The notes under the pieces are model-generated. The model was not told where the DNA came from, did not search any database, and saw only the letters and a list, made by a program, of their open reading frames with translations. A stretch of 58,174 nucleotides of DNA from a virus (lineage: Duplodnaviria; Caudoviricetes). The translations under genes and the position numbers were made by a program. How positions within the stretch are numbered: position 1 is the stretch's first letter; the number at the start of each line of letters is the position of its first letter. Below, piece by piece: positions 1 through 58,174 of this stretch. The stretch lies in IMG/VR virus record IMGVR_UViG_3300018914_000034, positions 1 to 58,174 of that record. One strand, 5' to 3'.

Positions 1-126
1 GACCCGATCGCCGCGCTCTCCTCCCTTGTCGTGCTGGCAGCGATGATCCTGTTCGCCTACTTCGTCCTCCGTCCAGCACGGGACCTTGCTGCCGGCGCCG
101 CGGCTCATCTGACGCCTGCCGAATAG
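1..126 (+). CDS. 3' end of a host membrane protein (truncated by window edge)
   Basis: Frame 1 reads DPIAALSSLVVLAAMILFAYFVLRP...AE* (TAG 124-126); hydrophobic helix, host-like codon use. Confidence 0.6.
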   Translation, partial: DPIAALSSLVVLAAMILFAYFVLRPARDLAAGAAAHLTPAE

Positions 127-273
127 GTGCCGAGGCTCAGGGGCGGCCGCGGCCGCCCCGCCAATATTCCGTGGTTGGCAAACTGTCGGATCTTTCTCGA
201 CCCGAAGGATGCGGCCACCTGGGGACATTACGAAACGCAGGTTGGACCAACCGCGGCGCAGCCTCTGCGCAAC

Positions 274-300
274 AAAAAAGCCCCGCACAGGGCGAGGCTT
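274..300 (-). terminator. Intrinsic terminator, probably the native tRNA-Glu terminator left on the host side of the att site
   Basis: AAAAAAGCCCCGC-ACAGG-GCGAGGCTT hairpin with T-run on the minus strand, 15 bp beyond the tRNA 3'-end duplicate. Confidence 0.7.
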
Positions 301-314
301 GCCTATCGAACCTT

Positions 315-331
315 TGGCGCTCCCTAGGGGA
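315..331. repeat. att core, left copy (3' end of tRNA-Glu)
   Basis: TGGCGCTCCCTAGGGGA identical to 55172..55188. Confidence 0.95.
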
Positions 332-471
332 GCCTGAATAGCCTTTGCGATCAAGGTGCTACCAGGTGGTTCGCCACAGTGAGTTGCCCGTATGTTTCCG
401 TCTTGTTGAGCTAACCCCAGACGGCAGAACGATTGAGACTGCTCGTATCAACGCCTCACACATGCATGATC

Positions 472-984
472 TTATTCCTCAGGCTCGGGAAGGGGCTGAG
501 CCAGACCTCCGGCAGCGCCAATGCCGGTGTGGGGCTGGCTGATCTTGATGGCAGCGGGAAGCACTTGGACCGAAGCTTCGGCAGAGATTCCGAGTGGGTC
601 GGCAGGCAGAACGGCCCGCACGGCTGCCACCAAGTCTGCAGGCCTATATGGCTTGGGGATGAACAGCGCGCCTGATGGAAGATCGTTGGGCCGAGGCGGC
701 ATTCTGCCCGACGTCACCACAATCCCGATATGGGGCCATGCCTGCCTCACCACACGAGAGAGGGTGAAGCCATCCAGGGAGCCTGGCATCTCCACATCGG
801 TGACGAGGGCTCGAACGTCGGCTGTCGCCTCGAGCACGGTCAGGGCTTCATCCCCATTCACCACCTCAACGACTTTGAAGCCGCCCTCCTCTCGGAGCAC
901 ATCCGCGGCCATCATGCGAACGAGAGCCTCGTCCTCCGCCAGGAGGACAGTCGCCGGCTGCAGGCCGTCCCGATTGGTATTCAT
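472..984 (-). CDS. Single-domain response regulator (receiver) with C-terminal tail
   Basis: VLLAEDE acidic pocket, VTDVEMPG phosphoacceptor Asp, VTSG, FIPKPY Lys; no output domain. Confidence 0.9.
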   Translation of the reverse strand: MNTNRDGLQPATVLLAEDEALVRMMAADVLREEGGFKVVEVVNGDEALTVLEATADVRALVTDVEMPGSLDGFTLSRVVRQAWPHIGIVVTSGRMPPRPNDLPSGALFIPKPYRPADLVAAVRAVLPADPLGISAEASVQVLPAAIKISQPHTGIGAAGGLAQPLPEPEE

Positions 985-1229
985 GGGCGCCCTCGTCCCC
1001 TCGTCTGCACACAGTCAGGAGTGCTGGGGCGCTCTGGGCTGGGTGGCTTGAAGCCTCAGCCTGCCGAATGCAACCGGCGGCTGAAACCCTTTATAGCCCT
1101 CGAATTCGCTCCGGAGAAAGCGCGAAAGTGCCGCGCCCGATGGAGGGTCCCGTAGCCGTCCTACATGGAGCGGCTGCAGGAAGTTCGGGAGGCTAGGAAG
1201 GCCTGAGGCTCCGGGCTATTCTGTTGCGC

Positions 1230-1754
1230 ATGGCTATTCGTGCGCATGGGGCTCGCCGCCCCACCCCTGAACAACTCCGCTTCCGCGACCGCTATCGGCT
1301 GGCCAAGCAGGACCGAGCCGACTACCTGCGCATTGGCGCGGGATCGGCCCTGTTGGCCTTGGCGCTCTTCGTCTTCAGCTCGCTGATGTACGCGGCCAGG
1401 GCTGAGACCGTGGACGGCCGCCGGATCGTCATCATCGACGGCGACACCATTGATGTGGGCGGGGAGCGCATCCGCATCCTCAACATCGACGCCCCTGAGA
1501 GCTTTCGCTCGAGATGCGAAGCGGAACTGAAGCTTGCCCTGCGCACCAAGGAGCGTCTCGCCCAGCTCCTGCGCTCCGGGCCGGTCCAGATCGACCGGGA
1601 GGGGCAGGACCGCTACCGGCGCACCCTGGCGACCCTCAGGGTCAGGGAAGGCGATGTAGGAAGGATCCTGGTGAGGGAGCGGCTTGCCCTGCCCTGGCAG
1701 GAAGGCAGCGAGGCGAAGGAGGACCGGCTGCACGTATGGTGTGGGCATGGTTAA
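1230..1754 (+). CDS. Thermonuclease (SNase-like) with N-terminal membrane anchor
   Basis: IIDGDTI, RIRILNIDAPE and DRYRRTLA motifs; hydrophobic segment near the N-terminus. Confidence 0.92.
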   Translation: MAIRAHGARRPTPEQLRFRDRYRLAKQDRADYLRIGAGSALLALALFVFSSLMYAARAETVDGRRIVIIDGDTIDVGGERIRILNIDAPESFRSRCEAELKLALRTKERLAQLLRSGPVQIDREGQDRYRRTLATLRVREGDVGRILVRERLALPWQEGSEAKEDRLHVWCGHG

Positions 1755-1993
1755 GCGCCCGGTCCGTGCTCCACAACCAGCGTTAGAGCCACTCGAAGCA
1801 GCACCTGACCGGCATCGTCCCTGACTATCACGCGACAGGTGCGGTGGTCGTCGCCCTGGAGAGCATCCCTTGCTATCTCAGCTGAGGTCCTTTGGGCCTC
1901 CAGCTTGGCAGCCTCAAGGCTCGTAAGTTCCATTCCCTCAGAGTCGGCAACAAGGCGCTCGCCATCACAGGTGTCGAAGAAATAGCGAGGCAT
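1751..1993 (-). CDS. DUF6894-like small protein
   Basis: MPRYFFD..DG....D.EG.EL..LEAA..EA...VRDDAG pattern typical of this alphaproteobacterial family. Confidence 0.8.
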   Translation of the reverse strand: MPRYFFDTCDGERLVADSEGMELTSLEAAKLEAQRTSAEIARDALQGDDHRTCRVIVRDDAGQVLLRVALTLVVEHGPGA

Positions 1994-2047
1994 CGGCGCT
2001 CCACGGAACAGGACTCGTAACCGTCAACCCACGCGTGCGCCCATTGT

Positions 2048-2281
2048 TCAAACCGTCGCGGCCTCGCCTGGGTCATGCTCCTTGCCCACACGCGAGGTGC
2101 CGTCCTCCCTCTGGCCGGCTTGCTCGAGAGCCTGCGCCAGATCGCCGATCGACTGAGTCACTGCCTGTCGGAGGGCGAGCTCAGCCCGCGATCGTTCCAC
2201 CCTTTGCATCAGCTCGCCCATGGGAGCTCGGCTTAGTTGGCGCCCGGTGTCAGGGGTCTTCGGCTGATCAGCGGAGTTCAT
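2048..2281 (-). CDS. Hypothetical small helical protein
   Basis: ATG at 2281 within ORF 2048..2383; coiled-coil-like core ELMQRVERSRAELALRQAV; start uncertain. Confidence 0.45.
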   Translation of the reverse strand: MNSADQPKTPDTGRQLSRAPMGELMQRVERSRAELALRQAVTQSIGDLAQALEQAGQREDGTSRVGKEHDPGEAATV

Positions 2282-2770
2282 GGTCGGCTGGAGGTCAGGT
2301 GCGGAGTTCGACACGCGGAACCAGGCGCCCGCCGGGTCAAAGCAGCATGCAGTGGCTAGACCCGCAAGCGGCCACGTTTCCATTTCTCGGCACTCATACC
2401 AAAAGCTCCGCGGGCTGGGGAGATGTCACCTCTACCGGACGCCGAAACGTCGCAGGCGGATGAAGCCTGCAGCAGGAAAAGCTCTCCGAGCGGTGCTTGA
2501 TTTGGAAGGCGGCTACCATAGCTCACACTAACCTATGTTAATCGATACCGGCGGCGATCCATTGTTACTGCGGCTTCTAGAGATGCGTGTGTTCCCGAGG
2601 AACCCTATTGACCGGGCGCTTCTCTGCACCGCGCTGGCGGCAGCCCTCGTTGCCTGCCTGATCTGCTCTGAGCTGCCGTGAGCCAAGCACGGGATGTCCC
2701 AGCCTTTCGGCTTCCATAGTCGGGCGGGCGTGTAGCCGGCTCGGCCACAGTCACCCTTGCCAAGTCGATC

Positions 2771-3019
2771 TCACCTGGGCTGTGGCGCTGGCCTGATCTG
2801 CCCCTCCCAAACGAGGCGTTGCGAGCCGTCTTCGAGGCAGCGGATGTGATACTGGTACCCTGCCTCGCCAACCGGAAGCAGACGCTCGACCCGCCAGGTC
2901 CGATGCTCCTCCTTCGAGTCGAACGAGGTCACGAGGTGGAGGAAGCCCTCCGCAGCGTTCTGCGGAGCTGTCTTCGGATCGAAATGAACACAATCACCAA
3001 CCTTGAAGCGATGCGGCAT
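2771..3019 (-). CDS. Small beta-rich hypothetical protein (MxHRFKVG...YQYxI...RxVxExQI family)
   Basis: AAGGAAAGG RBS; motif pattern recalled from Methylobacteriaceae small proteins. Confidence 0.75.
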   Translation of the reverse strand: MPHRFKVGDCVHFDPKTAPQNAAEGFLHLVTSFDSKEEHRTWRVERLLPVGEAGYQYHIRCLEDGSQRLVWEGQIRPAPQPR

Positions 3020-3232
3020 GGCCTTTCCTTGCTGAGGACAATAACCTTAGCACCTGGCGCACCGCTCCCTTCGATCAAGTCTGGGCTACCCATTCGGCAT
3101 CGCTGGCGACTCTCACGCCAGCGCAAGAGTAGATCGGGAGCTGAGAGCACCAAGTTGACCTCGATCTTGCCCTGAACCTGCCTAGGTTCCATTCTTGCTT
3201 CAGTGGAAGAGCTAGAGTGTCAGGGAAGTCCA

Positions 3233-3595
3233 ATGCAATACGACCAGCTTCTTCCCCTCGAAGCAGTCCCGATCCGGGCCAGGCGCGCCATTCTCGATGT
3301 GTTCGACGGCCGCTGGCCGACTGTCCGGGAAGTGGCCCGGATCTCCGACAAGCAATGGCTGGCCACGCCTGGCGTCGGCCCCACCGTTCTCCGGGCTCTT
3401 CGCCAGGTTGCGCCCTCCGAGCATGGAGCGGACAATCACCCCTGCGCCTCCCGTCTCTCCGACGAAAAGCTGCTGGCGCGCCTCGAGCGCCTGCAAAACG
3501 AGCTTCAGAGACTTGATCATCAGGTCAGGAGCACCCTCGCGGAGCCTCCCCGGAACAGCAACCGCAGTCGGAGGGCGCCGCTGCTCTACACATAG
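3233..3595 (+). CDS. RNA polymerase alpha-CTD/HhH-like protein with coiled-coil tail
   Basis: PIRARRAI...PTVREV...WLATPGVGPTVLRAL resembles alpha-CTD (SVRA.N.L...LL.TPN.G.KSL.EI); AGGGA RBS. Confidence 0.65.
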   Translation: MQYDQLLPLEAVPIRARRAILDVFDGRWPTVREVARISDKQWLATPGVGPTVLRALRQVAPSEHGADNHPCASRLSDEKLLARLERLQNELQRLDHQVRSTLAEPPRNSNRSRRAPLLYT

Positions 3596-3608
3596 ACGAG
3601 CCCGAAGC

Positions 3609-3642
3609 AAAAAAGCCCGCCCAGGCAAGAGTCGAGGCGGGC
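3609..3642 (-). terminator. Terminator ending the late/lysis operon
   Basis: GCCCGCC/GGCGGGC stem with six T on the minus strand, downstream of the holin. Confidence 0.65.
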
Positions 3643-3721
3643 AAGTCTGGCAGGAAACACCCAGGAAGGGCATCTCCGCCGGCGGTGTACCTTCCGTCGG
3701 AGGAACTCGCGCGGGCAGCCT

Positions 3722-4075
3722 TCAAGCCTTCGGCCTTACCTGCCCAATGACGTCCAGCGGGCGGCGCCGGAAGGCCCGCCCGAGATTGTAGAGGCCCTGC
3801 GAGATCGACATGCCGAGCAGGCCGCACAGGAAGGCGGACGCGTGCTCGAGCTGCGGCGAGGCCACCGTGGCGAAGTACGGCGCCACATAGGCAATCGCGA
3901 AGGGTGTCAGGTAAATCGACGTCACGCAGCCGACCACGGCCGTGACGGTGCGCTGGAAGATGGACCCCCCTGCAAGCATGGCTGAAACAACGCCCCCGAA
4001 AAAGGAGGCGACGACGACCGATGCCTTCACACCGACGATGGCCTGAAACGGATCATGGATGACGGGATCGGCCAT
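3722..4075 (-). CDS. Putative holin (3 TM)
   Basis: 117 aa, three hydrophobic segments, basic C-terminus, lysis cassette position, AAGGGG RBS. Confidence 0.75.
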   Translation of the reverse strand: MADPVIHDPFQAIVGVKASVVVASFFGGVVSAMLAGGSIFQRTVTAVVGCVTSIYLTPFAIAYVAPYFATVASPQLEHASAFLCGLLGMSISQGLYNLGRAFRRRPLDVIGQVRPKA

Positions 4076-4108
4076 GCGTGCCCCCTTGTTGATGGTTGTG
4101 ATGCAGAT

Positions 4109-4723
4109 CTAGCCACCGACGCCGAGCTTGGCGGCCGTGGCCGTCTCCTCAAGGTCGAGCGCCCGGAAGATCTTGTTCTTGATCCCCTCGGGGCCGCCCA
4201 AGGTTTTCACCAGCCAGGGTGCCCCTTCGGTGAGGGCGTATTGCACCGCCTCGGCCAGCACCTTCGACCCGACGGAGACCGGGAGGGTCTTGCCCTTGCT
4301 CGCACCCTCCACGGCGTTCACGGCATAGGCCACGGCGTTGCGGATCAGGCGCTCGCCCAGGAAGGTGCGAAGGAACAGTCCCGCCGGCCCAGTCATCTTG
4401 GCGAGGAGGCCGAGCAGGATCGGCGTCAGCACCACGCTGGCGATGTGAGAGGTTTCGGCCAACCAGTCGCCGTAGGGGATCGACACCATGGTGCCGTCGG
4501 CCGCAAACGCCGGCAGGGCGATCAAGAGGGCCAGGAAGGCCCCGAGGCCTGCGGCAGGGCCGATCTCCCGTCCGAGGATGAGAAAGGCAGCGACAAGCCC
4601 GATTCCGAGGCAGGACAGGCCGATGCTGACGATCACGAGGTCTGGGACGAGCGGGGTCAGGACAAGGGACACCAGCGCAAGCGGCAGGGTCCATAGGGCA
4701 GCGGTGAGCAGTTTGGACTTCAT
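4109..4723 (-). CDS. Multi-TM lysis membrane protein, C-terminal half LL-H-holin-like
   Basis: 3-4 TM segments, PAFA-AD cleavage-like motif, NAVAYAVNAV..VLAEAVQY helix pattern; follows the endolysin. Confidence 0.6.
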   Translation of the reverse strand: MKSKLLTAALWTLPLALVSLVLTPLVPDLVIVSIGLSCLGIGLVAAFLILGREIGPAAGLGAFLALLIALPAFAADGTMVSIPYGDWLAETSHIASVVLTPILLGLLAKMTGPAGLFLRTFLGERLIRNAVAYAVNAVEGASKGKTLPVSVGSKVLAEAVQYALTEGAPWLVKTLGGPEGIKNKIFRALDLEETATAAKLGVGG

Positions 4724-4831
4724 GGCAGATCTCTGGGTGGGAGGTTGCCCGGCGATCCCGGCCGGGTGCGGGGTCCTTCAGGGGTGCAGCCGGTCGAGCG
4801 TGACGTCGGAATCGCCCTGAAAAATGAAGCG

Positions 4832-5545
4832 TCAGGCCTCGTTCCGAGACAGCGGGCCGCCGACTGCGGAGACCGGAACCCGCGACGCGTTCGGCAACGG
4901 CGCGGTCATCGGCCAGCGGATGCCGTTCTCCAGGAGCCGGTCGGTCGAGAACCAATCGTCGCGCACCCGGTTGCCCTGGTTGCCGCCGCGGATCTCCAGC
5001 GCCTTGCCGTCCGGACTGATGGACTTGATGAAGCCGGTGTGCCCCTGCCAGCCGTCCGGCGAGCCGCGCCAGAGCGCGACAACGGCGCCTACAGCGGGCC
5101 GATCGAGCGGCCGCCCGAACTTGGCCCAGCTGCGGGCCGCAAACGGGTTCGTCGGCAGCGGCTCGTTCGGCAGTGTGGCGGCGATGCACCAGCCGACGAA
5201 GGTGCCGCACCAGGCGGTCTCGTCATCCCGCCAGGAGGCCTTCAGGCGCTCGAGCCAGGACAGGATCGTCGGGTTGTGCTTCCGGCCGGCAACTTCCTGA
5301 AGCCCAAGGTGGCGCGAGGCTTCGGCATACCAGGGCACCAGCAGGGCGCTTTCCGGATTGTGCGAGCCGGTCGGAAAGAGCAGCCGCAGGGTTGCGGTGC
5401 CGGCGACCCCGTCCACGAACAGGCCCTTGTCGGCCTGGAAAGCCTTGATGGCCGCGATGGTCCGGCGGCCGAGGATGCCGTCCGCCGGGCCAGGATCATA
5501 GCCGCGCTGCCGCAGCGCGATCTGAACATCACGCACGCTCTGCAT
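4832..5545 (-). CDS. Endolysin: peptidoglycan-binding domain + NlpC/P60 (TIGR02594-type) peptidase
   Basis: GYDPGPADGILGRRT..FQ...GL.VDG PG-binding motif; DETAWCG, GHTGF, GGNQGN catalytic motifs; AGGAG RBS. Confidence 0.93.
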   Translation of the reverse strand: MQSVRDVQIALRQRGYDPGPADGILGRRTIAAIKAFQADKGLFVDGVAGTATLRLLFPTGSHNPESALLVPWYAEASRHLGLQEVAGRKHNPTILSWLERLKASWRDDETAWCGTFVGWCIAATLPNEPLPTNPFAARSWAKFGRPLDRPAVGAVVALWRGSPDGWQGHTGFIKSISPDGKALEIRGGNQGNRVRDDWFSTDRLLENGIRWPMTAPLPNASRVPVSAVGGPLSRNEA

Positions 5546-5565
5546 GGAGATCTCCTGTGGACATG

Positions 5566-5588
5566 AAAAAGCCGCCCTGACGGCGGCT
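5566..5588 (-). terminator. Intrinsic terminator between the fibre genes and the lysis cassette
   Basis: AGCCGCC-CTGAC-GGCGGCT hairpin followed by TTTT on the minus strand. Confidence 0.65.
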
Positions 5589-5613
5589 AGGCTGAGGTGG
5601 AATGTGTCGGCTG

Positions 5614-6282
5614 TCAGGCGCTGGGTGCGAGCAGCTCGTTCGCCCGCTGCTCGCCGAACGCATCGGCAAAGCCGGCCATCAGTTCCGGGAAGAGCGGATG
5701 CGCGTGCCGGATCTCCGAAATCGCGTCGAAGAATGCAGCCAGCCTCGGTCCCATGGCTTCGACGCCAGCCTTGATCACCAAGGTTTCCTCATCCGTAGCG
5801 CGGGCAAAGATGTCCGACTTGTAGGTGACGGCTCTCGGCGGCTCGGGCAGCAGCTCCAGCGTGTCCTCCCCCGGCTCATCGACGGGAACGATCGGCTCGC
5901 CGGTTTCCTCGTCGACGGGATAGATCCCGGCGCGGAGGTCGGCGAGCTCGCCGAGTGCGGGATCGGCGCCGGCGACGAGCTCCTCGGCCGCCTTGAACGC
6001 CCGATAAGCCTCCGTTTCGCGACGCCGTGTCTCGCCGGCCTCGTCGATATATTCCTCGTACCGATCCGGCCGGCCGCCGGCGACCAGGCGCCGCGCCGCC
6101 TCGAGCGCGAGGAGGCTCTCCTCCTCGGCCGCGAGCGCCTCGTTCGCCGCCAGGATCCCGGCGCGCGCCTCCGAGGAGAGGCGCGCCGGATCGACGGCGT
6201 CGAACGTGCAGACGAGGAAGCCGAGAGCGTTCCGGCGCCAGCGCCGGAGCAGTCCGCCGCTTGTGTAGTTATCAAGCTGCAT
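5614..6282 (-). CDS. Acidic protein downstream of the tail fibre, putative fibre assembly chaperone
   Basis: ATG 6282 overlaps the fibre 3' end with GGAGGA RBS; Glu-rich; C-terminal TYKSDIFARATDEE..FGEQRANELLAPS domain. Confidence 0.65.
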   Translation of the reverse strand: MQLDNYTSGGLLRRWRRNALGFLVCTFDAVDPARLSSEARAGILAANEALAAEEESLLALEAARRLVAGGRPDRYEEYIDEAGETRRRETEAYRAFKAAEELVAGADPALGELADLRAGIYPVDEETGEPIVPVDEPGEDTLELLPEPPRAVTYKSDIFARATDEETLVIKAGVEAMGPRLAAFFDAISEIRHAHPLFPELMAGFADAFGEQRANELLAPSA

Positions 6283-9200
6283 AGGAGGTTTCCTCCGAGA
6301 TCCGCGTGAGAGAGACGACCTCGGCCGTCCAGACAATCCGCTTTCCGGCGACGCCGGTCACTTGAACGGCCATCGACTGAGGCGTCGCATCTGGAACGAA
6401 AGAAACGTCCATGGAGGCCGTTTGCTCGAGATGGGTTGAAACGACGGCCGCCCCGGCGACGCTGCCGCCGGCGGATCGGCCGAAGCGGCATTGAAGCGTG
6501 TAATGCCCCAACTCCGTCCCGGCCGCCCCGTACTCCCGCGCCATGACGTTGATCGTCGCCGTCCCGCGCTCCCGCTCTCCGACGAGGATCCTCGGCGCGA
6601 GGTTCGTCGGCGTCGCGTCGGTCGTGACCCCTCGGAAGATCATCTTCTCCGGAGGCCGCGGACCGTAGCGGTTCATGGCGTCGAGGCCGTTCACGGCGTC
6701 CCGCTGGACGACCGCCTGAGCGCCGCCGGCCATGAGCCGGAAACCGGCCTGAGAGGCGACGGCCTTCATGTTGTCGTTCGATAGCTCCGGAAGGCTCGCC
6801 GTGTCGAAATAGGCGACGCGGCGAAGCCCCTTGAACTCCGAGACCCCGTCGCCGGTCCCAACGACGAGAACGTCGCGAGACGTGTCGACGTCGAGATCCC
6901 AAACGGAGGCCGAGGTTCCGCCAAGGAACGCCTTTGCGCCGTCCTGAAAGAGCGGAAGCTCGTCGCGATACATCTTCGCGATCTGTGCCGGCGTCGGCGC
7001 GTAAGCCGTCGCGCGGAGGAGCGCGAGCGAGCCGTTCGCGAGCGGAAGGGTGCCGGCGATCTGAAGGCCGATCCGGAAGAAGGCCGAGAGATTGGAAAGG
7101 CTGTTCGCCTCCCCGATCGTCGCGACCCTCAATCCATCGACCCAAAGCTCGAGCGTCCCCGCCCTCCGGAGAGCGACCGCAAAATGCCAAACCCCATCGT
7201 TGTAGGGATTGGCCGAGACGGCGTTCGTCAGCGTCGCGCCGTTGTTGGTCGATCGCCAGATGATCCGGCCCAATGCGTCGAAACGGCAGAGGAATCCATA
7301 TCCCGCCACGCCGTTCCCGCGCTCGAAGAACGTTTGATCGCCGACCGTCCCCTTGAACCAGAAGGGGAGAGCAAAGTCCCCGGTCCCGAAATCAAGATCC
7401 GAGACATAAGGCTGCTCAAGATAGTTCGCCGCGGAGAAGCCGGAGAGCGCGACGAGATCCGCCCCCGTCGCGACCGCCGTCCGCGAGAGCGTTCCGACGA
7501 CGGGAAGCGGCTTCCCCTTATAGGAGCGATCGAGGAGAGCGACCTTGATCGAAACGTTGTCCACGACGAACGTTCCCGCCGTCGACTTCCGGAAAAGGAT
7601 GTAATGCGTCGTGCGATCCGCCGTGAATTGCGCGACGATCTTTTGAGCGCCGTTCGGTCCGAGGTTGACATGCCAAGCGCCGCCGCCGTTGGCGGTTTGC
7701 GTGACCGCCACGGATGCCCCGCCGCTGATAACCTCGCATTCAAAGATATACGTCTGCCCGACGACGCACGTAATCGCCTGCTCGACGCTCACGACATTGG
7801 TCCCGTCATGGGTGACGGAAAGCTGCCCGTTCGAGACGGTCGCGTCCGATGTTCCCGCTTTGGTGACGGTCCATCCGGTCAGCCCTCCCGAAAAGTCGCC
7901 ATTCGAGACAAGGTTCGCGGTCCCGGTCACATTGCCCGTCGCGCCATCGCAAAGCCAAGCCCCGCGAATGTCCCCCGGTTGCCAACCTGTCGCATAGGCG
8001 AGCGCGGTATAGGAGACCATCGAATCGGCCTTGTTCCATTTGCTCCGCGCGATCTGCGTGAGAGCGACTTGGCTCCCTTGAGCGGCGTCCCCATTCGGAA
8101 AGACCGCGAGCGCGGTCGCGACGGCCGTCGGAAGCTTCGGATAGACAGAGGAGCCGCCGGAATATGTGTAATACTCCCTCTGCCATGCCGTCATGGTTAG
8201 ATCCGCATAGGGGATCGGACCGGCCCGGAAGCCATGTTCGGAGGCGATATCCTGCTCGATCAAATCGCCGTCGGCCGTGATGTGAGGACGGAGCGGCGTC
8301 CCGTTGCCGAGGCCGATATCATAGACCGCGCCGGTCGGATGAATCACGCTTGTTCCGCCAGCCGTTGCGACCGCCACCGTGGGGACCGGGAGTCCGGCCC
8401 CATCGAGCGGAGCGCCGGGAAGCGGCCGAGCGTGAACGCCGAAAACGTTACGGTCGACGATTCCCGCTTTGAAGTAGCCGCCGCCGTTCCCGCTCCACGC
8501 CAGCGTGTTGGCGTTCCTGAGTGCCAGGCCGAGCGGATACTGTCCCCAAAAGGACGAAGCGACATAGTTCGCCGTATCGTTCGGGAAGTCGAGGATGCTC
8601 AAGCCGCCGACGCCGGAGCCTCCGGCCATGCCGCCGCCGACATAGATCCGGCCGTTCACGGCAAAGACGGAGGTGAGGTTGATATTCGTCCCGATCGTCC
8701 CGGTCTGCCGGAGCGCATTGTTCCCGGCCGCAAAGAAGGTCATCCAATGTCGCGGAACGCCGGTCGCGATGTCGAAGTCCGTCAAGTCATATATCACGAG
8801 AGCGGGAACGGACGACGAGACGTTGTTGCGGAGGACGATCGCCGCGATCTTCGGGAAGTCGCGCTTCGCGCCGCGCGTCGCCGTGTTCAGCGCCTCTTGA
8901 TACCATGACGTGCCGGAGCATTTCGTCGTCCACTCGCCGCCGTCGCTGTCGCGGCGCGTGTCGTAGATGAATACGTCGACGATATCCGTCGCCGCGGCGA
9001 GAACCTTTTGCAAGGCCGGATAGAGGAGCGTCGTCGCGGGGCCGGAGCCGGCCACGCCTGCCGAGGCCGCGGCTTGCGCCGCCGAGGCCGCCGCGCTGTC
9101 CGAGAACGCCTTGAGCGCGTCCGCGAAAGTCGAAACGGTCTGCCATGCCTCCGTCGTGCCGACCGGACGGTATTCGAGGCCGGTCGGCCCCGCGCGGAAC

Positions 9201-9466
9201 TCGGCTGATCGGCCGCGGAGATCGACGCCGGCCGCAAACGTGCCGTCCGGCTTCTGGATCTCGAGGACGGTCCCGGCCCAGCGGTGATTGACGCCCATCG
9301 TCGCGAGAAGCTGGGTCACTGCTTCTCGGTCGCTCGTGATCGACTGCGCAATCGTCGTGGCGCCATCGACCACGGCCTTGAAGGCAGTCCTATGGCGCTC
9401 GGCTGCCGCGAGCAGCTTCGTTGCAAGCTCAGCAACTGCACGAAGCTTGGTGGCTTCATCGGTCAT
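6272..9466 (-). CDS. Large tail fibre/receptor-binding protein (carbohydrate-binding + LamG-like domains)
   Basis: 1064 aa from ATG 9466 (AAGGGGA RBS); SAAASAAQAAASA linker, NLVSNGDFSGGLTGW CBM-like motif, LDFGTGDF..YNDGVWHF..ELWVDG LamG motif. Confidence 0.85.
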   Translation of the reverse strand: MTDEATKLRAVAELATKLLAAAERHRTAFKAVVDGATTIAQSITSDREAVTQLLATMGVNHRWAGTVLEIQKPDGTFAAGVDLRGRSAEFRAGPTGLEYRPVGTTEAWQTVSTFADALKAFSDSAAASAAQAAASAGVAGSGPATTLLYPALQKVLAAATDIVDVFIYDTRRDSDGGEWTTKCSGTSWYQEALNTATRGAKRDFPKIAAIVLRNNVSSSVPALVIYDLTDFDIATGVPRHWMTFFAAGNNALRQTGTIGTNINLTSVFAVNGRIYVGGGMAGGSGVGGLSILDFPNDTANYVASSFWGQYPLGLALRNANTLAWSGNGGGYFKAGIVDRNVFGVHARPLPGAPLDGAGLPVPTVAVATAGGTSVIHPTGAVYDIGLGNGTPLRPHITADGDLIEQDIASEHGFRAGPIPYADLTMTAWQREYYTYSGGSSVYPKLPTAVATALAVFPNGDAAQGSQVALTQIARSKWNKADSMVSYTALAYATGWQPGDIRGAWLCDGATGNVTGTANLVSNGDFSGGLTGWTVTKAGTSDATVSNGQLSVTHDGTNVVSVEQAITCVVGQTYIFECEVISGGASVAVTQTANGGGAWHVNLGPNGAQKIVAQFTADRTTHYILFRKSTAGTFVVDNVSIKVALLDRSYKGKPLPVVGTLSRTAVATGADLVALSGFSAANYLEQPYVSDLDFGTGDFALPFWFKGTVGDQTFFERGNGVAGYGFLCRFDALGRIIWRSTNNGATLTNAVSANPYNDGVWHFAVALRRAGTLELWVDGLRVATIGEANSLSNLSAFFRIGLQIAGTLPLANGSLALLRATAYAPTPAQIAKMYRDELPLFQDGAKAFLGGTSASVWDLDVDTSRDVLVVGTGDGVSEFKGLRRVAYFDTASLPELSNDNMKAVASQAGFRLMAGGAQAVVQRDAVNGLDAMNRYGPRPPEKMIFRGVTTDATPTNLAPRILVGERERGTATINVMAREYGAAGTELGHYTLQCRFGRSAGGSVAGAAVVSTHLEQTASMDVSFVPDATPQSMAVQVTGVAGKRIVWTAEVVSLTRISEETSYAA

Positions 9467-9479
9467 GGTGATCGTCCCC

Positions 9480-10565
9480 TTAAGATGCGGAACCGGTGCC
9501 GGAGAGCGCCGGGGCGTCGTCGAGGATGCCCCCGCCGACGGACCGGCCACGATCGTCTTTGCCGGTGCCCTTGCCCGGCTGCTTGAGAGTGAGGGTGGTC
9601 AGGAAGCCCGCCTGGCGCGTCCAGCTGTGCTCGACACTATCGATGCGATACATGCCGGACACACCGGCGCGGATGGTGACGAGGCACGGCGCCTCGGCGA
9701 GGGCTGCGGGATCCCCGTCGATCGTGACGGTCCCCCCGCCCTTCTCGCGCTCGGCTTCCCTTTCCATGGCGGAGCTCAGGCGCCCAGCGGTGTCCTGGTC
9801 GGCAGCGCTGAAGCGGGAGACGCCGACGCCGACCTCGGATCCGACCGCCCTCACCTCCCCGCGCTGGTTCTTCCACTTGGCCTCGGCTACGTCGTACCAG
9901 AGGGCCTCGAACTTCTGGCGCTGCGGCCGGCCGTCATCAGGGCCGAGATCCCATGCGACGATGTTGCCCGGTCGAGTGGCACGGATCGTCTGCAACGGCT
10001 GCCCCGAGGCGGATAGCCCCACCCCACGGGGCACGAAAACCGCGGTCCTGCCGATCACCTTGAAGGTGGCGCCGAGTTCGCGCGCCGTGCGCTGCGCCCA
10101 GTGCAGGAAGCTCTCTCGGCCGAGATACCAGTAGTCTCGCCGGATGCGGCCCAAATCGCCGCCGAACTTGAGCGTGTAACCTTCCGGAGCGAAGGCGCCG
10201 GCGGCCTCCTCGAAGCTCGCCTCATCCTTGTGCTTTTCCTTGCGGTCCTTCAGCCCACCGCGTAAGTCGGCGGCCTTGCCCGTTATCACGATCTCCTGAC
10301 CGCCTCCGCGCGCGCCCCGTGAGCGCGGTTCGTCGAGGACACCCTTGAACAGAGCGCGGCCGGGCACCTCATTGCGCCACATCTCAAGAGTGATCGCATC
10401 CCCGCTCGATGGGAAAGCGATCTGATCGTCCATATCGTCGAGGACAATCTGGCAGATATCCGAGGAAGCGCCGGAGGCGTCCTTGATCGAGGCGGATATT
10501 ACGGTGGCCAGCAAGTCACCCGAAACCGGGCGCTCGTTGATAGCAAGCGAAATGTGCGACGGCAT
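9480..10565 (-). CDS. Baseplate hub, P2 gpD-like
   Basis: SDICQIVLDD, ESFLHWAQR.A..LGATFKV, GMYRIDSVEHS..GF.TTLTL; follows U and X. Confidence 0.88.
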   Translation of the reverse strand: MPSHISLAINERPVSGDLLATVISASIKDASGASSDICQIVLDDMDDQIAFPSSGDAITLEMWRNEVPGRALFKGVLDEPRSRGARGGGQEIVITGKAADLRGGLKDRKEKHKDEASFEEAAGAFAPEGYTLKFGGDLGRIRRDYWYLGRESFLHWAQRTARELGATFKVIGRTAVFVPRGVGLSASGQPLQTIRATRPGNIVAWDLGPDDGRPQRQKFEALWYDVAEAKWKNQRGEVRAVGSEVGVGVSRFSAADQDTAGRLSSAMEREAEREKGGGTVTIDGDPAALAEAPCLVTIRAGVSGMYRIDSVEHSWTRQAGFLTTLTLKQPGKGTGKDDRGRSVGGGILDDAPALSGTGSAS

Positions 10566-10573
10566 GATCACCC

Positions 10574-10801
10574 TCAGTCTGTGAGGCGGAGGACCCGCAC
10601 CTGACGCGCAGGCTGATCCTGCGGGGGTTCGACCACCACACGGGTGCCGAGCGGCAGGAACGCCCCCTTGTCCGCTAGCCCGGGGTTAATGCTGTAGGTC
10701 TTCTCGACTAGCCCGGGGATCTCACGTCCGAAGCGGCGGAAGAGCAGCAGATCAAGAGTCATGTACCGGCTCTGCACCGGCGGGAGCGTTTCCGTCGTCA
10801 T
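10574..10801 (-). CDS. Tail protein X (LysM-like)
   Basis: TLDLLLFR..GLVEKTY.INPGLA..G.FLP.GT..VLRLTD; ATGA overlap with the gpU stop. Confidence 0.85.
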   Translation of the reverse strand: MTTETLPPVQSRYMTLDLLLFRRFGREIPGLVEKTYSINPGLADKGAFLPLGTRVVVEPPQDQPARQVRVLRLTD

Positions 10802-11226
10802 AGCCCGATGAGCCTCATGATGGTTTTGACGTACCCGAGCCCGGATGCCGGCTTGGGCGATTTCTTGAGAACGAGATCGTATTCGATCACGCGCCCGACG
10901 CCCTGATCGTCGAGGTAAGTGTCCCGTGCGCGGTAGCGGTCCACGACCCACCAGCCCAGGTTCCGGCCATCGCCACGCACGACGATGTGCGGCTCGCCGG
11001 AGACGCGCATCTCCTCGAGCACGTCGAGGCTCGACAATCCTCCCCATCTGCGGGGATAGAGACGTCCGCGCAGCGTCCGGACGCTCTCTCCTTCGCCCTG
11101 ATATTCGAGCGGGCGCAGCACGCCGATCACGTCCTTGGCAGCGAAATCCGCTGAGGCTTCGAGCTCGACCTCGTGGAGGTTGGGCGCCGACACACGGAAG
11201 GTGAGCGCCCCGACTTGGTAGAGCAT
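10798..11226 (-). CDS. Tail tube initiator, P2 gpU-like
   Basis: MLYQVG..F, GEG...TLRG, RGDG..LGWWVV, IEYDLVL. Confidence 0.88.
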   Translation of the reverse strand: MLYQVGALTFRVSAPNLHEVELEASADFAAKDVIGVLRPLEYQGEGESVRTLRGRLYPRRWGGLSSLDVLEEMRVSGEPHIVVRGDGRNLGWWVVDRYRARDTYLDDQGVGRVIEYDLVLKKSPKPASGLGYVKTIMRLIGL

Positions 11227-11237
11227 GGATAGCTCCC

Positions 11238-13343
11238 TTATGTGTGTTCGTAGTCGGCGTAGGAGCCTCGCCGCCGGGAGGCCAGCTCCTGTCCCATCGC
11301 TCGGGAGGAGGCCTGCTGCGCTGCTGGCGCCGGAGGGGCGATCGCTGCGGTGGCTGCGGATGCCTGGCGGCTCGCCCCGCTGATCTGCTGAAGGGTGGCG
11401 AGCAACCGGTCGGCCTTGGCCTGAGCCGCGTCGAGGGAGGCCACATCGATATGAGGCACGACGGTGGTGTCGAGAGCCCTGACCGCCTCACTAGCCTCCG
11501 CCGCCTTGCCTCGGGCCGCTTCAAGGCCGGTCAGGTCGACCACAGGTGTCCCGCCCTTGCCGAAGCCGAATGACGCCCCGCCGCCAAGGGTCGGTGCGAC
11601 TGTCTCCCGCTGCGACCGGAAGGCCTCCACCGTTGGGTTCAAAGCCCGACTCATGCTGGACTCGAAAGCCCGGACCTTGTCGCGAGCAGCCGCCAGCTCG
11701 CTGGCGATAGCGTCGAGTTCGGCCAGGGCCGATTCCGCCGCCGCCACCCGTGACAATCCCTTTCGCTCGAGTCCGGCACCCACCGCCGATTTGGTGCCGA
11801 AGTTCTGCCGGTTGGCCGTGAGGAACCGCTGCGCCGTCGAGAGTTCAGCCTGCAGATTCTGGCGCTTGCGCTCGATCTCCTGATCGAGCGCATAAGCCTT
11901 GTCCTCAGCCATACGGCGAAAATGCTGCTGCGCCTGGTTGATGGCAAGCGGCATGTCCCAACTGCGTTCGAGACGGTCGTCGCCATAGATTTCCTGGCTT
12001 GCCGGTGCGGCGGTGGCCTGCTCGTTCTTGAGGCGCTCGCCCTCAGCTTTTGTCTCGGCTGCGGTCGGTGTCAGCAGAGCTTTGAGCCCGCCCTCGTCGT
12101 ACTTGCGCGAGATGTCATCAAGCTTCCGCTCGATGGCATCCAATGCCTCGTGCGCCTGCTCGGCTCCCCAGCCCAGCCCCAGCTTGATCGGACGCCCGAG
12201 TCGGGTCGTGAGCGAGTCCCATGCCTTTTCGGCTCGTTCAATCTTGGCGAAGTCCTTTTCCTGCCAGAGCTCGAAGCCTTTTTGGACGGAGCCGACATAG
12301 TTCTTCTTATCGCCCATAGTCTGCAGCAGGGCATTGACCCGAGGCAGCTGGTTGATCAGGCGAGCGATGTCGTCCTGGTACTCCTTGCCGAACAGGTTAG
12401 TCAGGATCTCCGCGCGCTTCAGGGGATCAGAGACCTTGCTGATCTTGGTGAGCAGACCGAGGGTCGCCTGCAGGGGCTTGGCGGCGAATTCCCTGCGCAT
12501 CTTCGTGGAGTTGACGCCGAGCGCCTTCAGGCCATCGCCGGCGCTGTCGGAGAACTCTTCGCCGAGCTGCATCAGATTGAGGAGGGCATTGTAGCCCGTG
12601 GCTGCCACCTCCGTTGTGGTGCCTACTTCCTTGAGGGCCGCGCCGAACGCGAGTGTCTGCTCAGCCGCTATCCCGACTTGACGCGAAGTGCCGCCTGTGC
12701 GCCGCAGGAATTCGAGCAGGTCCGATTCCTTCGAGGCTGAGGAATCTGCCGCCGTGTTGATCGCGTCGCCGATCTCCTCGATGCGCTCCTGGTTGGCCTG
12801 GTAGATGTTGCCGATCTCGGCCAACCCCTGCCCGACCTCCGCAGTGTTCATTTCCCAGGCGCTGGTGGCTTTGGCCGCATATTCGGTGAACCGCGCGAGC
12901 TCCTGCACAGGGCGTCCGGCGAATCCGGCGGACGCAAAGATATCGGCCACGTCCTCATTGGCCTTGCCGGTGAGCTTTGAGATCCGCAGGATTTCCCGAC
13001 CGTGCTTCTCGGCTGCAGCGCCTGAGGTGTCGGTGGCCTTCTCGACCCGGTACATGGCCCGCTCGAAGGATAGAGCCTCCTTGCCGGCCTTGTGGAGCGA
13101 AGCTCCGGCGACGAATGCCGCCACGCCGATCGCGCCACCGCGCGCCGAGAGCGCCAAGCCGGCACCGTCGAGGGCGTCCCCGGCCATCGCCAGCGAACGG
13201 GTCGACGCCGTCAGCGCCCGCGATCCACCTCTGGCATTCTTGGCAGCACGGTCGAGATCTCGGATCGAGCGGGCCGCTTTGCCGGCTGGCCCGGACACCT
13301 CGTCCTTGAGGCGGACCGTCAGCTGTGACGTTCGGTTAGCCAT
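11238..13343 (-). CDS. Tape measure protein (TP901 core)
   Basis: 701 aa Ala-rich helical; DAINTAAD, LFGKE motifs; between chaperone and gpU. Confidence 0.92.
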   Translation of the reverse strand: MANRTSQLTVRLKDEVSGPAGKAARSIRDLDRAAKNARGGSRALTASTRSLAMAGDALDGAGLALSARGGAIGVAAFVAGASLHKAGKEALSFERAMYRVEKATDTSGAAAEKHGREILRISKLTGKANEDVADIFASAGFAGRPVQELARFTEYAAKATSAWEMNTAEVGQGLAEIGNIYQANQERIEEIGDAINTAADSSASKESDLLEFLRRTGGTSRQVGIAAEQTLAFGAALKEVGTTTEVAATGYNALLNLMQLGEEFSDSAGDGLKALGVNSTKMRREFAAKPLQATLGLLTKISKVSDPLKRAEILTNLFGKEYQDDIARLINQLPRVNALLQTMGDKKNYVGSVQKGFELWQEKDFAKIERAEKAWDSLTTRLGRPIKLGLGWGAEQAHEALDAIERKLDDISRKYDEGGLKALLTPTAAETKAEGERLKNEQATAAPASQEIYGDDRLERSWDMPLAINQAQQHFRRMAEDKAYALDQEIERKRQNLQAELSTAQRFLTANRQNFGTKSAVGAGLERKGLSRVAAAESALAELDAIASELAAARDKVRAFESSMSRALNPTVEAFRSQRETVAPTLGGGASFGFGKGGTPVVDLTGLEAARGKAAEASEAVRALDTTVVPHIDVASLDAAQAKADRLLATLQQISGASRQASAATAAIAPPAPAAQQASSRAMGQELASRRRGSYADYEHT

Positions 13344-13847
13344 GGATGGGCTCCACTAGGCGAAGCGCGACCGCCTCCTCGTACCAGCCGAGGAGTTCGA
13401 GCCAATCGTAGGATCTGAGATCGCGGAGGTTCTGATTCAGTCCGCTTGCGACTGCGGCGACGTATCGGCGCCAGAGAGCAGGGTTAGCCCGAGCACCCGT
13501 CGCAAGCGTCGGGGCAAAAAACTTTGCGCGACCTCGTAAAGGCGCGCGTCGTCGTCGTCGATCATGACGCCCGACCCGAACAGGCCGGGCGGCACCGGAT
13601 CGCCGCCGGGCAGGGTCGTCATGGCCTCGCAGAGGTTCACCTCGGCCCCGCTCTTCAGGGCCTCCAGGATGACCTCGACCTGCGCCACCGTCAGGCGCCG
13701 AACCTCGAAGGCAGTGATCGTGACCCCGCCATAAGTGAAGGGGAACTCGAGTTCGACGCGTTGGGAGAGCGGCCGGCCCTCGACCTGCAGAAACTCAGCC
13801 TTCAGGGGCTCAGCCGGAGCCGGTATTTCCTCGCGATGTTCTATCAT
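13336..13847 (-). CDS. Tail assembly chaperone, extended -1 frameshift product (gpE+E'-like)
   Basis: Slippery TTTTTTG at 13515-13521; the -1 frame reads APTLATG...YDWLELLGWYEEAVALR..HG* to TAA 13336-13338. Confidence 0.75.
13437..13847 (-). CDS. Tail assembly chaperone (gpE-like)
   Basis: VELEFPF..G..I....VRRLTV, DDDD..L..V..SFL motif; precedes the tape measure. Confidence 0.85.
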   Translation of the reverse strand: MIEHREEIPAPAEPLKAEFLQVEGRPLSQRVELEFPFTYGGVTITAFEVRRLTVAQVEVILEALKSGAEVNLCEAMTTLPGGDPVPPGLFGSGVMIDDDDARLYEVAQSFLPRRLRRVLGLTLLSGADTSPQSQAD

Positions 13848-13894
13848 GATATGAAGCCTTCCTGGACGTTTTCGGCCCGGATGGGGAGAATGGA

Positions 13895-14308
13895 ATGGAT
13901 GGATGGATCAGGCTGCTGGAATCCTTGACCCGGCTCGTAGAAACGGCGCCTTGGCTCGCCTTCGTGTTTTTCTGTCTCCCTGGAATCCTGGCGCTCTTCA
14001 TGCGAAGCGCCGCCGGAACACTGGCCGGAAGCGGCCTCGGTCTTGTGGCTGGAGTACTCGTCGGCACGACAAGTAGCGGCTGGCCTCTCTTCATTTGGCT
14101 CTTCGCCTGTCTCGTCGGCCTTTTCTTCGGCGTGTGGAAGCGCAGAGAGAGCCAAGCCGAGCGCCGGCACCAGGAACTTATGTCGGCTATCCGCATCGGC
14201 CGTACGACACCGTCTACGCCGGTCGAGCCACCTTCCGGTCCTACCCAAGCGCCTCAGTTCGGTGGCCATCAGGGCACGATGAAGCCTGGGGCGGAGTTTG
14301 CCCGATAA
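13895..14308 (+). CDS. Antisense moron membrane protein (3 TM, Pro-rich tail)
   Basis: GGGGAG RBS; three hydrophobic segments followed by KRRE; opposite to the tail operon. Confidence 0.75.
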   Translation: MDGWIRLLESLTRLVETAPWLAFVFFCLPGILALFMRSAAGTLAGSGLGLVAGVLVGTTSSGWPLFIWLFACLVGLFFGVWKRRESQAERRHQELMSAIRIGRTTPSTPVEPPSGPTQAPQFGGHQGTMKPGAEFAR

Positions 14309-14355
14309 CTTGAGTGGCTGCCGCCAGGGTTTAGACCCTCCTGGCGGCTTGCTCA

Positions 14356-14886
14356 TCAGTAGCGCAGAATCCTGCGTTCGTCGGCGTTCTGGTCGACGCC
14401 GTCGACCCGCCAAGTGCCGTTCTCCCAATCGTAGTAGTACTTCTCGGCGCCATCGAAATAGACCGCGTAGCGCAGGATCTCCTTGATCGTGTGATCATGA
14501 CCGATCAGGTTGTCGCCGCGCGAGAACTCGTCACTCTCGATCCGGGCCAGCCGCCCCCACATGATCGCCTTGACCTCGATGGCCTTGTTGGTGATGTCCT
14601 TGTTCCGGACGAGACCGTAGCAGGTGTACGGGATGCGCCCGCGCTGGCCGAGGCCGAACTGGCTCAGGGTTTGCGGATCCCAGCCGGTCTGCTTGAAGGT
14701 GGCCTCGAGCGCGGCGAGGCCGAGACCGCCGACCTCAATCGCACCGAGCGCGCCGCCGGCATGGTGGCTGGAGGTGATCTCCTCAAGGGTCGGCAGCTTG
14801 ATCGAGGCGAGGTTGTTGCGCTTGTTGGCGTTCGGCGCGTCGTCGCCGACATAGAGGTTGACGGCCTCCTGGATAAGCAAAGGCAT
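14356..14886 (-). CDS. Major tail tube protein (P2 FII-like)
   Basis: IKLPTL....HHAGG..G.IEV, LEATFK, YY.DW.N...RVDGVDQ. Confidence 0.92.
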   Translation of the reverse strand: MPLLIQEAVNLYVGDDAPNANKRNNLASIKLPTLEEITSSHHAGGALGAIEVGGLGLAALEATFKQTGWDPQTLSQFGLGQRGRIPYTCYGLVRNKDITNKAIEVKAIMWGRLARIESDEFSRGDNLIGHDHTIKEILRYAVYFDGAEKYYYDWENGTWRVDGVDQNADERRILRY

Positions 14887-14965
14887 GGTCCGGTTCCTTC
14901 AAAAAGAATGACGGGAAGACGAAAAACGGCGCGCGGATCACGGCGCACCGCCTTAGGCCACTCGA

Positions 14966-16819
14966 TCAGGCCGCAAACCCGAGCAGTTGGTCGGTGCTGG
15001 TGACCAGGTCCTCGAGCAGGACGTTCAGGGACTCGCGATTGCGCCGGCTGTCGACCGTGACGTGCTTGAGGGTCGGCGGCTCCTCGACAGCGTAGAACGT
15101 CCGGATGCGACCAAGTCGCAGGTTCTCCGGATTGTTCTTGTCCTCCTCGAAGCCGACCCGCCACCCGGGCAGGATTGCGCCCTTGGCCTGAAGGTCGGAC
15201 AAGAAGGCGATATGGTCGTTGAGGACGGCCTGGATCCCGTGCCGTGTGATGTTGGTCCGCCCCAGACGACGGCGCGTCGCCCGCAGCAGGGCCAAGTGCT
15301 CATAATCGCGCAAGCGGGAGACATTGATCATCCTCCACTTCGGATCCTCAGCGCAGGTGTCGGTGCAGATCAAGACGAACCCGGAATCGGAGATCGCCGT
15401 CTCAAGCCCGAGCTCGCCGCGCTGGGTGATGCCGATTTGGTGGCTGAGGAGGATCTGTCCGTCCGTCGCGCCATCGGTTAGCGAGAAAGCATCGTACCTC
15501 TTCAGGCCGATGATGCCTTGCACCGGACGATTCGCAGGTGCGTACATCGGAATCCCACCGGCCTCGAAGTCGGCAGCGATCTGCTGGCCGATGGCCACCA
15601 CTGCCCCGTCCTCCTCCACATCGGAGGTGCCAACCCGCACAATGTCCCAGTTGTCGAGGGCGATCAGGTTCTCGCTGTTGATCGTCTCGCGCCAGTCGAG
15701 CGCATCGCGCACCGTAGTTCCGGGACCGCCGACATAGGCTTTCGCGAGAAGCGCGTTGGTGATCTGAGACAGGATAGCGCAGACCGGGTTGGCCTGTGCC
15801 AGGCCGCCGGTCATGCCGACCGTCACGTCGAAGCCATCCCCCACCGCGAAATCCGTCGAGCCGTCGGCGATCGTGAAACGGATATGGGATCCACCATAGG
15901 GTACGCCCACGGTGGCATCAGCAAGCGCGACACCGTCCGGGTCTGTCACGGAGAACACGCCGGCATTGGACGGGACCGCATGAGCAACCGTGATCTGGAA
16001 TTGGTCTCCCACGGCGAAGTCCACCGAGCCGTCGGCAATCGAAAACACCACCGGTCCGTTGTAACCCTGACCGACAGTGACGACGCCGATGGTCTGGCCG
16101 CCCGGGTTCTCGATCACGAAGGTGCCGCCGTTGGCCGCCGCTGCGAAACACGTGGCGGTGTAGATGCCCGGAACGGCGCCCACGCCGGCTGCAACGCCAC
16201 TGATAGCGCCGTTGCCCACGTTCCCGGCCTTGGGCTGGGCCGTCGCCGAGAAGGTGCCGCCAGTGCAGCGCACCCGATAGACGCCACGTTTGACGCTCGC
16301 GCCATAAGCCGGCGCCGAGGCCAAGGTCAGAGTGCCGTTGCCGGAGTTGCCGCCAGTTTTCACCGCGCTGTTGACGGTCGTAGCGCCGGCCGTGCGCGTG
16401 AACTTGCCCGTGAAACCAGGCGATCCCAGGAGGCGGGGGATCACCCCAAGACGCTGCCCTGCCTGCAGCATGGCATGCCACCCGGTGCCCGCAGCCGGAT
16501 CGCCGACGATGTTGGCGATGGTCTCGTCGATGGTAGCCCCCTGCGGGACGCGCACCACCACGAGCCGTGCCGCGATCTGGAGGCGGGCAAGCTGAGCGTT
16601 GAGTTTTACGACCGCCCGGTAAAGAGGCCCGGACCCGAGCTTACCTAGGTAGTTTAGGTCGTTCGAGTTGAAAGTGACCGCCACATGGTAGGGAAACGCG
16701 GATGGGTCTGCATCGGCGGATGGCAGCACGAAGCCTGCAACGGAGAGATCGCTGGCGACGACCGAGCTCGGCTCGCTGTCATCGCGAAGGAAAGTCATGC
16801 CGAAGGTGGATTCGGTCAT
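14966..16819 (-). CDS. Contractile tail sheath (P2 FI-like) with large inserted domains
   Basis: AAGGAG RBS; GVIPRLLGSPGFT, PANRPV.GI, T...DP.W..INV.R..D, NNPENLRLG motifs. Confidence 0.92.
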   Translation of the reverse strand: MTESTFGMTFLRDDSEPSSVVASDLSVAGFVLPSADADPSAFPYHVAVTFNSNDLNYLGKLGSGPLYRAVVKLNAQLARLQIAARLVVVRVPQGATIDETIANIVGDPAAGTGWHAMLQAGQRLGVIPRLLGSPGFTGKFTRTAGATTVNSAVKTGGNSGNGTLTLASAPAYGASVKRGVYRVRCTGGTFSATAQPKAGNVGNGAISGVAAGVGAVPGIYTATCFAAAANGGTFVIENPGGQTIGVVTVGQGYNGPVVFSIADGSVDFAVGDQFQITVAHAVPSNAGVFSVTDPDGVALADATVGVPYGGSHIRFTIADGSTDFAVGDGFDVTVGMTGGLAQANPVCAILSQITNALLAKAYVGGPGTTVRDALDWRETINSENLIALDNWDIVRVGTSDVEEDGAVVAIGQQIAADFEAGGIPMYAPANRPVQGIIGLKRYDAFSLTDGATDGQILLSHQIGITQRGELGLETAISDSGFVLICTDTCAEDPKWRMINVSRLRDYEHLALLRATRRRLGRTNITRHGIQAVLNDHIAFLSDLQAKGAILPGWRVGFEEDKNNPENLRLGRIRTFYAVEEPPTLKHVTVDSRRNRESLNVLLEDLVTSTDQLLGFAA

Positions 16820-16834
16820 CGGTTGCTCCTTGTG

Positions 16835-16862
16835 AAAGAAAAGGCTGCCTTCACAGGCAGCC
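16835..16862 (-). terminator. Terminator-like hairpin just upstream of the sheath gene
   Basis: GGCTGCCT-TCAC-AGGCAGCC followed by TTTTCTTT on the minus strand. Confidence 0.6.
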
Positions 16863-16904
16863 GGGTGAACGCGACGGCAATCCGTGCGGGATGGGAACGT
16901 GTGA

Positions 16905-18173
16905 TTAAGAAAATTCGACTGCGACCCGTCCCGCGCCGAACGTCCCGTTCGGGAACGCTGCCCCGGTGCCATCCCGAGAGACCGTCAGGAGTTGGATCGC
17001 CATGATCCGGAGAGCGTTCAAGGACCCTCTTGTGATGAACCCGCCTTGTGTGGAGATCCGATAGCCGGTCCCGTCAGTGTACGACAAAACGCGAGCGTGA
17101 AAACCGAACGCCGTCATGTCTGCCAGATTGGATCCTCTATCGAGGGATATCTCTGCATCGAACATTACAGGAGGAATCAGAGAGGGGTGAGCGATCGCCG
17201 GTTGCCCGAGGAGCCACGCCGAATTTGAGTTGCTCTCTGTGACGACGCTCGTCGTGCTTCCTTGCACGTTCATCGTGTGCATCCCGCTTCCGTAGCTGCC
17301 GGCAGATGTGAGAAACCCCGATCCGTTTCCACTTACGCGGATTGCGGCGTAGCTGTTGTGCGGGAGATACGAATAACCATGAACGCGGCAAACCTTAGCC
17401 CAGGAAGGAACAGCGATCTCAAGCGTCTGCTTTCCCGAAAGGTCTAGCCTCTTTTGGTGAGCGTTCTCGAAATGGAATGGCGCCCAAGGTGTCCAGGCTG
17501 TATTCCGCAGGAAACGGACATAAGAGGGGAAGAGTGCCCGATCCTGGTCGAACCTCGTGTAATCATGGGCGATCTGGATCGCCTGGTCCGCCCCTGTATC
17601 GTCGACGATACACTCGATAAGCCAGGGATTGCCCGAAGCCGGAGTGTTCGGCGCCGTGCTTGAGAAAAGCCGCCGGCCGTTCTCAAGAAACAGGTTCGGA
17701 GACGTGTTGACCGGCGCCGGCGTCAGCTTGCCGCGCGGTCCCGTCGCATTGGAGAGGTCCGCGAGAGCCTTTCCGCCGACGACAGTCGTAAGCGCGCCCA
17801 GGTCGGTTCGGAGGGTCCCGATCTCGGCGCGCTGTGCCGGCGTGACGAAAACCCTCGACGCCGTCTCGTTGACTTGCGTCGCCGGGAGGGTGCTCGCGAG
17901 GATCGAATCAACGATCGCCTGCGCGGCCGCCATATCCTCCTCCAGTTGGTCGAGCGCGGCTTGGGTTTCCGCGATCTTCGGCGCGAGCTCGGCGTCGATC
18001 CGCGCAAGGCCGAATTGCCGGAGCTCGTCGATCACGCCCTGGACCTCGACCCGTTTCGCCTCGAGCGCTCTCAAGCGGGAGGCGACCGAGCCAAGAACGG
18101 CGTCCCATGTAGCCGGATTGAGCCGCGTCGAGGGGTCCGACTTATAGTCGTTATCAGCGGAGGGAATCGCCAT
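16905..18173 (-). CDS. Second tail fibre/receptor-binding protein
   Basis: Coiled-coil N-terminus, FVTPAQRAEI and KALADLSN fibre motifs, lower-GC beta-rich C-terminal half. Confidence 0.75.
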   Translation of the reverse strand: MAIPSADNDYKSDPSTRLNPATWDAVLGSVASRLRALEAKRVEVQGVIDELRQFGLARIDAELAPKIAETQAALDQLEEDMAAAQAIVDSILASTLPATQVNETASRVFVTPAQRAEIGTLRTDLGALTTVVGGKALADLSNATGPRGKLTPAPVNTSPNLFLENGRRLFSSTAPNTPASGNPWLIECIVDDTGADQAIQIAHDYTRFDQDRALFPSYVRFLRNTAWTPWAPFHFENAHQKRLDLSGKQTLEIAVPSWAKVCRVHGYSYLPHNSYAAIRVSGNGSGFLTSAGSYGSGMHTMNVQGSTTSVVTESNSNSAWLLGQPAIAHPSLIPPVMFDAEISLDRGSNLADMTAFGFHARVLSYTDGTGYRISTQGGFITRGSLNALRIMAIQLLTVSRDGTGAAFPNGTFGAGRVAVEFS

Positions 18174-18357
18174 CGCGTGACTCCTCCGTAGGGGTCGCGG
18201 AATCGAGCGCGTCCTCGCCCTCGACCTCGAGGATCTGTTTCAGGACCTTGCCCTTGATCTCGTGAACCGGGAGAGGCCGAAGCTCGACCTTTCCCCATTT
18301 CACAGGACGGGTGAATTTGACGAGATAGACCCTCTCGTCGTCATAGGTGTCCGCCAT
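18154..18357 (-). CDS. Small hypothetical baseplate-region protein
   Basis: AAGGGAG RBS, 67 aa, fills the gap in a tight operon. Confidence 0.75.
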   Translation of the reverse strand: MADTYDDERVYLVKFTRPVKWGKVELRPLPVHEIKGKVLKQILEVEGEDALDSATPTEESRDGDSLR

Positions 18358-18370
18358 TGCCGGATCTCCC

Positions 18371-20674
18371 TTAGAGCGCAAACAGCGCCGTATTTTGGAT
18401 GAAGGCGACGTTGACGACATTCGTCGTCGCCAGCCCCGGCGCGTTCCGGACGACGCTCGTTCCGGCCGGGACCGTGTAGGTCGATAACACCGCACGCCTG
18501 CTCGGCTTGTCCGGATCGATCTCCGTCGTGCTCGTGTCCGGAGAGATCAGCGCCGGCCCGTTGTTGACCATGATCCGCGGCGTGAAGGTGTGGACCGCCG
18601 GATCGAAGTCGTCGAGGACCTCGAGCGTCTGGATCTGCGTCGTGGTCAGGCCAAGGTTGATCGCCTTGGAGACCGCGCGCATATCCGCACGGACCCGCGC
18701 GGTCCGGACGACCGCATCCGCCGTGAGCTCGATCATGGGAGCGAGATCCGGCGTCGCGATCAACGTCGCGCGGAGCTCAACGAACGCCGGGAGTCCGGTT
18801 AACGGATTGGACCCGACGGCCGTCGGCTCGAGTTTCGACCAGGACGCGGCGCCGATGGGTTTGATCTCCCAGGCGATCGCCGTCCCCTCCGGAGCCCAGG
18901 ACGGATAGAGGAGCCGGAACTCCGTCATTCCGTTCTCGAGCGTCATGGGCTTGAAGTTGATCACGGTCCGGACGTTCTCAAACCGCGCCGCGTTGATCCG
19001 GAAATGGAAGTCGAACGAGAGATCGCCCTGGCTCCAAGCTCCATCGGTAGAGAGGAACGAGGTTCCACCCGTAAAGGCATTGTTCCCGGTTCCGCGGAGT
19101 TGGTGATTTCCGGTCGTGACGGTGTACCAGGCATAACGAGAGCCAGGCGTGAGGTAGGTCAGTGGAATCGGGATCTTGTTCCAGCCGAGAACGATGTTCG
19201 CCGCCGGCACGGTTGCGGTCGCGAGCGCGTAATCATAGAGCGGCGCGCCGGTGCTGTCCGTCTCGACGAGAAACAGATGGACGGCGCCGTCGTTCGCGAC
19301 ACGCGAGAAATCGAGCTCGACAGAGGTCGCGATCATCGGTTGAGCGACGAGGAACGACTGGCCGTAGATCGAGCCATTGATTCCGACCTCCGTCGTGTTG
19401 TGCTCGACGTAGGTGTCATAGAGCGTCTTTACCTTGAGGGTGCGGACACCCCAAAAGTCGTGATTTTTCCCCTTGTTGTCGATGATCTTGCTATCGACGA
19501 CGTAAACCTCCCCATCTTTGGAAAAGATCGTCCCGATCTCAGCATTGATGAGGTAGCGGCTCCATTCGGCCTGATTGGAGCAATAGCCTACCGTCGGGCC
19601 GTACTCCCAAACGTTGCGCGCGACTGTCTTAATCTTCGTCGTCGTGACGGTGTGAACCTGTTGCGAAATATCACGCGTCGCGGATCCGCCCTCATTCCAG
19701 ATCCGTTTGACCTCCGTCCACGTCGGCATCATCCGCCGGCCGGCAAACTTAATGAGCGAGGAATCCTCGTTCACGAGCTCAAGGCGCGTTTCCTGTACGG
19801 CCGCGTAAGGATGCTGGATTCCCTCGGCGATCCGCGCCAGCCAGCCTGCATGGGAGGCGTCCCACTGTGAGGCGGGATTGCCGGGAGGAATCAGGCCGGG
19901 ATCGTACCAGTCTGAGCGAGCTCCGGCCGGGACGTCGATCTGCCGCCGCATAGCCGCGACGTCGCGACGCAACTCGCGGATGATGTGAGGCCGCGGGACG
20001 GGAAGCGCCTTCACGGTCGCGTTGAGGTTCGCGAGGTCCGTCTCGAGCGTCGAAATACGACCGTTCGACTTCTCGAACTGGATCTCGATCGCGGTGACAC
20101 GCCCCTCAACCTCGTGAAGGGTCTTCGCGCGCCACGCATTGCCGGGGGCGATATCGAGGATCCCGGTCGTGCCCAGCAGCACAAAGGCGATGCAGCTCTG
20201 CCCGGCCGGCACGGCAGGCTTTGAGGGATCTGCGGCAATCTCCACCGGCCCCGGCTGCGGGATGATCTTTACACGGCGGTCGACGACCTTCGGCACCGAC
20301 ATCAACACGGTGTTCTCCGTGTCCGGGTCCGTCTCGATTCGACGAAAGCCGTTCTCTGTTACCTCCTCACCCTGCGCCACAAGCCCAACCCAACGGCGAT
20401 TGCTGGTAATGGTCGGGAGGTAGAACATGAGGTCGACTTCGATCGCCTCGTCCGCCGAGTAGACGATGTCACCGTTGAACAGGCGCCCGGGACTCACGAC
20501 GGCAACCACCGGATTGGAGGCGCTCTTCTTCGCGACGGTGAAGGCAGCCCAGTGGTTCGGGTAGCCAACCGCACCTTCGACCACATGATCGACGCCCTCT
20601 CGCGCGAAAAGGGAGATATTGTCGAAGTCCTGCTGTTGCGCGACTTCGGCCTCGGCAAAGAGAATAGCCTTCAT
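18371..20674 (-). CDS. Large baseplate/tail structural protein
   Basis: 767 aa beta-rich with a coiled coil and a GQSF..SVELDF motif; follows gpI. Confidence 0.75.
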   Translation of the reverse strand: MKAILFAEAEVAQQQDFDNISLFAREGVDHVVEGAVGYPNHWAAFTVAKKSASNPVVAVVSPGRLFNGDIVYSADEAIEVDLMFYLPTITSNRRWVGLVAQGEEVTENGFRRIETDPDTENTVLMSVPKVVDRRVKIIPQPGPVEIAADPSKPAVPAGQSCIAFVLLGTTGILDIAPGNAWRAKTLHEVEGRVTAIEIQFEKSNGRISTLETDLANLNATVKALPVPRPHIIRELRRDVAAMRRQIDVPAGARSDWYDPGLIPPGNPASQWDASHAGWLARIAEGIQHPYAAVQETRLELVNEDSSLIKFAGRRMMPTWTEVKRIWNEGGSATRDISQQVHTVTTTKIKTVARNVWEYGPTVGYCSNQAEWSRYLINAEIGTIFSKDGEVYVVDSKIIDNKGKNHDFWGVRTLKVKTLYDTYVEHNTTEVGINGSIYGQSFLVAQPMIATSVELDFSRVANDGAVHLFLVETDSTGAPLYDYALATATVPAANIVLGWNKIPIPLTYLTPGSRYAWYTVTTGNHQLRGTGNNAFTGGTSFLSTDGAWSQGDLSFDFHFRINAARFENVRTVINFKPMTLENGMTEFRLLYPSWAPEGTAIAWEIKPIGAASWSKLEPTAVGSNPLTGLPAFVELRATLIATPDLAPMIELTADAVVRTARVRADMRAVSKAINLGLTTTQIQTLEVLDDFDPAVHTFTPRIMVNNGPALISPDTSTTEIDPDKPSRRAVLSTYTVPAGTSVVRNAPGLATTNVVNVAFIQNTALFAL

Positions 20675-20685
20675 GCGAGTCCTCG

Positions 20686-21318
20686 TTACAGCGTTGTGCG
20701 GGCGACGAACGCGCCCAGACGGAGATTGTCGGACAGGAGCGGCCCGTCTGAGAGCTTCAGCGGGCGCATGTGAGCAAAATCGACGCGGTATTCGGTGTCG
20801 GGAGCCTTGGCCGCCCGCAGGGCCGCCATGCCCCGCCGGAAAGGCTCGGGGCTGGGTGTCTTGAGCCGATGCCGTCCGATGACCGAGCGGCCCAGGACGA
20901 AAGCACGGGGCGGTGTCTTCGTCTCGATCTTGACCAGGTAGCGTGCGACGAACGGCGGGTGGCCAATAGGCGCCCGCCCGATCACCGAGCGGCCCATGAC
21001 GAAGCGGGCTGGATAGGCAATGGCGTCAAGAAGCTCGGCATCGACGAACGGCAGGAAGCCGAGAACCCCAGCTCGGGTGCCGACCTTTGCGGCAAGGTCG
21101 GAGGACTGGGCGATCATCTGCCGTTTCCGGTCGTCTGCCCAATCGGAATACCAGAGCCGCACTCCCTTATGCTGCGCCAAAAATGGCAGGAACCGTGCCG
21201 GCGTCGTGAGCGGGTCGAGCGCTCGATCCACCGGCACCGGCAACGTGTCGCTCACCGCCTCGGCGATCGAGGCCTCGAGCGGATCCTCGAACGGCAGCAG
21301 GTCTTTGGCCGTCGTCAT
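20686..21318 (-). CDS. Tail protein I (P2 gpI-like)
   Basis: DP..TPARFLPFLA...GV.LW..DW.DDRKR.MI...KVGTRAG. Confidence 0.9.
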   Translation of the reverse strand: MTTAKDLLPFEDPLEASIAEAVSDTLPVPVDRALDPLTTPARFLPFLAQHKGVRLWYSDWADDRKRQMIAQSSDLAAKVGTRAGVLGFLPFVDAELLDAIAYPARFVMGRSVIGRAPIGHPPFVARYLVKIETKTPPRAFVLGRSVIGRHRLKTPSPEPFRRGMAALRAAKAPDTEYRVDFAHMRPLKLSDGPLLSDNLRLGAFVARTTL

Positions 21319-22244
21319 GTCCTGACCTCGTAATCGACGCTGACCTCAGCGCAGACCGGCGCCGTGTAGGGGTGTCTGGCGACGCCAGCGAACGGCATTT
21401 TCCAGCGCACCTTTAAGATGTTCGGCCCATAAGCCGCCCCGATCGGCAAATCCGCCGGCACTTCTCCGCCGATCACCATGCGCTCGTCGGTAGCAGCCTT
21501 GACGCGTGTCCTGGCCTCGTCGGCCACCAAGGCAGGATCAGGTCCCCGCCCTACCTCGGCGGTCAGACCGATCCCGTAGGTGGCGAGTATGGCACCGAAC
21601 ACGCTGACGGCGGTGGCCTCGGACTTCACGCCAGGCTGGTGGATGGCATCGTGGACGGCGCGAATCTCGTCCGCTGTCGGCGGACGTCCGCCTTGCCCCA
21701 GCAGGACGATATCGACGTCGCCCCGTCGCCCGTGTATCGCATGGCCGATCACGGCGACGTCATGGAGCGATGGGACCGCTGTCCAAGCCTCCAGCATGTA
21801 ACGCTCGGCCGACCCGGCCGATGGCTTCTCGAAGGATAGAAAGTAACGGCGCAGGAGCTGCTCGTCGCTCTCCATGACGGCCGCCAAGCCCGTGGCCGGA
21901 TCGGCCGGCACCAGCTCCAGGCGCATCAAGCCCTGATTGGCGACCACGTTATCGAGGTTCGTGCCTTTGGCGAGCGGCGCCAGGACTGCTTTCACCGCAT
22001 CGTTGACGCGGATCCGGTCGAGCGTGCGCAGATAGGCCACAGCCTCCGACACCACGACCGGCAGGTCCGCTTCCACCATGGAGACGTCCCATTCCGGCAG
22101 CGAAGGGTTCTGCGCGCGGCGCGCGGCCCAGATCGCCTTGAACCGGGCGATGAACTCCTGGTGCTTCTCCTCGGCACTGACATCCTCAAGGATGTCGGGT
22201 GCGGGCAGGCGCGAGGTGTCGATCAGATCCAAGACGCTCGCCAT
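21315..22244 (-). CDS. Baseplate J-like protein
   Basis: IDTSRLPAPDILE, AKGTNLD, MESDEQL.RR..L, AGS...Y motifs. Confidence 0.93.
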   Translation of the reverse strand: MASVLDLIDTSRLPAPDILEDVSAEEKHQEFIARFKAIWAARRAQNPSLPEWDVSMVEADLPVVVSEAVAYLRTLDRIRVNDAVKAVLAPLAKGTNLDNVVANQGLMRLELVPADPATGLAAVMESDEQLLRRYFLSFEKPSAGSAERYMLEAWTAVPSLHDVAVIGHAIHGRRGDVDIVLLGQGGRPPTADEIRAVHDAIHQPGVKSEATAVSVFGAILATYGIGLTAEVGRGPDPALVADEARTRVKAATDERMVIGGEVPADLPIGAAYGPNILKVRWKMPFAGVARHPYTAPVCAEVSVDYEVRT

Positions 22245-22258
22245 GGGTGTCCCTTCGT

Positions 22259-22633
22259 TCAGCGTGTCAGGGTGCGATCCTCACCCTCGGGTGTCGGGTC
22301 GCCCAGGTGACCGCGCGGCCTGTATTCTCCGACTAGGCTCATGGAGAGCTGTCCGAGACGCAGCTTTTCAGGCGGATTCTGGGGGCGAGAAAAGGAGATG
22401 TGCTTAATCCGGAAGCGCGGCTCCCAGAGCTCGACGGCAACGATGATCGCCGTGGCGAAGCGCAGAACAGTGGCCCGGTTGATCGGGCGTCCCAGCAGCG
22501 CGGGAACAGCCGAACCATAGGTGCGACGGAGCACCCTTGACCCGATCCGGGTCCGGAAGAGCACATCGAGGGATTGCTGGACATGCGCCCATCCCTCCAG
22601 CGGACGGCCCGTGGTGCGGTCGAAGCCTGCCAT
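22259..22633 (-). CDS. Baseplate wedge gpW/gp25-like
   Basis: HV.QSL..LF.T.IGSRV.RR.YGS, WEPRF. Confidence 0.93.
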   Translation of the reverse strand: MAGFDRTTGRPLEGWAHVQQSLDVLFRTRIGSRVLRRTYGSAVPALLGRPINRATVLRFATAIIVAVELWEPRFRIKHISFSRPQNPPEKLRLGQLSMSLVGEYRPRGHLGDPTPEGEDRTLTR

Positions 22634-22866
22634 CAGTGACTCCGGCGCTGGGGTCTCTTGAGGGAACCGCCCTTGCGGCCCTTGACCTCATGATCAATCG
22701 AGTTGCGGACTGGCTCGGGCGCCTCTGAGGCGACGAAGCCTCGCTCAAGCGGCGTCGCGGCCTCACCATCGGTTAGCCAGAGTTCCTGACCCGTGGAGAC
22801 GCGCCGCCCCAGGATCGCCCCCTGTGCCGCGCCAACTTCAGTCACGAAATACCGGTTGCGATTCAC
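22633..22866 (-). CDS. Small hypothetical protein
   Basis: GTG start overlapping the upstream stop (GTGA); stop overlaps the gp25 ATG. Confidence 0.7.
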   Translation of the reverse strand: MNRNRYFVTEVGAAQGAILGRRVSTGQELWLTDGEAATPLERGFVASEAPEPVRNSIDHEVKGRKGGSLKRPQRRSH

Positions 22867-23744
22867 GACTCTTCGTCTCCGTCGGTTTCCCCGTCCTCCT
22901 CTTCGGGCGGATGGGTCCATTCATGGACGGCCTGCCTCATGGTCGCGAGCGGCCCGGGCCGGACGATGCTCTCGACCAGCGCCTTGGCGCGGGACACCTC
23001 GCCGTCGACGAGGCTGGCGTCCAAGAGCCCGGCCGCCGCTTCCTGCACGAGGGCCACGGCCTCCGCGCTGGCGCGCATCGCCGCGAAGGCCCCGGTGCTG
23101 GCGGAAATGACTGAGTTGATTGCCGAGGTATGGCTCGTCACGATTTCCAGCGCCGCCTCGGGCGTGAGCTCGTTGGCGATGACCTTCTGCGCCAGCGCGG
23201 TTACGAAACCGGTTGCATCCGTCAGTCGCCCCATCTGCTGGAGAGGGCCGACCGCCTGCTCGAACAGGTTGTTCGAGCCGTCGAGCGCAAGCCCGAGCAG
23301 GTCCGAAAGTCCGTGCTCGAGATCCCCCGGCAGTTGAACGCCGGAGAGCAGATTGGTGTGATGCCTGAGCGCATCGACAGCCCCGAGGAGGCCCCCTCCG
23401 CCCTCGCCCAACCCGTTCACCAGGGACTGGATGTTGCCGGGCAGGACGTTGGTCAAGGCCCCGCCCTCGCCGACCACCTGCTGCATGAAGTGATCCTTGA
23501 GCTCACCGATGGTGGCCGGGATCGCCCCCTGCAGCGCGCCTGAGAGCGCGCCGACCGGGTTCTGGAACACGGACGACAGGCCGCCCTGCATCACCTGGTC
23601 TACCAGCCCGCCAAGCCCGCCGAAGCCGATCTTCTTGGCGACTGGCAAGCGGTTGGCGAAGACTCTGACGGCTCCACGGATCGGAGAACCGCCGATGTAG
23701 CGCAGGATCAGCGCAATGCAGACCGCGCGCGAAATGCCGGCCAT
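22863..23744 (-). CDS. Hypothetical protein in the spike-tip position, PAAR-like N-terminal motif
   Basis: GGAG RBS; GSPIRGAVRVFANRLPVAKKIG then a Gly/Leu/Ala-rich helical body. Confidence 0.7.
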   Translation of the reverse strand: MAGISRAVCIALILRYIGGSPIRGAVRVFANRLPVAKKIGFGGLGGLVDQVMQGGLSSVFQNPVGALSGALQGAIPATIGELKDHFMQQVVGEGGALTNVLPGNIQSLVNGLGEGGGGLLGAVDALRHHTNLLSGVQLPGDLEHGLSDLLGLALDGSNNLFEQAVGPLQQMGRLTDATGFVTALAQKVIANELTPEAALEIVTSHTSAINSVISASTGAFAAMRASAEAVALVQEAAAGLLDASLVDGEVSRAKALVESIVRPGPLATMRQAVHEWTHPPEEEDGETDGDEES

Positions 23745-23753
23745 GACGGGCTC

Positions 23754-24269
23754 CTAGTTAAGATCGATCCGGCTCGCAGCCGCCCTGACCTGGTTTCGCA
23801 AGAGGCGTACCAGGGAGCCGCCGACCTTGGAGGAGACGGCCTTTTCGAGCACCTCATGCGCAGCCTGGGGCCCGACCTCCTGTCTAATCTGCCCCTTGCG
23901 GACGGTTTGCTTGGACTTCCCGTAGGTGGTCACGTGCTCGTCGCCGCGGCTCGACGGTGACGGGTTCTGGTTGGACCAGGTGAAGGGCACCGCGTAGCCT
24001 CGGCGGAAATCCCCGTCGGGACAAACGAAGATCATCTGCTGCCCCTTGCTCGGAGGGCTGTGGACTTTCAGTTCGCCGGCAACCTGGGAATACGGAACCC
24101 AAGGGGAGAGGAAGGGGCTGGCCTCGGTGCCGCCGAGCAGGAGACGCACCCGCTGTTTGGCCGGATCGACCTCATGCACAACGCCTGGGCGCTGGCTGTT
24201 CTCGAAGCGCCGCTGCAACTCGGTGACAGTAAAATCAAACCCGATGAGAAAGTCGATCAGGTCCGACAT
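23754..24269 (-). CDS. Baseplate spike gpV-like
   Basis: G.V.EVD....RVRL, SPWVP, PPSKGQQ..V.PDGD OB-fold motif. Confidence 0.9.
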   Translation of the reverse strand: MSDLIDFLIGFDFTVTELQRRFENSQRPGVVHEVDPAKQRVRLLLGGTEASPFLSPWVPYSQVAGELKVHSPPSKGQQMIFVCPDGDFRRGYAVPFTWSNQNPSPSSRGDEHVTTYGKSKQTVRKGQIRQEVGPQAAHEVLEKAVSSKVGGSLVRLLRNQVRAAASRIDLN

Positions 24270-24272
24270 CAG

Positions 24273-25091
24273 TTATCTCTCCGGCTCAAGCGGGTTCGTA
24301 CTGCTGGGGGTGACGGTGATCATCCTGTCAGGACTGGCGATCGTGGCCTCCGCCAGGCTCGGCGCCTCACCCGTCGCGGTTCGGCTGTAAGGCGCGAAGC
24401 CGGCGTTCCGCACCCGCGCATCGGTCCAGCCGCGGGAGGCCTGGAAGCGGCGCCAGGACGGCATGTCGCTGCCGTTCTCGATCTCTTCCCGCAGCACCTT
24501 GGCGAGATCCTCGAGGTCCTCCTGCTGCTCCATCAAGGCAATGAGGCGCCCCCAGGGGCTGTCGGCGGGGATCGTCTCGCCGAAATCCGGCTCGGGGATC
24601 GGGTCGCAGACCAGCACGAGCTGCTTGGCGGCGAACCTCACCCCCTGTTCGGCACTGGCGCCGCGACGCCCCATCACGCGGATGAGCCGCCCGGTGAACT
24701 CCTTGAACAGCTCGGCCCAGGGGTCCCTCGGGTCCATGAGCGCCCGCATGATCTGGCGCTGCATGAAGCCGAGTGCGGCCTCCATGCCCGCGTCCGTATG
24801 CGGGATCTGGATCTCGATCTCGGTGTTGCCGTCCTTGCCCTTGGCTTCGACGTAGGTCGCCAGCACCGACTCGAAGACCACCTCCAGCTCGCGGTTGCCC
24901 CGCAGCAGATCCCACTCCCGGACGTCGACCCTGTCGTCATCCGTCGAGAGAATGACGAGCGCCTCGCGCTCGGACGGAACGGTTTGATCGACCGGCACGA
25001 TCATCGAGTCGTAGATACGGCTCCCGGCGTAAGTATCGCCGAGGATGGCGCGCTCGCCGCAGATCCGGATCGCGAAGGGCACGAGACTCAC
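24273..25091 (-). CDS. Putative tail terminator/completion protein
   Basis: Position between head-tail adaptor and gpV; T.AG.RIYDS...P motif; GTGA overlap. Confidence 0.65.
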   Translation of the reverse strand: MSLVPFAIRICGERAILGDTYAGSRIYDSMIVPVDQTVPSEREALVILSTDDDRVDVREWDLLRGNRELEVVFESVLATYVEAKGKDGNTEIEIQIPHTDAGMEAALGFMQRQIMRALMDPRDPWAELFKEFTGRLIRVMGRRGASAEQGVRFAAKQLVLVCDPIPEPDFGETIPADSPWGRLIALMEQQEDLEDLAKVLREEIENGSDMPSWRRFQASRGWTDARVRNAGFAPYSRTATGEAPSLAEATIASPDRMITVTPSSTNPLEPER

Positions 25092-25498
25092 GGCTGGTTC
25101 TCCGCGATGAGGTCCAGGGTGTGGTCGCCCAGGTGCGAGGGCGGATCCTTGGCGATGCTGTAGCGCCCGGCGCCGTGCCCCTCCGGGATGACCACGTGGT
25201 CGCCCCGGCGCAGCGGGTAGCCGAGCGTCGTGTAGACGGCCGCCCGGATCGCCAGCGTCGCCCGCGCCACCTGACGGTGGCCGAAGCCTTCCATCTCCGA
25301 GCCCTTGCGGGAGCCCTGGAAGCTGTCGAGGCCGGGCTTGAGGGTGAGCTTCGCCTGAATGGTTCTCGGCGGCCGCGCCGGATCCGGCCGGGCGCCGAGG
25401 CGCTGGTGTTCGATCATCGGGATGATCTGGACGGATCTGGCAAAGATCGCGTCCAGCCTCTCCCGCGCCGAAGGCCAGGCCTGCGCGAAGGTCGGCAT
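25088..25498 (-). CDS. Putative head-tail joining (FII-like) protein
   Basis: LRRGDHVVI...RYSI..P motif; position after the capsid genes. Confidence 0.65.
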   Translation of the reverse strand: MPTFAQAWPSARERLDAIFARSVQIIPMIEHQRLGARPDPARPPRTIQAKLTLKPGLDSFQGSRKGSEMEGFGHRQVARATLAIRAAVYTTLGYPLRRGDHVVIPEGHGAGRYSIAKDPPSHLGDHTLDLIAENQP

Positions 25499-25502
25499 CG
25501 GG

Positions 25503-25862
25503 TTACTGCTGCTTCTGCAGCAGGGCGATGATGGCGGCCTCGTCCATGTCGAGCTGGACCGCCAGGCCCTTCTCGGTAGCGAGCTTAATGAGCTCGTCAC
25601 GGGAGAGCTTCGTCAGATCCTTCGGAGGGTCGGAGGGCTTCTCCTCCTTCGACGGCTTGGCACCCTTCGACTTCTTGCCCTCGGGCTCGACCTCAACGGC
25701 GAACCTGTCGTCGATGAGGTGGCGGCCATAGGCCTCCGGGACCTCGATCGGCTCGTGCGGCGGCACCACCTTGTCGGGGGTGCCGGGGGCGGACTTCCCG
25801 AACACGGAGGCCGGAATGCGGAGGCCGCGCGGCCCCGCGATGACAATGGTCTTTGCAGACAT
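25503..25862 (-). CDS. Hypothetical protein with C-terminal HeH/Rho-N-like motif
   Basis: DLTKLSRDELIKLATEKGL..AAIIALL; follows the major capsid gene. Confidence 0.7.
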   Translation of the reverse strand: MSAKTIVIAGPRGLRIPASVFGKSAPGTPDKVVPPHEPIEVPEAYGRHLIDDRFAVEVEPEGKKSKGAKPSKEEKPSDPPKDLTKLSRDELIKLATEKGLAVQLDMDEAAIIALLQKQQ

Positions 25863-25890
25863 CGGTTGAACTTTCAGGCTGGCGGCCAGG

Positions 25891-25917
25891 AAAGCCGGAG
25901 CGGTCACCCGCTCCGGC
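25891..25917 (-). terminator. Hairpin after the major capsid gene
   Basis: 10-bp stem GCCGGAGCGG-TCAC-CCGCTCCGGC, then TTT on the minus strand. Confidence 0.5.
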
Positions 25918-25946
25918 GGTTCATCTGGTCAGGTTCGTCCCTCGGC

Positions 25947-26957
25947 TCAGGTGAGCGTCAGCCGGCGCAGAACCTTCGGGTTGGTGCACAGCGAGATGGC
26001 GTTCATCTGCACCTGCAGCTTCCGCCCCTTGCCGTCGTCGCGTTCCCACTGCTTGGCATAGAATGGCAGACCGACCGTGTTGACCGTCTCTATGTAATCC
26101 GCTGGCGCGAACCGGGTCAGGAAGAGATCGGGCACCCCGAGCGGCACCACCCGCGCCTCGTTGGCCGCGATGTAGGGCGCGCCGAGATCGGTGGTGGCCT
26201 TCGCGCCCGTGCGGTAGCGCTCCCAGGTCGCGCCGCCGAACTCGAACTTGTCCGGCACGTCCTGACGGAGAATCCCGGCGCCCGATCCGTAAAGGAAGGT
26301 CTCGCGCACGGCCTTGTGCTGCCACAGGGCCTTGTGGAAGTCGCGACCGGTGAAGACATGCAGGCCGCTATAGGTTTCGTCGAGCGCATCCTCGATCGAA
26401 TAGACCACGTCCTGCCAGATCTCGCCGACCTTGGTCGACTCGACATCGAGCTCGAGCGAGACAGCCGCCGGCACCGCAATGCCGAAGCGGGAGTAGAGGT
26501 CGTGGAGGACCGTGCCCGACTTCGACGTGACGATGCCCTTGATCGCGCCGACGCGCTGGTGTTCCAGCGTCATGGTGAGATCGGCCGCATGGCGCTGCGC
26601 CTTGCGCTCGACCCGCTCCTGGAGCAGCTCCAGGCGGTCCTCGCTGCCAAAGGCGCGCACGTTCTGGACCTCGTCGGCCAGAATGGAATCGTCGCGCTGG
26701 TAGTGATCGACCTCGAACGGGATCTTGGTGCGCTTCTCGTCGTCGGTGGTCTCACCGGGACCGCCGCGCTCGGTCGGCTCCACGAGGGCGAGCTTGCCCT
26801 CCCGCAGCTCGATCGACACGATGGTCGTGGTAACGCCATCCTCGTCGAAGATGCCGGTGGCCGATACCTGACCGGGGCGGTAGGGTTCGCGGTTGACGGC
26901 GGCGGTCAGGCTCTGCAGGGAGAAGCCATCGCCATTCCAAATATCTTCTGCTGCCAT
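25947..26957 (-). CDS. Major capsid protein (lambda gpE family)
   Basis: FSLQSLTAAVN..PY.PG, ADEVQNVRAFG, FAPADYIETVNT.GLPFYA; AAGGAG RBS. Confidence 0.95.
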   Translation of the reverse strand: MAAEDIWNGDGFSLQSLTAAVNREPYRPGQVSATGIFDEDGVTTTIVSIELREGKLALVEPTERGGPGETTDDEKRTKIPFEVDHYQRDDSILADEVQNVRAFGSEDRLELLQERVERKAQRHAADLTMTLEHQRVGAIKGIVTSKSGTVLHDLYSRFGIAVPAAVSLELDVESTKVGEIWQDVVYSIEDALDETYSGLHVFTGRDFHKALWQHKAVRETFLYGSGAGILRQDVPDKFEFGGATWERYRTGAKATTDLGAPYIAANEARVVPLGVPDLFLTRFAPADYIETVNTVGLPFYAKQWERDDGKGRKLQVQMNAISLCTNPKVLRRLTLT

Positions 26958-26970
26958 GGGATGGCTCTCC

Positions 26971-27363
26971 TTAACGGGCTTTGAAGCCGACCGAGCGCAG
27001 CTGGGTCAGCTTCGTGTTGCGCTTCGCCGCGTTGTCGACGGACGAGTGGAAGACGAGCATCGAGGCCTTCACCTCGACGCCGCCGCCACCGTCGACGATC
27101 ACGGCCTTGGCGTCGGCGCTAGTGGCATCGACCTGGTAACCGAGGACTGCGACGGCGGTTTCCGCGCCTTCCTTTCCAGCCACCGAGGCGTTCGGCGAGG
27201 CGACGTACCGACCTGTGGCGGTCACCCTGCCGAGCACGGTGCCGGCCTCGAGGACGCCCTCGCCGGAGGCGATGGTGACCACCTCGCGAGCCACGGTGCC
27301 GTGGGGCTCGCTGAGGATGAAGGCGAGATTCCGCGCCTTCTCGGTTTTGATATCCATGGGCAT
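26971..27363 (-). CDS. Head decoration protein (lambda gpD family)
   Basis: FILSE..G..AREVVTIASG..L.AGTVLG. Confidence 0.9.
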   Translation of the reverse strand: MPMDIKTEKARNLAFILSEPHGTVAREVVTIASGEGVLEAGTVLGRVTATGRYVASPNASVAGKEGAETAVAVLGYQVDATSADAKAVIVDGGGGVEVKASMLVFHSSVDNAAKRNTKLTQLRSVGFKAR

Positions 27364-27376
27364 GGACGGAGGCTCC

Positions 27377-28432
27377 TTACTTCAGGGCCTTGCGGCGGTT
27401 GGCATAGATCTCGCCGGCAATGAGCTTCGCCTGCGGCTTGACCGGCGGCTGGACGCCGCCCGGGGCGGTAAGCCCAGCGGTCGCCACCCGGCGGGCCGCA
27501 TAGGCTTCCGGCGTTTCGTTCGGCTGCTGCTCGGGCGCGGCCGGAGCCGCGGCGGCGACGGGCGCCTTTTCGAGGGCGGCGATGGCGACCTCGGCCTCCA
27601 TGTCCGTCTCGAAGGCGAAATACTCGGCCAAGCCCTCGCGACCCTTGGCGGCGGCTGCCGTCATGATCGTCTTGATCCTGGCCTGAGCCTTCTTCGCGGC
27701 CTCGGCCACGGCACCCGCAAGTTCGGCGGAGGGTGCGACCGCTGTGGTCTCTTTCGTCATCAAAGGTTCCCTTGGTTGACGGGGGTGGTGAGCGGTCGCG
27801 GCCGCCCGGGCGCTGGCCTCCGCAAGAGACCAGTTCTTGCGCTTCGCCATCGCCGTGAGGCGCTGGGGAGCATTGGCGTAGATCCTGAAATCGAAGGCGG
27901 CCACGGCCTTGGCCTTCGCGCTCTGGCTCTCGTCGGCATAGCCCTGCTCGACGGCCTCGGCAGCCGTGAGCCAGAGCTCGTCCTTCATCGCCTGGCGCAC
28001 GTCCTCGACCGGGTTGCCGGAGCGCTCGGCGTAGATGGAGGCCATCTGCGACGCCATCTTCTCCAGGATCGAGCCGGTCTTTTCGTGATCCTCCGCCGTG
28101 CCGAAGGTGATCCCCGACGGGTTGTGGATCATCATGAGCGAGCCTTCGAGCATGACGATGGTGTCGCCGGCCATGGCGATCAGCGAGGCCGACGAGGCGG
28201 CGATGGCATCCACATGCACCGTCACCTGGCCCTTGTGAGCGGCCAGCGCGTTGTAGATGGCAATGCCGTCGTCGACATAGCCGCCGCCGGAGTTGATGCG
28301 GACGGTGACGTCGGTCTCGCGCCCGATCTCGGCGAGGGCGTCCACCACCTCCTTGGCGGTGAAGCCCTGCTCCCAAAAGCTGTCGCCGACGAACCCGTAG
28401 AGCACGAGCTCGCCGTTCTGCAGAACGGACAT
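27377..28432 (-). CDS. ClpP-type prohead protease with C-terminal scaffold domain
   Basis: INSGGG.V.DG.AIYN.L, AASSAS (Ser), MMIHNP (His), E.WLTA.EAV..G.AD; GAGGA RBS. Confidence 0.93.
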   Translation of the reverse strand: MSVLQNGELVLYGFVGDSFWEQGFTAKEVVDALAEIGRETDVTVRINSGGGYVDDGIAIYNALAAHKGQVTVHVDAIAASSASLIAMAGDTIVMLEGSLMMIHNPSGITFGTAEDHEKTGSILEKMASQMASIYAERSGNPVEDVRQAMKDELWLTAAEAVEQGYADESQSAKAKAVAAFDFRIYANAPQRLTAMAKRKNWSLAEASARAAATAHHPRQPREPLMTKETTAVAPSAELAGAVAEAAKKAQARIKTIMTAAAAKGREGLAEYFAFETDMEAEVAIAALEKAPVAAAAPAAPEQQPNETPEAYAARRVATAGLTAPGGVQPPVKPQAKLIAGEIYANRRKALK

Positions 28433-28443
28433 GGTTGGATTCC

Positions 28444-28695
28444 TCAGTAGGGCCGGAAGGCCATGCGTTTGGCGAAGCGGGTGCGCCTGGGCGTCTCGCC
28501 GCGCGAGATCGCGCATTCCCGCTCGAAGTGCTCGATCAGGCGCTCGAGACGAGCCGTGTCAGCCTTGTGGTAGCGGATCTCCTCGTCGCCGAAGCGCGCC
28601 GATGCGACGCTGTCTCCTGTAGCGATGGCGGTAAGGATGTCTCGCAGGCGGCGGGCCTCGTCGCAGGGATTGACGGGAACAGGTCCGCCGCTCAT
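28444..28695 (-). CDS. Head-tail joining protein (lambda gpW-like)
   Basis: IATG..V...FG...IRY.KAD...L..LI pattern; ATGA overlap with the portal stop. Confidence 0.8.
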   Translation of the reverse strand: MSGGPVPVNPCDEARRLRDILTAIATGDSVASARFGDEEIRYHKADTARLERLIEHFERECAISRGETPRRTRFAKRMAFRPY

Positions 28696-30368
28696 CGTTT
28701 CCTCCTGGCTTTCGGCGCGGGCTCGGGCTCCGAGGAGCCGCCCCCGTCCCCGCCGCGCACCCGCTCGAAGACGTTTGGCAGGTTCTTCGCTCTCAGCTTT
28801 TCGGCTTCACGCGCGCGCTGCTCGATCACGTCGTCGACGTCGAGGCCGTTCTCGGCACACTCGATCTCAAGAGTGGATGTGCCGTTGACCAGCCGCTCGG
28901 TCTGAGCCTCGGCCGCTTTCTTGTCGTCGGCCGTCGGCTTCGGTGGGCCCTGCCATTCCGCCCAGGTGAGCGAGTGGCGATTGGCTAGGAAGGCGCGGTA
29001 GCCGCCCTTGAGCGGGATGCGCCCCTCCCCGATCTCCTCGTCGAGCCAGCTCTCGTACACGGCCTGGTAGATCGGTGCCGCGATGCGCTTGCGCCGGCGC
29101 AGCACGATCGGCCAGATCGTCGCCCCTTCCATGCGGGTGCTGGAATAGGTCGCCCCGTCATGGTCCATCGCATAGGACGAATAGGTAACGCCGAGCGCGC
29201 GGGCGATTTCCCGCTTGAGATCGTTCGAGAACGGCAGATAGTCGGGACCAGGGGTGCCGGCCGTGAGCAGCTTCAGCTCCTCGCCCGGCGCCAGGTGCGA
29301 GACCTGAGCCGCGTTGTCCAGAGACAGGCGGCTCTCCTTGGCCTTGTCGAGGCGAGCCCCGAAGTAGTCGAGGAAGTCGTTGGTAAGATCCTCGTCCTCA
29401 AGAGCCGAGAGAGCCTCGAAGGCATCGGCGCTCGGCTCCGGCGATGTCAGGGTCGCGGCGAACACCGTCTGCAGGACGGCCGTCGCAATGGTCGCCTCGC
29501 GCAGCTGGTGATAGTTCGCCTGGGTGCGCAGGGCCGAGGCGATCACCGAGATGCCGCGCACATCCTCGGCGTCCCACGGATCGAAGGCGTGGACGACCAG
29601 AGTGCGTCCCTCGGCATCGCGCGCCCTGTAGTCGCGCTTCACCTCGATCCCTGACTGTTTCTCCTTGAAGCGGTAGGCGACCGGACGGCCATTGGCGTCG
29701 TGGATGACGCCCGAGTGCAGGCCGATGAACTCATCGGTGTCGCGCACGAGCCGGATTGGCGAGGTCAGGCACAGCTTCGTGCCGGACTGGATCCCGTAGG
29801 GCCGGCGCTGGTCCGGCGCGAAGAACGAGATCACGCCCACGGCCTCGCCAAAGGCGACCGAGTGGCGCAGCGCCACGTCGACCAGCTGGTCGAGGGTGAA
29901 CTTGCCTCGGGCGTCGACCTCGTCCGGGTTCTCGGCATAGCGGCGCCACCGGTTCTTGACCAGCTTGACCCACTCGGCCGCTTCCTCGTCGGAATAACCC
30001 AGCTTCTTGAGATCCGGCGACGGCCGCAGCTTCAGGCCGTCGCCGACGGTGTCGGCGAGAACCTGGTCGACCGCGCCCTTGAGGTGACCCGAGTTCTGGA
30101 TGAAGTCCAGCGCAAGCGCCGAGATCCGGTCCCACATGCGCCGGTTCTCGTCCCGGCTGTCGACGAGGCTCGCCTGACGCATGGCGAGAACCCCGTTCGA
30201 GCTGTCGCGCAGCCACCGGGCCGTCGTACGGCGCGACGGGGTGGACCCGACGGGAATCGTGGCGACTTCCTTCGAAGGAGAGGCCTTGCGGGCCCGGGGC
30301 GACGCAGACGCAGTTCGAGCGGCGGCTGTGGAGCGGCCCTTCGATCCGGTCTTGGTCACCTGGGTCAT
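28692..30368 (-). CDS. Portal protein (lambda gpB family)
   Basis: VG.GL.L.P.PD, VRGIS, L.PGEEL, IARALGVTY, TYSS.R; ATGA overlap with the terminase stop. Confidence 0.95.
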   Translation of the reverse strand: MTQVTKTGSKGRSTAAARTASASPRARKASPSKEVATIPVGSTPSRRTTARWLRDSSNGVLAMRQASLVDSRDENRRMWDRISALALDFIQNSGHLKGAVDQVLADTVGDGLKLRPSPDLKKLGYSDEEAAEWVKLVKNRWRRYAENPDEVDARGKFTLDQLVDVALRHSVAFGEAVGVISFFAPDQRRPYGIQSGTKLCLTSPIRLVRDTDEFIGLHSGVIHDANGRPVAYRFKEKQSGIEVKRDYRARDAEGRTLVVHAFDPWDAEDVRGISVIASALRTQANYHQLREATIATAVLQTVFAATLTSPEPSADAFEALSALEDEDLTNDFLDYFGARLDKAKESRLSLDNAAQVSHLAPGEELKLLTAGTPGPDYLPFSNDLKREIARALGVTYSSYAMDHDGATYSSTRMEGATIWPIVLRRRKRIAAPIYQAVYESWLDEEIGEGRIPLKGGYRAFLANRHSLTWAEWQGPPKPTADDKKAAEAQTERLVNGTSTLEIECAENGLDVDDVIEQRAREAEKLRAKNLPNVFERVRGGDGGGSSEPEPAPKARRKR

Positions 30369-32467
30369 CGGTTCTTCCATGCGTTCCGGCGGGAGGCCCG
30401 ATCTTCACGGGACTTCCTCACCTTTGCGGGTTTCTCGAACGGGTCCTTCGCCTCGGCCGCCTCGAACAGATCGGGCTCGGCGCGCTGCCCATGCACCTGC
30501 ACGAGCAAGTCGGCCCAGCGATCGGCGTTGAGACGGCGCTTGTGTACGAGGTGCCAGCCGAGCGCGAAGGCGTAGACCGTGACGTCCCACCAATCGTTCT
30601 TGCGCCCGACGATCTTCTTCCATTCCCGCTTCGCATTCGCCTTGATCAGGCGCTTGCGCTGGTTGGAGGACTGCGCATCCTCGTCCGCATCGACCAGCCG
30701 TTCCGCCGTGAGCTCCTTGGCGAAGTCCTCGTCGCAGAGTTCCGACGTCAGGTGGTAGGTGTTGCGGGGCCATGCACCGGTCGCGTCAGGTCCGTCGACG
30801 AAGTTCGCCAGACTGGCAGCGACCTCGGTTTTGACGTCATACAGACCCACCGGATAGAGCATGACCTTGGCGACCACGCGCTTGCGGGCATCCTTGATGT
30901 CCTTCTTCGTCGGCGTACCGAGCCATGGCAGGCCATGCTGATGGCGGCCGTCGAGGGCATAGACGTTCGGGCGGCCGGCGCAGAACCGATAGACGCGATC
31001 CGTGGCAAAGCCCGAATCGACCCCCGACAGGTCAATGCCTTTCTCGACGGTGCCGGCAGTCGGATATGTACGACCGAGCGCGTCGGCGAGCTTGATCCAG
31101 GGCTCGTCGGTTTGATCCGGCGCACCCTCGAAGATCTCGCGGTCGATAAGCCAGTATTGACCTCGCGGGCCAAGCGCCAGGCAGGCCCACTTGATGCCGT
31201 AGCCCTGAACGTCGGCGGTCGAGATCACCAGGCCTGCCTCGGCTGGAATTCGCCGCTGCGGATAGTAATGCTGGCGCGAGGCCTCGACGATCTTTTCCCA
31301 TTCGATGATCACTCCGCCCGGATCGTAAGGCTCGGCGAGATCCTGCTGGAAGAACACGCGCAGCTTCGTGGTGTCGCCCTCGGCCTCCTCCCAGCGCGCC
31401 CAGATGTCGGCCCATTTCTCGCGCGGCGCATAGGCCGCCCAGAGGTGATAGCTCGGCTGCCAGTCGCGGCAGCGGCCCTCGCATGGCGGGCAGATCCAGC
31501 GCTCGATCTCGTGCTCGGGGATGGTCTCCGGCACCGCGTCGGCACCCTCCGGAACGCGCGTCGCAATCCAATGCGCCCGCGCCATCATGTCGGGCTTGTG
31601 ACCGTCGAGGATCACTCCGTCGCAGGCGAGGCAGCGCATGTGCACCGGCAGGCCCTGCTCCGGATCGGCCGCGCGCATCTGCTCGAACTTGAGCGGCTGG
31701 AAGGCCCTGCAGTGCGGGCACGGCAGGTAGAAATAGCGCCGGTCCCCGGCCTCGAAGTCGGCGGTGATCACGCACTCGCCAGCAATGCCAGGGGTCGAGC
31801 CCTGCCATTCCTTGGCCATGTCGCCGTACATCTTCTGGCGAGCCCGGGCCTGGTCGCGCGGGGAGCCGCGGCCGTCCACGTCCTTCGGGTAGCCGGTCAC
31901 CTCGTCCATGGCGAGGTTCTTGATCGACACCATCTGCAGGCCCTTCGACGAACCTGCATTGACGATCTGAGCAAAGCCGCCGGCGAAGCGCTTGAACGAC
32001 GTGGTCGAGCCCTGCTCGTCGCGGCTGTTGACCGGCAGAACCTTGTGGGCAATGCGGGGGCTCGCTTCGATGGTCGGCTGCAGCTTGACCCGGTTGAACT
32101 TGGTCGCTTCTTCCAGGGTCGGCAGCACGATCATCATCGAGCCCGGCGCCTGGTCGACAGTGTAGCCAAACCAGTTCTCGATGGCGGTCGACTTGCCGAG
32201 CTGCGCCGCCCAGCGCGCCGTGACGCGACGAGCCGGGTGGTCGGGATGAAGGCAGTCCTGCGGCTCGCGCAGGTAAGGAACGCGGGCGGTCAGGAATGGC
32301 CCTGGCCACGGCGATCCCGATTCCGCCGAGACGACGCGGTAACGGTCGGCCCATTCGCTGATGGTGAGGTCCTCGGCCGGACGGCTCGCCGCCTCCAATC
32401 CCCGGAACAGAATCTCCGCGCCGTCGGGCAGCAGCGGGAACTGCGCTCGGGCGTCGTGGTAGGTCAT
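30365..32467 (-). CDS. Terminase large subunit (lambda gpA family)
   Basis: TISEWADRYR, AQLGKS Walker A, MDEV Walker B, STP, CPHC, TADVQ, VDSG, NDWWD. Confidence 0.97.
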   Translation of the reverse strand: MTYHDARAQFPLLPDGAEILFRGLEAASRPAEDLTISEWADRYRVVSAESGSPWPGPFLTARVPYLREPQDCLHPDHPARRVTARWAAQLGKSTAIENWFGYTVDQAPGSMMIVLPTLEEATKFNRVKLQPTIEASPRIAHKVLPVNSRDEQGSTTSFKRFAGGFAQIVNAGSSKGLQMVSIKNLAMDEVTGYPKDVDGRGSPRDQARARQKMYGDMAKEWQGSTPGIAGECVITADFEAGDRRYFYLPCPHCRAFQPLKFEQMRAADPEQGLPVHMRCLACDGVILDGHKPDMMARAHWIATRVPEGADAVPETIPEHEIERWICPPCEGRCRDWQPSYHLWAAYAPREKWADIWARWEEAEGDTTKLRVFFQQDLAEPYDPGGVIIEWEKIVEASRQHYYPQRRIPAEAGLVISTADVQGYGIKWACLALGPRGQYWLIDREIFEGAPDQTDEPWIKLADALGRTYPTAGTVEKGIDLSGVDSGFATDRVYRFCAGRPNVYALDGRHQHGLPWLGTPTKKDIKDARKRVVAKVMLYPVGLYDVKTEVAASLANFVDGPDATGAWPRNTYHLTSELCDEDFAKELTAERLVDADEDAQSSNQRKRLIKANAKREWKKIVGRKNDWWDVTVYAFALGWHLVHKRRLNADRWADLLVQVHGQRAEPDLFEAAEAKDPFEKPAKVRKSREDRASRRNAWKNR

Positions 32468-33096
32468 TGCAGGGCGCTCGATTCCGGCCGGTTAAGGGGT
32501 TCGCCGGCGAGTTCGGGAGCCATGCGCCGGCGGCGGATGGCATCGAGCCGGTCCAGGATCTCGCGGTTGAACACCTCGAGCCCGCGCCGGGAAAACGTCT
32601 TGAGAGCCAGGCGCACCGTGCGCTCGTCCCAGCCGTACTTCATGGCAAGCGTCGAGGCCTCGGTTTCGATGGCGCGTTCGAAGGCGCTCTGCATCAGGGC
32701 GACGGCGTCACGCCCGGCCTGGTCCACTTCGGCAACGACGGTCAGCTGCCCGCGGCGCTCGGCCAGATCCATCTCGCGCAGCTCTGCGTCGGCATTGGCC
32801 TTGCGTTGAGCACCGTTCACCTGAGAGCCCGCAAAGCGGGTCGGAGTCTGACTGGAGAAGGGCTGGGCCGAGGCTGCGGCCCGGCTTACCGTTGCGGCCG
32901 ATCGGAGGCGGATGTTCTCGGCGCGATGGGCCGCGAGCTTTTCGAAGTCCACCAGGTTCGACTTGCCCTCGGCGCGCGTGGGCAGGGCTTCCGCATGCTG
33001 CTTGATGTAGCGCGACAGGGTCGAACGGTCGACCGGATCGCCGGATGCGGTCAGCCGCGCTGCCGCCTCCGTGATCGAAATCCAATCCTCCGCCAT
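32464..33096 (-). CDS. Terminase small subunit (Nu1-like)
   Basis: N-terminal winged HTH (ISITEAAARL..VDRSTLSRYI), ADAELREMDLAERRGQL..V; immediately upstream of terL. Confidence 0.85.
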   Translation of the reverse strand: MAEDWISITEAAARLTASGDPVDRSTLSRYIKQHAEALPTRAEGKSNLVDFEKLAAHRAENIRLRSAATVSRAAASAQPFSSQTPTRFAGSQVNGAQRKANADAELREMDLAERRGQLTVVAEVDQAGRDAVALMQSAFERAIETEASTLAMKYGWDERTVRLALKTFSRRGLEVFNREILDRLDAIRRRRMAPELAGEPLNRPESSALQ

Positions 33097-33222
33097 CGTG
33101 CATTGTCCCGTGCAAATACACGTGCATCACACGTGCATGCGTGTACCGGTTGCGGGCTGACCTACTGGCGAAACCCGGGGCGCTAATTGCCCGTAGGTCG
33201 CCCTGCCCCGGGATACGGTCCC
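33097..33222 (-). other. Predicted cos site (cosQ-cosN-cosB-like)
   Basis: Minus strand GGGACCG-N23-GGGCAATTAGCG-CCCCGGGTTTCGC mirrors lambda GGGTCCT-N23-GGGCGGCGACCT-CGCGGGTTTTCGC; four TGCACG repeats follow. Confidence 0.7.
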
Positions 33223-33241
33223 TTGACCGGGGGGGGTGGGG

Positions 33242-33823
33242 TCAGCGAGGCAGAAGCCTGCTGATCTCGTGTTCCACCCTGGGGAACAGGGCAGTCTTGA
33301 TGACGGTCTCCCAGGCTGCCGCGGTCTCGCCCTTCACCATCTCCGTAGGGATGAAAAGACCGGACCTGACTTTCTCGAAGCGGTCCATGCCCGTGGTCGT
33401 AGTGCTACCCGTTCGCCTGAAGACCTGGCCGTTCCACTTCGGCTTGTCGACACGGTTCGGCCACCAGCCCGCGCGCATGAATGTCCCAGGCCACATGCCT
33501 CGCTTGTTCCAGGGCGCCGCGCTCACACCCTGACGGGTTTCTCGGGCCTTGAAGTGTTTGAGGGAGATGTTGCCTCCTCGGGTCAGCAGGGTGAAGGTCA
33601 ACCCGTTTCCCGACGGCGTGATGTCCTTGACCGCCCGGTCGAGAACGTCTCGCCGCAGGCCTGTCTGCTTGGTGAGCGCCCGGACCACCTGGGTCCTGGC
33701 CTTGCCCATGGTGTGCTTGCCGGCCCTATAGAGAACGAGGCGCGCCTTGCCCTCCCCGAGGGCGTCCAGCTGGTGACCGAAGCGCCCCATGATCTGGTCG
33801 TGAGCCTTGAGCTCGATCCGCAT
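33242..33823 (-). CDS. Minor tail protein Z-like
   Basis: Basic protein with AGKHTMGKART.V.R.L..QTGL, GVSAAPW, GTFM, G.VF.R; AGGAGG RBS. Confidence 0.75.
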   Translation of the reverse strand: MRIELKAHDQIMGRFGHQLDALGEGKARLVLYRAGKHTMGKARTQVVRALTKQTGLRRDVLDRAVKDITPSGNGLTFTLLTRGGNISLKHFKARETRQGVSAAPWNKRGMWPGTFMRAGWWPNRVDKPKWNGQVFRRTGSTTTTGMDRFEKVRSGLFIPTEMVKGETAAAWETVIKTALFPRVEHEISRLLPR

Positions 33824-34029
33824 CGGGCCCTCCTGGCTGGATAGGTGCGGCGGCTCCGGGTGCGCGGGCGAGAAGAGCCGCCGATGTCTCGCTGGTCGTT
33901 CACATGGCCGCCCCTCGGATAACGAGTTCGGCTTTGGCACGGGCCGGGACCTGCCCCCACCAGGATCTTACGCCCCGGCGCCGTCGTCCCGGCCCTCATC
34001 ATCGGCACACAGCCAGCCTCCCAGAAACA

Positions 34030-34064
34030 GAAAACCCCGGTCGCGGGTGCGCCGGGGGTTTTTC
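34030..34064. terminator. Bidirectional intrinsic terminator at the head of the late operon (tR'-like)
   Basis: GAAAACCCCGG...CCGGGGGTTTTT. Confidence 0.75.
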
Positions 34065-34111
34065 CGATCCTTCTGAGGGTGACCCAACATGGTCAAGTTT
34101 TTTCCGCGCCG

Positions 34112-34906
34112 TCAATGATCACTAGCGAAGGGCTCCTCTCGCGGGGGATGAATGCTGTTGTCTGCCAATGGCTTAGGGTTGTGGATAATTTTGTTTTCCC
34201 AGGGAGCGAAAGGTGCCGCCGGCCCGCTGACGTCGAACAGAGCAAGATTCGTGAGCTGGGCCGCCAGCAGGCCAAGCGCACAGTGCCAGGTTTGATACTC
34301 GGCCCGCTGCACGGCCACTATTTCCGGCGAGGTCACATAGATCGGCTCATATCCAATCACTTCCTCATTTCGACCACGATAGACCGGGCGCATGTATTCG
34401 ACCTCGAGCTCGTCGACGTCCGGCCGCGTTCCGGCTCGCGCGTTGAGGATCACAAGCACAGAGGTGTTGATCTTCTGGAGGCGGCGCATGGGCGGCTCCG
34501 GCTCGCCTGCGCCCCACCGCTTGGCGCGTGCGAACCACTCGCCGTCCTGCTTGAAGATCTCGACATTGGCGCGCATGGCCGTATCCCGATCCCACACCAT
34601 GCAGACATCCCGCGCCCGTTCGATGAAGAAGTCATCGAGGGCGAGCACTGCATCATGGACGGCGAGCAGATCCTCCGGCACGGAGGCCGCGTCGGTCGCT
34701 CGACCGAGGATGTTGGCTCCAGCCGGAGAGGTATCGATGGACGTGCCGTAGGCGAGATGCCGCGCCACGATCATGTAGTTGCTCTCCCCACTCGACGAGG
34801 GAGCCACAAGGCCGAGCACCCGCTCCGGCGTCACTCGGTCGACCCCGTATTGCCGATAGGCCCGCTGCAGCAGCATTTCGATGTCGATGGTCTCTTTCGC
34901 AGCCAT
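34112..34906 (-). CDS. Hypothetical protein in the Q/late-regulator position
   Basis: AAAGGGG RBS; IDIE.LL..AY, R.GTRPD, RAEY..W..AL..LA, P.APW motifs; function inferred from position only. Confidence 0.7.
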   Translation of the reverse strand: MAAKETIDIEMLLQRAYRQYGVDRVTPERVLGLVAPSSSGESNYMIVARHLAYGTSIDTSPAGANILGRATDAASVPEDLLAVHDAVLALDDFFIERARDVCMVWDRDTAMRANVEIFKQDGEWFARAKRWGAGEPEPPMRRLQKINTSVLVILNARAGTRPDVDELEVEYMRPVYRGRNEEVIGYEPIYVTSPEIVAVQRAEYQTWHCALGLLAAQLTNLALFDVSGPAAPFAPWENKIIHNPKPLADNSIHPPREEPFASDH

Positions 34907-34930
34907 GGTTTTTGCCCCTTTCGCTCGTTT

Positions 34931-35248
34931 GGGAGGCTAGGGAGGGTAGAAAACCGGTTAGGTTCCAGCCTCCCAAACTGCCGCCCGCTTTATCTCTTTG
35001 CTTTCGCTTGTCTTTTTCTTCCTCTTGGGAGGGTAGGGAGGCTAGGGAGGGAAGAAATAACGCTACGCATGAGCAAGGATTAATTCCGTCAGCCCCCTAT
35101 GACCCCTGAACAATCATCTCGCGCGTGATCCGGATTTATCCTCCCTAGGCTCCCTAGCCTCCCATCGCAGCGCTAGAGCGTTGAAATCCCTTGAACCCTT
35201 TGACGGGAGGCTAGCCGTTGCAGGGGGCGCTACCCTCCCTAGCCTCCC
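34931..35248. repeat. Iteron array, likely phage replication origin
   Basis: Twelve ~9-bp GGGAGG(C/G)TA units in both orientations, non-coding, directly after the helicase gene. Confidence 0.8.
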
Positions 35249-35258
35249 GGAATTGTGC

Positions 35259-37061
35259 CTAGAAGGTGTGTGAGGAAGGCCTGAACTCCGGCCGAATGCG
35301 CACGCCATGGTAGACCGAAACCGACGACTTGCCCTTTTCGAAGCCGTGCCGTGCCGCCGCCTTCGGCAGCCGTCGATTGAAGGTGTTGGCCTGCCAGGGT
35401 GTGAGCGCGGCGCGTTTGCAGTATTCGTTGAAGGCCATGTACAGGTCGCCCGCCGATTCAGTATCTCCGGATATCTTCGTCACATCAAGCGCTGCCCGGA
35501 TGAACGCTCCCAGGAGATCGCTTTCATCCCGATATTCCTGCGTCGCCGCCAGCACCTCGTCTGGCGGATCGAGCCGCCCCCGCGCGAAATAGTCGAGAGC
35601 GCCAGCGATCAGCCAATTGAGAATGCCGGAGCGTTCCGCCCACAGCTTCTCCGGCAGGCTCTTGTCGCGCTCGGAGATGGGGATCTGCTCGTCGAAGGGT
35701 ACCAGTGACACGCGCCGCCAGATGCCGTCGTCGTCGCCCTTGATCGGCGGCTTGCGGTTCATGGAGATCACCAGCTTGAAGGTCGGATAGACCTCCACGA
35801 ATTCCTCGTTGAGGCGCCGCACCAGGATAGGCTCGCCGGATGTGAGCTGCTTGATCAGGCTCTCGTCGAACGACACGCCTTCCTTCGGCTCGGCGGAGCG
35901 CACGAGGCGCGCGCCTGGCAGGCGCACGAGGTCCGGCGTCGCCTCGGCCCCCTTGCGCCTGTCCTCACCCACCAGCGTCGCGATCGGCACCGAGGTGGCG
36001 TAATCGCCCAGGATCTTCGACACGATGTCCACCAGCGTCGACTTGCCGTTCGCCCCCTCGCCATGGAACAGCATGAAGACCTGCTCCTTGGTGAGAGCTG
36101 TGAGCGCGTAGCCGAAGAACCGCTGCACGTAGTCGCGCACCGCCTGGGACGGCAGGATCCGCACCAGGAACCTGTCGAAAACCGGACAGCCCGCAGCCGG
36201 ATCGTATGCCACCGGCCCTATCTTCGAGATCAGATCGTTGCGATCATGGTCGCTCAGCGCCACACGCCAGGTCGTGATCATTCGGACGGAATCCGGGTCA
36301 GGGTTTTCCGGGTCGGGCTCCTCGACCTGGATGAAGCGCAGCGTGCCGTTCTCCACGTTGAAGGCGAGCGGGTCGGCGTCGAAATCCCGCACGGGCTTCG
36401 ACAGGAAGGCCACCGCTTCGTTGAGCATGCCGTCGATCTTGCCCGAGTTGCCGGAGGTATTGGCAAAACGCCGGCGCGCCGTCTGGCGGGCCTGCAGGCC
36501 CTTCAGCACGCTCTTTCCGTCGGCGATCGCCTGCTTGAGCGGCTCGATCTTGGCTTTCACCCCTTTGATCCTTGCCTCCCGCTCGCCCTTGATCAAGTTG
36601 ATGTCGTTCTCGAGGTCGGAGATCTCCGCGTGGAGTTCCGCCAAGCGCTCGCGGGCGGCTTCCGCCGCCTCGATCACCTGCCGCTCCCGCGGCGTCGGCT
36701 CCAGAACATAGGCTTCGAGGGCGATGGCCTCCACGACCTTGTGGCACATCGGGCGGGTGCCGCAGCCGTCGATATCCTCCTGCCAGCGGCGGCCGTCGTA
36801 GACGTGCCAGCCGATGTTCTGCACATGCACGATGTCGTCGCCGTACCGGATGCGCAGCCGGCGGCTGTTGCCGATGTCGTTCTGAGGCTCGGCAGCGCAA
36901 AGGCGCACCAAGCTCCAATCGATATCCTCCGTGATCGCGACCTCGTCCACGAACTCGTCATCCGGGTCGGGTGCCATCCTGGGGGAAGCCGGGGGCGCCG
37001 AGTTCACGGCCGGGGCGTTCTCGACAATGGAGGCGATGCGTTTGGTGGGATCTTCAGTCAC
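35259..37061 (-). CDS. P4-family/D5 SF3 primase-associated helicase
   Basis: NDIGNSRR D5-N, FNVENGTL, GEGANGKST Walker A, IKQLTSGE, N.KP.I...DDGIWRR; GGGAGGG RBS with GTG. Confidence 0.95.
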   Translation of the reverse strand: MTEDPTKRIASIVENAPAVNSAPPASPRMAPDPDDEFVDEVAITEDIDWSLVRLCAAEPQNDIGNSRRLRIRYGDDIVHVQNIGWHVYDGRRWQEDIDGCGTRPMCHKVVEAIALEAYVLEPTPRERQVIEAAEAARERLAELHAEISDLENDINLIKGEREARIKGVKAKIEPLKQAIADGKSVLKGLQARQTARRRFANTSGNSGKIDGMLNEAVAFLSKPVRDFDADPLAFNVENGTLRFIQVEEPDPENPDPDSVRMITTWRVALSDHDRNDLISKIGPVAYDPAAGCPVFDRFLVRILPSQAVRDYVQRFFGYALTALTKEQVFMLFHGEGANGKSTLVDIVSKILGDYATSVPIATLVGEDRRKGAEATPDLVRLPGARLVRSAEPKEGVSFDESLIKQLTSGEPILVRRLNEEFVEVYPTFKLVISMNRKPPIKGDDDGIWRRVSLVPFDEQIPISERDKSLPEKLWAERSGILNWLIAGALDYFARGRLDPPDEVLAATQEYRDESDLLGAFIRAALDVTKISGDTESAGDLYMAFNEYCKRAALTPWQANTFNRRLPKAAARHGFEKGKSSVSVYHGVRIRPEFRPSSHTF

Positions 37062-37077
37062 GCGCCCTCCCTATAAA

Positions 37078-37138
37078 TACACACGCCATACACAAAAGAC
37101 ACTTGACGCCCTGTAACGCCGTGTGTACAACATACACA
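37078..37138 (+). promoter_or_regulatory. hicAB promoter with operator palindrome
   Basis: TTGACG(37103)-17-TACAAC(37126); TGTGTA-CAACA-TACACA inverted repeat 37122-37138; extra TACACA half-sites at 37078 and 37089. Confidence 0.75.
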
Positions 37139-37156
37139 TAGACAGGGGGCAGAGAG

Positions 37157-37336
37157 ATGGACTCGAAGGACTTGATCAAGGAGCTGGAGCAGGACGGTTG
37201 GTTCTGGCACTCGACGACGGGCAGCCACCGCCACTTCAAGCACCCCACCAAGCCCGGCAAGGTCACGGTGCCCCACCCGAAAAAGGACATGCACCCCAAG
37301 ACGGTGAAATCGATCAGGAAGGCGGCGGGGATCTAA
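37157..37336 (+). CDS. hicA: HicA toxin (mRNA interferase), absent from the ORF track (59 aa)
   Basis: MDSKDLIKELEQDGW....GSHRHFKHPTKPGKVTVPHPKKD...TVKSIRKAAGI. Confidence 0.95.
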   Translation: MDSKDLIKELEQDGWFWHSTTGSHRHFKHPTKPGKVTVPHPKKDMHPKTVKSIRKAAGI

Positions 37337-37363
37337 CCCTGCCCCAACCGAAAGGAGAGAACC

Positions 37364-37777
37364 ATGAGACCCTATGTTGCGCTGATCCACCTTCCCGAAA
37401 ACGGCTCGTCCTGGGGCGTCACCTTCCCCGACGTCCCTGGCTGTGTGTCCGCCGGTGACAGCTTCGAGGAAGCGGTCGAGAACGCCCGCGAAGCCCTCTC
37501 CGGTCACCTCGCCGCGCTCCAGGCCGATGGTGATCCGATCCCTGAGGCACGGACCTACAAGCAGGTTCGTGACGACGAGGACGTCCAAGCCGAGGTGCGG
37601 GAGGGCGCGACTCTGCACCTGGTCGAGCCCCGCGTGATCGCTGCCGAGCGCGTCAGGGTGAACATCACCATCGACAAGGGACTTCTGCGCCGAGCCGATG
37701 AAACTGCTGAGGCTAAAGGCATAACCCGATCGGCATTCATCGAGCAGGCGCTCGATCGTCTGATTGAGGTGTCCTAA
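37364..37777 (+). CDS. hicB: HicB antitoxin with C-terminal ribbon-helix-helix
   Basis: WGVTFPDVPGC.SAGDS.EEA..NA.EAL; RVNITIDKGLL..TRSAFI; AAGGAG RBS. Confidence 0.95.
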   Translation: MRPYVALIHLPENGSSWGVTFPDVPGCVSAGDSFEEAVENAREALSGHLAALQADGDPIPEARTYKQVRDDEDVQAEVREGATLHLVEPRVIAAERVRVNITIDKGLLRRADETAEAKGITRSAFIEQALDRLIEVS

Positions 37778-37780
37778 CTC

Positions 37781-38605
37781 ATGAAGGGCGCGAAACATCC
37801 CAAGCGGAGAGATGGCAATTTGGCTCCTCTGATAGGTGGCATCCTCGTCAGCGTACTGGTGGCAAGCTATGCCCTGTTGATGATGTGGGGTGCAGAGGTG
37901 TGCGGCGGTGCAAAGGTGAAGGAAGCCCTGCTCGCCGATGGTCGGATGGGCTGTGTAGAATACTGGTTCAATCGGTATCAGACCATCCTCACCGGATTTG
38001 CAGCCTTGCTCGCTGCCTGGATGGCGTCTCTGCCGGTCAGAGGACAACTCAAGGAGATGTCTCGGCAGTCTGCCGCCTCTGCGAGACCCGCTATGATTGA
38101 ACTCGCAAAAGCCCTGGAGGAGGAAAGAGAGTACATAGCGGAGGCCATGTTCGACCTGATCGGTGTTAACCGCTTGCAGAGAGAGTATGATGATCGAGCA
38201 TCCTGGCCGGAAATCTACTCCGAGTGGTCCGATCGTTGCTGGAACCTTGTTGGCAGGTGTCGGGACGTCGATGAATTTCTGTCGGCAATTTCCCGAAGGA
38301 ACCCCGAAGCGACAGCACTGAACAGCACCCGAGCAGAGTTGGTGAAATCGATAGGGGCTTTGAGGAACGCACTTCGCGACCTTGGCGAGGCCTTTCAGCT
38401 GCAGACTACCGGACCAGATTATGAAGTGGGCGAGGAAGATATCTCCAAAGCAGAGAGTGATCGGCGACGCCGGACCGTGGAGATCGCATACAAGGCGTGG
38501 ATGGATCAAAGCCGTGGGATGCTCAGACTCCTTTCGACCGAAATTACGGAGGCCTGGACTCGCGTTCGTCAGATGGAGCGATACGCATTGGACCTGGCAC
38601 GCTGA
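37781..38605 (+). CDS. Membrane-anchored helical hypothetical protein co-oriented with hicAB
   Basis: Two N-terminal TM segments (C.EYWFNRYQT.L.GFAALLAA), lower GC, 3 bp after hicB. Confidence 0.8.
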   Translation: MKGAKHPKRRDGNLAPLIGGILVSVLVASYALLMMWGAEVCGGAKVKEALLADGRMGCVEYWFNRYQTILTGFAALLAAWMASLPVRGQLKEMSRQSAASARPAMIELAKALEEEREYIAEAMFDLIGVNRLQREYDDRASWPEIYSEWSDRCWNLVGRCRDVDEFLSAISRRNPEATALNSTRAELVKSIGALRNALRDLGEAFQLQTTGPDYEVGEEDISKAESDRRRRTVEIAYKAWMDQSRGMLRLLSTEITEAWTRVRQMERYALDLAR

Positions 38606-38628
38606 GGCGGCATCGTGAATGCCATTGC

Positions 38629-38928
38629 TCAAGGCCGCACCTCCCGCGCCGCGATCTGCCGGATGAACTCCTCGTGCGGCGCGAGCGCCCGCAGCAGATT
38701 GCTGTAGTCGAGGAAGTTTGCGCATTGACGCTGCACCTCGGCGATCGTGGCGACGCCGACGCTGGTGGGATCGCGCAGGGTGAAGAGGTGGAGCGCGTCC
38801 AGGCTGGAGGCCTCCCGCTTGGCGGCGAGCAGCAGCTCCTCCGCCATCTCGCGAAAGCTCAAGCCGCGCGGGATCTCTGGCACGGCCTCTTGGGCGACGT
38901 CAGGCCTGAGTGCGACGACGATCGTCAT
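38629..38928 (-). CDS. Hypothetical protein (99 aa)
   Basis: ATGA overlap with the primase stop, GAGGGG RBS. Confidence 0.75.
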   Translation of the reverse strand: MTIVVALRPDVAQEAVPEIPRGLSFREMAEELLLAAKREASSLDALHLFTLRDPTSVGVATIAEVQRQCANFLDYSNLLRALAPHEEFIRQIAAREVRP

Positions 38929-40160
38929 GCGGCTTGCCCCCTCAGCATGGTGTTGAAGTCGGTTCCCTGGTCGGCCCAGGCCTCGCGGATGATCCGGCCG
39001 GGCCGCGCGTGGCGGAGCGCAGCCCGGCGCAGGGCGTTCTGGGTGAAGACCGGTTCGCTGTCGCCGTCGCCGAGCAGGAAGAGCTCTTCCACGCTGTCTG
39101 GCACCGGCATGATGTCGGATGAAAAGTCGGGTTCGGCCGATGGAATCATCACCGGAAACGACCGGCCGCGAGCATCGGTGCGGCGCAGGGTCGGATGGCG
39201 CATGGAGTTCATGGCCTTGCCGCCGAGATTGAGCAGGTTGATCGAGGACCAGAAGGCCGCCCCGTCCAGCAGTGGCGAACCCAGCAGGCGCAGGGCCGTC
39301 CAGACCGAGAGCACCGTCTCGATCCCCTCCCCGACGAAGAGCCGCCTCGGCTCCTTGACGCGCACGAGTTCGATCCGGCCGCCGCGCTGTGTGCCGCGCA
39401 CCTTCTTGGCCGGCACGAACTCGCCGGTCTCGCGGTCCGGCACCATAGTCTTGCCCGACTCGGTGGAGAGATCGATCCAGGTAGCGTGCAGGCCCGAGAA
39501 ACGCCCATCCGGCCCGATGATGGCGGCGAGCATGGCCGGCCCCACATGGATCGGCTTCACGCCCTTGCCGACGCTGTCGAAGAGGGGATGGCGGGGAGCA
39601 AAGCGCAACAGGGCTCCGTCCGGGCGCTGCAGCTTGCGGTGCGTGAGGTAAGCCTCGGCGGCCGTGCCCCAAATCGGCTTGGCATCCTTCCAGAACCCGT
39701 AGCAGCGCTCCCGCTCCCGCTCGCGATAGGCGTTGAGCTCCTTGGCGCGGGCCTCCTCCTCGCGGGCGTTCCTCTCGCGCCAGGCGCGAGCTTCTTCCTC
39801 CCGCCGGGCACGGTCCTCGTCCGATTCCCGCGCCACCTTGCCGGGCGGCGGGCGGCGGGTCAGGATCTCGCATGCGGTGAGGAAGTCGCAGGCCTCCAGG
39901 ATCATGCACAGGTCGATCACGTTGCCGCCGCTGCGGCCGCTGGCGTCGCTGCACTTGCGACAGTTGAATAGGTTTTTGTTGAGGTTGACGGAGAAGCGGT
40001 CGGCATTCGGCTTCTCGGTCCCGCCGCAGCGCGGGCAGGCGCCGACCTTCTCATAGGACCCCTTGAGCCGCGGCATGCGCGGATGCGTCAGCAGCGACGC
40101 GATCTGCACCGCTCGCGCTTCCTCCATCCACCGCTGGAACTCCGGGTCAGGCGCGCGCAT
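38925..40160 (-). CDS. Primase: Zn-finger + Toprim-like
   Basis: GACPRCGG..DRF..FNCRKC Zn ribbon, AEAYL..R, GEGIET.LS, LLGDGD, GTDFN. Confidence 0.88.
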   Translation of the reverse strand: MRAPDPEFQRWMEEARAVQIASLLTHPRMPRLKGSYEKVGACPRCGGTEKPNADRFSVNLNKNLFNCRKCSDASGRSGGNVIDLCMILEACDFLTACEILTRRPPPGKVARESDEDRARREEEARAWRERNAREEEARAKELNAYRERERERCYGFWKDAKPIWGTAAEAYLTHRKLQRPDGALLRFAPRHPLFDSVGKGVKPIHVGPAMLAAIIGPDGRFSGLHATWIDLSTESGKTMVPDRETGEFVPAKKVRGTQRGGRIELVRVKEPRRLFVGEGIETVLSVWTALRLLGSPLLDGAAFWSSINLLNLGGKAMNSMRHPTLRRTDARGRSFPVMIPSAEPDFSSDIMPVPDSVEELFLLGDGDSEPVFTQNALRRAALRHARPGRIIREAWADQGTDFNTMLRGQAA

Positions 40161-40582
40161 CAATCGGTTCCCTTCACCGTGACACGGATCCAGCACCGCT
40201 GCTCCGGGCAGGTGCAGCGCACGCGCTGACGGATGCGATCCTCCTCGCTGTGAGCCGGTCCGACGGGAACGGTGCGGGTCGGGCCGCAGCCATAGGCGCA
40301 GTCGTGCGGGCCGGCGCGGCGCGAGGCGGTTTCGATCATGGTTTCCGGCACGCGCATCTCGAGGGCGACGTCAGAAACGCTCTCGCCCTTGCTGAGGCGC
40401 TCGACGGCGGCCTTCGCGCCCTCGGCCGTGAGGCGGAAGCGCCGCCGCTTCGGCCGGGTGTCCTTGACAGGCTTGCCGCTGGCGTCCTTCGGTCGAGGAC
40501 CCACCGGCGTCATGCGCGTCTTGATGTAGTCCGGGATGCCTCCCGGTCCCCAATCGACGTCGTTCCAGGACCAGACCGCCAT
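40160..40582 (-). CDS. Hypothetical HTH-containing protein
   Basis: RLSKGESVSDVALEMRVPETMI HTH-like segment; Cys-containing C-terminus; TGATG overlap with the primase. Confidence 0.6.
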   Translation of the reverse strand: MAVWSWNDVDWGPGGIPDYIKTRMTPVGPRPKDASGKPVKDTRPKRRRFRLTAEGAKAAVERLSKGESVSDVALEMRVPETMIETASRRAGPHDCAYGCGPTRTVPVGPAHSEEDRIRQRVRCTCPEQRCWIRVTVKGTD

Positions 40583-40585
40583 GGC

Positions 40586-40849
40586 TCAGGCCTCCACGCA
40601 CATGGCGCCGGGCGAGCCCACGCCCGACGCCGAGGCATAAGAGGTCCTCAGGGGCAAGCCGTCGCTCTCGCGGATGTTCACGTTGGGATAGAAGCTCGGG
40701 CAGTGCTGATAGAGATCGCCGAGGTGAAGGAGGCCCGCGCGGGCGTCCGGGTCCTTGACCGTCTCGGCCACGTCGTAAAGCCGCTCGGCACACCGCTTGA
40801 ACGCAGCCGGCACCTGTGCCGCGGGTGCGGCCTGTTTCTTCTTACGCAT
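40586..40849 (-). CDS. Hypothetical protein
   Basis: GAGGGG RBS; fills the operon between the cII-like gene and the next gene. Confidence 0.55.
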   Translation of the reverse strand: MRKKKQAAPAAQVPAAFKRCAERLYDVAETVKDPDARAGLLHLGDLYQHCPSFYPNVNIRESDGLPLRTSYASASGVGSPGAMCVEA

Positions 40850-40909
40850 CTGTTGCCCCTCAAGTTCAGGATGCCCGCCGGTTGGCTCCGGCTTCGGCGG
40901 TTCAGGTGA

Positions 40910-41401
40910 TCAGGGTCGCTGCACGAGCCTCGGCCCTGCGCCGGCCTTCGCCGTCGCGCAGGCCTGTCCGAGCCCGTTCAGCGAGTTGAGAACTTCCGTG
41001 CGTGCGCGATCGATGGTCTCGATCTCGGCCGGCGAGAACTTCCCGTCGGCCGCCGCAGTGGCGAATTGCGTGACCAGCTTCGCGACGTCGCTGAGCACCT
41101 GGCTGTGGCTCGCGACGAGGCACCCGGCCTGGTCCGGCGCAGCCGCGCCGTCGGTAAGCTTGCATCCGTTGATCTCGGCCATCACGCCCGTGATCAGCGG
41201 CTGGCCGCAATCGGCTTCGAGCGCCAGGGCCTGGGGGATCGTGATGATGGTCGGATCGGTCGAGAGCTGGCAGCGCGACATCTGGCTGGAGGACAACCCT
41301 GCTGTCCCCCCTGCGCGGTCGACGCCGCCGCACAGTTTGACGAGATCACGGGTGGCGCTTTTCAGGCGGTGGAACCAGGCGTCGTCGATGGGGCGGCTCA
41401 T
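40910..41401 (-). CDS. CII-like regulatory protein
   Basis: LK.ATR.LV...GG...A, ALE..CG.P.IT..MA, A.ADG..SP.E; GGAG RBS; downstream of cro. Confidence 0.75.
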   Translation of the reverse strand: MSRPIDDAWFHRLKSATRDLVKLCGGVDRAGGTAGLSSSQMSRCQLSTDPTIITIPQALALEADCGQPLITGVMAEINGCKLTDGAAAPDQAGCLVASHSQVLSDVAKLVTQFATAAADGKFSPAEIETIDRARTEVLNSLNGLGQACATAKAGAGPRLVQRP

Positions 41402-41826
41402 GGCACGAAGTCTCCGTCAACGGGAAAAAGCGTCTGCTTTTCCCGGAGTGGGAATGGTCAAGCTTTGAGAGAAAGGTGCGGTCGAACTAACGCGTCACGG
41501 AGGATCACCCCCATGAAGAACTTTGAGACCGGCAGGGGCCGGCTCGACCGGCCTCAGACCGTCGATGACAGCGGCCGGGACCGTGCTCCACGGGATCTCC
41601 GCATAGCAGAGGCCCGGGCACGTCTCAGGGGCGCACTGCGGACCCTTGCGATTGCGCAGCGCCTCGCCGAGGAAGCCCACACCCACCGTCGCGACCTGTG
41701 CCACGAAGCCAAGAGACAGGACTGCGGTCAGCTCTCGCAGCTGACTGAATCCGAACGCTGGCAGGATAGCGTGGAGAGACAGAAAACCCCGGCGGGACAT
41801 GGCGATGGTGGAGGTGCCAAGAGTGC

Positions 41827-42069
41827 TCATGACCGCTCCATTTCAGGAGAGGAGTGCGGCAAGGAACAATCAGCACTGATGACCTGGTCTAGAAAGTCAT
41901 TTGGAGTGACCTGACCGTGTGTGACTTCCTGAATACGGGCCAGCTGCAACGGACGCGGGATCCGCTTGCCACTTGCATACCGACTAACCGCCGCCTGCGT
42001 CGTTCCTATGAGCGACGCGAAGTCGGAGTGGGTCATCTGGTTCGCAGCCAAGTAGTCCGTGAGCTTCAT
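41827..42069 (-). CDS. Cro-like HTH repressor
   Basis: MKLTDYL....T...FA..IG.TQ..VSRY..G.R.P...T.G.VTPNDF; divergent from cI. Confidence 0.9.
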   Translation of the reverse strand: MKLTDYLAANQMTHSDFASLIGTTQAAVSRYASGKRIPRPLQLARIQEVTHGQVTPNDFLDQVISADCSLPHSSPEMERS

Positions 42070-42164
42070 ACCCCATCAATACCAAAACGGTATCATGGTG
42101 GCAAGCCTCAAAATACCATTTTGGATTTAGACGCTGTGGAAACGCCCATGTACCATTTTGGTAT
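42070..42164. promoter_or_regulatory. OR region: three operators with PR- and PRM-like promoters
   Basis: ATACC-N5-GGTAT-type palindromes at 42079-42093, 42113-42127, 42150-42164; TTGCCA-17-TATTGA (minus) and TAGACG-17-TACCAT (plus). Confidence 0.85.
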
Positions 42165-42873
42165 GAGTTTTCTGAAAGAGATCCGGGAAAAGAAAGGTCT
42201 CTCGCAGGCAAAGCTCGCGCAACTCGCCGGCACCAGCCAGCCCCAAATTAAGCGGCTAGAGGACGGCGAGCGCAAGCTGACCCGCGAGTGGGCCGAACGC
42301 CTTGCGCCCCATCTAGAAGTCGCGCCAGAACGAATCCTCTTCCCCAACGGAATGCCAGTTGGTGCACCGCCTCACATAGAAGATCGCGTCCGGGAGCAGC
42401 CTTCGCCCAATGTTGACTTGTCACGGATCGAGGACGCCCCTCCCCTCCGGAGGTTCGCTGGCCCACGAGACGTGCCCGTCCTTGGCACAGCTGTCGGCGG
42501 CGGCGATGAGGATGGCGATTTCCGCTTCAATGGCGAGACCATCGACATGGCGCCCCGGCCGCCCGGGATTGCCAACCGCAAAGACGTCTATGCCCTCTAT
42601 GTCGAGAACGACTCGATGTACCCCCGCTTCAGGCCAGGCGTGAAGCTGTATGTCGATCCGCACCGCAGGCCGCTTGCTGGCGATGACGTGGTGCTGGAGC
42701 TCCATGGCGCTGAGGGCGAAGCCGGCAAAGGCTTCATCAAGTGCCTCGTCAAACGGACGGCCACTAAGGTGATTGTTGAGCAGTTCAACCCGCCCAAGCA
42801 GATCGAGTTCGACGCCAACCAAGTGAAGAACTTGCACCGGGTCATCCCCTACGACGAGTTGCTGGGGTTTTAG
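42163..42873 (+). CDS. CI-like repressor (XRE HTH + S24 peptidase)
   Basis: LKEIREKKGLSQ..LA..AGTSQ.QI.RLE.G; VPVLG, NDSMYP (Ser), FIKCL (Lys). Confidence 0.94.
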   Translation: MSFLKEIREKKGLSQAKLAQLAGTSQPQIKRLEDGERKLTREWAERLAPHLEVAPERILFPNGMPVGAPPHIEDRVREQPSPNVDLSRIEDAPPLRRFAGPRDVPVLGTAVGGGDEDGDFRFNGETIDMAPRPPGIANRKDVYALYVENDSMYPRFRPGVKLYVDPHRRPLAGDDVVLELHGAEGEAGKGFIKCLVKRTATKVIVEQFNPPKQIEFDANQVKNLHRVIPYDELLGF

Positions 42874-42932
42874 CCTTCCGGCCCCGACGGGACCAGAAGT
42901 CAATGGTAGAAGCCAGAAGGGAGTGTCTCAGG

Positions 42933-43055
42933 ATGAGCGAAAGAGAGAAAGATCCGCCGAAGCCTCCGCGCGAGAAGCCGCCGCCCCCGTCACAGGATGG
43001 ACTTGTTGGCACGCGGAGCGAAGTCCCTAAGGATAGAGATACCAAGTCCAAGTAG
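42933..43055 (+). CDS. Putative 40-aa Pro/Lys-rich peptide
   Basis: AAGGGAG RBS; MSEREKDPPKPPREKPPPPSQDGLVGTRSEVPKDRDTKSK*. Confidence 0.5.
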   Translation: MSEREKDPPKPPREKPPPPSQDGLVGTRSEVPKDRDTKSK

Positions 43056-43563
43056 CCCAACCGATCAGGGCAAGGGGCGCCAACGCCCCTGCCCCCATGC
43101 CGAGCCGCAGTGCGAGCACTTTGCGCGCATTGCTCAGGTGGCTTGCGTCGATGCGGCCCTGCTGAGATTGGGTGAGGTAGGCGAACATATCCGCTAGATC
43201 ATCATCGCTGCCGTCGATACGTCCCCGGACCAGCCACATTGAGGGAAGGCTGCCCGTATAGCCGTACTGCATGGGCCAGTTGGCCCAGATGAAGCATACC
43301 ATGCCAACGACCAGGCAGGATCCCGCAACGGCAAACGGCCACGGGGAGAGACCCGCGGGCGCCTCCTTCATGATCGCTGCCGCGAGGCCGAATAAGGCGA
43401 GCGCGATGGTCACGTAGGCGCTGAACAGGCTTGTAGCCTTTTGCTCAACGGACCTTTTGACCTCCAGGACATCCAAAAGATACTTCTCGGTTTGGGCGTG
43501 GGCCTCCTTGGCAATATTGAGATTGACGCTCGCAAGGCCATGAATTTCATCAGGCGTCAGCAT
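43027..43563 (-). CDS. 3-TM membrane protein (immunity-region cargo)
   Basis: GAGGT RBS before ATG 43563; EQKATSL..2TM..N.RK..L..TM architecture. Confidence 0.75.
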   Translation of the reverse strand: MLTPDEIHGLASVNLNIAKEAHAQTEKYLLDVLEVKRSVEQKATSLFSAYVTIALALFGLAAAIMKEAPAGLSPWPFAVAGSCLVVGMVCFIWANWPMQYGYTGSLPSMWLVRGRIDGSDDDLADMFAYLTQSQQGRIDASHLSNARKVLALRLGMGAGALAPLALIGWATWTWYLYP

Positions 43564-43631
43564 TTGTACCTCGCATGTCGGCAGGACCCCACGATGCTCC
43601 TGGTGCGCGGCGAAGGAGAGTTCCGGACAGG

Positions 43632-43934
43632 CTATGCCTCCGGCCCGATCGCGAGATATCCCACCTCGCCGTGAACAACGTATTGCGGCTGCCATCCTTC
43701 CATCTCTAGAGCCCGAGACGCGATCTCCTCGGGCTTTTTTTTACCTTCCTTCATGGCATCGCGGATCCGCAAGGCATAGACGGCATCTTCGACAAACGTC
43801 ATCTTGCGGCCGCTCATCTGGTAGGCCGTGTTGATGATGATCATCGCCATCTGCTCTGGTTCCATTTTGATAAAGGTGGGCGCCCAGTCCTCATCGGATC
43901 CGAGTTCAGATCCTCTCTGATGCTCCTGGTTCAT
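43632..43934 (-). CDS. Hypothetical protein (100 aa)
   Basis: ATGA overlap with the Zn-ribbon gene stop; GGAG RBS. Confidence 0.75.
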   Translation of the reverse strand: MNQEHQRGSELGSDEDWAPTFIKMEPEQMAMIIINTAYQMSGRKMTFVEDAVYALRIRDAMKEGKKKPEEIASRALEMEGWQPQYVVHGEVGYLAIGPEA

Positions 43935-44179
43935 GAAAGCTTCTCCGGTTTCTGATTGTAAAGGTGGGGTATTATTTTGATGTTCCGGCTCGCGGCGTCG
44001 CGCTCATCGCAGCCGCGGCAGTAGAGCCGGCTCCCGAGCTCGTGGAAGCTGCGGTAGCCTCGCGCCTCCAGGTCAAGGATTTTCCGGCGCTGGAATCGGC
44101 GGACCCGGCCGCAATTCTCGCAGGTGATGTCGAGCGCCCAGGCTCGTCTCAATTCACTGTCTCTATGCCTTGCTTCCAT
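43931..44179 (-). CDS. Small Zn-ribbon protein (CxxC...CxxC)
   Basis: ITCENCGR...LGSRLYCRGC. Confidence 0.8.
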   Translation of the reverse strand: MEARHRDSELRRAWALDITCENCGRVRRFQRRKILDLEARGYRSFHELGSRLYCRGCDERDAASRNIKIIPHLYNQKPEKLS

Positions 44180-44194
44180 GATAGCCCCATGAAT

Positions 44195-44209
44195 GTTCTT
44201 ATTTCGTTC
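44195..44209. promoter_or_regulatory. Alphaproteobacterial LexA (SOS) box
   Basis: GTTC-TTATTTC-GTTC is an exact GTTC-N7-GTTC, 15 bp upstream of the Zn-ribbon start codon. Confidence 0.8.
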
Positions 44210-44287
44210 ATGGTGCGTTAGGCATATATGGCTGTCGAGTCAGATTCCGCTTTTCCACAGCAGTTAACAATAATGCTGTCATAAGCA

Positions 44288-44341
44288 ATACCATCCACAT
44301 TCCATATTGGTATTGACGTACATATACCAAATCGGTATTGA
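44288..44341 (+). promoter_or_regulatory. PL/OL-like promoter with repressor operators
   Basis: TTGACG(44313)-17-TATTGA(44336); operators ATTCCATATTGGTAT 44299-44313 and ATACCAAATCGGTAT 44324-44338 match OR. Confidence 0.88.
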
Positions 44342-44371
44342 TGGGTCATCTTTCACGAGGCGATACCGCCA

Positions 44372-44752
44372 ATGACCCACACCCCTTCGAAACACTTGAG
44401 CCGTTTTCATTCAGTATCGGAGAACCGCGCTCTCACCCACGACGGCTACATCTGGCCGGTTCCCCGGGCAGAGATGCAACAGGCTCCGGCCATCGTCGAG
44501 CGCATGGCCGAAGACTTAGACCAAGTGGTCAAGTCTCATACCCGGATCTCGCTCTCGGGCCTCGGTTGGACGGCAGACCAGTTGATCCGCCACCGAGCCG
44601 CGGCCGTCGCCCGCTACAAGAAGGGCCAGGCTGCCACGGGCAGCTTCTCCACGAACGTGCGCAGCTTCGCCGCCGACGCCGCCGAGCTCGCCTGCCTCGC
44701 CGCCTTCGTCGGAATGGTGGGCGTGTGGGCGATCATCCTGGGGGGCCTTTGA
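44372..44752 (+). CDS. First early-operon gene, C-terminal TM
   Basis: GAGG RBS after PL; hydrophobic C-terminus. Confidence 0.7.
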   Translation: MTHTPSKHLSRFHSVSENRALTHDGYIWPVPRAEMQQAPAIVERMAEDLDQVVKSHTRISLSGLGWTADQLIRHRAAAVARYKKGQAATGSFSTNVRSFAADAAELACLAAFVGMVGVWAIILGGL

Positions 44753-45024
44753 TGTTCCACACCTTCACGCCCCGCTCCGGCTACGACGGCTACAGCCGGC
44801 ACAATCTCGCCACCGGCCCCTTTGCCGAAGCCAGCCTCCGGGCCTGGTCCGTGCTGCAGTTCGCCCGCGAGTTCCACCACAGCGGTGACCCGGCCGGCAT
44901 GGCGGAGATCCTCACCGTCATCAAGTCGAGCGTCGGCCAGTGGCCGGCCGAGGTCCAGCGCTTCCTCTTCCGCGGCCTCGCGGCGATCGGCGAATCCGCC
45001 GCACCAGCCAATGAGGTGGCGTGA
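44752..45024 (+). CDS. Hypothetical protein (90 aa)
   Basis: TGATG overlap with the previous gene; MFHTFTPR...NEVA*. Confidence 0.7.
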   Translation: MFHTFTPRSGYDGYSRHNLATGPFAEASLRAWSVLQFAREFHHSGDPAGMAEILTVIKSSVGQWPAEVQRFLFRGLAAIGESAAPANEVA

Positions 45025-45066
45025 TGCGGCAACCGTCTCATGCGCCCCACGGAGCCGATGACGCGA

Positions 45067-45357
45067 CTAGTGGCCCGAACCTTCGGTCTTTGCCCGGCGC
45101 AAGGCTTCTGTTTCCAGCGTCTCCAGGAGCGTTTCGGCGATCCCTCGCACGGTCTCTTGCGCGGCTCGCATCGCGTCTTGATCCGACAGCGGGTCGCCGG
45201 CCATTGCCTCCATCTTCTCCTCGATGGGACGAAGATAGGCTGACAGGGTTGTGGGCGGGTGCCGAGACTCCACCGCAACCCGCCAAATCAGATGGGTCAG
45301 CATCGTCTCATACGCAAACAGGCGACCGTACAGCTCGCGCTTCTCTTCATCCGTCAT
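45067..45357 (-). CDS. Antisense acidic helical protein (96 aa)
   Basis: GGAG RBS; protein-like MTDEEKRELYGRLFAYETMLTHLI; opposite to the early operon. Confidence 0.7.
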   Translation of the reverse strand: MTDEEKRELYGRLFAYETMLTHLIWRVAVESRHPPTTLSAYLRPIEEKMEAMAGDPLSDQDAMRAAQETVRGIAETLLETLETEALRRAKTEGSGH

Positions 45358-45523
45358 CAGCTTGCTCCGAGGAATCGGGCCGCCGCCTTGCGGTTGACGA
45401 CGGTCGCGCACGTCTCGTCGTCGTGGTTGAGATCGGCTGGCACGCTTATGGTCCTCGCGGGTGGGAGATCGATCCTATCGCCACTGCCGAGATGCAGGCA
45501 AGGCAGAGGGTGGAGGGCCGCCC

Positions 45524-46129
45524 ATGACCTGGATGCCTTCCGTTTTCGGCAAGCCGATCGAGCTGCTCAAGCCCCGAGCAGACCAGGTCGATTTCAGCGC
45601 CATGGCGCATGCCCTCGCCAACGTGAACCGCTACGGCGGCCACGCGCAGACGCCGGTGTCCGTCGGCCTTCACGTGTTGATCGGGTGCGATATCGCGCCC
45701 GAGGCCTTGCGCCCCTGGTGGCTGCTCCATGACGGGCACGAAGAGCGCATGGGCGACACCGCCAGCCCCGTGAAGGAGACCTACAGCGCCCTCGCAACGG
45801 AGATGTACGGCCCTGAGGTGTCGAGCATGCTCACCCGGGTGCGGCTTGAGTTCGAGCGTCGCCACGACGCCGTCATCCACCAGGCGGCCGGGCTTCCCCT
45901 GCCGACGGACGAGCAGAAGCGGGAGATCCGGCGCATCGACCTGATCGCCCTCGCCACAGAGAAGCGCGACTTCCACGCCGAGCAGACCCGTCCCTGGTTC
46001 ACGGATCTTCACGGCATCCAGCCGGCGAAGCGGATCTACCGCTGGAAGCCGCCGGTGGTGGTCGCCGACGAGCTCTACCGCCGCTTTCGCAAGTACCTTC
46101 CCAGCCTTTCCACCCGCCACGTCGCCTAA
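45524..46129 (+). CDS. HD-superfamily phosphohydrolase (YfbR-like nucleotidase)
   Basis: AHALA..NRY.GH, SV..H, LLHDGHE..MGD..SPVK, D...L.TE.RD; GGAGG RBS. Confidence 0.88.
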   Translation: MTWMPSVFGKPIELLKPRADQVDFSAMAHALANVNRYGGHAQTPVSVGLHVLIGCDIAPEALRPWWLLHDGHEERMGDTASPVKETYSALATEMYGPEVSSMLTRVRLEFERRHDAVIHQAAGLPLPTDEQKREIRRIDLIALATEKRDFHAEQTRPWFTDLHGIQPAKRIYRWKPPVVVADELYRRFRKYLPSLSTRHVA

Positions 46130-46142
46130 ACCGAGGCACCCC

Positions 46143-47258
46143 ATGAACATCACGCTTGAAAGAGACCAGCTGCTGAACGCGCTCGGCGTCGTTCACCGCA
46201 TCGTGCCGAAGAAGGCCGACATCCCGATTCTGCAGAACGTCCTGCTCGATGCAGGCCCGCTCACCATCACCGCGAACGACTGCGACATGATGGGAACGGC
46301 CGTTCTGGCAGGCCAGGCCGGCACCTCATCGGACCGCATCACGGTGCCTGGGCACACCCTCTACGACATCGTGCGCAAGTTCCCGGCCGGCGCCACCATC
46401 AACGCCGCGCTGGAGGGCCCGAAGGGGCCGCTGATCGTCAAGAGCGGGCGCTCCCGGTTCTCGCTGCAGACGCTGCCGGCCGAGGACTTTCCCGACTTCA
46501 GCATCGGCGAAATGAGCCATCACTTCTTCATCCCAGGCGCGACGCTGGCAAAGCTGATCGGCCGCTGCGAGTTCGCGATCTGCACGGAACCGACGCGCTT
46601 CTATCTGAACGGCATCTACCTGCACGTGGTCGATGGGCCGGACGGGCCGATGCTTCGCCTGGTCGCGACCGATGGGCTGCGCCTGGCGCAGGTCCAGACG
46701 ATCGCTCCCCCGGAAGCGGAGGGCATGCCGAGCGTGATCGTGCCGCGCTTCTTCGTATCGGAAATGAAGCGCATTGCGGAGACGGCCGGCGACGTCGAGA
46801 TCTCGCTGTCGAAGAACAAGATCCGCATCAGCAACGGCAAGGGCACGGTGCTGGTATCCAAGCTGATCGACGCGCAGTTCCCTGATTACCAGCGGGTGAT
46901 CCCTTCGTCGCACAGCAGGACGGCCGTGATCGAGCGGGCCTGCCTGGAAACCGCTCTCGATCGCCTGCTGACCATCGCCGAGGGCAAGCAGAACGCGGTG
47001 AAGTTCGCCTTCAAAGAGGATCAGCTCGAGCTCACGCACACCAACCCCGACCGGGGCTTCGCATCGGAGGAGATCGACGCCTCAATGACAGGCGACGACT
47101 TCGAGATCGGCTTCAACGGGCGCTTCGTCCTCGACGTGCTCGGCGCTGCCGGCGGCGAGCGCATCATCCTGAAGATGGGCGAGCCGGGCGCGCCCGGCGT
47201 TTTCCACCCCGAGGATGACGAGAATGCCCTCTTCGTCTGCATGCCGATGAGGGTGTGA
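46143..47258 (+). CDS. dnaN: Phage-encoded DNA polymerase III beta sliding clamp
   Basis: Full-length 371 aa: IPILQNVLL, LPAEDFP, RFYLNGIYLH, VATDG.RLA, SKLID..FPDY.RVIP, IGFN, MPMRV. Confidence 0.95.
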   Translation: MNITLERDQLLNALGVVHRIVPKKADIPILQNVLLDAGPLTITANDCDMMGTAVLAGQAGTSSDRITVPGHTLYDIVRKFPAGATINAALEGPKGPLIVKSGRSRFSLQTLPAEDFPDFSIGEMSHHFFIPGATLAKLIGRCEFAICTEPTRFYLNGIYLHVVDGPDGPMLRLVATDGLRLAQVQTIAPPEAEGMPSVIVPRFFVSEMKRIAETAGDVEISLSKNKIRISNGKGTVLVSKLIDAQFPDYQRVIPSSHSRTAVIERACLETALDRLLTIAEGKQNAVKFAFKEDQLELTHTNPDRGFASEEIDASMTGDDFEIGFNGRFVLDVLGAAGGERIILKMGEPGAPGVFHPEDDENALFVCMPMRV

Positions 47259-47260
47259 CG

Positions 47261-47491
47261 ATGAAGCCCACTGGAGCCACCCTTTATCACCTGCAGCAGC
47301 GCCGGTTGCAGATCTTGAAAAAGGCGGAAGCGGCCCGAAAGGCGCACCGAGGTCAGCGCTTGGCGCACCGCGACGCGAAGAAGGCGACCCACAGCCTGCT
47401 TAGGGCTGAAGTGCAGGCCCGCAGAATCGAAGCCAAGAGCGCAGCCAAGGCTGCGCCTGCCACTGACCTCTTTTCCCTGGAGCTTACCTGA
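47261..47491 (+). CDS. Small basic hypothetical protein
   Basis: Coupled to dnaN; ends DLFSLELT. Confidence 0.65.
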   Translation: MKPTGATLYHLQQRRLQILKKAEAARKAHRGQRLAHRDAKKATHSLLRAEVQARRIEAKSAAKAAPATDLFSLELT

Positions 47492-47808
47492 TGGCTCAGC
47501 CCTCCCCTTCCAAGCTCGAGGCAGCGCGCAGCGCGTCCGATCGCGCCGCACGAACGAAGTTGATGGCGGACGTCATGCGTGAGCGCGAGGCCGCCGACGG
47601 CGCCTGCCAGTCGAACCACCTGCGCGCCGCCGGCTTCACCGAGGCCGAGATCTGGGCCTATGCCGACGACGCCCGCGCTCTGCTGTCCGGCCGCAAGCCA
47701 CTGCGCCGCGCCGTCCCCCCTGCTCAGAGTGTGGGCAATGCCCTGGTCGCGCAGGCCAGGAAGATCCGCGCCCGCATTCACAGCGCCCAGGAGGTCCGCC
47801 GTGGCTGA
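47491..47808 (+). CDS. Hypothetical protein
   Basis: TGATG overlap, GGAG RBS; L.AAGFT.AEI..YAD.AR motif. Confidence 0.7.
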   Translation: MAQPSPSKLEAARSASDRAARTKLMADVMREREAADGACQSNHLRAAGFTEAEIWAYADDARALLSGRKPLRRAVPPAQSVGNALVAQARKIRARIHSAQEVRRG

Positions 47809-48163
47809 CATTTCCGACCCAGCCAACACCGCAGCTCTCCACGACGTTATCGCCGAGCGCAGGCGGCAAGTCAGCGAGGAAGGATGGGACGCGGCGCACG
47901 ACGACGAGCATGCCAAAGGTGAGCTCGGCCGTGCAGCGCTGAACTATCTCGCCGCCGCCTGCATCGCCACATTGCTCGGTGGCAAGAGCTACGAGGGCAC
48001 CCCTCCTCTCCATCGCTGGGGCGGCGCACTCGGCTGGCCTTGGCACTGGAGCTGGTGGAAACCCGGCATCGTGCGCCGGATGCTGGTCAAGGCCGCTGCC
48101 CTGATCCTCGCCGAAATCGAGCGCCTCGACCGCGCCGCTGCGAGGGAGGCCAGCAATGGGTGA
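47801..48163 (+). CDS. Conserved phage protein (ERRRQ..EGW..HDD.H..WPW..WWKP family)
   Basis: GTG start with AGGAGG RBS; recognisable phage early-gene motif. Confidence 0.8.
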   Translation: MADISDPANTAALHDVIAERRRQVSEEGWDAAHDDEHAKGELGRAALNYLAAACIATLLGGKSYEGTPPLHRWGGALGWPWHWSWWKPGIVRRMLVKAAALILAEIERLDRAAAREASNG

Positions 48164-49325
48164 CAAGAGCCGCATTGAATGGACGCACGCCACCTGGAAT
48201 CCGACCGTCGGCTGCACCGTCGTCTCCCCAGGCTGCACGAACTGCTACGCCATGGGTCAGGCCGCCCGCCTGCTCGACGGCAACCCGGCGGCCCCACACT
48301 ACGAGGGAACCACGCGGCGGGTGAACGGCAACGCCGTCTGGTCCGGCAAGGTCGCCCTCGCTACCGACGACATCCTGCTGCAACCTTTGAAATGGAAACG
48401 CCCGCGCCTGATCTTCGTCAACTCCATGTCGGACCTCTTTCACGAGAGTATCCCGGACGAATGGATCGACAAGGTTCTCGCGGTGATGGCGCTGGCGCCG
48501 CAGCACACCTTTCAGGTGCTGACGAAGCGCGCCAGCCGAATGCGAGCCTACCTCTCCGACCACAAGCGGCTCTACGCCCGCGTCTACTCAGTGATCTTCG
48601 ATCAGCTTCCGAGCGCGGCCTTTCGCTTCGACGTCAATCCCGCTGCGGAGAACATGAATGCCTGGCTGGCCAGCGGCATCCTCAGGAACATTTGGTTCGG
48701 TGTCTCGACCGAGGACCAGGCGCGGGCGGACGAGAGGATACCCGACCTCCTCGCCACTCCGGCCGCCGTGCGCTGGGTGAGCGCCGAGCCCCTGCTCGGG
48801 CCAATCGATTTCGGGCGGATTGAGCTCGTCGCGCAGAAGCCCGGCTCACGCCGTGCCGGCATTCATCTCGACGCTCTCCGCGGCAAATACGTCGAGAGCG
48901 GAACGCCCTATGCCGGTGAATGGGATGTCACGGGCCCCCTTCCGAGCAAGGCTGCTGCCGTCCGCCTCGACTGGATCGTGGTTGGCGGCGAGAGCGGAAG
49001 GCACGCCCGACCGATGCATCCGGACTGGGCCCGCTCGATCAGGGACCAATGCGCCACCGCCGGCGTCCCGTTCTTCTTCAAGCAATGGGGCGAGTGGGGG
49101 CCTGGAGTGCCATTCAGCGCCGACATTTCGGCCCGGCGTGTTTATCGCGGCGAGATTCAGACCCTGCAGATCGCCGGCTCGCGCGAGATCAAGCTGGCAA
49201 TCCCAACCCGCGATGACGACGCACATGGAGAGCCGCTGACGCTGGAGCGATACGGCAAGAAGATCGCCGGTCGCCAGCTCGACGGCTGCACCCATGACGC
49301 TATGCCGGAGACGCACAATGCCTGA
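48156..49325 (+). CDS. Phage Gp37/Gp68 (DUF5131) radical-SAM-like protein
   Basis: IEWT..TWNP..GC..VSPGC.NCYA, FVNSMSDLFH, SAEPLLG, VGGESG, PFFFKQWG. Confidence 0.95.
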   Translation: MGDKSRIEWTHATWNPTVGCTVVSPGCTNCYAMGQAARLLDGNPAAPHYEGTTRRVNGNAVWSGKVALATDDILLQPLKWKRPRLIFVNSMSDLFHESIPDEWIDKVLAVMALAPQHTFQVLTKRASRMRAYLSDHKRLYARVYSVIFDQLPSAAFRFDVNPAAENMNAWLASGILRNIWFGVSTEDQARADERIPDLLATPAAVRWVSAEPLLGPIDFGRIELVAQKPGSRRAGIHLDALRGKYVESGTPYAGEWDVTGPLPSKAAAVRLDWIVVGGESGRHARPMHPDWARSIRDQCATAGVPFFFKQWGEWGPGVPFSADISARRVYRGEIQTLQIAGSREIKLAIPTRDDDAHGEPLTLERYGKKIAGRQLDGCTHDAMPETHNA

Positions 49326-49536
49326 CATCTGCATGTGCGATTCCTCCATCTGCCCGGCCCGTCGCAACTGCTACCGCCACGCCGAGAGCGGCACGGTGCC
49401 GAGCGAGCGGCAACCCTACTACGAGCTGGGCGACGAGAGCGGCCTGAGCGAGGACGAACGCTGCGCCTGGTTCTGGCCTGCCGGTCAGATCGAGCTGCCG
49501 TTCATCACCCACCGAACCAACGAGGAGCGCCCATGA
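49318..49536 (+). CDS. Small Cys-rich protein
   Basis: MPDICMC....CP....CYR....C..FWP; GGAG RBS. Confidence 0.7.
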   Translation: MPDICMCDSSICPARRNCYRHAESGTVPSERQPYYELGDESGLSEDERCAWFWPAGQIELPFITHRTNEERP

Positions 49537-49868
49537 GCGAAGAGACTCTGCTCACGGCCTCCCGCCGTGTCGTCCGCTTCTTCAAGATCGACGAGGCCCA
49601 CGGCGGTTTCACCACGCCGCATACGGTGCACGCCGTCGATACCCTGCGGCGCCAGATCGAGCTGTCCAGCGCCCGCGGTCAGAAGTCCGACCTCCTGACG
49701 GCCGCGCGGCACATGGAGGTCTGTTTCTCCATCGATGAGGCCGGAGGCGGTCTCATGTCCGTCAACACCCTCAAGGCCGTCGAGGGCCTCGATAAGCAGG
49801 TCCGCCTCGAAGCCGCGCGCATGGTCCCCGAAGAAGCCACAGCCATGAACCCGGAGCCCAAGACATGA
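49533..49868 (+). CDS. Hypothetical protein made of two ~45-aa repeats
   Basis: GAGGAG RBS; LLTA.R....F.IDEA.GG.....T..AV..L..Q..L occurs twice. Confidence 0.75.
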   Translation: MSEETLLTASRRVVRFFKIDEAHGGFTTPHTVHAVDTLRRQIELSSARGQKSDLLTAARHMEVCFSIDEAGGGLMSVNTLKAVEGLDKQVRLEAARMVPEEATAMNPEPKT

Positions 49869-51748
49869 GCACCACCGAACTCCGCCACCTGCGCTACGGA
49901 CACGACGAGCGCGCTCCGGCCGGTCTCTCCAACCCGCGTAAGGCAAACCGCGATGAGGGGATCGAGCAGCTCTCCGCCTCGATCCTCTCCGCGGGTGTCA
50001 TTCAGCCCCTCGCCGTCGTCGACGGCGGTGACGGCTTCTTCTACGTCGCGGAAGGCAACCGCCGGCTGCGGGCGCTGGAGCGGCTCCGCGAGGCCGGCGC
50101 TCTCTCTGGAGCCTACCCGGTTCCGACCAAGCTCATCAACCTTGCGCTCGCCCGAGAGGCAGCCCTCGCTGCGAACGTGGTCCGCGTCCCCCTGCATGAG
50201 GCCGACCAGTACGAAGCCTTCACGGCTCTCGCGAACGAGGGGCTCTCCGAAGACGAGATCGCCTCCCGGTTCGGAATTGATCGGAAACGGGTGCAGCGGA
50301 TCCTCGCGCTCGGGCGCCTCTCACCGAAGATCCTGCAGGCCTGGCGCGAGGGCGCGTTCCCCCGCAGCGCCCTGGAGTGCGTTCAGGCGTTCACGCTGGC
50401 CCCGAGCGTCAAGGCGCAGGAGAAAGCCTTTGAGAAGCTCCGGAAGAACCACGGCCTGTGGCCGCATGTCATCCGGGCCGAGTTCGGCGCCGGCAAGGGC
50501 GACGCGGCGAAGCACTACGCCTTCGTCGGCCGGGAAGTTTATGAGGCTGCCGGCGGCAAGGTCACGGAGGACCTCTTCGGCGACGACCATGTCATCTCCG
50601 ATCCCGCGCTCGCAAAGCGCCTCTCCGACGAGAAGCTCAAAGCCGAATGCGCCCGTCTTGTCGCCGAAGGATGGGCCTGGGCATCGGACGTCGCGGATCT
50701 TCCGCAGGGCGCCCGATGGAGCTGGCAGCAGGTCTCGGTTGGCCGACTGACGTTCACCGAGGGGGAGTCCGCGCGCCTCGCCGAGCTGCAGGCGATCATC
50801 GACAAGGCGGAGGATGACGAAAGCGATGCGGCCTTTGAAGCGTCGGCAGCGGCCGAGGCGGAGCGGGAGGCCATCCATGAGGCCGCCACTCTTCGCCGCT
50901 TCGACGCGAAGGCGAAGGCGAAATCCGGCTGCATCCTCATGCTCGATCATGCGGGACAGCTCGAGATCAAATATGGCGTTCTGAAGCCGGACACCGCTAA
51001 GCCGGCCAAGACGAAAAGCGCCGCCGCGAAGGAGAAGAAGGAACCGGGGATTTCCAATGCCCTAATCCACCGGCTGTCGCAGCAGCTGACCCAGGCGGCC
51101 GCCGAGGCCGTGAAAGAGCACCCGCAGCGCGCGTTCGAGATCGCCGTCGCCGCCTTGATGGCGAACAGCGGCTATCGCTCGAAGGCCCGGCTCAAGCATG
51201 AAGGCATGCTCAGTTCCACCTCCTACGGCAGCGTGAAGGTTCAGCACGACGTCGATTTCGAGGATGCTTTCCGGGATGTCATGGCGATGGACGCCGACCA
51301 GCAGCTCGGCACGCTTGCCGGCATCGTCGGCCAGTCGTTCGACTTCCAGACGCACAACTCCGCGTCCCCGCCGCTGAAGGATGAAGGCGCGGCCATGATT
51401 TGCGAGGTCCTCGGCCAGGAAATGGTCAAGTGCCTGCGCAGTGCGTTCGATGCCGACGATTACTTCGCGAGCATCAGCCGGGCGCTCATCGATACGGCGA
51501 TCAAGGAGATGGGAAGGCCGGAGAAGCTGAAGGGGTCGAAGGCGGAAGTCGCTGCAACGGCCGCGCAGTACGCCCGCGAGACCGGATGGCTGCCACGCGA
51601 ACTCCGGACCCGGCTCTACGATGGCCCCGGCTCTCAACCGGCCGGCCAGGAGAAGCCGAAGAGCAAGGCCCCTGCATCGAAGGCCTCGAAGGGAGCCGGC
51701 CGCAAAGGGCGTCGGGTTGAGGACACCCTGGAGGAGCAGGCGGCATGA
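49865..51748 (+). CDS. Long ParB/RepB/Spo0J-family protein
   Basis: NPRK..I.QL.ASI...GVIQPL, EGNRRLRAL, N..R..LH.ADQ..AF, HTH EIASRFG. Confidence 0.9.
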   Translation: MSTTELRHLRYGHDERAPAGLSNPRKANRDEGIEQLSASILSAGVIQPLAVVDGGDGFFYVAEGNRRLRALERLREAGALSGAYPVPTKLINLALAREAALAANVVRVPLHEADQYEAFTALANEGLSEDEIASRFGIDRKRVQRILALGRLSPKILQAWREGAFPRSALECVQAFTLAPSVKAQEKAFEKLRKNHGLWPHVIRAEFGAGKGDAAKHYAFVGREVYEAAGGKVTEDLFGDDHVISDPALAKRLSDEKLKAECARLVAEGWAWASDVADLPQGARWSWQQVSVGRLTFTEGESARLAELQAIIDKAEDDESDAAFEASAAAEAEREAIHEAATLRRFDAKAKAKSGCILMLDHAGQLEIKYGVLKPDTAKPAKTKSAAAKEKKEPGISNALIHRLSQQLTQAAAEAVKEHPQRAFEIAVAALMANSGYRSKARLKHEGMLSSTSYGSVKVQHDVDFEDAFRDVMAMDADQQLGTLAGIVGQSFDFQTHNSASPPLKDEGAAMICEVLGQEMVKCLRSAFDADDYFASISRALIDTAIKEMGRPEKLKGSKAEVAATAAQYARETGWLPRELRTRLYDGPGSQPAGQEKPKSKAPASKASKGAGRKGRRVEDTLEEQAA

Positions 51749-51996
51749 AGCACACGAAGCCCATCACTGAACTCGACACGCCCGAGTTGGTTTGCGCCTG
51801 CCCACATTGCAAGGGACTGGGCGAGTACGTGCAACGCTACCTCGAGGGGCGGTTCACCGGCCCTTGCCAGATGTGCAAGGGTGCACGCTTCGTCTACCGC
51901 ACGAGCGGCGTTCCCGTGCCGAAGAGCGTACGCGCTCAGATCGAGACGATGAACGGCGTGACGTTTGATCGTATCTTCCTGGGGCAGGACCAATGA
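51745..51996 (+). CDS. Small Zn-finger protein (CxxCxGxG twice)
   Basis: CPHCKGLG...CQMCKG; ATGA overlap. Confidence 0.75.
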   Translation: MKHTKPITELDTPELVCACPHCKGLGEYVQRYLEGRFTGPCQMCKGARFVYRTSGVPVPKSVRAQIETMNGVTFDRIFLGQDQ

Positions 51997-52244
51997 CGGG
52001 CCTCCGGGCACTCAAGGTCGCAGCGCTCCCTGGACCCTATGCCTTCCCGATCGGTGCTGGAGTGCGAGCCGGCGAATACACCGGCGTGGTCGTCGCGCAG
52101 CCCGGCCCCTACTCGGTCACGATCCGCGAGCCCTCCGGCCGTCTCCTGACCACGACCACCACGGACATGGCGCTCGACCGGGGCGCCGTGCCGGTCCGCC
52201 AGGCCGAGCCCCCAGCGCCGGCCGATCTGTTCTCTTTTCTCTGA
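51993..52244 (+). CDS. Hypothetical protein
   Basis: ATGA overlap; ends ADLFSFL. Confidence 0.65.
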   Translation: MTGLRALKVAALPGPYAFPIGAGVRAGEYTGVVVAQPGPYSVTIREPSGRLLTTTTTDMALDRGAVPVRQAEPPAPADLFSFL

Positions 52245-52253
52245 TCACCGACC

Positions 52254-52538
52254 ATGTCCCGAACCGACATCCGTCCCGATCCCCTCTCCTACCCGCCGCG
52301 CGGCATGTCCCGCGAGGAAGCCGCGCGCTACATCGGCGTGGGCACCACTCTCTTCGACGAGATGGTGGCCGACGGCCGAATGCCGAAGGGCAAGCGGATC
52401 AACGGCCGCATCGTCTGGGACCGATATGCCCTGGATGCGGCCTTCTCCGACCTCGACAGCGAAAACGTCAACACTCTGGACCGGATTCTCGGCCAGGGAG
52501 GCAAAGTTGCGCGTGCGCCAGGGAGCAAGCTAAGCTGA
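52254..52538 (+). CDS. Excisionase-like (AlpA/HTH) protein
   Basis: PRGMSREEAARYIGVG.T.FD.MV.DGRMP..WDR..LD.AF; directly upstream of int. Confidence 0.88.
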   Translation: MSRTDIRPDPLSYPPRGMSREEAARYIGVGTTLFDEMVADGRMPKGKRINGRIVWDRYALDAAFSDLDSENVNTLDRILGQGGKVARAPGSKLS

Positions 52539-52542
52539 CGGC

Positions 52543-53661
52543 ATGCCCCCGCACGACTACCCTTATGTCAGCAGCTATTTCGACCGCCATGGCAAGGAAC
52601 GGTGGCGGTTCCGCCGTGCGGGCAAGACCGTCAGCCTGCCCGGAAAGCCCGGAGACCCGGCCTTTGAGGCAGCTTACCAGGCCATCGTTGAGGGCCGGCC
52701 TGTCCAGAAGGCCAAGGTCGAGCGACTGCCCACGTCGGCAGCGCCGCGCTCTCTTCGCGCCGCATGGCGAATCGTCACCACCCGCACGCCCGAGTGGCAG
52801 GCGATGGAGCCAGAAACCCAAGCCCGGCAGAAGAAGATCGCTGAGGATTTCCTGAGAAGCCCCGTGGTCGAGGGGCAAAAGATCACCTGGGGCGAGATCC
52901 CGCTCGACCAGCTCGAGCGCCGGCACGTTCGCACGATTCTGGCCGACCGCAGTGATACCCCACATGCCGCGCGCCATCTTCTCACGATCCTGCGCAAGAT
53001 GATCCTGGCCGGCCTCGATGAGGATTGGATCAAGAACGATCCGACCTATCGGCTGAAGTACCGGCCTGCTTACAAGGGCTGGAGGGCCTGGACGGAGGAA
53101 GAGCGCGCCGCCTTCGAGAAGCGCTGGCCGATCGGAACGACGCCCCGGCTCGCCTATGCCCTCGCGCTCTGGCTTGGCAACCGCCGGGCCGATGTCTGCG
53201 CCTTGCGGCCGGACCAGCGCTTTACGGGCACGCGAATCGGCCCCGACGGAGCCGAGATCCACTACGACGAGTTCCGCTTCGAGCAGGGCAAGACCGGCCG
53301 TACCCTCGTGCTGCCCGTGACACCGATGCTGCAGGAGGTCCTTGCGGCGGCCGACCTCTCCGGCCCAACGGTCCTGAAGACGGCCTACGGCAAGCCCTTC
53401 TCGGTCAAGTCACTGACCGGTCGCATGCGGGACTGGACGCGCTCGGCCGGGCTGCCGCAGGGATGCACCCTGCACGGGCTACGGAAGACGCTGGGCAAGA
53501 TGCTGGCGGAGAGCGGCGCAACAACCAGGCAGATCATGGATTCGCTCGGACACACCGATATCGCCCATGCGGAGCTGTATTCGCGCGAGGCTGAACAGGA
53601 ACGCCTAGCACGTGACGCGATGGCCTCGGTGGTTCGACTCGTGCGGCCACAGAGAAAGTAG
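52543..53661 (+). CDS. Tyrosine integrase
   Basis: DRHGK.RW.FRR arm-binding N-terminus; catalytic G.RR.D, QGKT, HGLRK, LGH, LYS. Confidence 0.96.
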   Translation: MPPHDYPYVSSYFDRHGKERWRFRRAGKTVSLPGKPGDPAFEAAYQAIVEGRPVQKAKVERLPTSAAPRSLRAAWRIVTTRTPEWQAMEPETQARQKKIAEDFLRSPVVEGQKITWGEIPLDQLERRHVRTILADRSDTPHAARHLLTILRKMILAGLDEDWIKNDPTYRLKYRPAYKGWRAWTEEERAAFEKRWPIGTTPRLAYALALWLGNRRADVCALRPDQRFTGTRIGPDGAEIHYDEFRFEQGKTGRTLVLPVTPMLQEVLAAADLSGPTVLKTAYGKPFSVKSLTGRMRDWTRSAGLPQGCTLHGLRKTLGKMLAESGATTRQIMDSLGHTDIAHAELYSREAEQERLARDAMASVVRLVRPQRK

Positions 53662-53695
53662 CCACCGCATACATTTCAGGGCCGATTGAAAACCT

Positions 53696-54607
53696 CTACG
53701 GTCCGATAACCCAGGCGTTTCCACGAGAGTTTTCAATGATCTTGAGCGCGTTTGTGCCTTGGAATGATGCCATGAAGGCATGGTGGACGCTCAGGATCGC
53801 CTCCTGCAGATCTTGATCTTCCTCAATCATGCGGATCTTAAGGCCGATGGCTTGGCACTTGTCCGATGGATAGTGTTGGCCGTGCTCAGAAGTACCAGCG
53901 TAGTTCATCAGTTCGTTGACGACCGCCTCTGCTGCAGCTTCTGGATTCTCATCATCGGCGAACATGTTTCCCTGCAGCCAACCCTTCACCATCGATCGAG
54001 CGCCCTCAACAGCCCGTTCGCAGTCCATGATAAAGCCGGGGGGATATTTCGCGAAGACATGCTGCCAGACGACATTCCGGAGCTGATCCTGTCGAATTTC
54101 CTCGATCGCACGGTCGACTTCTGCCAGCACACCCATAGCCGGCAGGCCGCGGATCTGCGGATCCGTTGGGCCTAGAGATGAATGCTTGCCCAGTAGGATC
54201 TCCTTGCCCGCACATGCAATCATCGTTCCGACGCTCATGGCGATCTGGGGAACGACTACTCGGATGTTTCGGCCGACCGTCTTGTAGAGATATTCGACGA
54301 TTGAACGGCCAGCCTCAATGCCACCGCCAGGAGTGTGGAGGAGAAGGTCGAGACCCCGGTTCTTATCGATACCGTGAAGAACGGCCATCATGCCGTTCAT
54401 GTCGAAGTCGCCGACGGCGGCTTCAGGATGTATCCGCCCGTCGACGTCCATCCGATTCAAAAAGCCCGAGTAGTAGGCGATGATCGGCCTACCGGCTCGG
54501 GCTTCTAAACCTGCTAGATATTTTTTTCTGACTTGGTCGTACGGATTGGCAACGCCGCTGGCGCTAAGTTGCTCAATTTCTTGATTGATTTCGTTCCAAG
54601 TTGGCAT
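53696..54607 (-). CDS. SDH-family ClpP-fold serine protease
   Basis: LDLLLHTPGG, PQIAMS.GTMIA (Ser), S.LGP.DPQ, distal H; lower GC. Confidence 0.9.
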   Translation of the reverse strand: MPTWNEINQEIEQLSASGVANPYDQVRKKYLAGLEARAGRPIIAYYSGFLNRMDVDGRIHPEAAVGDFDMNGMMAVLHGIDKNRGLDLLLHTPGGGIEAGRSIVEYLYKTVGRNIRVVVPQIAMSVGTMIACAGKEILLGKHSSLGPTDPQIRGLPAMGVLAEVDRAIEEIRQDQLRNVVWQHVFAKYPPGFIMDCERAVEGARSMVKGWLQGNMFADDENPEAAAEAVVNELMNYAGTSEHGQHYPSDKCQAIGLKIRMIEEDQDLQEAILSVHHAFMASFQGTNALKIIENSRGNAWVIGP

Positions 54608-54785
54608 CAGTCGTACGAACCGTATGTGCGCGAGCTTTAACAGGAGTATAAGCGCTATATCCTGACAGCGAGGTATTCAACCGCTGGGACGCACCAAGAT
54701 CCACAGAAAAGCGGCTGGCATGCGCGAGATCAGCCGTGCTGACGGCGACACCTAGAGCTTGAAGCGTGCGTTCCCGAGTGGTCAT
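54573..54785 (-). CDS. Small hypothetical partner of the SDH protease (70 aa)
   Basis: AGGAG RBS before ATG 54785; overlaps the protease start by 35 nt. Confidence 0.5.
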   Translation of the reverse strand: MTTRERTLQALGVAVSTADLAHASRFSVDLGASQRLNTSLSGYSAYTPVKARAHTVRTTDANLERNQSRN

Positions 54786-55107
54786 ATGAGGCTCCTGTCC
54801 GCTGGTCCTATGCTCTCGTTGACGAGAGGCATTATTCGTTGATTGCTTCTCGCGTATCATGAGGACGCCCTCCGCAACAACTGGCGACAGACAAGTTCCG
54901 AACGGCCATCCGCACAGGTTGTTCCAGTCAAGCTTCTTGATTTTGGTTAATATTTCCTTGCAGCACGTCAGCTCTTACCTCTTGGTGTAGGCCACTTTGG
55001 CTGTGGAAAACCCTGTGCACAACATGTTGTTTGGGGATTTGGGCTTGAAAATCGCCGCACGAGAGACCTGCGGTGCGCCACTCTCTACACAACAGCCCAG
55101 CAGTCGC

Positions 55108-55140
55108 GGCTAACCGCGTGGCTAACCCGGTTGGCTAACC
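55108..55140. repeat. Putative integrase arm-binding sites
   Basis: GGCTAACC at 55108, 55120, 55133; related GTGGTTCGCCAC (366-377, inverted) and GAGCTAACCC (408-417) inside the left end. Confidence 0.7.
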
Positions 55141-55171
55141 ACTATGTAAGCGACTGAAATATAAAGAGAAA

Positions 55172-55188
55172 TGGCGCTCCCTAGGGGA
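55172..55188. repeat. att core, right copy
   Basis: TGGCGCTCCCTAGGGGA, identical to 315..331. Confidence 0.95.
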
Positions 55189-55247
55189 CTCGAACCCCTG
55201 TTTTCGCCGTGAGAGGGCGACGTCCTAGACCGCTAGACGAAGGGAGC
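55172..55247 (-). tRNA. tRNA-Glu (anticodon CTC)
   Basis: GCTCCCTTCGTCTAGCGGTCTAGGACGTCGCCCTCTCACGGCGAAAACAGGGGTTCGAGTCCCCTAGGGAGCGCCA: cloverleaf, TTCGA loop, encoded CCA. Confidence 0.97.
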
Positions 55248-55341
55248 TAGCAAGGTGGAGGCCGCTCGTATAACCACCCTTCTGATTTGCTTCAAGCCCT
55301 TTTGCCGAAAAAAGCGGGGGCGCGACAGAAATGAGGATGCG

Positions 55342-56340
55342 GTGAACGACGCGACCCGGCAGGAATGGATTGTGGATGAGGATGGCGCGGGCGAGCGGCT
55401 GGACCGAGTGCTCGCGCGGCTCCAGGGTAGCCTGTCGCGCAGCCGCCTGCAGGCGCTGATCCGCGACGGCCAAGTCACCCTCGACGGCGCGCCGGTCCTC
55501 GATCCGAACCGCAAGGTCCCCGGCGGGGCCCGCCTCGGGCTCACCGTCCCGCCCCCGGCACCGGCGGAGCCTGCCGGCGAGGCGATGGCTCTCGCCGTCG
55601 TCCACGAGGACGAGGACGTCATCGTCATCGACAAGCCGGCCGGCCTCGTGGTCCACCCGGCGGCAGGGCACGATTCCGGCACCCTCGTGAATGCGCTGAT
55701 CGCCCATTGCGGCGAGAGCCTGTCCGGCATCGGCGGCGTGAAGCGGCCCGGCATCGTGCACCGGCTGGACAAGGACACCTCCGGCCTGCTCGTGGTGGCC
55801 AAGAACGATCTCGCCCATCAGGCGCTCGCGGCGCAGTTTGCCGATCACGGGCGAACGGGCCCCCTGGAGCGCGCCTATCTCGCCATCGCCTGGGGCGTGC
55901 CGGGGCGGCGGCGCGGAACCGTGGAGGCGGCCCTTGCCCGCTCCACGCACAACCGCGAGAAGATCGTCGTGGTGGGCGAGGATCGCGGACGCTACGCCAT
56001 CACGCATTACGAGGTTCTGGAGGATCTGCCGCCGGCGCAGCCGCTGGCGAGCCTGGTGCGGTGCGAGTTGGAGACCGGACGCACCCACCAGATTCGGGTG
56101 CATATGGCCCATCTCGGGCACCCGCTCCTGGGCGATGCCACCTATGGATCCGGATTCAAGACGAAAGCGAACCGCCTCTCGGCCGAGGCCAGGGAGGCCC
56201 TTTCCACCCTGAACCGGCAGGCGCTGCATGCGGCCGTTCTCGGCTTCGAACATCCCCGAAGCGGCAGGCTCCTGCGTTTCGAGAGCCCGCTTCCGCCGGA
56301 TATGGCGGCCCTTCTCACGGCCCTGCGCGGGGGCGCTTAA
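55342..56340 (+). CDS. rluD: RluA-family pseudouridine synthase with S4 domain
   Basis: RLDR.L..SRS..Q.LI S4 domain; KPAGLVVHP, RPGIVHRLDKDTSG, ETGRTHQIRVH, RQALHA; GTG start with GAGGA. Confidence 0.9.
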   Translation: MNDATRQEWIVDEDGAGERLDRVLARLQGSLSRSRLQALIRDGQVTLDGAPVLDPNRKVPGGARLGLTVPPPAPAEPAGEAMALAVVHEDEDVIVIDKPAGLVVHPAAGHDSGTLVNALIAHCGESLSGIGGVKRPGIVHRLDKDTSGLLVVAKNDLAHQALAAQFADHGRTGPLERAYLAIAWGVPGRRRGTVEAALARSTHNREKIVVVGEDRGRYAITHYEVLEDLPPAQPLASLVRCELETGRTHQIRVHMAHLGHPLLGDATYGSGFKTKANRLSAEAREALSTLNRQALHAAVLGFEHPRSGRLLRFESPLPPDMAALLTALRGGA

Positions 56341-56528
56341 GCGTCAATCCGTCGCAAAATGAGGCCACGCTGGCACCCTTGCGGATTTGGAGCGTTCACC
56401 ACGTCTTGAAGCCTGACGCCTCTATTCGGACAAGGCGGGACCGCTTATATAAGCAAGTTGGGCGGCCGGCCAGAGAGGGGGCCGCCTCAGGCTTGCCTCA
56501 TGGTGAGGGAGCCAAAGGAGGAGAGACT

Positions 56529-57419
56529 ATGGCTACAGCGCTTCCGGTGCTTGCCAACGAAGGGGGCCTTTCGCGCTATCTCGACGAGATTCGTCGTTTC
56601 CCCATGCTCGAGCCGCATGAGGAATACATGCTCGCCAAACGCTGGCGCGAGCATGGCGACCGCGAAGCAGCCCACAAGCTCGTCACATCCCACCTGCGCC
56701 TGGTCGCCAAGATCGCCATGGGCTACCGCGGCTATGGCCTGCCGATCAGCGAGGTGGTGTCGGAGGGCAATGTCGGCCTCATGCAGGCCGTCAAGCGCTT
56801 CGAACCCGACAAGGGCTTCCGCCTCGCCACTTATGCCATGTGGTGGATCAAGGCGGCGATTCAAGAATACATCCTGCGGTCCTGGTCGCTCGTGAAGATG
56901 GGCACCACGGCGAACCAGAAGAAGCTGTTCTTCAACCTGCGCAAGGCCAAGGGCCGCATCTCCGCCCTGGAGGAAGGCGACCTGCGTCCGGACCAGGTGA
57001 AGCAGATCGCCACCCAGCTCGGCGTGACCGAGCAGGACGTGGTGGAGATGAACCGCCGCCTCGGCGGCGACGCATCGCTCAACGCCCCCCTGCGGGACGA
57101 GGGCGAGGGCGGCGGCGAATGGCAGGACTGGCTCGTCGATCAGAGCCAGAGCCAGGAGCAGGTGCTCGTCGAGGAGGAGGAGGGCCAGAACCGGCTGAAG
57201 GCCCTGCGCAATGCGCTCTCCGTGCTCAACCCGCGCGAGCGCAGGATCTTCGAGGCACGCCGCCTTTCGGACGACCCGATCACCCTGGAGGAGCTCTCGA
57301 CCGAGTTCGGCGTCTCCCGCGAGCGCGTCCGCCAGATCGAGGTGCGCGCCTTCGAGAAGGTGCAGGAGGCGGTCAAGAAGAACCTGACGCAGATCGAGAC
57401 CTCGTCGGCCGAAGCCTGA
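56529..57419 (+). CDS. rpoH: RNA polymerase sigma-32 factor
   Basis: SHLRLV.KIAMGYRGYGLP, RpoH box QKKLFFNLR, GVSRERVRQIE; AGGAGG RBS. Confidence 0.97.
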   Translation: MATALPVLANEGGLSRYLDEIRRFPMLEPHEEYMLAKRWREHGDREAAHKLVTSHLRLVAKIAMGYRGYGLPISEVVSEGNVGLMQAVKRFEPDKGFRLATYAMWWIKAAIQEYILRSWSLVKMGTTANQKKLFFNLRKAKGRISALEEGDLRPDQVKQIATQLGVTEQDVVEMNRRLGGDASLNAPLRDEGEGGGEWQDWLVDQSQSQEQVLVEEEEGQNRLKALRNALSVLNPRERRIFEARRLSDDPITLEELSTEFGVSRERVRQIEVRAFEKVQEAVKKNLTQIETSSAEA

Positions 57420-57440
57420 GGCCTCAACGGCAAGCCCAAC

Positions 57441-57470
57441 AAAAAAGCCGCGCCTCACGCGCGGCTTTTT
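57441..57470. terminator. Bidirectional terminator between convergent host genes
   Basis: AAAAAAGCCGCGC-CTCAC-GCGCGGCTTTTT. Confidence 0.88.
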
Positions 57471-57491
57471 GCTGTCTGAAACGCTCCCGCC

Positions 57492-58174
57492 CTACTGCCA
57501 CTGGCTGAAGGCGTCGTTGATGATCTGCTCCCCCGAGCCGCCCTTCTCGAAGCTGAGGATCGCGCGCTGGCCCGAGGCCATGCGCACCGGCAGATCGATC
57601 CAGTTGCGGCGCACGAAGAGCTGCGTATTGCGCGCCACATCGCTCTGGAGGTTGGAGAGGCCGATCAGGAACAGGTTTTCGCGCACGGGAACGGGCAGGC
57701 CGGCCACGGGGGTGCCGCGGGCGGCCTCCTCGCTCTTGAACTGGAGCAGGCCCACATCGCGGATCACGCGGGCGGTGTCCCCCTCCCGGGTGGTGAAGGT
57801 GAGCTCGACGGTGTGGGAGGCCGGCAGGGTCGTGTCGAGGTTGCGCCGCAGCACCATCTTCATGGTCAGCCCCGCATCGGGGATCTCCACCTGGGCGATC
57901 ACCGCGCGCTCGAGCGGCTGTCCTTGACCCGGATTGACATTCTCGAGACGCCACGTCACGCGGCCGACCTGGGCCTTGGGAGCCTGCGGGTTGGCCGGGT
58001 CCTCCTCGTAGAAGACGGCGCGCTGCGCCACGCCCGTCTCCTGCCGGGGAGCGGCGGGAGCCGAGGAGGCCGGCGGGGGAGCCTGACCGCCCACCCGCTC
58101 GTTGATCTTGGACTCGGCCGGAGGGGCCGGGGGAGCTTCCGCCACGGGCGTCTCGGGGGGCAGGTTCTCCGGCC
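57492..58174 (-). CDS. C-terminal part of a conserved Rhizobiales hypothetical protein (truncated)
   Basis: Open to the window edge; Pro-rich linker then QRAVFYEED..G.V.W..RRN.D.TLPASH domain. Confidence 0.8.
   Translation of the reverse strand, partial: PENLPPETPVAEAPPAPPAESKINERVGGQAPPPASSAPAAPRQETGVAQRAVFYEEDPANPQAPKAQVGRVTWRLENVNPGQGQPLERAVIAQVEIPDAGLTMKMVLRRNLDTTLPASHTVELTFTTREGDTARVIRDVGLLQFKSEEAARGTPVAGLPVPVRENLFLIGLSNLQSDVARNTQLFVRRNWIDLPVRMASGQRAILSFEKGGSGEQIINDAFSQWQ

Follow-up and report, generated by a model that had tools for sequence, protein, structure and literature searches.

Three open reading frames of packed prophage operons run uninterrupted across genes that lie on the opposite strand, each starting on the stop codon of the operon gene before it and ending in the start codon of the operon gene after it, and with a probability that we put at roughly 0.55 they are tracks kept for translation only, across cargo inserted backwards. 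The window, meaning the whole stretch of 58,174 nt that was analysed, belongs to an IMG/VR virus record (IMGVR_UViG_3300018914_000034; Duplodnaviria; Caudoviricetes). A first-pass annotation had described these frames, here called bridges, at 13844..14356(-), 37058..38632(-) and 45021..45527(+), with stop/start overlaps at both ends and with opposite-strand genes, here called cargo, inside them. On re-reading the sequence, all three frames are present, the overlaps are found at both ends at all three sites, and the enclosed genes are real as judged by Pfam matches to hicAB, by a codon model and by a homologue of the first cargo gene. The observation of three doubly overlapped, antisense-spanning ORFs is confirmed, and there is good support for selection that keeps a coupled frame uninterrupted across antisense cargo. 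An automated island definition returned four antisense islands in the window, three of them spanned; the fourth, which is unspanned, is the regulatory region at 41.4-42.9 kb.

The second site exceeds chance on its own. Here, a primase-like gene (38925..40196(-); DUF7146, E 1e-18, with additional weak Toprim_3 and zinc-ribbon matches) heads a local chain of overlapping genes and is joined by an ATGA overlap to a small gene of 99 aa (38629..38928(-)), which the first-pass annotation had left unnamed and which is taken as a real gene from sequence reading and the codon model (+16), with no match in Pfam. Bridge 2 (37058..38632(-), 524 aa) follows with a TTG start that overlaps the TGA stop of this small gene (TTGA) and lies 6 nt downstream of GGGAGGT, which counts as a Shine-Dalgarno (SD) 5-mer, while its own TGA stop is contained in the GTGA at which the helicase gene starts (37061). 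This downstream neighbour, a P4-type primase/helicase-like gene (35259..37061(-)), begins with GTG, preceded by GGGAGGG; its matches are annotated as DNA primase or primase/helicase in phage records, homologues occur in 44 of 401 genomes, and relatives share NTGA-type starts of the gene. The cargo consists of a hicA toxin gene (37157..37336(+); PF07927, E 1e-21, 77 bits), a hicB antitoxin gene (37364..37777(+); PF15919, E 2e-28, 99 bits, and RHH_1), both above the gathering score, and a membrane-type gene of 274 aa (37781..38605(+); codon model +29). hicA and hicB are adjacent on the same strand, 27 nt apart, and their HicA_toxin and HicB_lk_antitox domains identify them as a type II toxin-antitoxin hicAB pair. 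The membrane-type gene has a local homologue in a relative (L202:2347-3174) and no match in Pfam or PADLOC.

Where an antisense frame is codon-aligned with a gene, only TTA, CTA or TCA codons in the sense gene give rise to stops. Bridge 2 is in this alignment with each of its three cargo genes, and the membrane-type gene contains none of the three codons, where codon resampling gives an expectation of 5.09 (about 5) antisense stops (P(0) = 0.004-0.006); 51 of its 274 codons end in A, none of them being TTA, CTA or TCA. The codon model favours "antisense" for bridge 2 by 53 log units. Its frame is open further upstream, to 38725, as is that of bridge 1, to 14428, and the overlapping start codons of both bridges are therefore chosen ones.

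At the first site, bridge 1 (13844..14356(-), 170 aa) lies between a tail tube gene (14356..14886(-); PF04985 Phage_tube, E 3e-21; GC3 0.88) and a tail assembly chaperone gene (13437..13847(-); PF10109, E 1.5e-4, below the gathering score), whose homologues adjoin tube and tape-measure genes in relatives (tblastn). The A of its ATG start is the last base of the tube stop (TGATG), its TGA stop sits within the ATGA of the chaperone start at 13847, and no SD-like 4- or 5-mer was found 3-10 nt 5' of the start. The enclosed cargo 1 (13895..14308(+), 137 aa, with hydrophobic segments) is read in the codon-aligned frame by the bridge, for which the codon model favours "antisense" by 3.8 log units. 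This site alone does not exceed chance: P(no stop) is 0.11, and flipped single-gene controls, described below, are doubly coupled in 1.5-5.7% of cases.

The third site is borderline in this respect, with P(no stop) = 0.01-0.09. Bridge 3 (45021..45527(+), 168 aa) begins with GTGATG, preceded by GAGGT, overlapping the stop of a small gene of uncertain start (about 44725..45024(+); codon model +17; no match in Pfam), and ends in the ATGA of the gene that starts at 45524. This downstream neighbour (45524..46129(+); codon model +48), earlier labelled "HD gene", has no Pfam match at E<=0.001; a homologue in L009 that is 61% identical shares the same starting residues and is joined by an ATGA overlap to the gene before it, an ordinary one. 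Cargo 3 (45067..45411(-), with its start at 45357 or 45411) encodes a small, helical-looking protein with no match in Pfam, PHROG or PADLOC. Bridge 3 is not codon-aligned with it and reads as off-frame in the codon model, and its last 34 codons (45423..45527) are weakly coding (log-likelihood ratio 4.8).

For the first and third sites it could be argued that the true gene lies on the operon strand and that the cargo is its shadow, so that there would be nothing to bridge. At the first site, the cargo has almost the same extent as the bridge and is codon-aligned with it, GC1 and GC3 are ambiguous, and the survey described below contained one such mis-call (G412). We regard this as highly improbable, however, since the codon model prefers cargo 1 by 6.9 to 10 and cargo 3 by 27 log units, and since the one database homologue of cargo 1 (P0001, 54% identity over 100% of the query) shows conservative replacements over the first 100 residues, which are hydrophobic. 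Furthermore, GC in bridge 3 falls to its minimum at the third codon position (0.71/0.65/0.54 by codon position), and relatives carry clear antisense genes at the first site.

A more serious objection is that the bridges are chance shadow ORFs of high-GC DNA, with coincidental overlaps that were picked post hoc from one of many windows. The codon-aligned antisense frame is fully open in 25 of the 58 genes of the window, where it has 4.5 stops per 1000 codons, the remaining antisense frames having 26-33. It is the frame of bridges 1 and 2 (offsets of 51, 99, 306 and 723 nt, each divisible by 3) but not of bridge 3 (offset of 46 nt); because two bridges occupy a shadow frame that is so often open, the first and third sites alone are compatible with chance. 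As a null expectation, same-strand genes pooled from independent records were flipped, and double coupling was scored either as-is or with random register. Flipped single genes (n=1043) were covered in 46.7% and doubly coupled in 5.7% (as-is) or 1.5% (random register) of cases, which is in favour of chance. For flipped pairs (n=966), the values drop to 7.1% covered and 0.52% or 0.26% doubly coupled, with 5 of the 69 covered pairs being doubly coupled, and for flipped triplets (n=890), which correspond to the second site in gene number, to 1.1% covered and 0 or 0.04% doubly coupled. The triplet values, together with the codon usage of the membrane-type gene, speak against chance.

The recurrence of the arrangement in relatives also goes beyond chance. 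Regions were picked for helicase, tube or HicB homologues and their genes called with a home-made gene caller, and among 42 independent in-operon antisense islands of high-GC relatives, a count that excludes the window and one false call, seven are crossed by doubly coupled spanning ORFs. They comprise 2 of the 24 single-gene islands, 5 of the 15 two-gene islands and none of the three three-gene islands. All five covered two-gene islands are doubly coupled, compared with 5/69 among the covered controls, and at a background rate of 0.5% the finding of 5 in 15 has, by our arithmetic, a probability of about 1e-8. The cargo of the new cases was verified in Pfam as BrnT/BrnA, HicA/HicB (two to three cases) and HTH_3 with a pentapeptide protein. 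Codon resampling predicts 7.25 antisense stops for the pentapeptide gene (P(0) < 1 in 4000), 3.32 for the cargo of G420 (P(0) = 0.030), which is without Pfam support, and 3.35 for G095b (P(0) = 0.034). An ORF listing confirms bridges of 684 aa and 296 aa in L202 and another in L183, and across cases the bridges measure 170-684 codons. In a prophage of Microvirga flocculans ATCC BAA-817, a methylase (MTase) gene, antisense hicAB and the helicase gene follow one another, with a 255-aa bridge running from ATGA to GTGA. One candidate, G412, was rejected as a bridged case owing to a strand mis-call.

The arrangement is not universal: double coupling is missing from 35 of the 42 independent islands. 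The junction of tube and chaperone genes holds differing cargo in three relatives, and in two relatives unrelated antisense cargo is unspanned there, every frame of the operon strand being interrupted by 1 to 17 stops, which is in line with chance at that site. Fourteen other high-GC hicAB cassettes lack an open antisense frame, four of these being antisense islands in other viral contigs. HicB and HicA of the four bridged hicAB cases are only 31-46% and 35-55% identical, respectively, and the three additional hicAB cases may not represent separate events. Hence the proposal of the first-pass annotation that these frames are selected ribosome bridges gains support from the enrichment over flipped-gene controls and from the missing stop-generating codons in AT-richer cargo, but the design is not universal; in the comparison with relatives, doubly coupled spanning ORFs exceed the controls, and the unrelated cargo at the first site is unspanned. 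The independent enrichment is hard to reconcile with chance shadow ORFs, which we consider quite unlikely as an overall explanation.

Only slightly more credible, though still unlikely, is a by-product of insertion, in which cargo lands in a stop/start junction and duplicates it, leaving an open frame without present function. The upstream end would retain the old downstream start with its SD tract, and the downstream start the old upstream TGA. The hicAB cassette of L183 is flanked by a 25-nt near-perfect direct repeat that contains the SD and ATGATG, and that of L204 by an imperfect repeat of about 24 nt, each with a score reached by 0 of 300 shuffles; in addition, helicase relatives free of cargo start with NTGA, one of them overlapping the primase stop. 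Because of the flanking direct repeats in these two cases, the end motifs of the bridges are possible relics of a direct overlap between upstream and downstream genes. However, duplication yields end motifs and not register, which would be right at each end in one of three cases, and it leaves the absence of stops over 250-680 codons and the low-GC3 cargo without stop-generating codons unexplained; moreover, a significant flanking repeat is absent from 7 of the 10 bridged cases.

The bridges might also be true antisense overlapping genes that encode functional proteins. Such genes have been described in Pseudomonas aeruginosa, where translated long antisense ORFs are reported to be under purifying selection (PMC8850804), and in E. 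coli O157 (PMC9927249). The bridges resemble them in being long, antisense to annotated genes and equipped with start signals, whereas the known examples are argued to encode proteins under purifying selection and the bridges, over unrelated cargo, have in common with one another only openness and the coupling to neighbours. An SD-like tract lies 3-10 nt upstream of bridges 2 and 3 and of the Microvirga bridge and is lacking at bridge 1, so that SD-like 5-mers precede three of the four bridge starts tested compared with 3.8% of 5118 internal NTG triplets. Family scans took in 10-11 spanning ORFs in all; the three bridges of the window have no match in Pfam or PHROG, and the seven scanned spanning ORFs of relatives have none in Pfam. 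In composition, the bridges have a GC3 of 0.54-0.64 compared with 0.78-0.9 in confident genes, rank as antisense or off-frame in the six-phase codon model, unlike protein-coding genes, and give Cys-, His- and Arg-rich, unstructured-looking sequences. Similarity between bridges is no greater than the homologous cargo underneath imposes, and one design covers unrelated cargo. Thus, a protein function is very unlikely, and the earlier suggestion that the peptides may be irrelevant is in line with the non-coding codon pattern and the missing Pfam and PHROG families of the window's bridges. Untranslated RNA that serves as a Rho substrate would be rich in C, poor in G and unstructured; for RNA of the bridges, C-G skew averages between -0.11 and +0.05, with best 100-nt windows of 0.10-0.43, and the RNA is C-richer than both flanks in 6 of 10 cases, by a slight excess.

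The preferred reading of the bridges as translation-only tracks has parallels in several known systems. Overlapping stop and start codons such as ATGA and TGATG bring about translational coupling in operons, and the bridges have such 4-nt or 1-nt overlaps at both ends, along with SD-like tracts, with operon neighbours using matching junctions, for example between the primase-like and the small gene; unlike coupled cistrons, a bridge is no gene itself but overlies genes of the opposite strand, its peptide showing no sign of selection. Phage morons carry their own promoter and terminator and usually follow the orientation of the operon. They resemble the cargo in placing accessory toxin-antitoxin pairs and membrane proteins between conserved phage genes, while a spanning operon-strand frame is not known to belong to the classical moron description. 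Shadow ORFs, the long antisense ORFs of high-GC genomes, have been treated in a statistical model (PMC3454372). Bridges 1 and 2 share with them the codon-aligned antisense frame, the antisense-type composition and the lack of a homologous family, whereas the bridges begin on a neighbour's stop, end in the next start and run through several genes and spacers, so that their occurrence, extent and ends exceed the expectation for shadow ORFs, except at the first and third sites taken alone. Translated uORFs that shield RNA from Rho have been reported in M. tuberculosis (bioRxiv 2022.06.01.494293) and for E. coli topAI (PMC12121999). The proposed role of the bridges would be similar, with translation per se sustaining transcription and downstream translation; the uORFs, however, are short sensors in the 5' leader, in contrast to frames of 170-684 codons within an operon and over antisense genes. 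The literature searched yielded no description of such bridge ORFs over antisense cargo.

In the mechanism that we propose, foreign genes, namely hicAB with the membrane-type gene and two small orphan genes, sit backwards between two genes of a tightly packed prophage operon, and on the operon strand one frame stays open all the way between the upstream stop codon and the downstream start codon. The bridge start overlaps the upstream stop, usually with an SD-like tract, and the terminal TGA falls inside the downstream NTGA start. Given these overlaps at both ends and the open frame, ribosomes that end the upstream gene could re-initiate, cross the antisense insert and terminate exactly at the downstream start. 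The downstream gene would stay translationally coupled, and the operon RNA would stay covered by ribosomes, which would shield it both from Rho and from annealing to the cargo mRNA. In the proposal of the first-pass annotation, lytic transcription would in addition silence the cargo. Rho polarity, delivery of ribosomes to the downstream start and protection against sense-antisense pairing are the candidate pressures. The translation of the bridge frames and their selective benefit, like their role against polarity or in coupling, are what we infer from the sequence; the results are consistent with selection that acts on translation itself and not on the peptide, which is probably irrelevant. 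It is perhaps slightly less than an even bet that antisense cassettes (toxin-antitoxin pairs, membrane proteins, regulator-effector pairs) in the replication and tail operons of prophages are "operon-compatible" units, in which a stop-free frame in register with the surrounding stop/start junctions is under selection and a ribosome relay avoids both Rho polarity and uncoupling. Selection for such a frame might have acted within the cassette lineage or have set in once the cassette was inserted.

If this holds true, long ORFs can persist purely as ribosome tracks, maintained only to be translated, and in high-GC prophages many of the "hypothetical proteins" called antisense to toxin-antitoxin or defence genes would have to be regarded as something other than proteins or noise. 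Selection from the opposite strand would act on synonymous sites in the cargo, and a testable, general design rule would exist for placing genes backwards in operons without polarity. Cassettes such as hicAB in Microvirga flocculans ATCC BAA-817 would then offer a concrete system to separate Rho polarity from translational coupling.

The window is a complete virus record of 58,174 bp with 64.6% G+C, in which the structural genes (about 3.7-34.9 kb) and the replication genes (35.3-41.4 kb) run leftward and a rightward operon begins at 44.4 kb. The first-pass annotation, made from the sequence alone, had described three antisense insertions in these operons, each spanned by an operon-strand ORF (a bridge) that is coupled at both ends, and when all three sites were re-read the bridges were found at the claimed coordinates with the claimed ends. 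Bridge 1 (13844..14356, minus strand) starts at the ATG in the TGATG closing the tail tube gene (minus strand, PF04985 match) and stops in the ATGA opening the tail chaperone gene (minus strand, weak PF10109 match). Bridge 2 (37058..38632, minus strand) has a TTG start in TTGA with GGGAGGT upstream, and its stop falls within the GTGA at which the P4-type helicase begins; the TGA at its start belongs to a 99-aa gene (38629..38928, minus strand) that is itself ATGA-coupled to a primase-like gene. Bridge 3 (45021..45527, plus strand) overlaps the stop of a small gene with its GTGATG start and ends within the ATGA that opens the gene at 45524; that gene, previously called an HD gene, returned no Pfam match at E<=0.001. 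The 34 codons at the 3' end of bridge 3 (45423..45527, plus strand, GTG start) have a weak coding score, with a log-likelihood ratio of 4.8, and may form a very small genuine gene that is coupled to its downstream neighbour. Just past the operon genes of site 3, a 371-aa product (46143..47258, plus strand) resembles by eye a DnaN-like DNA polymerase sliding clamp. In the tail module, the sheath gene, taken as its longest ORF (14966..16972, minus strand), carries an N-terminal extension of ~50 residues that is absent from the homologues in two related loci, L008 and L011, and the true start of the gene probably lies near 16819.

A six-phase codon model trained on 37 confident genes prefers the cargo strand everywhere (in log units, +6.9 for cargo 1, +9.7 for hicA, +8.4 for hicB, +29 for the membrane gene and +27 for cargo 3) and ranks all bridges of the window as antisense or off-frame. 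GC at the third codon position is 0.54-0.64 in the bridges versus about 0.8-0.9 in confident genes, and Pfam and PHROG searches with the bridges gave no match. Within the site 2 cargo, the identity of HicA (PF07927, E 1e-21) and HicB (PF15919, E 2e-28) is certain from the Pfam matches. Cargo 1 has one database homologue, P0001, which is 54% identical over the whole length, differs conservatively in the hydrophobic N-terminal 100 residues and has a variable tail; its DNA was not found in metagenome contigs, viral contigs or 401 genomes of the family of the Microvirga flocculans genome G001. Scans of viral contigs yielded no relative of the membrane gene or of cargo 3 and a single 18-residue match for cargo 1, and PADLOC assigned no defence family to the orphan cargo. 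A membrane-type family, represented at 37781..38605 of the window and at 2347..3174 of the related locus L202, recurs as antisense cargo beside primase/helicase genes; it has a conserved stretch near 'EYW..RYQT.LTG', has no Pfam or PADLOC match and may represent an uncharacterised gene for exclusion or defence.

An open frame opposite a gene may arise by chance. Bridge 3 is not aligned with its cargo; bridges 1 and 2 run antisense to theirs in the codon-aligned frame, where a stop can arise only opposite a TTA, CTA or TCA codon of the sense gene. Across the window this frame contains 4.5 stops per 1000 codons versus 26-33 in the other antisense frames, and it is wholly open in 25 of 58 genes. 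The initial reading, that all three bridges are chance shadow ORFs, was dropped after the Microvirga replicate and the two surveys described below. With synonymous codons resampled from reference genes of comparable GC3, a stop-free bridge frame had a probability of about 1 for hicA, 0.32-0.35 for hicB, 0.11 for cargo 1, 0.01-0.09 for cargo 3 and 0.004-0.006 for the membrane gene, in which 51 of 274 codons end in A, yet TTA, CTA and TCA are absent where about 5 would be expected. Because of the values for their cargo, sites 1 and 3, each taken alone, could be shadow ORFs with lucky ends. Site 2 is already unlikely by chance, since three cargo genes lie in one frame, the spacers are all open and both ends are overlapped. 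SD-like 5-mers precede three of the four bridge starts tested versus 3.8% of internal NTG triplets.

As a null, same-strand genes were reverse-complemented in place within operons of independent high-GC records, either as they stood or in random register, with 0-2 nt trimmed off each end of the flipped segment. Single flipped genes (n=1043) were covered in 46.7% of cases and doubly coupled, that is, overlapped at both the upstream stop and the downstream start, in 5.7% as-is and 1.5% in random register. For two flipped genes (n=966) coverage fell to 7.1% and double coupling to 0.52% and 0.26%, respectively, and for three (n=890) to 1.1% covered, with double coupling at 0 as-is and 0.04% in random register. 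This control is generous to chance, because the as-is figure is inflated by genes ATGA-coupled at both ends, which keep start, stop and register on flipping, and because the GC3 of flipped operon genes exceeds that of typical cargo.

No cultured-phage record is closely related to the window in the replication region, and only three contain a tube homologue; the scan of genome contigs gave one locus, L011, the prophage of Microvirga flocculans ATCC BAA-817. At the tube/chaperone junction, the window carries a 137-aa membrane-type gene (13848..14355), L008, whose tube is 83% identical, a 113-aa membrane-type gene that is antisense and unrelated (4532..4940), and L011 a 2.2-kb insert (6464..8698) of four genes, two antisense and two sense. 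These three unrelated inserts, set against the adjacency of tube and chaperone in more distant relatives, mark the junction as an insertion hot spot. The best operon-strand frame has one stop in L008, and every frame has 7-17 stops in the L011 insert. Besides the two sense genes, the L011 block has a small ribbon-helix-helix-like gene and encodes a signal-peptide protein. At site 3, the related locus L009 has an ordinary ATGA-coupled gene upstream and no island. Primase and helicase are adjacent or fused in most relatives at site 2; in the Microvirga prophage, antisense hicA-like and hicB-like genes separate an upstream gene that looks by eye like a methylase from the helicase gene. Its bridge of 255 aa has an ATGA start on the methylase stop with AGGAG upstream, runs in the aligned frame across both hic genes and terminates inside the GTGA where the helicase truly starts; the HicB and HicA of this prophage are 35% and 43% identical, respectively, to those of the window. 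Among these relatives, a bridge is present in the Microvirga prophage at site 2 and lacking in L008 and L011 at site 1, where it is no rule. The primase/helicase site takes cargo in either orientation; in a further relative, L055, a 4.2-kb same-strand insert between the two genes (1248..4564) encodes two proteins that look like DNA methyltransferases on reading the translations. G403, an IMG/VR record with direct terminal repeats, and contig 7 of G001 (about 100-175 kb) share the same two islands with equal interval lengths and stop counts, which suggests that G403 and the prophage are one and the same element, and it was counted once.

The surveys used a home-made gene caller with a self-trained six-phase codon model and treated as an island any run of 1-3 opposite-strand genes that is flanked, across short spacers, by two or more operon-strand genes on either side; the downstream start could lie between -60 and +150 nt relative to the called start, identically for real and control data. 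The first survey found 26 islands in 22 records, and its tallies leave out the four islands of the window and record G412, rejected as a bridged island because it was a strand mis-call. Double coupling was seen in 1 of 10 one-gene islands (G420, whose 176-aa cargo has a codon score of 31 and no Pfam match), in 1 of 8 two-gene islands (the Microvirga case) and in none of the 3 three-gene islands. A half bridge was observed in G402 (L061, 2080..3114, minus strand): its 344 aa are ATGA-coupled to the preceding gene with GGAGG upstream and cover a 303-aa antisense gene (2173..3084, plus strand), and it ends 225 nt short of the next called gene. The second survey covered 27 Rhizobiales genome neighbourhoods of G+C >=0.58 around helicase or tube homologues and gave 21 islands, with double coupling in one of the 14 one-gene islands and in 4 of the 7 two-gene islands. 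The two-gene cases carry BrnT and BrnA (G389, bridge of 244 aa), HicB and HicA (G309, 246 aa, upstream neighbour an N6/N4 methylase), HicA and HicB (G342, 255 aa), and an HTH_3 protein with a pentapeptide-repeat protein (G095a, 684 aa, downstream neighbour a HerA-like ATPase). The one-gene case carries a 275-aa membrane-type protein locally similar to the membrane gene of the window (G095b, 296 aa, downstream neighbour a primase). Pfam verifies the cargo and an ORF listing confirms the bridges of this survey, for which a Pfam search gave no match.

Pooled over independent islands, the excess of double coupling over controls is confined to two-gene islands, where 5 of 15 are covered and each of these 5 is doubly coupled, while the null gives 7.1% covered and about 0.3-0.5% doubly coupled; one-gene islands (2 of 24) are no different from the null and three-gene islands give 0 of 3. 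By our own arithmetic the two-gene enrichment has P of about 1e-8, or about 4e-5 with the three hicAB cases taken as one event, as they may share ancestry, and the sampling was non-random. Stop-generating codons are absent from the AT-richer cargo of the new cases, where 7.25 would be expected in the pentapeptide gene (P(0) <1 in 4000 by codon resampling), 3.32 in G420 and 3.35 in G095b; these figures describe rather than prove, because the genes were found as covered. Spacer lengths showed no clear separation of bridged from unbridged islands.

Flanking repeats bear on the origin of the overlaps at the bridge ends. The antisense hicBA insert of G309 (L183) lies between the copies of a near-perfect direct repeat of 25 nt (about 16360..16390 and 17097..17127), which contains a GGAGG SD tract and ATGATG and by its appearance resembles a duplicated stop/start junction. 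An imperfect repeat of about 24 nt flanks the insert in G342 (L204); the score of each repeat was reached by 0 of 300 shuffles, and the same search found no flanking repeat in the remaining bridged cases. Helicase relatives free of cargo also start with NTGA, and one overlaps the primase stop. Hence, at least some inserts duplicated an overlapping stop/start junction, which gives an SD-bearing start on one side and a TGA-in-start on the other and does not explain why the frame is open and in register.

Of the 15 distinct high-GC hicAB cassettes in viral contigs, the Microvirga-type alone has an open antisense frame; 4 of the remaining cassettes lie as antisense islands, and each of their frames contains 2-9 stops. 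The bridged cases all come from elements sampled through the P4-type primase/helicase or this tail module, and therefore the design may be lineage-specific.

Promoter and terminator scans at all three sites gave shuffle-level numbers, and the C-over-G skew of the bridge RNA is only slightly raised. Full-text literature searches, in the portions of the papers retrieved, yielded no account of ORFs on the operon strand that span antisense inserts; the nearest work in those portions concerns shadow-ORF statistics (PMC3454372), translated antisense overlapping genes (PMC8850804, PMC9927249) and translated uORFs that modulate Rho termination (bioRxiv 2022.06.01.494293, PMC12121999). Within the text covered by these searches, the bridge architecture appears as known mechanisms combined in an arrangement not described there. 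As the first-pass annotation had proposed, we infer that the bridges are translated, that Rho has a role and that lytic transcription silences the cargo. Ribosomes ending at the upstream stop would re-initiate at the overlapping bridge start, cross the antisense insert and terminate within the downstream start; the downstream gene would thereby be kept translationally coupled, and the operon RNA would never be bare to Rho or to pairing with the cargo mRNA.

Follow-up and report, generated by a model that had tools for sequence, protein, structure and literature searches.

Comparison among related phages indicates that the lack of antisense stops opposite the membrane-protein gene orf274 is a selected trait, recurring in dozens of these phages. 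In the phage studied here, orf274 is the last gene of a plus-strand hicA-hicB-orf274 cassette that lies opposite a single minus-strand open frame, called here the bridge ORF, the ends of which overlap the neighboring genes of a replication operon. We suggest that the bridge ORF is probably translated, is selected only for openness, and thereby maintains translational coupling and protects the operon RNA from Rho where the antisense insert is crossed. The window, i.e., the whole stretch of DNA analysed, is 58,174 nt long.

The cassette and its antisense frame

The order of the operon on the minus strand is primase, 98-aa gene, cargo (antisense), helicase (Table 1). By coordinates, the stop of the primase-like gene overlaps the ATG of the next minus-strand gene by 1 nt; the product of that gene, the 98-aa protein, matched no family in Pfam, PHROG or PADLOC. 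On the plus strand, a HicA_toxin gene comes first and then one for a HicB antitoxin that has a DNA-binding domain, as in HicAB toxin-antitoxin systems. The third gene, orf274, is a real cargo gene. Its product has an N-terminal TM helix, the motif C-x-E-[FY]-W-[LF]-[NE]-R-Y-Q, a second TM helix and a helical C-terminal domain, with an AlphaFold2 pLDDT of 85.7. Atlas leads (scores 0.79–0.83), the sole source for the assignment, point to a possible abortive-infection-like membrane protein. The cassette is best read as cargo, i.e., a moron, lying backwards within the minus-strand replication operon of a prophage. It sits between the primase side and the helicase; no empty site can be shown among relatives of the helicase, which are too distant. 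A simple consensus scan of the region upstream of hicA (37062..37156) gave no match to a sigma-70 promoter.

Table 1. Features of the locus, listed along the minus strand (positions in the window).
Feature	Position	Strand	Evidence and remarks
Primase-like gene (DUF7146/Toprim/zinc ribbon)	38925..40196	-	Pfam DUF7146 1.3e-18; GC3 0.87; first replication-operon gene seen here
98-aa gene	38629..38925	-	GC3 0.89
Shine-Dalgarno-like GGGAGG	38640..38645	-	7 nt upstream of TTG 38632, within the final codons of the 98-aa gene
Bridge ORF	37058..38632	-	TTG to TGA; codon-aligned antisense to orf274, hicB and hicA; crosses the hicA upstream region
orf274, membrane-protein cargo gene, 274 aa	37781..38605	+	Homologues, alignment, AlphaFold2, codon counts
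hicB antitoxin gene	37364..37777	+	Pfam HicB_lk_antitox PF15919 2.1e-28; RHH_1 1.4e-05
hicA toxin gene (mRNA interferase family)	37157..37336	+	Pfam HicA_toxin PF07927 1.2e-21; leads the plus-strand cargo
Divergent region	37062..37156		Plus: presumed hicAB promoter and 5′ UTR; minus: final 32 bridge codons, including the helicase SD
Primase-helicase gene (D5_N/DUF5906)	35259..37061	-	Pfam D5_N 4.8e-21, DUF5906 5.7e-09; GC3 0.85; GTG start

The first-pass annotation had described a 524-codon antisense ORF across the three cargo genes. The ORF listing and direct reading bear this out: on the minus strand, the frame runs from TTG 38632 to TGA 37058, and the only stop that the aligned frame holds between these positions is its own terminal one. 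Begun at an ATG, the same frame is listed at 37058..38725 (-), 555 aa; from stop to stop it is open over 37058..38899, or 613 codons. Across 37058–38632, stops number 13 and 21 in the other two minus frames and 4, 25 and 16 in the plus frames. The starts of hicA, hicB and orf274, as well as position 37058, are all 2 mod 3 and thus share one phase, with spacers of 27 nt between hicA and hicB and 3 nt between hicB and orf274. TTA, CTA and TCA codons number zero in each of the three genes. Coordinates and codon counts therefore agree with the earlier description of three genes in one frame, with these spacers and with none of these codons.

Both ends of the bridge ORF have the spacing of an ORF in a coupled operon, that is, an NTGA overlap together with an SD-like sequence. 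At the entry end, TTG 38630–38632 overlaps the TGA of the 98-aa gene (38629–38631) by 4 nt, as TTGA. At the exit end, TGA 37058–37060 overlaps the helicase GTG (37059–37061), again by 4 nt, as GTGA, and GGGAGGG (37065–37071) lies just upstream of the GTG. The two ends resemble each other, GGGAGG-N7-TTGA versus GGGAGGG-N3-GTGA.

Codon usage and the question of chance

The bridge ORF might be a shadow ORF, open by chance as GC-rich DNA has few TTA, CTA and TCA codons, with the phase lock and end overlaps being post hoc coincidences. Shadow ORFs in GC-rich genomes are treated, by way of ORF-length statistics, in PMC3454372, and the bridge ORF is like them in that its antisense stops correspond to TTA, CTA and TCA of the sense frame. 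Much at the locus fits this explanation. The three codons amount to 55 in 12,567 window-wide, and 10 of the 33 provisional window genes lack them altogether. An antisense frame over the terminase gene of the window is open for 901 codons, so ORF length alone is unremarkable. GC-rich codon usage would leave hicA and hicB without antisense stops with probabilities (P0) of 0.80 and 0.58; the hicA/hicB part of the bridge, like the terminase frame, is of the shadow kind. The non-coding pieces under the bridge ORF would be open with P ~0.17, the chance that the 96-nt divergent piece is open in phase is 0.27, and phase lock of the cargo genes by chance has a probability of 1/9. NTGA, moreover, arises easily, according to PMC12548453.

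The counts for orf274 do not fit. With a GC3 of 0.62 and an A3-rich codon usage, this gene has 0 TTA, CTA or TCA codons versus 7.8–9.2 expected. Such a complete lack has a probability of 1.2e-4 if the codon usage of the three low-GC3 genes of the window is taken as the model, and of 1.2e-3 with a calibrated expectation. Those three low-GC3 genes themselves match expectation: SDH, 7 observed versus 6.2; cI, 5 versus 5.1; and the ORF at 43027, 4 versus 5.2. The SDH-protease gene, which had been put forward earlier as an internal control, does indeed use these codons (3 CTA, 3 TCA and 1 TTA). Within orf274, none of the 42 CTN, TTR and TCN codons ends in A, versus 26 of the 104 remaining four-fold codons. 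GC bias accounts for the hicAB part of the open frame; it does not account for the orf274 part.

The antisense frame in related phages

Homologues of orf274 were retrieved by protein similarity only, and genes at their loci were called by simple rules of our own rather than by a gene finder. The antisense frame is stop-free in 37 of 52 unique homologues (summed expectation, 262.7), versus 3 of 117 control ORFs taken from these loci, for which the observed/expected ratio is 0.73. In the first set of homologues, Fisher's test gives 5.6e-11. A second scan replicated the result, with no antisense stop in 23 of 25 new loci (19 of 21 once near-duplicates were removed). Antisense stops number 7 in phase 0, 199 in phase 1 and 116 in phase 2, and the depletion is confined to TTA, CTA and TCA codons; in both comparisons, the groups are defined by outcome. 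The tree of the family is star-shaped, its terminal branches having a median length of 1.19, and synonymous sites among the homologues are saturated. Judged by this divergence, the lineages that keep the frame open are independent. Many stop-free loci come from related phages, and their contexts are not fully independent.

The stop-free loci carry the orf274 homologue backwards inside phage operons. The closest homologue (L008) has 9 antisense stops and is not embedded in an operon. The first-pass annotation, which tied the open frame to helicase expression, had proposed that out-of-phase or interrupted homologous cassettes with unaffected helicase expression would speak against a role for the frame; this does not apply as stated, because L008 lies outside an operon. 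Antisense stops are also found in a tightly embedded homologue (L052/L156, 11 stops) and in two viral contigs (L168 and L161, 7 and 8 stops). Therefore, the bridge is not obligatory.

The junctions point in the same direction as the stop counts. A start overlapping the stop of the upstream gene is found in 26 of 36 stop-free loci versus 14 of 72 instances in the other two frames (P 1.5e-7), and such a start accompanied by a Shine-Dalgarno core in 20 of 36 versus 5 of 72 control frames (P 5e-8). On the downstream side, the stop falls between -4 and +15 nt from the start of the next long ORF at 33 of 36 loci versus 45 of 102 control frames, a background of 44% that is high, as in GC-rich DNA generally for these tests. 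These counts support the earlier view of the coupled ends. At 20 of the 36 loci the stop is docked at exactly -4 nt of the next start, which suggests that it is the downstream gene that benefits. At one locus (L009) the junctions were read directly in the sequence. At the RepO-type loci, the downstream gene itself supplies the ATGA: 84 of 84 homologues begin with Met-Ser encoded as ATGA.

Seven loci, namely the window locus, L057, L149, L150, L154, L169 and L054, have two to four phase-locked cargo genes beneath one bridge, the cargo including DUF982 (three copies) and DUF1488. Openness, docked ends and phase-locked cargo all recur in relatives, in keeping with the earlier argument that GC richness is not a sufficient explanation for phase lock and coupled ends. 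Unlike shadow ORFs, the bridge is open despite the stops predicted for it, is kept open in most homologues, and is docked at both ends by start and stop junctions specific to its frame. The family statistics contradict the shadow-ORF explanation: the stop counts misfit the codon usage of orf274, and openness is kept at saturated synonymous divergence. We regard that explanation as highly improbable. At the level of sequence, selection for openness, the geometry of the coupled ends and the recurrence of the arrangement are demonstrated.

Translation of the frame and its possible roles

A selected open frame could be a true overlapping gene encoding a functional protein, e.g., one that acts with the membrane protein or as its antidote, expressed with the replication operon. 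The bridge is long, carries an SD and a start codon, is joined to its neighbors in the manner of an operon gene, and has stayed open over saturating divergence. Translated long antisense ORFs have been reported in Pseudomonas: the two of Pseudomonas aeruginosa described in PMC8850804 are antisense overlapping genes (OLGs), a class treated in the review 'Are antisense proteins in prokaryotes functional?' (PMC7457138). OLGs resemble the bridge in being long ORFs wholly antisense to annotated genes and having translation signals, and both papers argue that purifying selection acts on them as proteins. Unlike OLGs, the bridge has no detectable amino-acid constraint, spans several unrelated genes and spacers, and seems to be selected only for openness. 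In 13 pairs, the antisense amino-acid identity equals that of a simulation combining sense conservation with random synonymous codons (z -1.0 to +1.6), and the antisense peptide changes freely even where it faces the invariant sense motif, whose third positions are free. Purifying selection on the antisense amino acids therefore finds no support in the simulated expectation or in the freedom of the motif codons. Five bridge ORFs, including that of the window, matched no Pfam or PHROG family. An exhaustive phmmer search with the bridge ORF returned only look-alikes that are antisense to hicAB, and nothing for the part antisense to orf274. Bridges of the same kind lie over unrelated cargo (hicAB, DUF982, DUF1488, TM proteins); therefore, a bridge 'protein' would differ between loci. 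A functional antisense protein is thus quite unlikely.

We infer that the bridge ORF is translated, and the reason for its translation, from the arrangement of the locus. Ribosomes ending the 98-aa gene would re-initiate at the overlapping TTG 38632, read through the antisense of the cargo, and terminate at the TGA overlapping the GTG start of the helicase gene. The weakness of TTG as a start codon counts against this proposal. The bridge polypeptide itself would be irrelevant; what would be selected is a frame that is open, in phase across cargo genes and spacers, and docked to both neighbors. Its translation would keep the helicase translationally coupled, and the ribosome cover on the operon RNA would prevent Rho termination in what would otherwise be a ~1.6-kb untranslated, relatively C-rich antisense stretch. 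Spacings of -4 and -1 nt are the commonest coupled arrangements, and Rho loads onto untranslated RNA and causes polarity, as set out in PMC12548453; Rho also suppresses antisense transcription, with rut sites being shielded by translation, according to PMC12360218.

The same signatures of selection for openness would apply if the frame were kept open for another reason, such as silencing or timing the cargo in lytic growth, or protecting the long mRNA of the operon from RNases. In favor of this alternative, a toxin-antitoxin pair is among the cargo, as is, going by the Atlas leads only, a possible abortive-infection-like membrane protein. To our knowledge, there is no mechanism by which translating the RNA of one strand silences a gene on the opposite strand beyond the effect of transcription itself. 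We consider such other reasons unlikely.

If the proposed bridging role is true, temperate phages can carry backward accessory genes (toxin-antitoxin pairs or membrane effectors, for example) in tightly coupled essential operons while leaving the operons unbroken. The opposite strand of the cargo would be shaped as a stop-free, in-phase frame handing ribosomes from the preceding to the following gene. Such a frame, selected for translation itself and not for its product, would stand between 'coding' and 'non-coding' and would blur the usual tests for genes, having no amino-acid conservation yet being far from neutral. Gene finders would face two long open frames at such loci, and the wrong strand might be annotated. 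Not all long antisense ORFs in GC-rich DNA could then be dismissed as shadows, and the old question of their function would become directly testable in a defined system. Those who design non-polar antisense insertions would also gain a simple rule that can be tested. A further proposal, which we put forward as doubtful, is that cargo and bridge form a self-contained 'stealth cassette' that would spread by landing precisely on the NTGA junctions of coupled phage genes, duplicating the junction, with the opposite strand serving as a ribosome conduit having an SD and NTGA for entry and an NTGA for exit. Were this true, bridge ORFs would be a general, so far unannotated class, selected for being translated and not for the encoded product.

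We found no description in print of such a bridge ORF, and known systems resemble it only in part. Phage morons are extra genes between phage genes, and classical ones carry their own terminator; unlike these, orf274 is followed by no plus-strand terminator detectable in a simple scan. Engineered non-polar cassettes, such as aphA-3, are co-oriented and have an SD and start at their end that restart downstream translation; here, the cargo is antisense instead, with non-polarity built into the opposite strand. In the leader peptides tnaC and mgtL, it is translation that matters and not the product. The known cases are short regulatory leader ORFs, whereas the bridge would be a constitutive and very long conduit across an insertion. 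With the -4 (NTGA) and -1 nt translational coupling described in PMC12548453, the window locus shares its TTGA and GTGA overlaps with SD, and related loci have the same spacings. Unlike ordinary coupled chains, the middle member is not a protein gene but a frame of 260–750 codons over backward-facing genes. Avoidance of Rho polarity, as discussed in PMC12360218, would involve the same principle, in that a translated ORF shields RNA whatever it encodes. Bridge RNA is C-richer than both flanking genes at 16 of 20 loci, a small effect with a mean skew of +0.055.

The open minus-strand frame and its locus

The window is a prophage-like contig of GC ~0.65 with a gpA terminase gene, a long tail gene and, at its right end (55255..57419), two host genes, one rluD-like (pseudouridine synthase) and one rpoH-like (sigma-70). 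Part of the window is thus host chromosome. The listed ORF 55707..57419 represents the sigma gene plus an out-of-frame upstream extension that covers rluD.

The first-pass annotation had described a minus-strand ORF, here called the bridge ORF, running antisense to three cargo genes: hicA, hicB and the membrane-protein gene orf274. The frame, the phase lock of the cargo and the coupled ends are all confirmed. Spacers of 27 and 3 nt separate the three genes, which have a common phase and align codon by codon with the bridge ORF. Over 37058-38632, the aligned minus frame contains the terminal stop only; the other four off-frames have 13 to 25 stops each. At the entry, TTG 38632 shares 4 nt with the TGA of the 98-aa gene and has GGGAGG 7 nt upstream. 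At the exit, the terminal TGA shares 4 nt with the helicase GTG, with GGGAGGG upstream.

Features of the cargo region and its flanks
Feature	Coordinates	Strand	Remarks
D5_N/DUF5906 helicase gene	35259..37061	minus	flanks cargo region, on the side opposite the primase-like gene
bridge ORF	37058-38632	minus	524 codons from TTG 38632; 555 aa from ATG 38725; 613 codons stop-to-stop
hicA	37157..37336	plus	strong Pfam match
hicB	37364..37777	plus	strong Pfam match
orf274 (274-aa gene)	37781..38605	plus	undescribed family
98-aa gene	38629..38925	minus	between primase-like and helicase genes
primase-like gene	38925..40196	minus	flanks cargo region

On the operon strand, the bridge ORF includes two weak hairpins, terminator-like and with T-rich tails, at 37105..37120 and 38133..38150 (both minus), one of them ~45 nt before the helicase start; their number is close to the shuffled expectation (2 vs. 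1.1). If the hairpins are real, translation through them would be anti-termination. Because helicase relatives in viral contigs are only ~31-36% identical, there is no empty-site comparison for this locus. A look-up of RNA runs for 36900-38950 returned no match.

Chance expectation and the test across the family

Antisense stops, i.e., TTA, CTA or TCA codons in the sense frame, make up 55 of the 12,567 codons in 33 provisional window genes; 10 of these genes have none, and long open antisense frames are common in the window. A 901-codon stop-free frame at 30104..32809 (plus) lies antisense to the gpA terminase gene (30365..32467, minus), the 700 codons of which include no TTA, CTA or TCA. In contrast to the bridge ORF, this is a shadow ORF of the ordinary kind, opposite a GC3-rich gene. 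hicA and hicB are also GC3-rich, and stop-free antisense frames are expected of them, the probabilities of zero antisense stops (P0) being 0.80 and 0.58. The non-coding pieces of the bridge ORF are open with P ~0.17, and the chance of the phase lock is 1/9.

orf274 has a GC3 of 0.62. A-ending codons are absent from its 23 CTN, 12 TCN and 7 TTR codons, vs. 26 of 104 at other four-fold codons. Window genes of similar GC3 carry antisense stops about as expected: 7 vs. 6.2 for the SDH protease, 5 vs. 5.1 for a cI-like gene and 4 vs. 5.2 for ORF 43027. Computed from the pooled codon usage of these three genes, 7.8 stops are expected in orf274 (P0 1.2e-4); under a calibrated expectation, P0 is 1.2e-3. 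A naive third-base shuffle, which was trusted only after calibration on low-GC3 control genes, gave no open frame in 20,000. Within the window alone, the open frame is partly beyond chance. These probabilities by themselves prove nothing, because the case was chosen after it had been seen, and independent evidence was therefore sought.

The orf274 family has 78 loci in the metagenome and viral contigs that were scanned. Several related loci, e.g., L139, L145, L153 and L165, belong to prophages recorded from isolate genomes. The protein consists of an N-terminal TM helix, the motif C-x-E-[FY]-W-[LF]-[NE]-R-Y-Q (invariant core E-x-W-x-x-R-Y-Q), a second TM helix and a variable, helical C-terminal domain; an AlphaFold2 model of orf274 built with the family alignment has a pLDDT of 85.7. 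Common in GC-rich prophages, the family has no entry in Pfam, PHROGs or PADLOC: 31 members matched no shared Pfam family, and neither the family nor its co-cargo nor five bridge ORFs matched a PHROG or PADLOC family. A fold search with the model returned nothing at E ≤ 0.001, just generic helical bundles. Atlas feature matches of the family to the retron Ec48 effector and putAbiC are leads only. tblastn of orf274 against plasmids and phages, nucleotide searches of plasmids and a HicB scan of viral contigs gave no match; the sole match in the nucleotide search of phages was 179 nt of the primase, in Aurantimonas phage AmM-1.

For each homologue, TTA, CTA and TCA codons were counted against the expectation from the frequency of A at the gene's other four-fold and two-fold sites. 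Left out were truncated genes (L011, L014, L015, L021, L023, L032, L035 and L045) and near-identical copies (L017-L020, L024, L031, L037, L040, L043, L047, L051, L141, L143, L146, L147, L151, L156, L158, L159, L163 and L164), including L040, a copy of L041 with one antisense stop. Among the 52 unique members, 37 are stop-free, vs. a summed expectation of 262.7 antisense stops; the remaining 15 have 1-17, mostly near their own expectation. The controls were 117 ORFs of the same loci that lie outside the family and have low GC1 and GC3; only 3 of them are stop-free, with observed/expected 0.73 (Fisher's test, family vs. controls, first set: 5.6e-11). A second scan, serving as replication, found 23 of 25 new loci stop-free, or 19 of 21 after de-duplication. 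With groups defined by outcome, only the coding phase is depleted (7 vs. 199 and 116 in the other phases), and only in TTA, CTA and TCA, the A share of other codon families being equal in both groups. Stop-free members are scattered over the family tree, which is star-shaped with ~1.2 changes per site on its terminal branches, and at identical residues codon identity equals the random expectation. It follows that the frame has stayed open while divergence went to saturation. Selection very probably acts on openness and phase lock.

Members with antisense stops are placed differently from the stop-free ones wherever the flanks allow judgement. Three adjoin co-oriented genes (L030, L044 and L168), one has host genes as neighbors, at 198 and 348 nt (L049), and two are far from likely genes (L008 and L028). 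A true counter-example is L052, which has 11 antisense stops despite being tightly embedded, with an HNH gene on one side and a terminase gene on the other.

What the open frame may be kept for

A frame kept open could reflect a conserved antisense protein. Among 13 pairs of stop-free members, antisense amino-acid identity is 0.14-0.23, and this matches the expectation simulated with the sense protein conserved and synonymous codons drawn at random (z from -1.0 to +1.6); on this basis, such a protein was rejected. Even across from the invariant motif of the sense protein, third positions are free to vary and the antisense peptide differs between members. The antisense protein matched no family, and an exhaustive search of 1.84 billion representatives returned four proteins, all matching the part antisense to hicAB. 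The reverse reading, in which the real gene would be the antisense one and orf274 its shadow, was likewise rejected, by the persistence of the motif and both TM helices in the 15 antisense-broken members and by the confident fold of the sense protein.

More probably, the frame would serve as a path for ribosomes. Stop-free family members sit backwards in phage early operons, flanked by co-oriented genes; their neighbors include C5, Dam-like and MT-A70 methylase genes and ParB-like, primase-like and replication-initiator O-like genes. At the entry, 26 of 36 loci have an in-frame start of the antisense ORF that overlaps the stop of the upstream gene (NTGA or TGATG), and 20 of these also have an SD-like core (GGAG/GAGG/AGGA); in the other two operon-strand frames, such a start occurs in 14 of 72 and one with the core in 5 of 72 (P 1.5e-7 and 5e-8). 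At the exit, 33 of 36 evaluable loci place the antisense stop at -4 to +15 nt relative to a long ORF's start, with 20 overlaps of 4 nt and three of 1 nt, vs. 45 of 102 control frames (P 3.8e-7). Such frame-matched controls were used instead of a scan for doubly coupled ORFs, which was too permissive (121 matches, some obvious non-genes). The junctions of L009 were checked by direct reading of the sequence.

The replication-initiator O-like gene deserves separate mention. All 84 homologues (L055-L138; GC 0.39-0.68) start Met-Ser as ATGA, and the upstream gene often ends on the TGA of this tetranucleotide. The family seems built for translational coupling to whatever lies upstream, and ATGA as evidence of coupling is weakened at these loci. 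Given this conserved start and the high backgrounds in GC-rich DNA, the junction evidence is supportive but not decisive alone.

PMC12548453 describes untranslated RNA as a Rho loading site leading to polarity, and spacings of -4 and -1 nt as typical coupled arrangements; PMC12360218 states that Rho suppresses antisense transcription within genes and that translation shields rut sites. Operon RNA opposite the cargo is C-richer than both neighboring genes in 16 of 20 loci. On these grounds, our reading of the ORF is that of a translated bridge. Ribosomes would start anew at TTG 38632, run through the cargo antisense and end on the helicase start; the operon RNA would be kept ribosome-covered and the helicase kept coupled. 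We consider this mechanism somewhat favored, and we infer both the translation and which benefit matters. The original interpretation, which linked the open frame to helicase expression, is backed by comparative evidence, namely the family test, the junctions and the recurring phase-locked cargo.

Coupling, anti-polarity by translation and morons are already known. Their combination appears to be new, as does a long ORF selected only for being translated. The literature search found no description of an antisense frame kept open to bridge an inserted gene; related work found concerns shadow ORFs, and antisense overlapping genes as protein-coding entities.

Multi-gene cargo and other embedded genes

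Phase-locked cargo is not unique to the window. One bridge spans two cargo genes in L054, L057, L149, L150 and L154 and four in L169 (the family gene and three DUF982 genes), and in all multi-gene loci every cargo gene is in one phase. P0003 (723 aa), one of the four representative-library proteins matching the part antisense to hicAB, comes from another genome. It is a C5 cytosine methylase (Pfam 2e-41), the frame of which stays open as it passes into sequence antisense to a hicB-hicA pair and to the region upstream of the pair. This resembles the window's locus; here, bridge and upstream gene are fused.

The phage group of these loci has a further family of backward-embedded genes, which encode small TM proteins and are unrelated to orf274. 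In L012, the TM gene (5100..5555, plus) has its own bridge ORF (5046..5567, minus), as does that of L056 (3321..3923, minus; bridge ORF 3312..3962, plus), each with 4-nt overlaps with both neighbors. In L149, the TM gene (~2164..2892, plus) lies under the same bridge ORF as the orf274-family gene. Finally, L050 contains a pair of long, mutually open, codon-aligned, low-GC3 ORFs, 9504..10556 (minus) and 9084..10346 (plus), with 1 and 2 antisense stops vs. ~11 expected; the pair may be a further embedded gene with its bridge.
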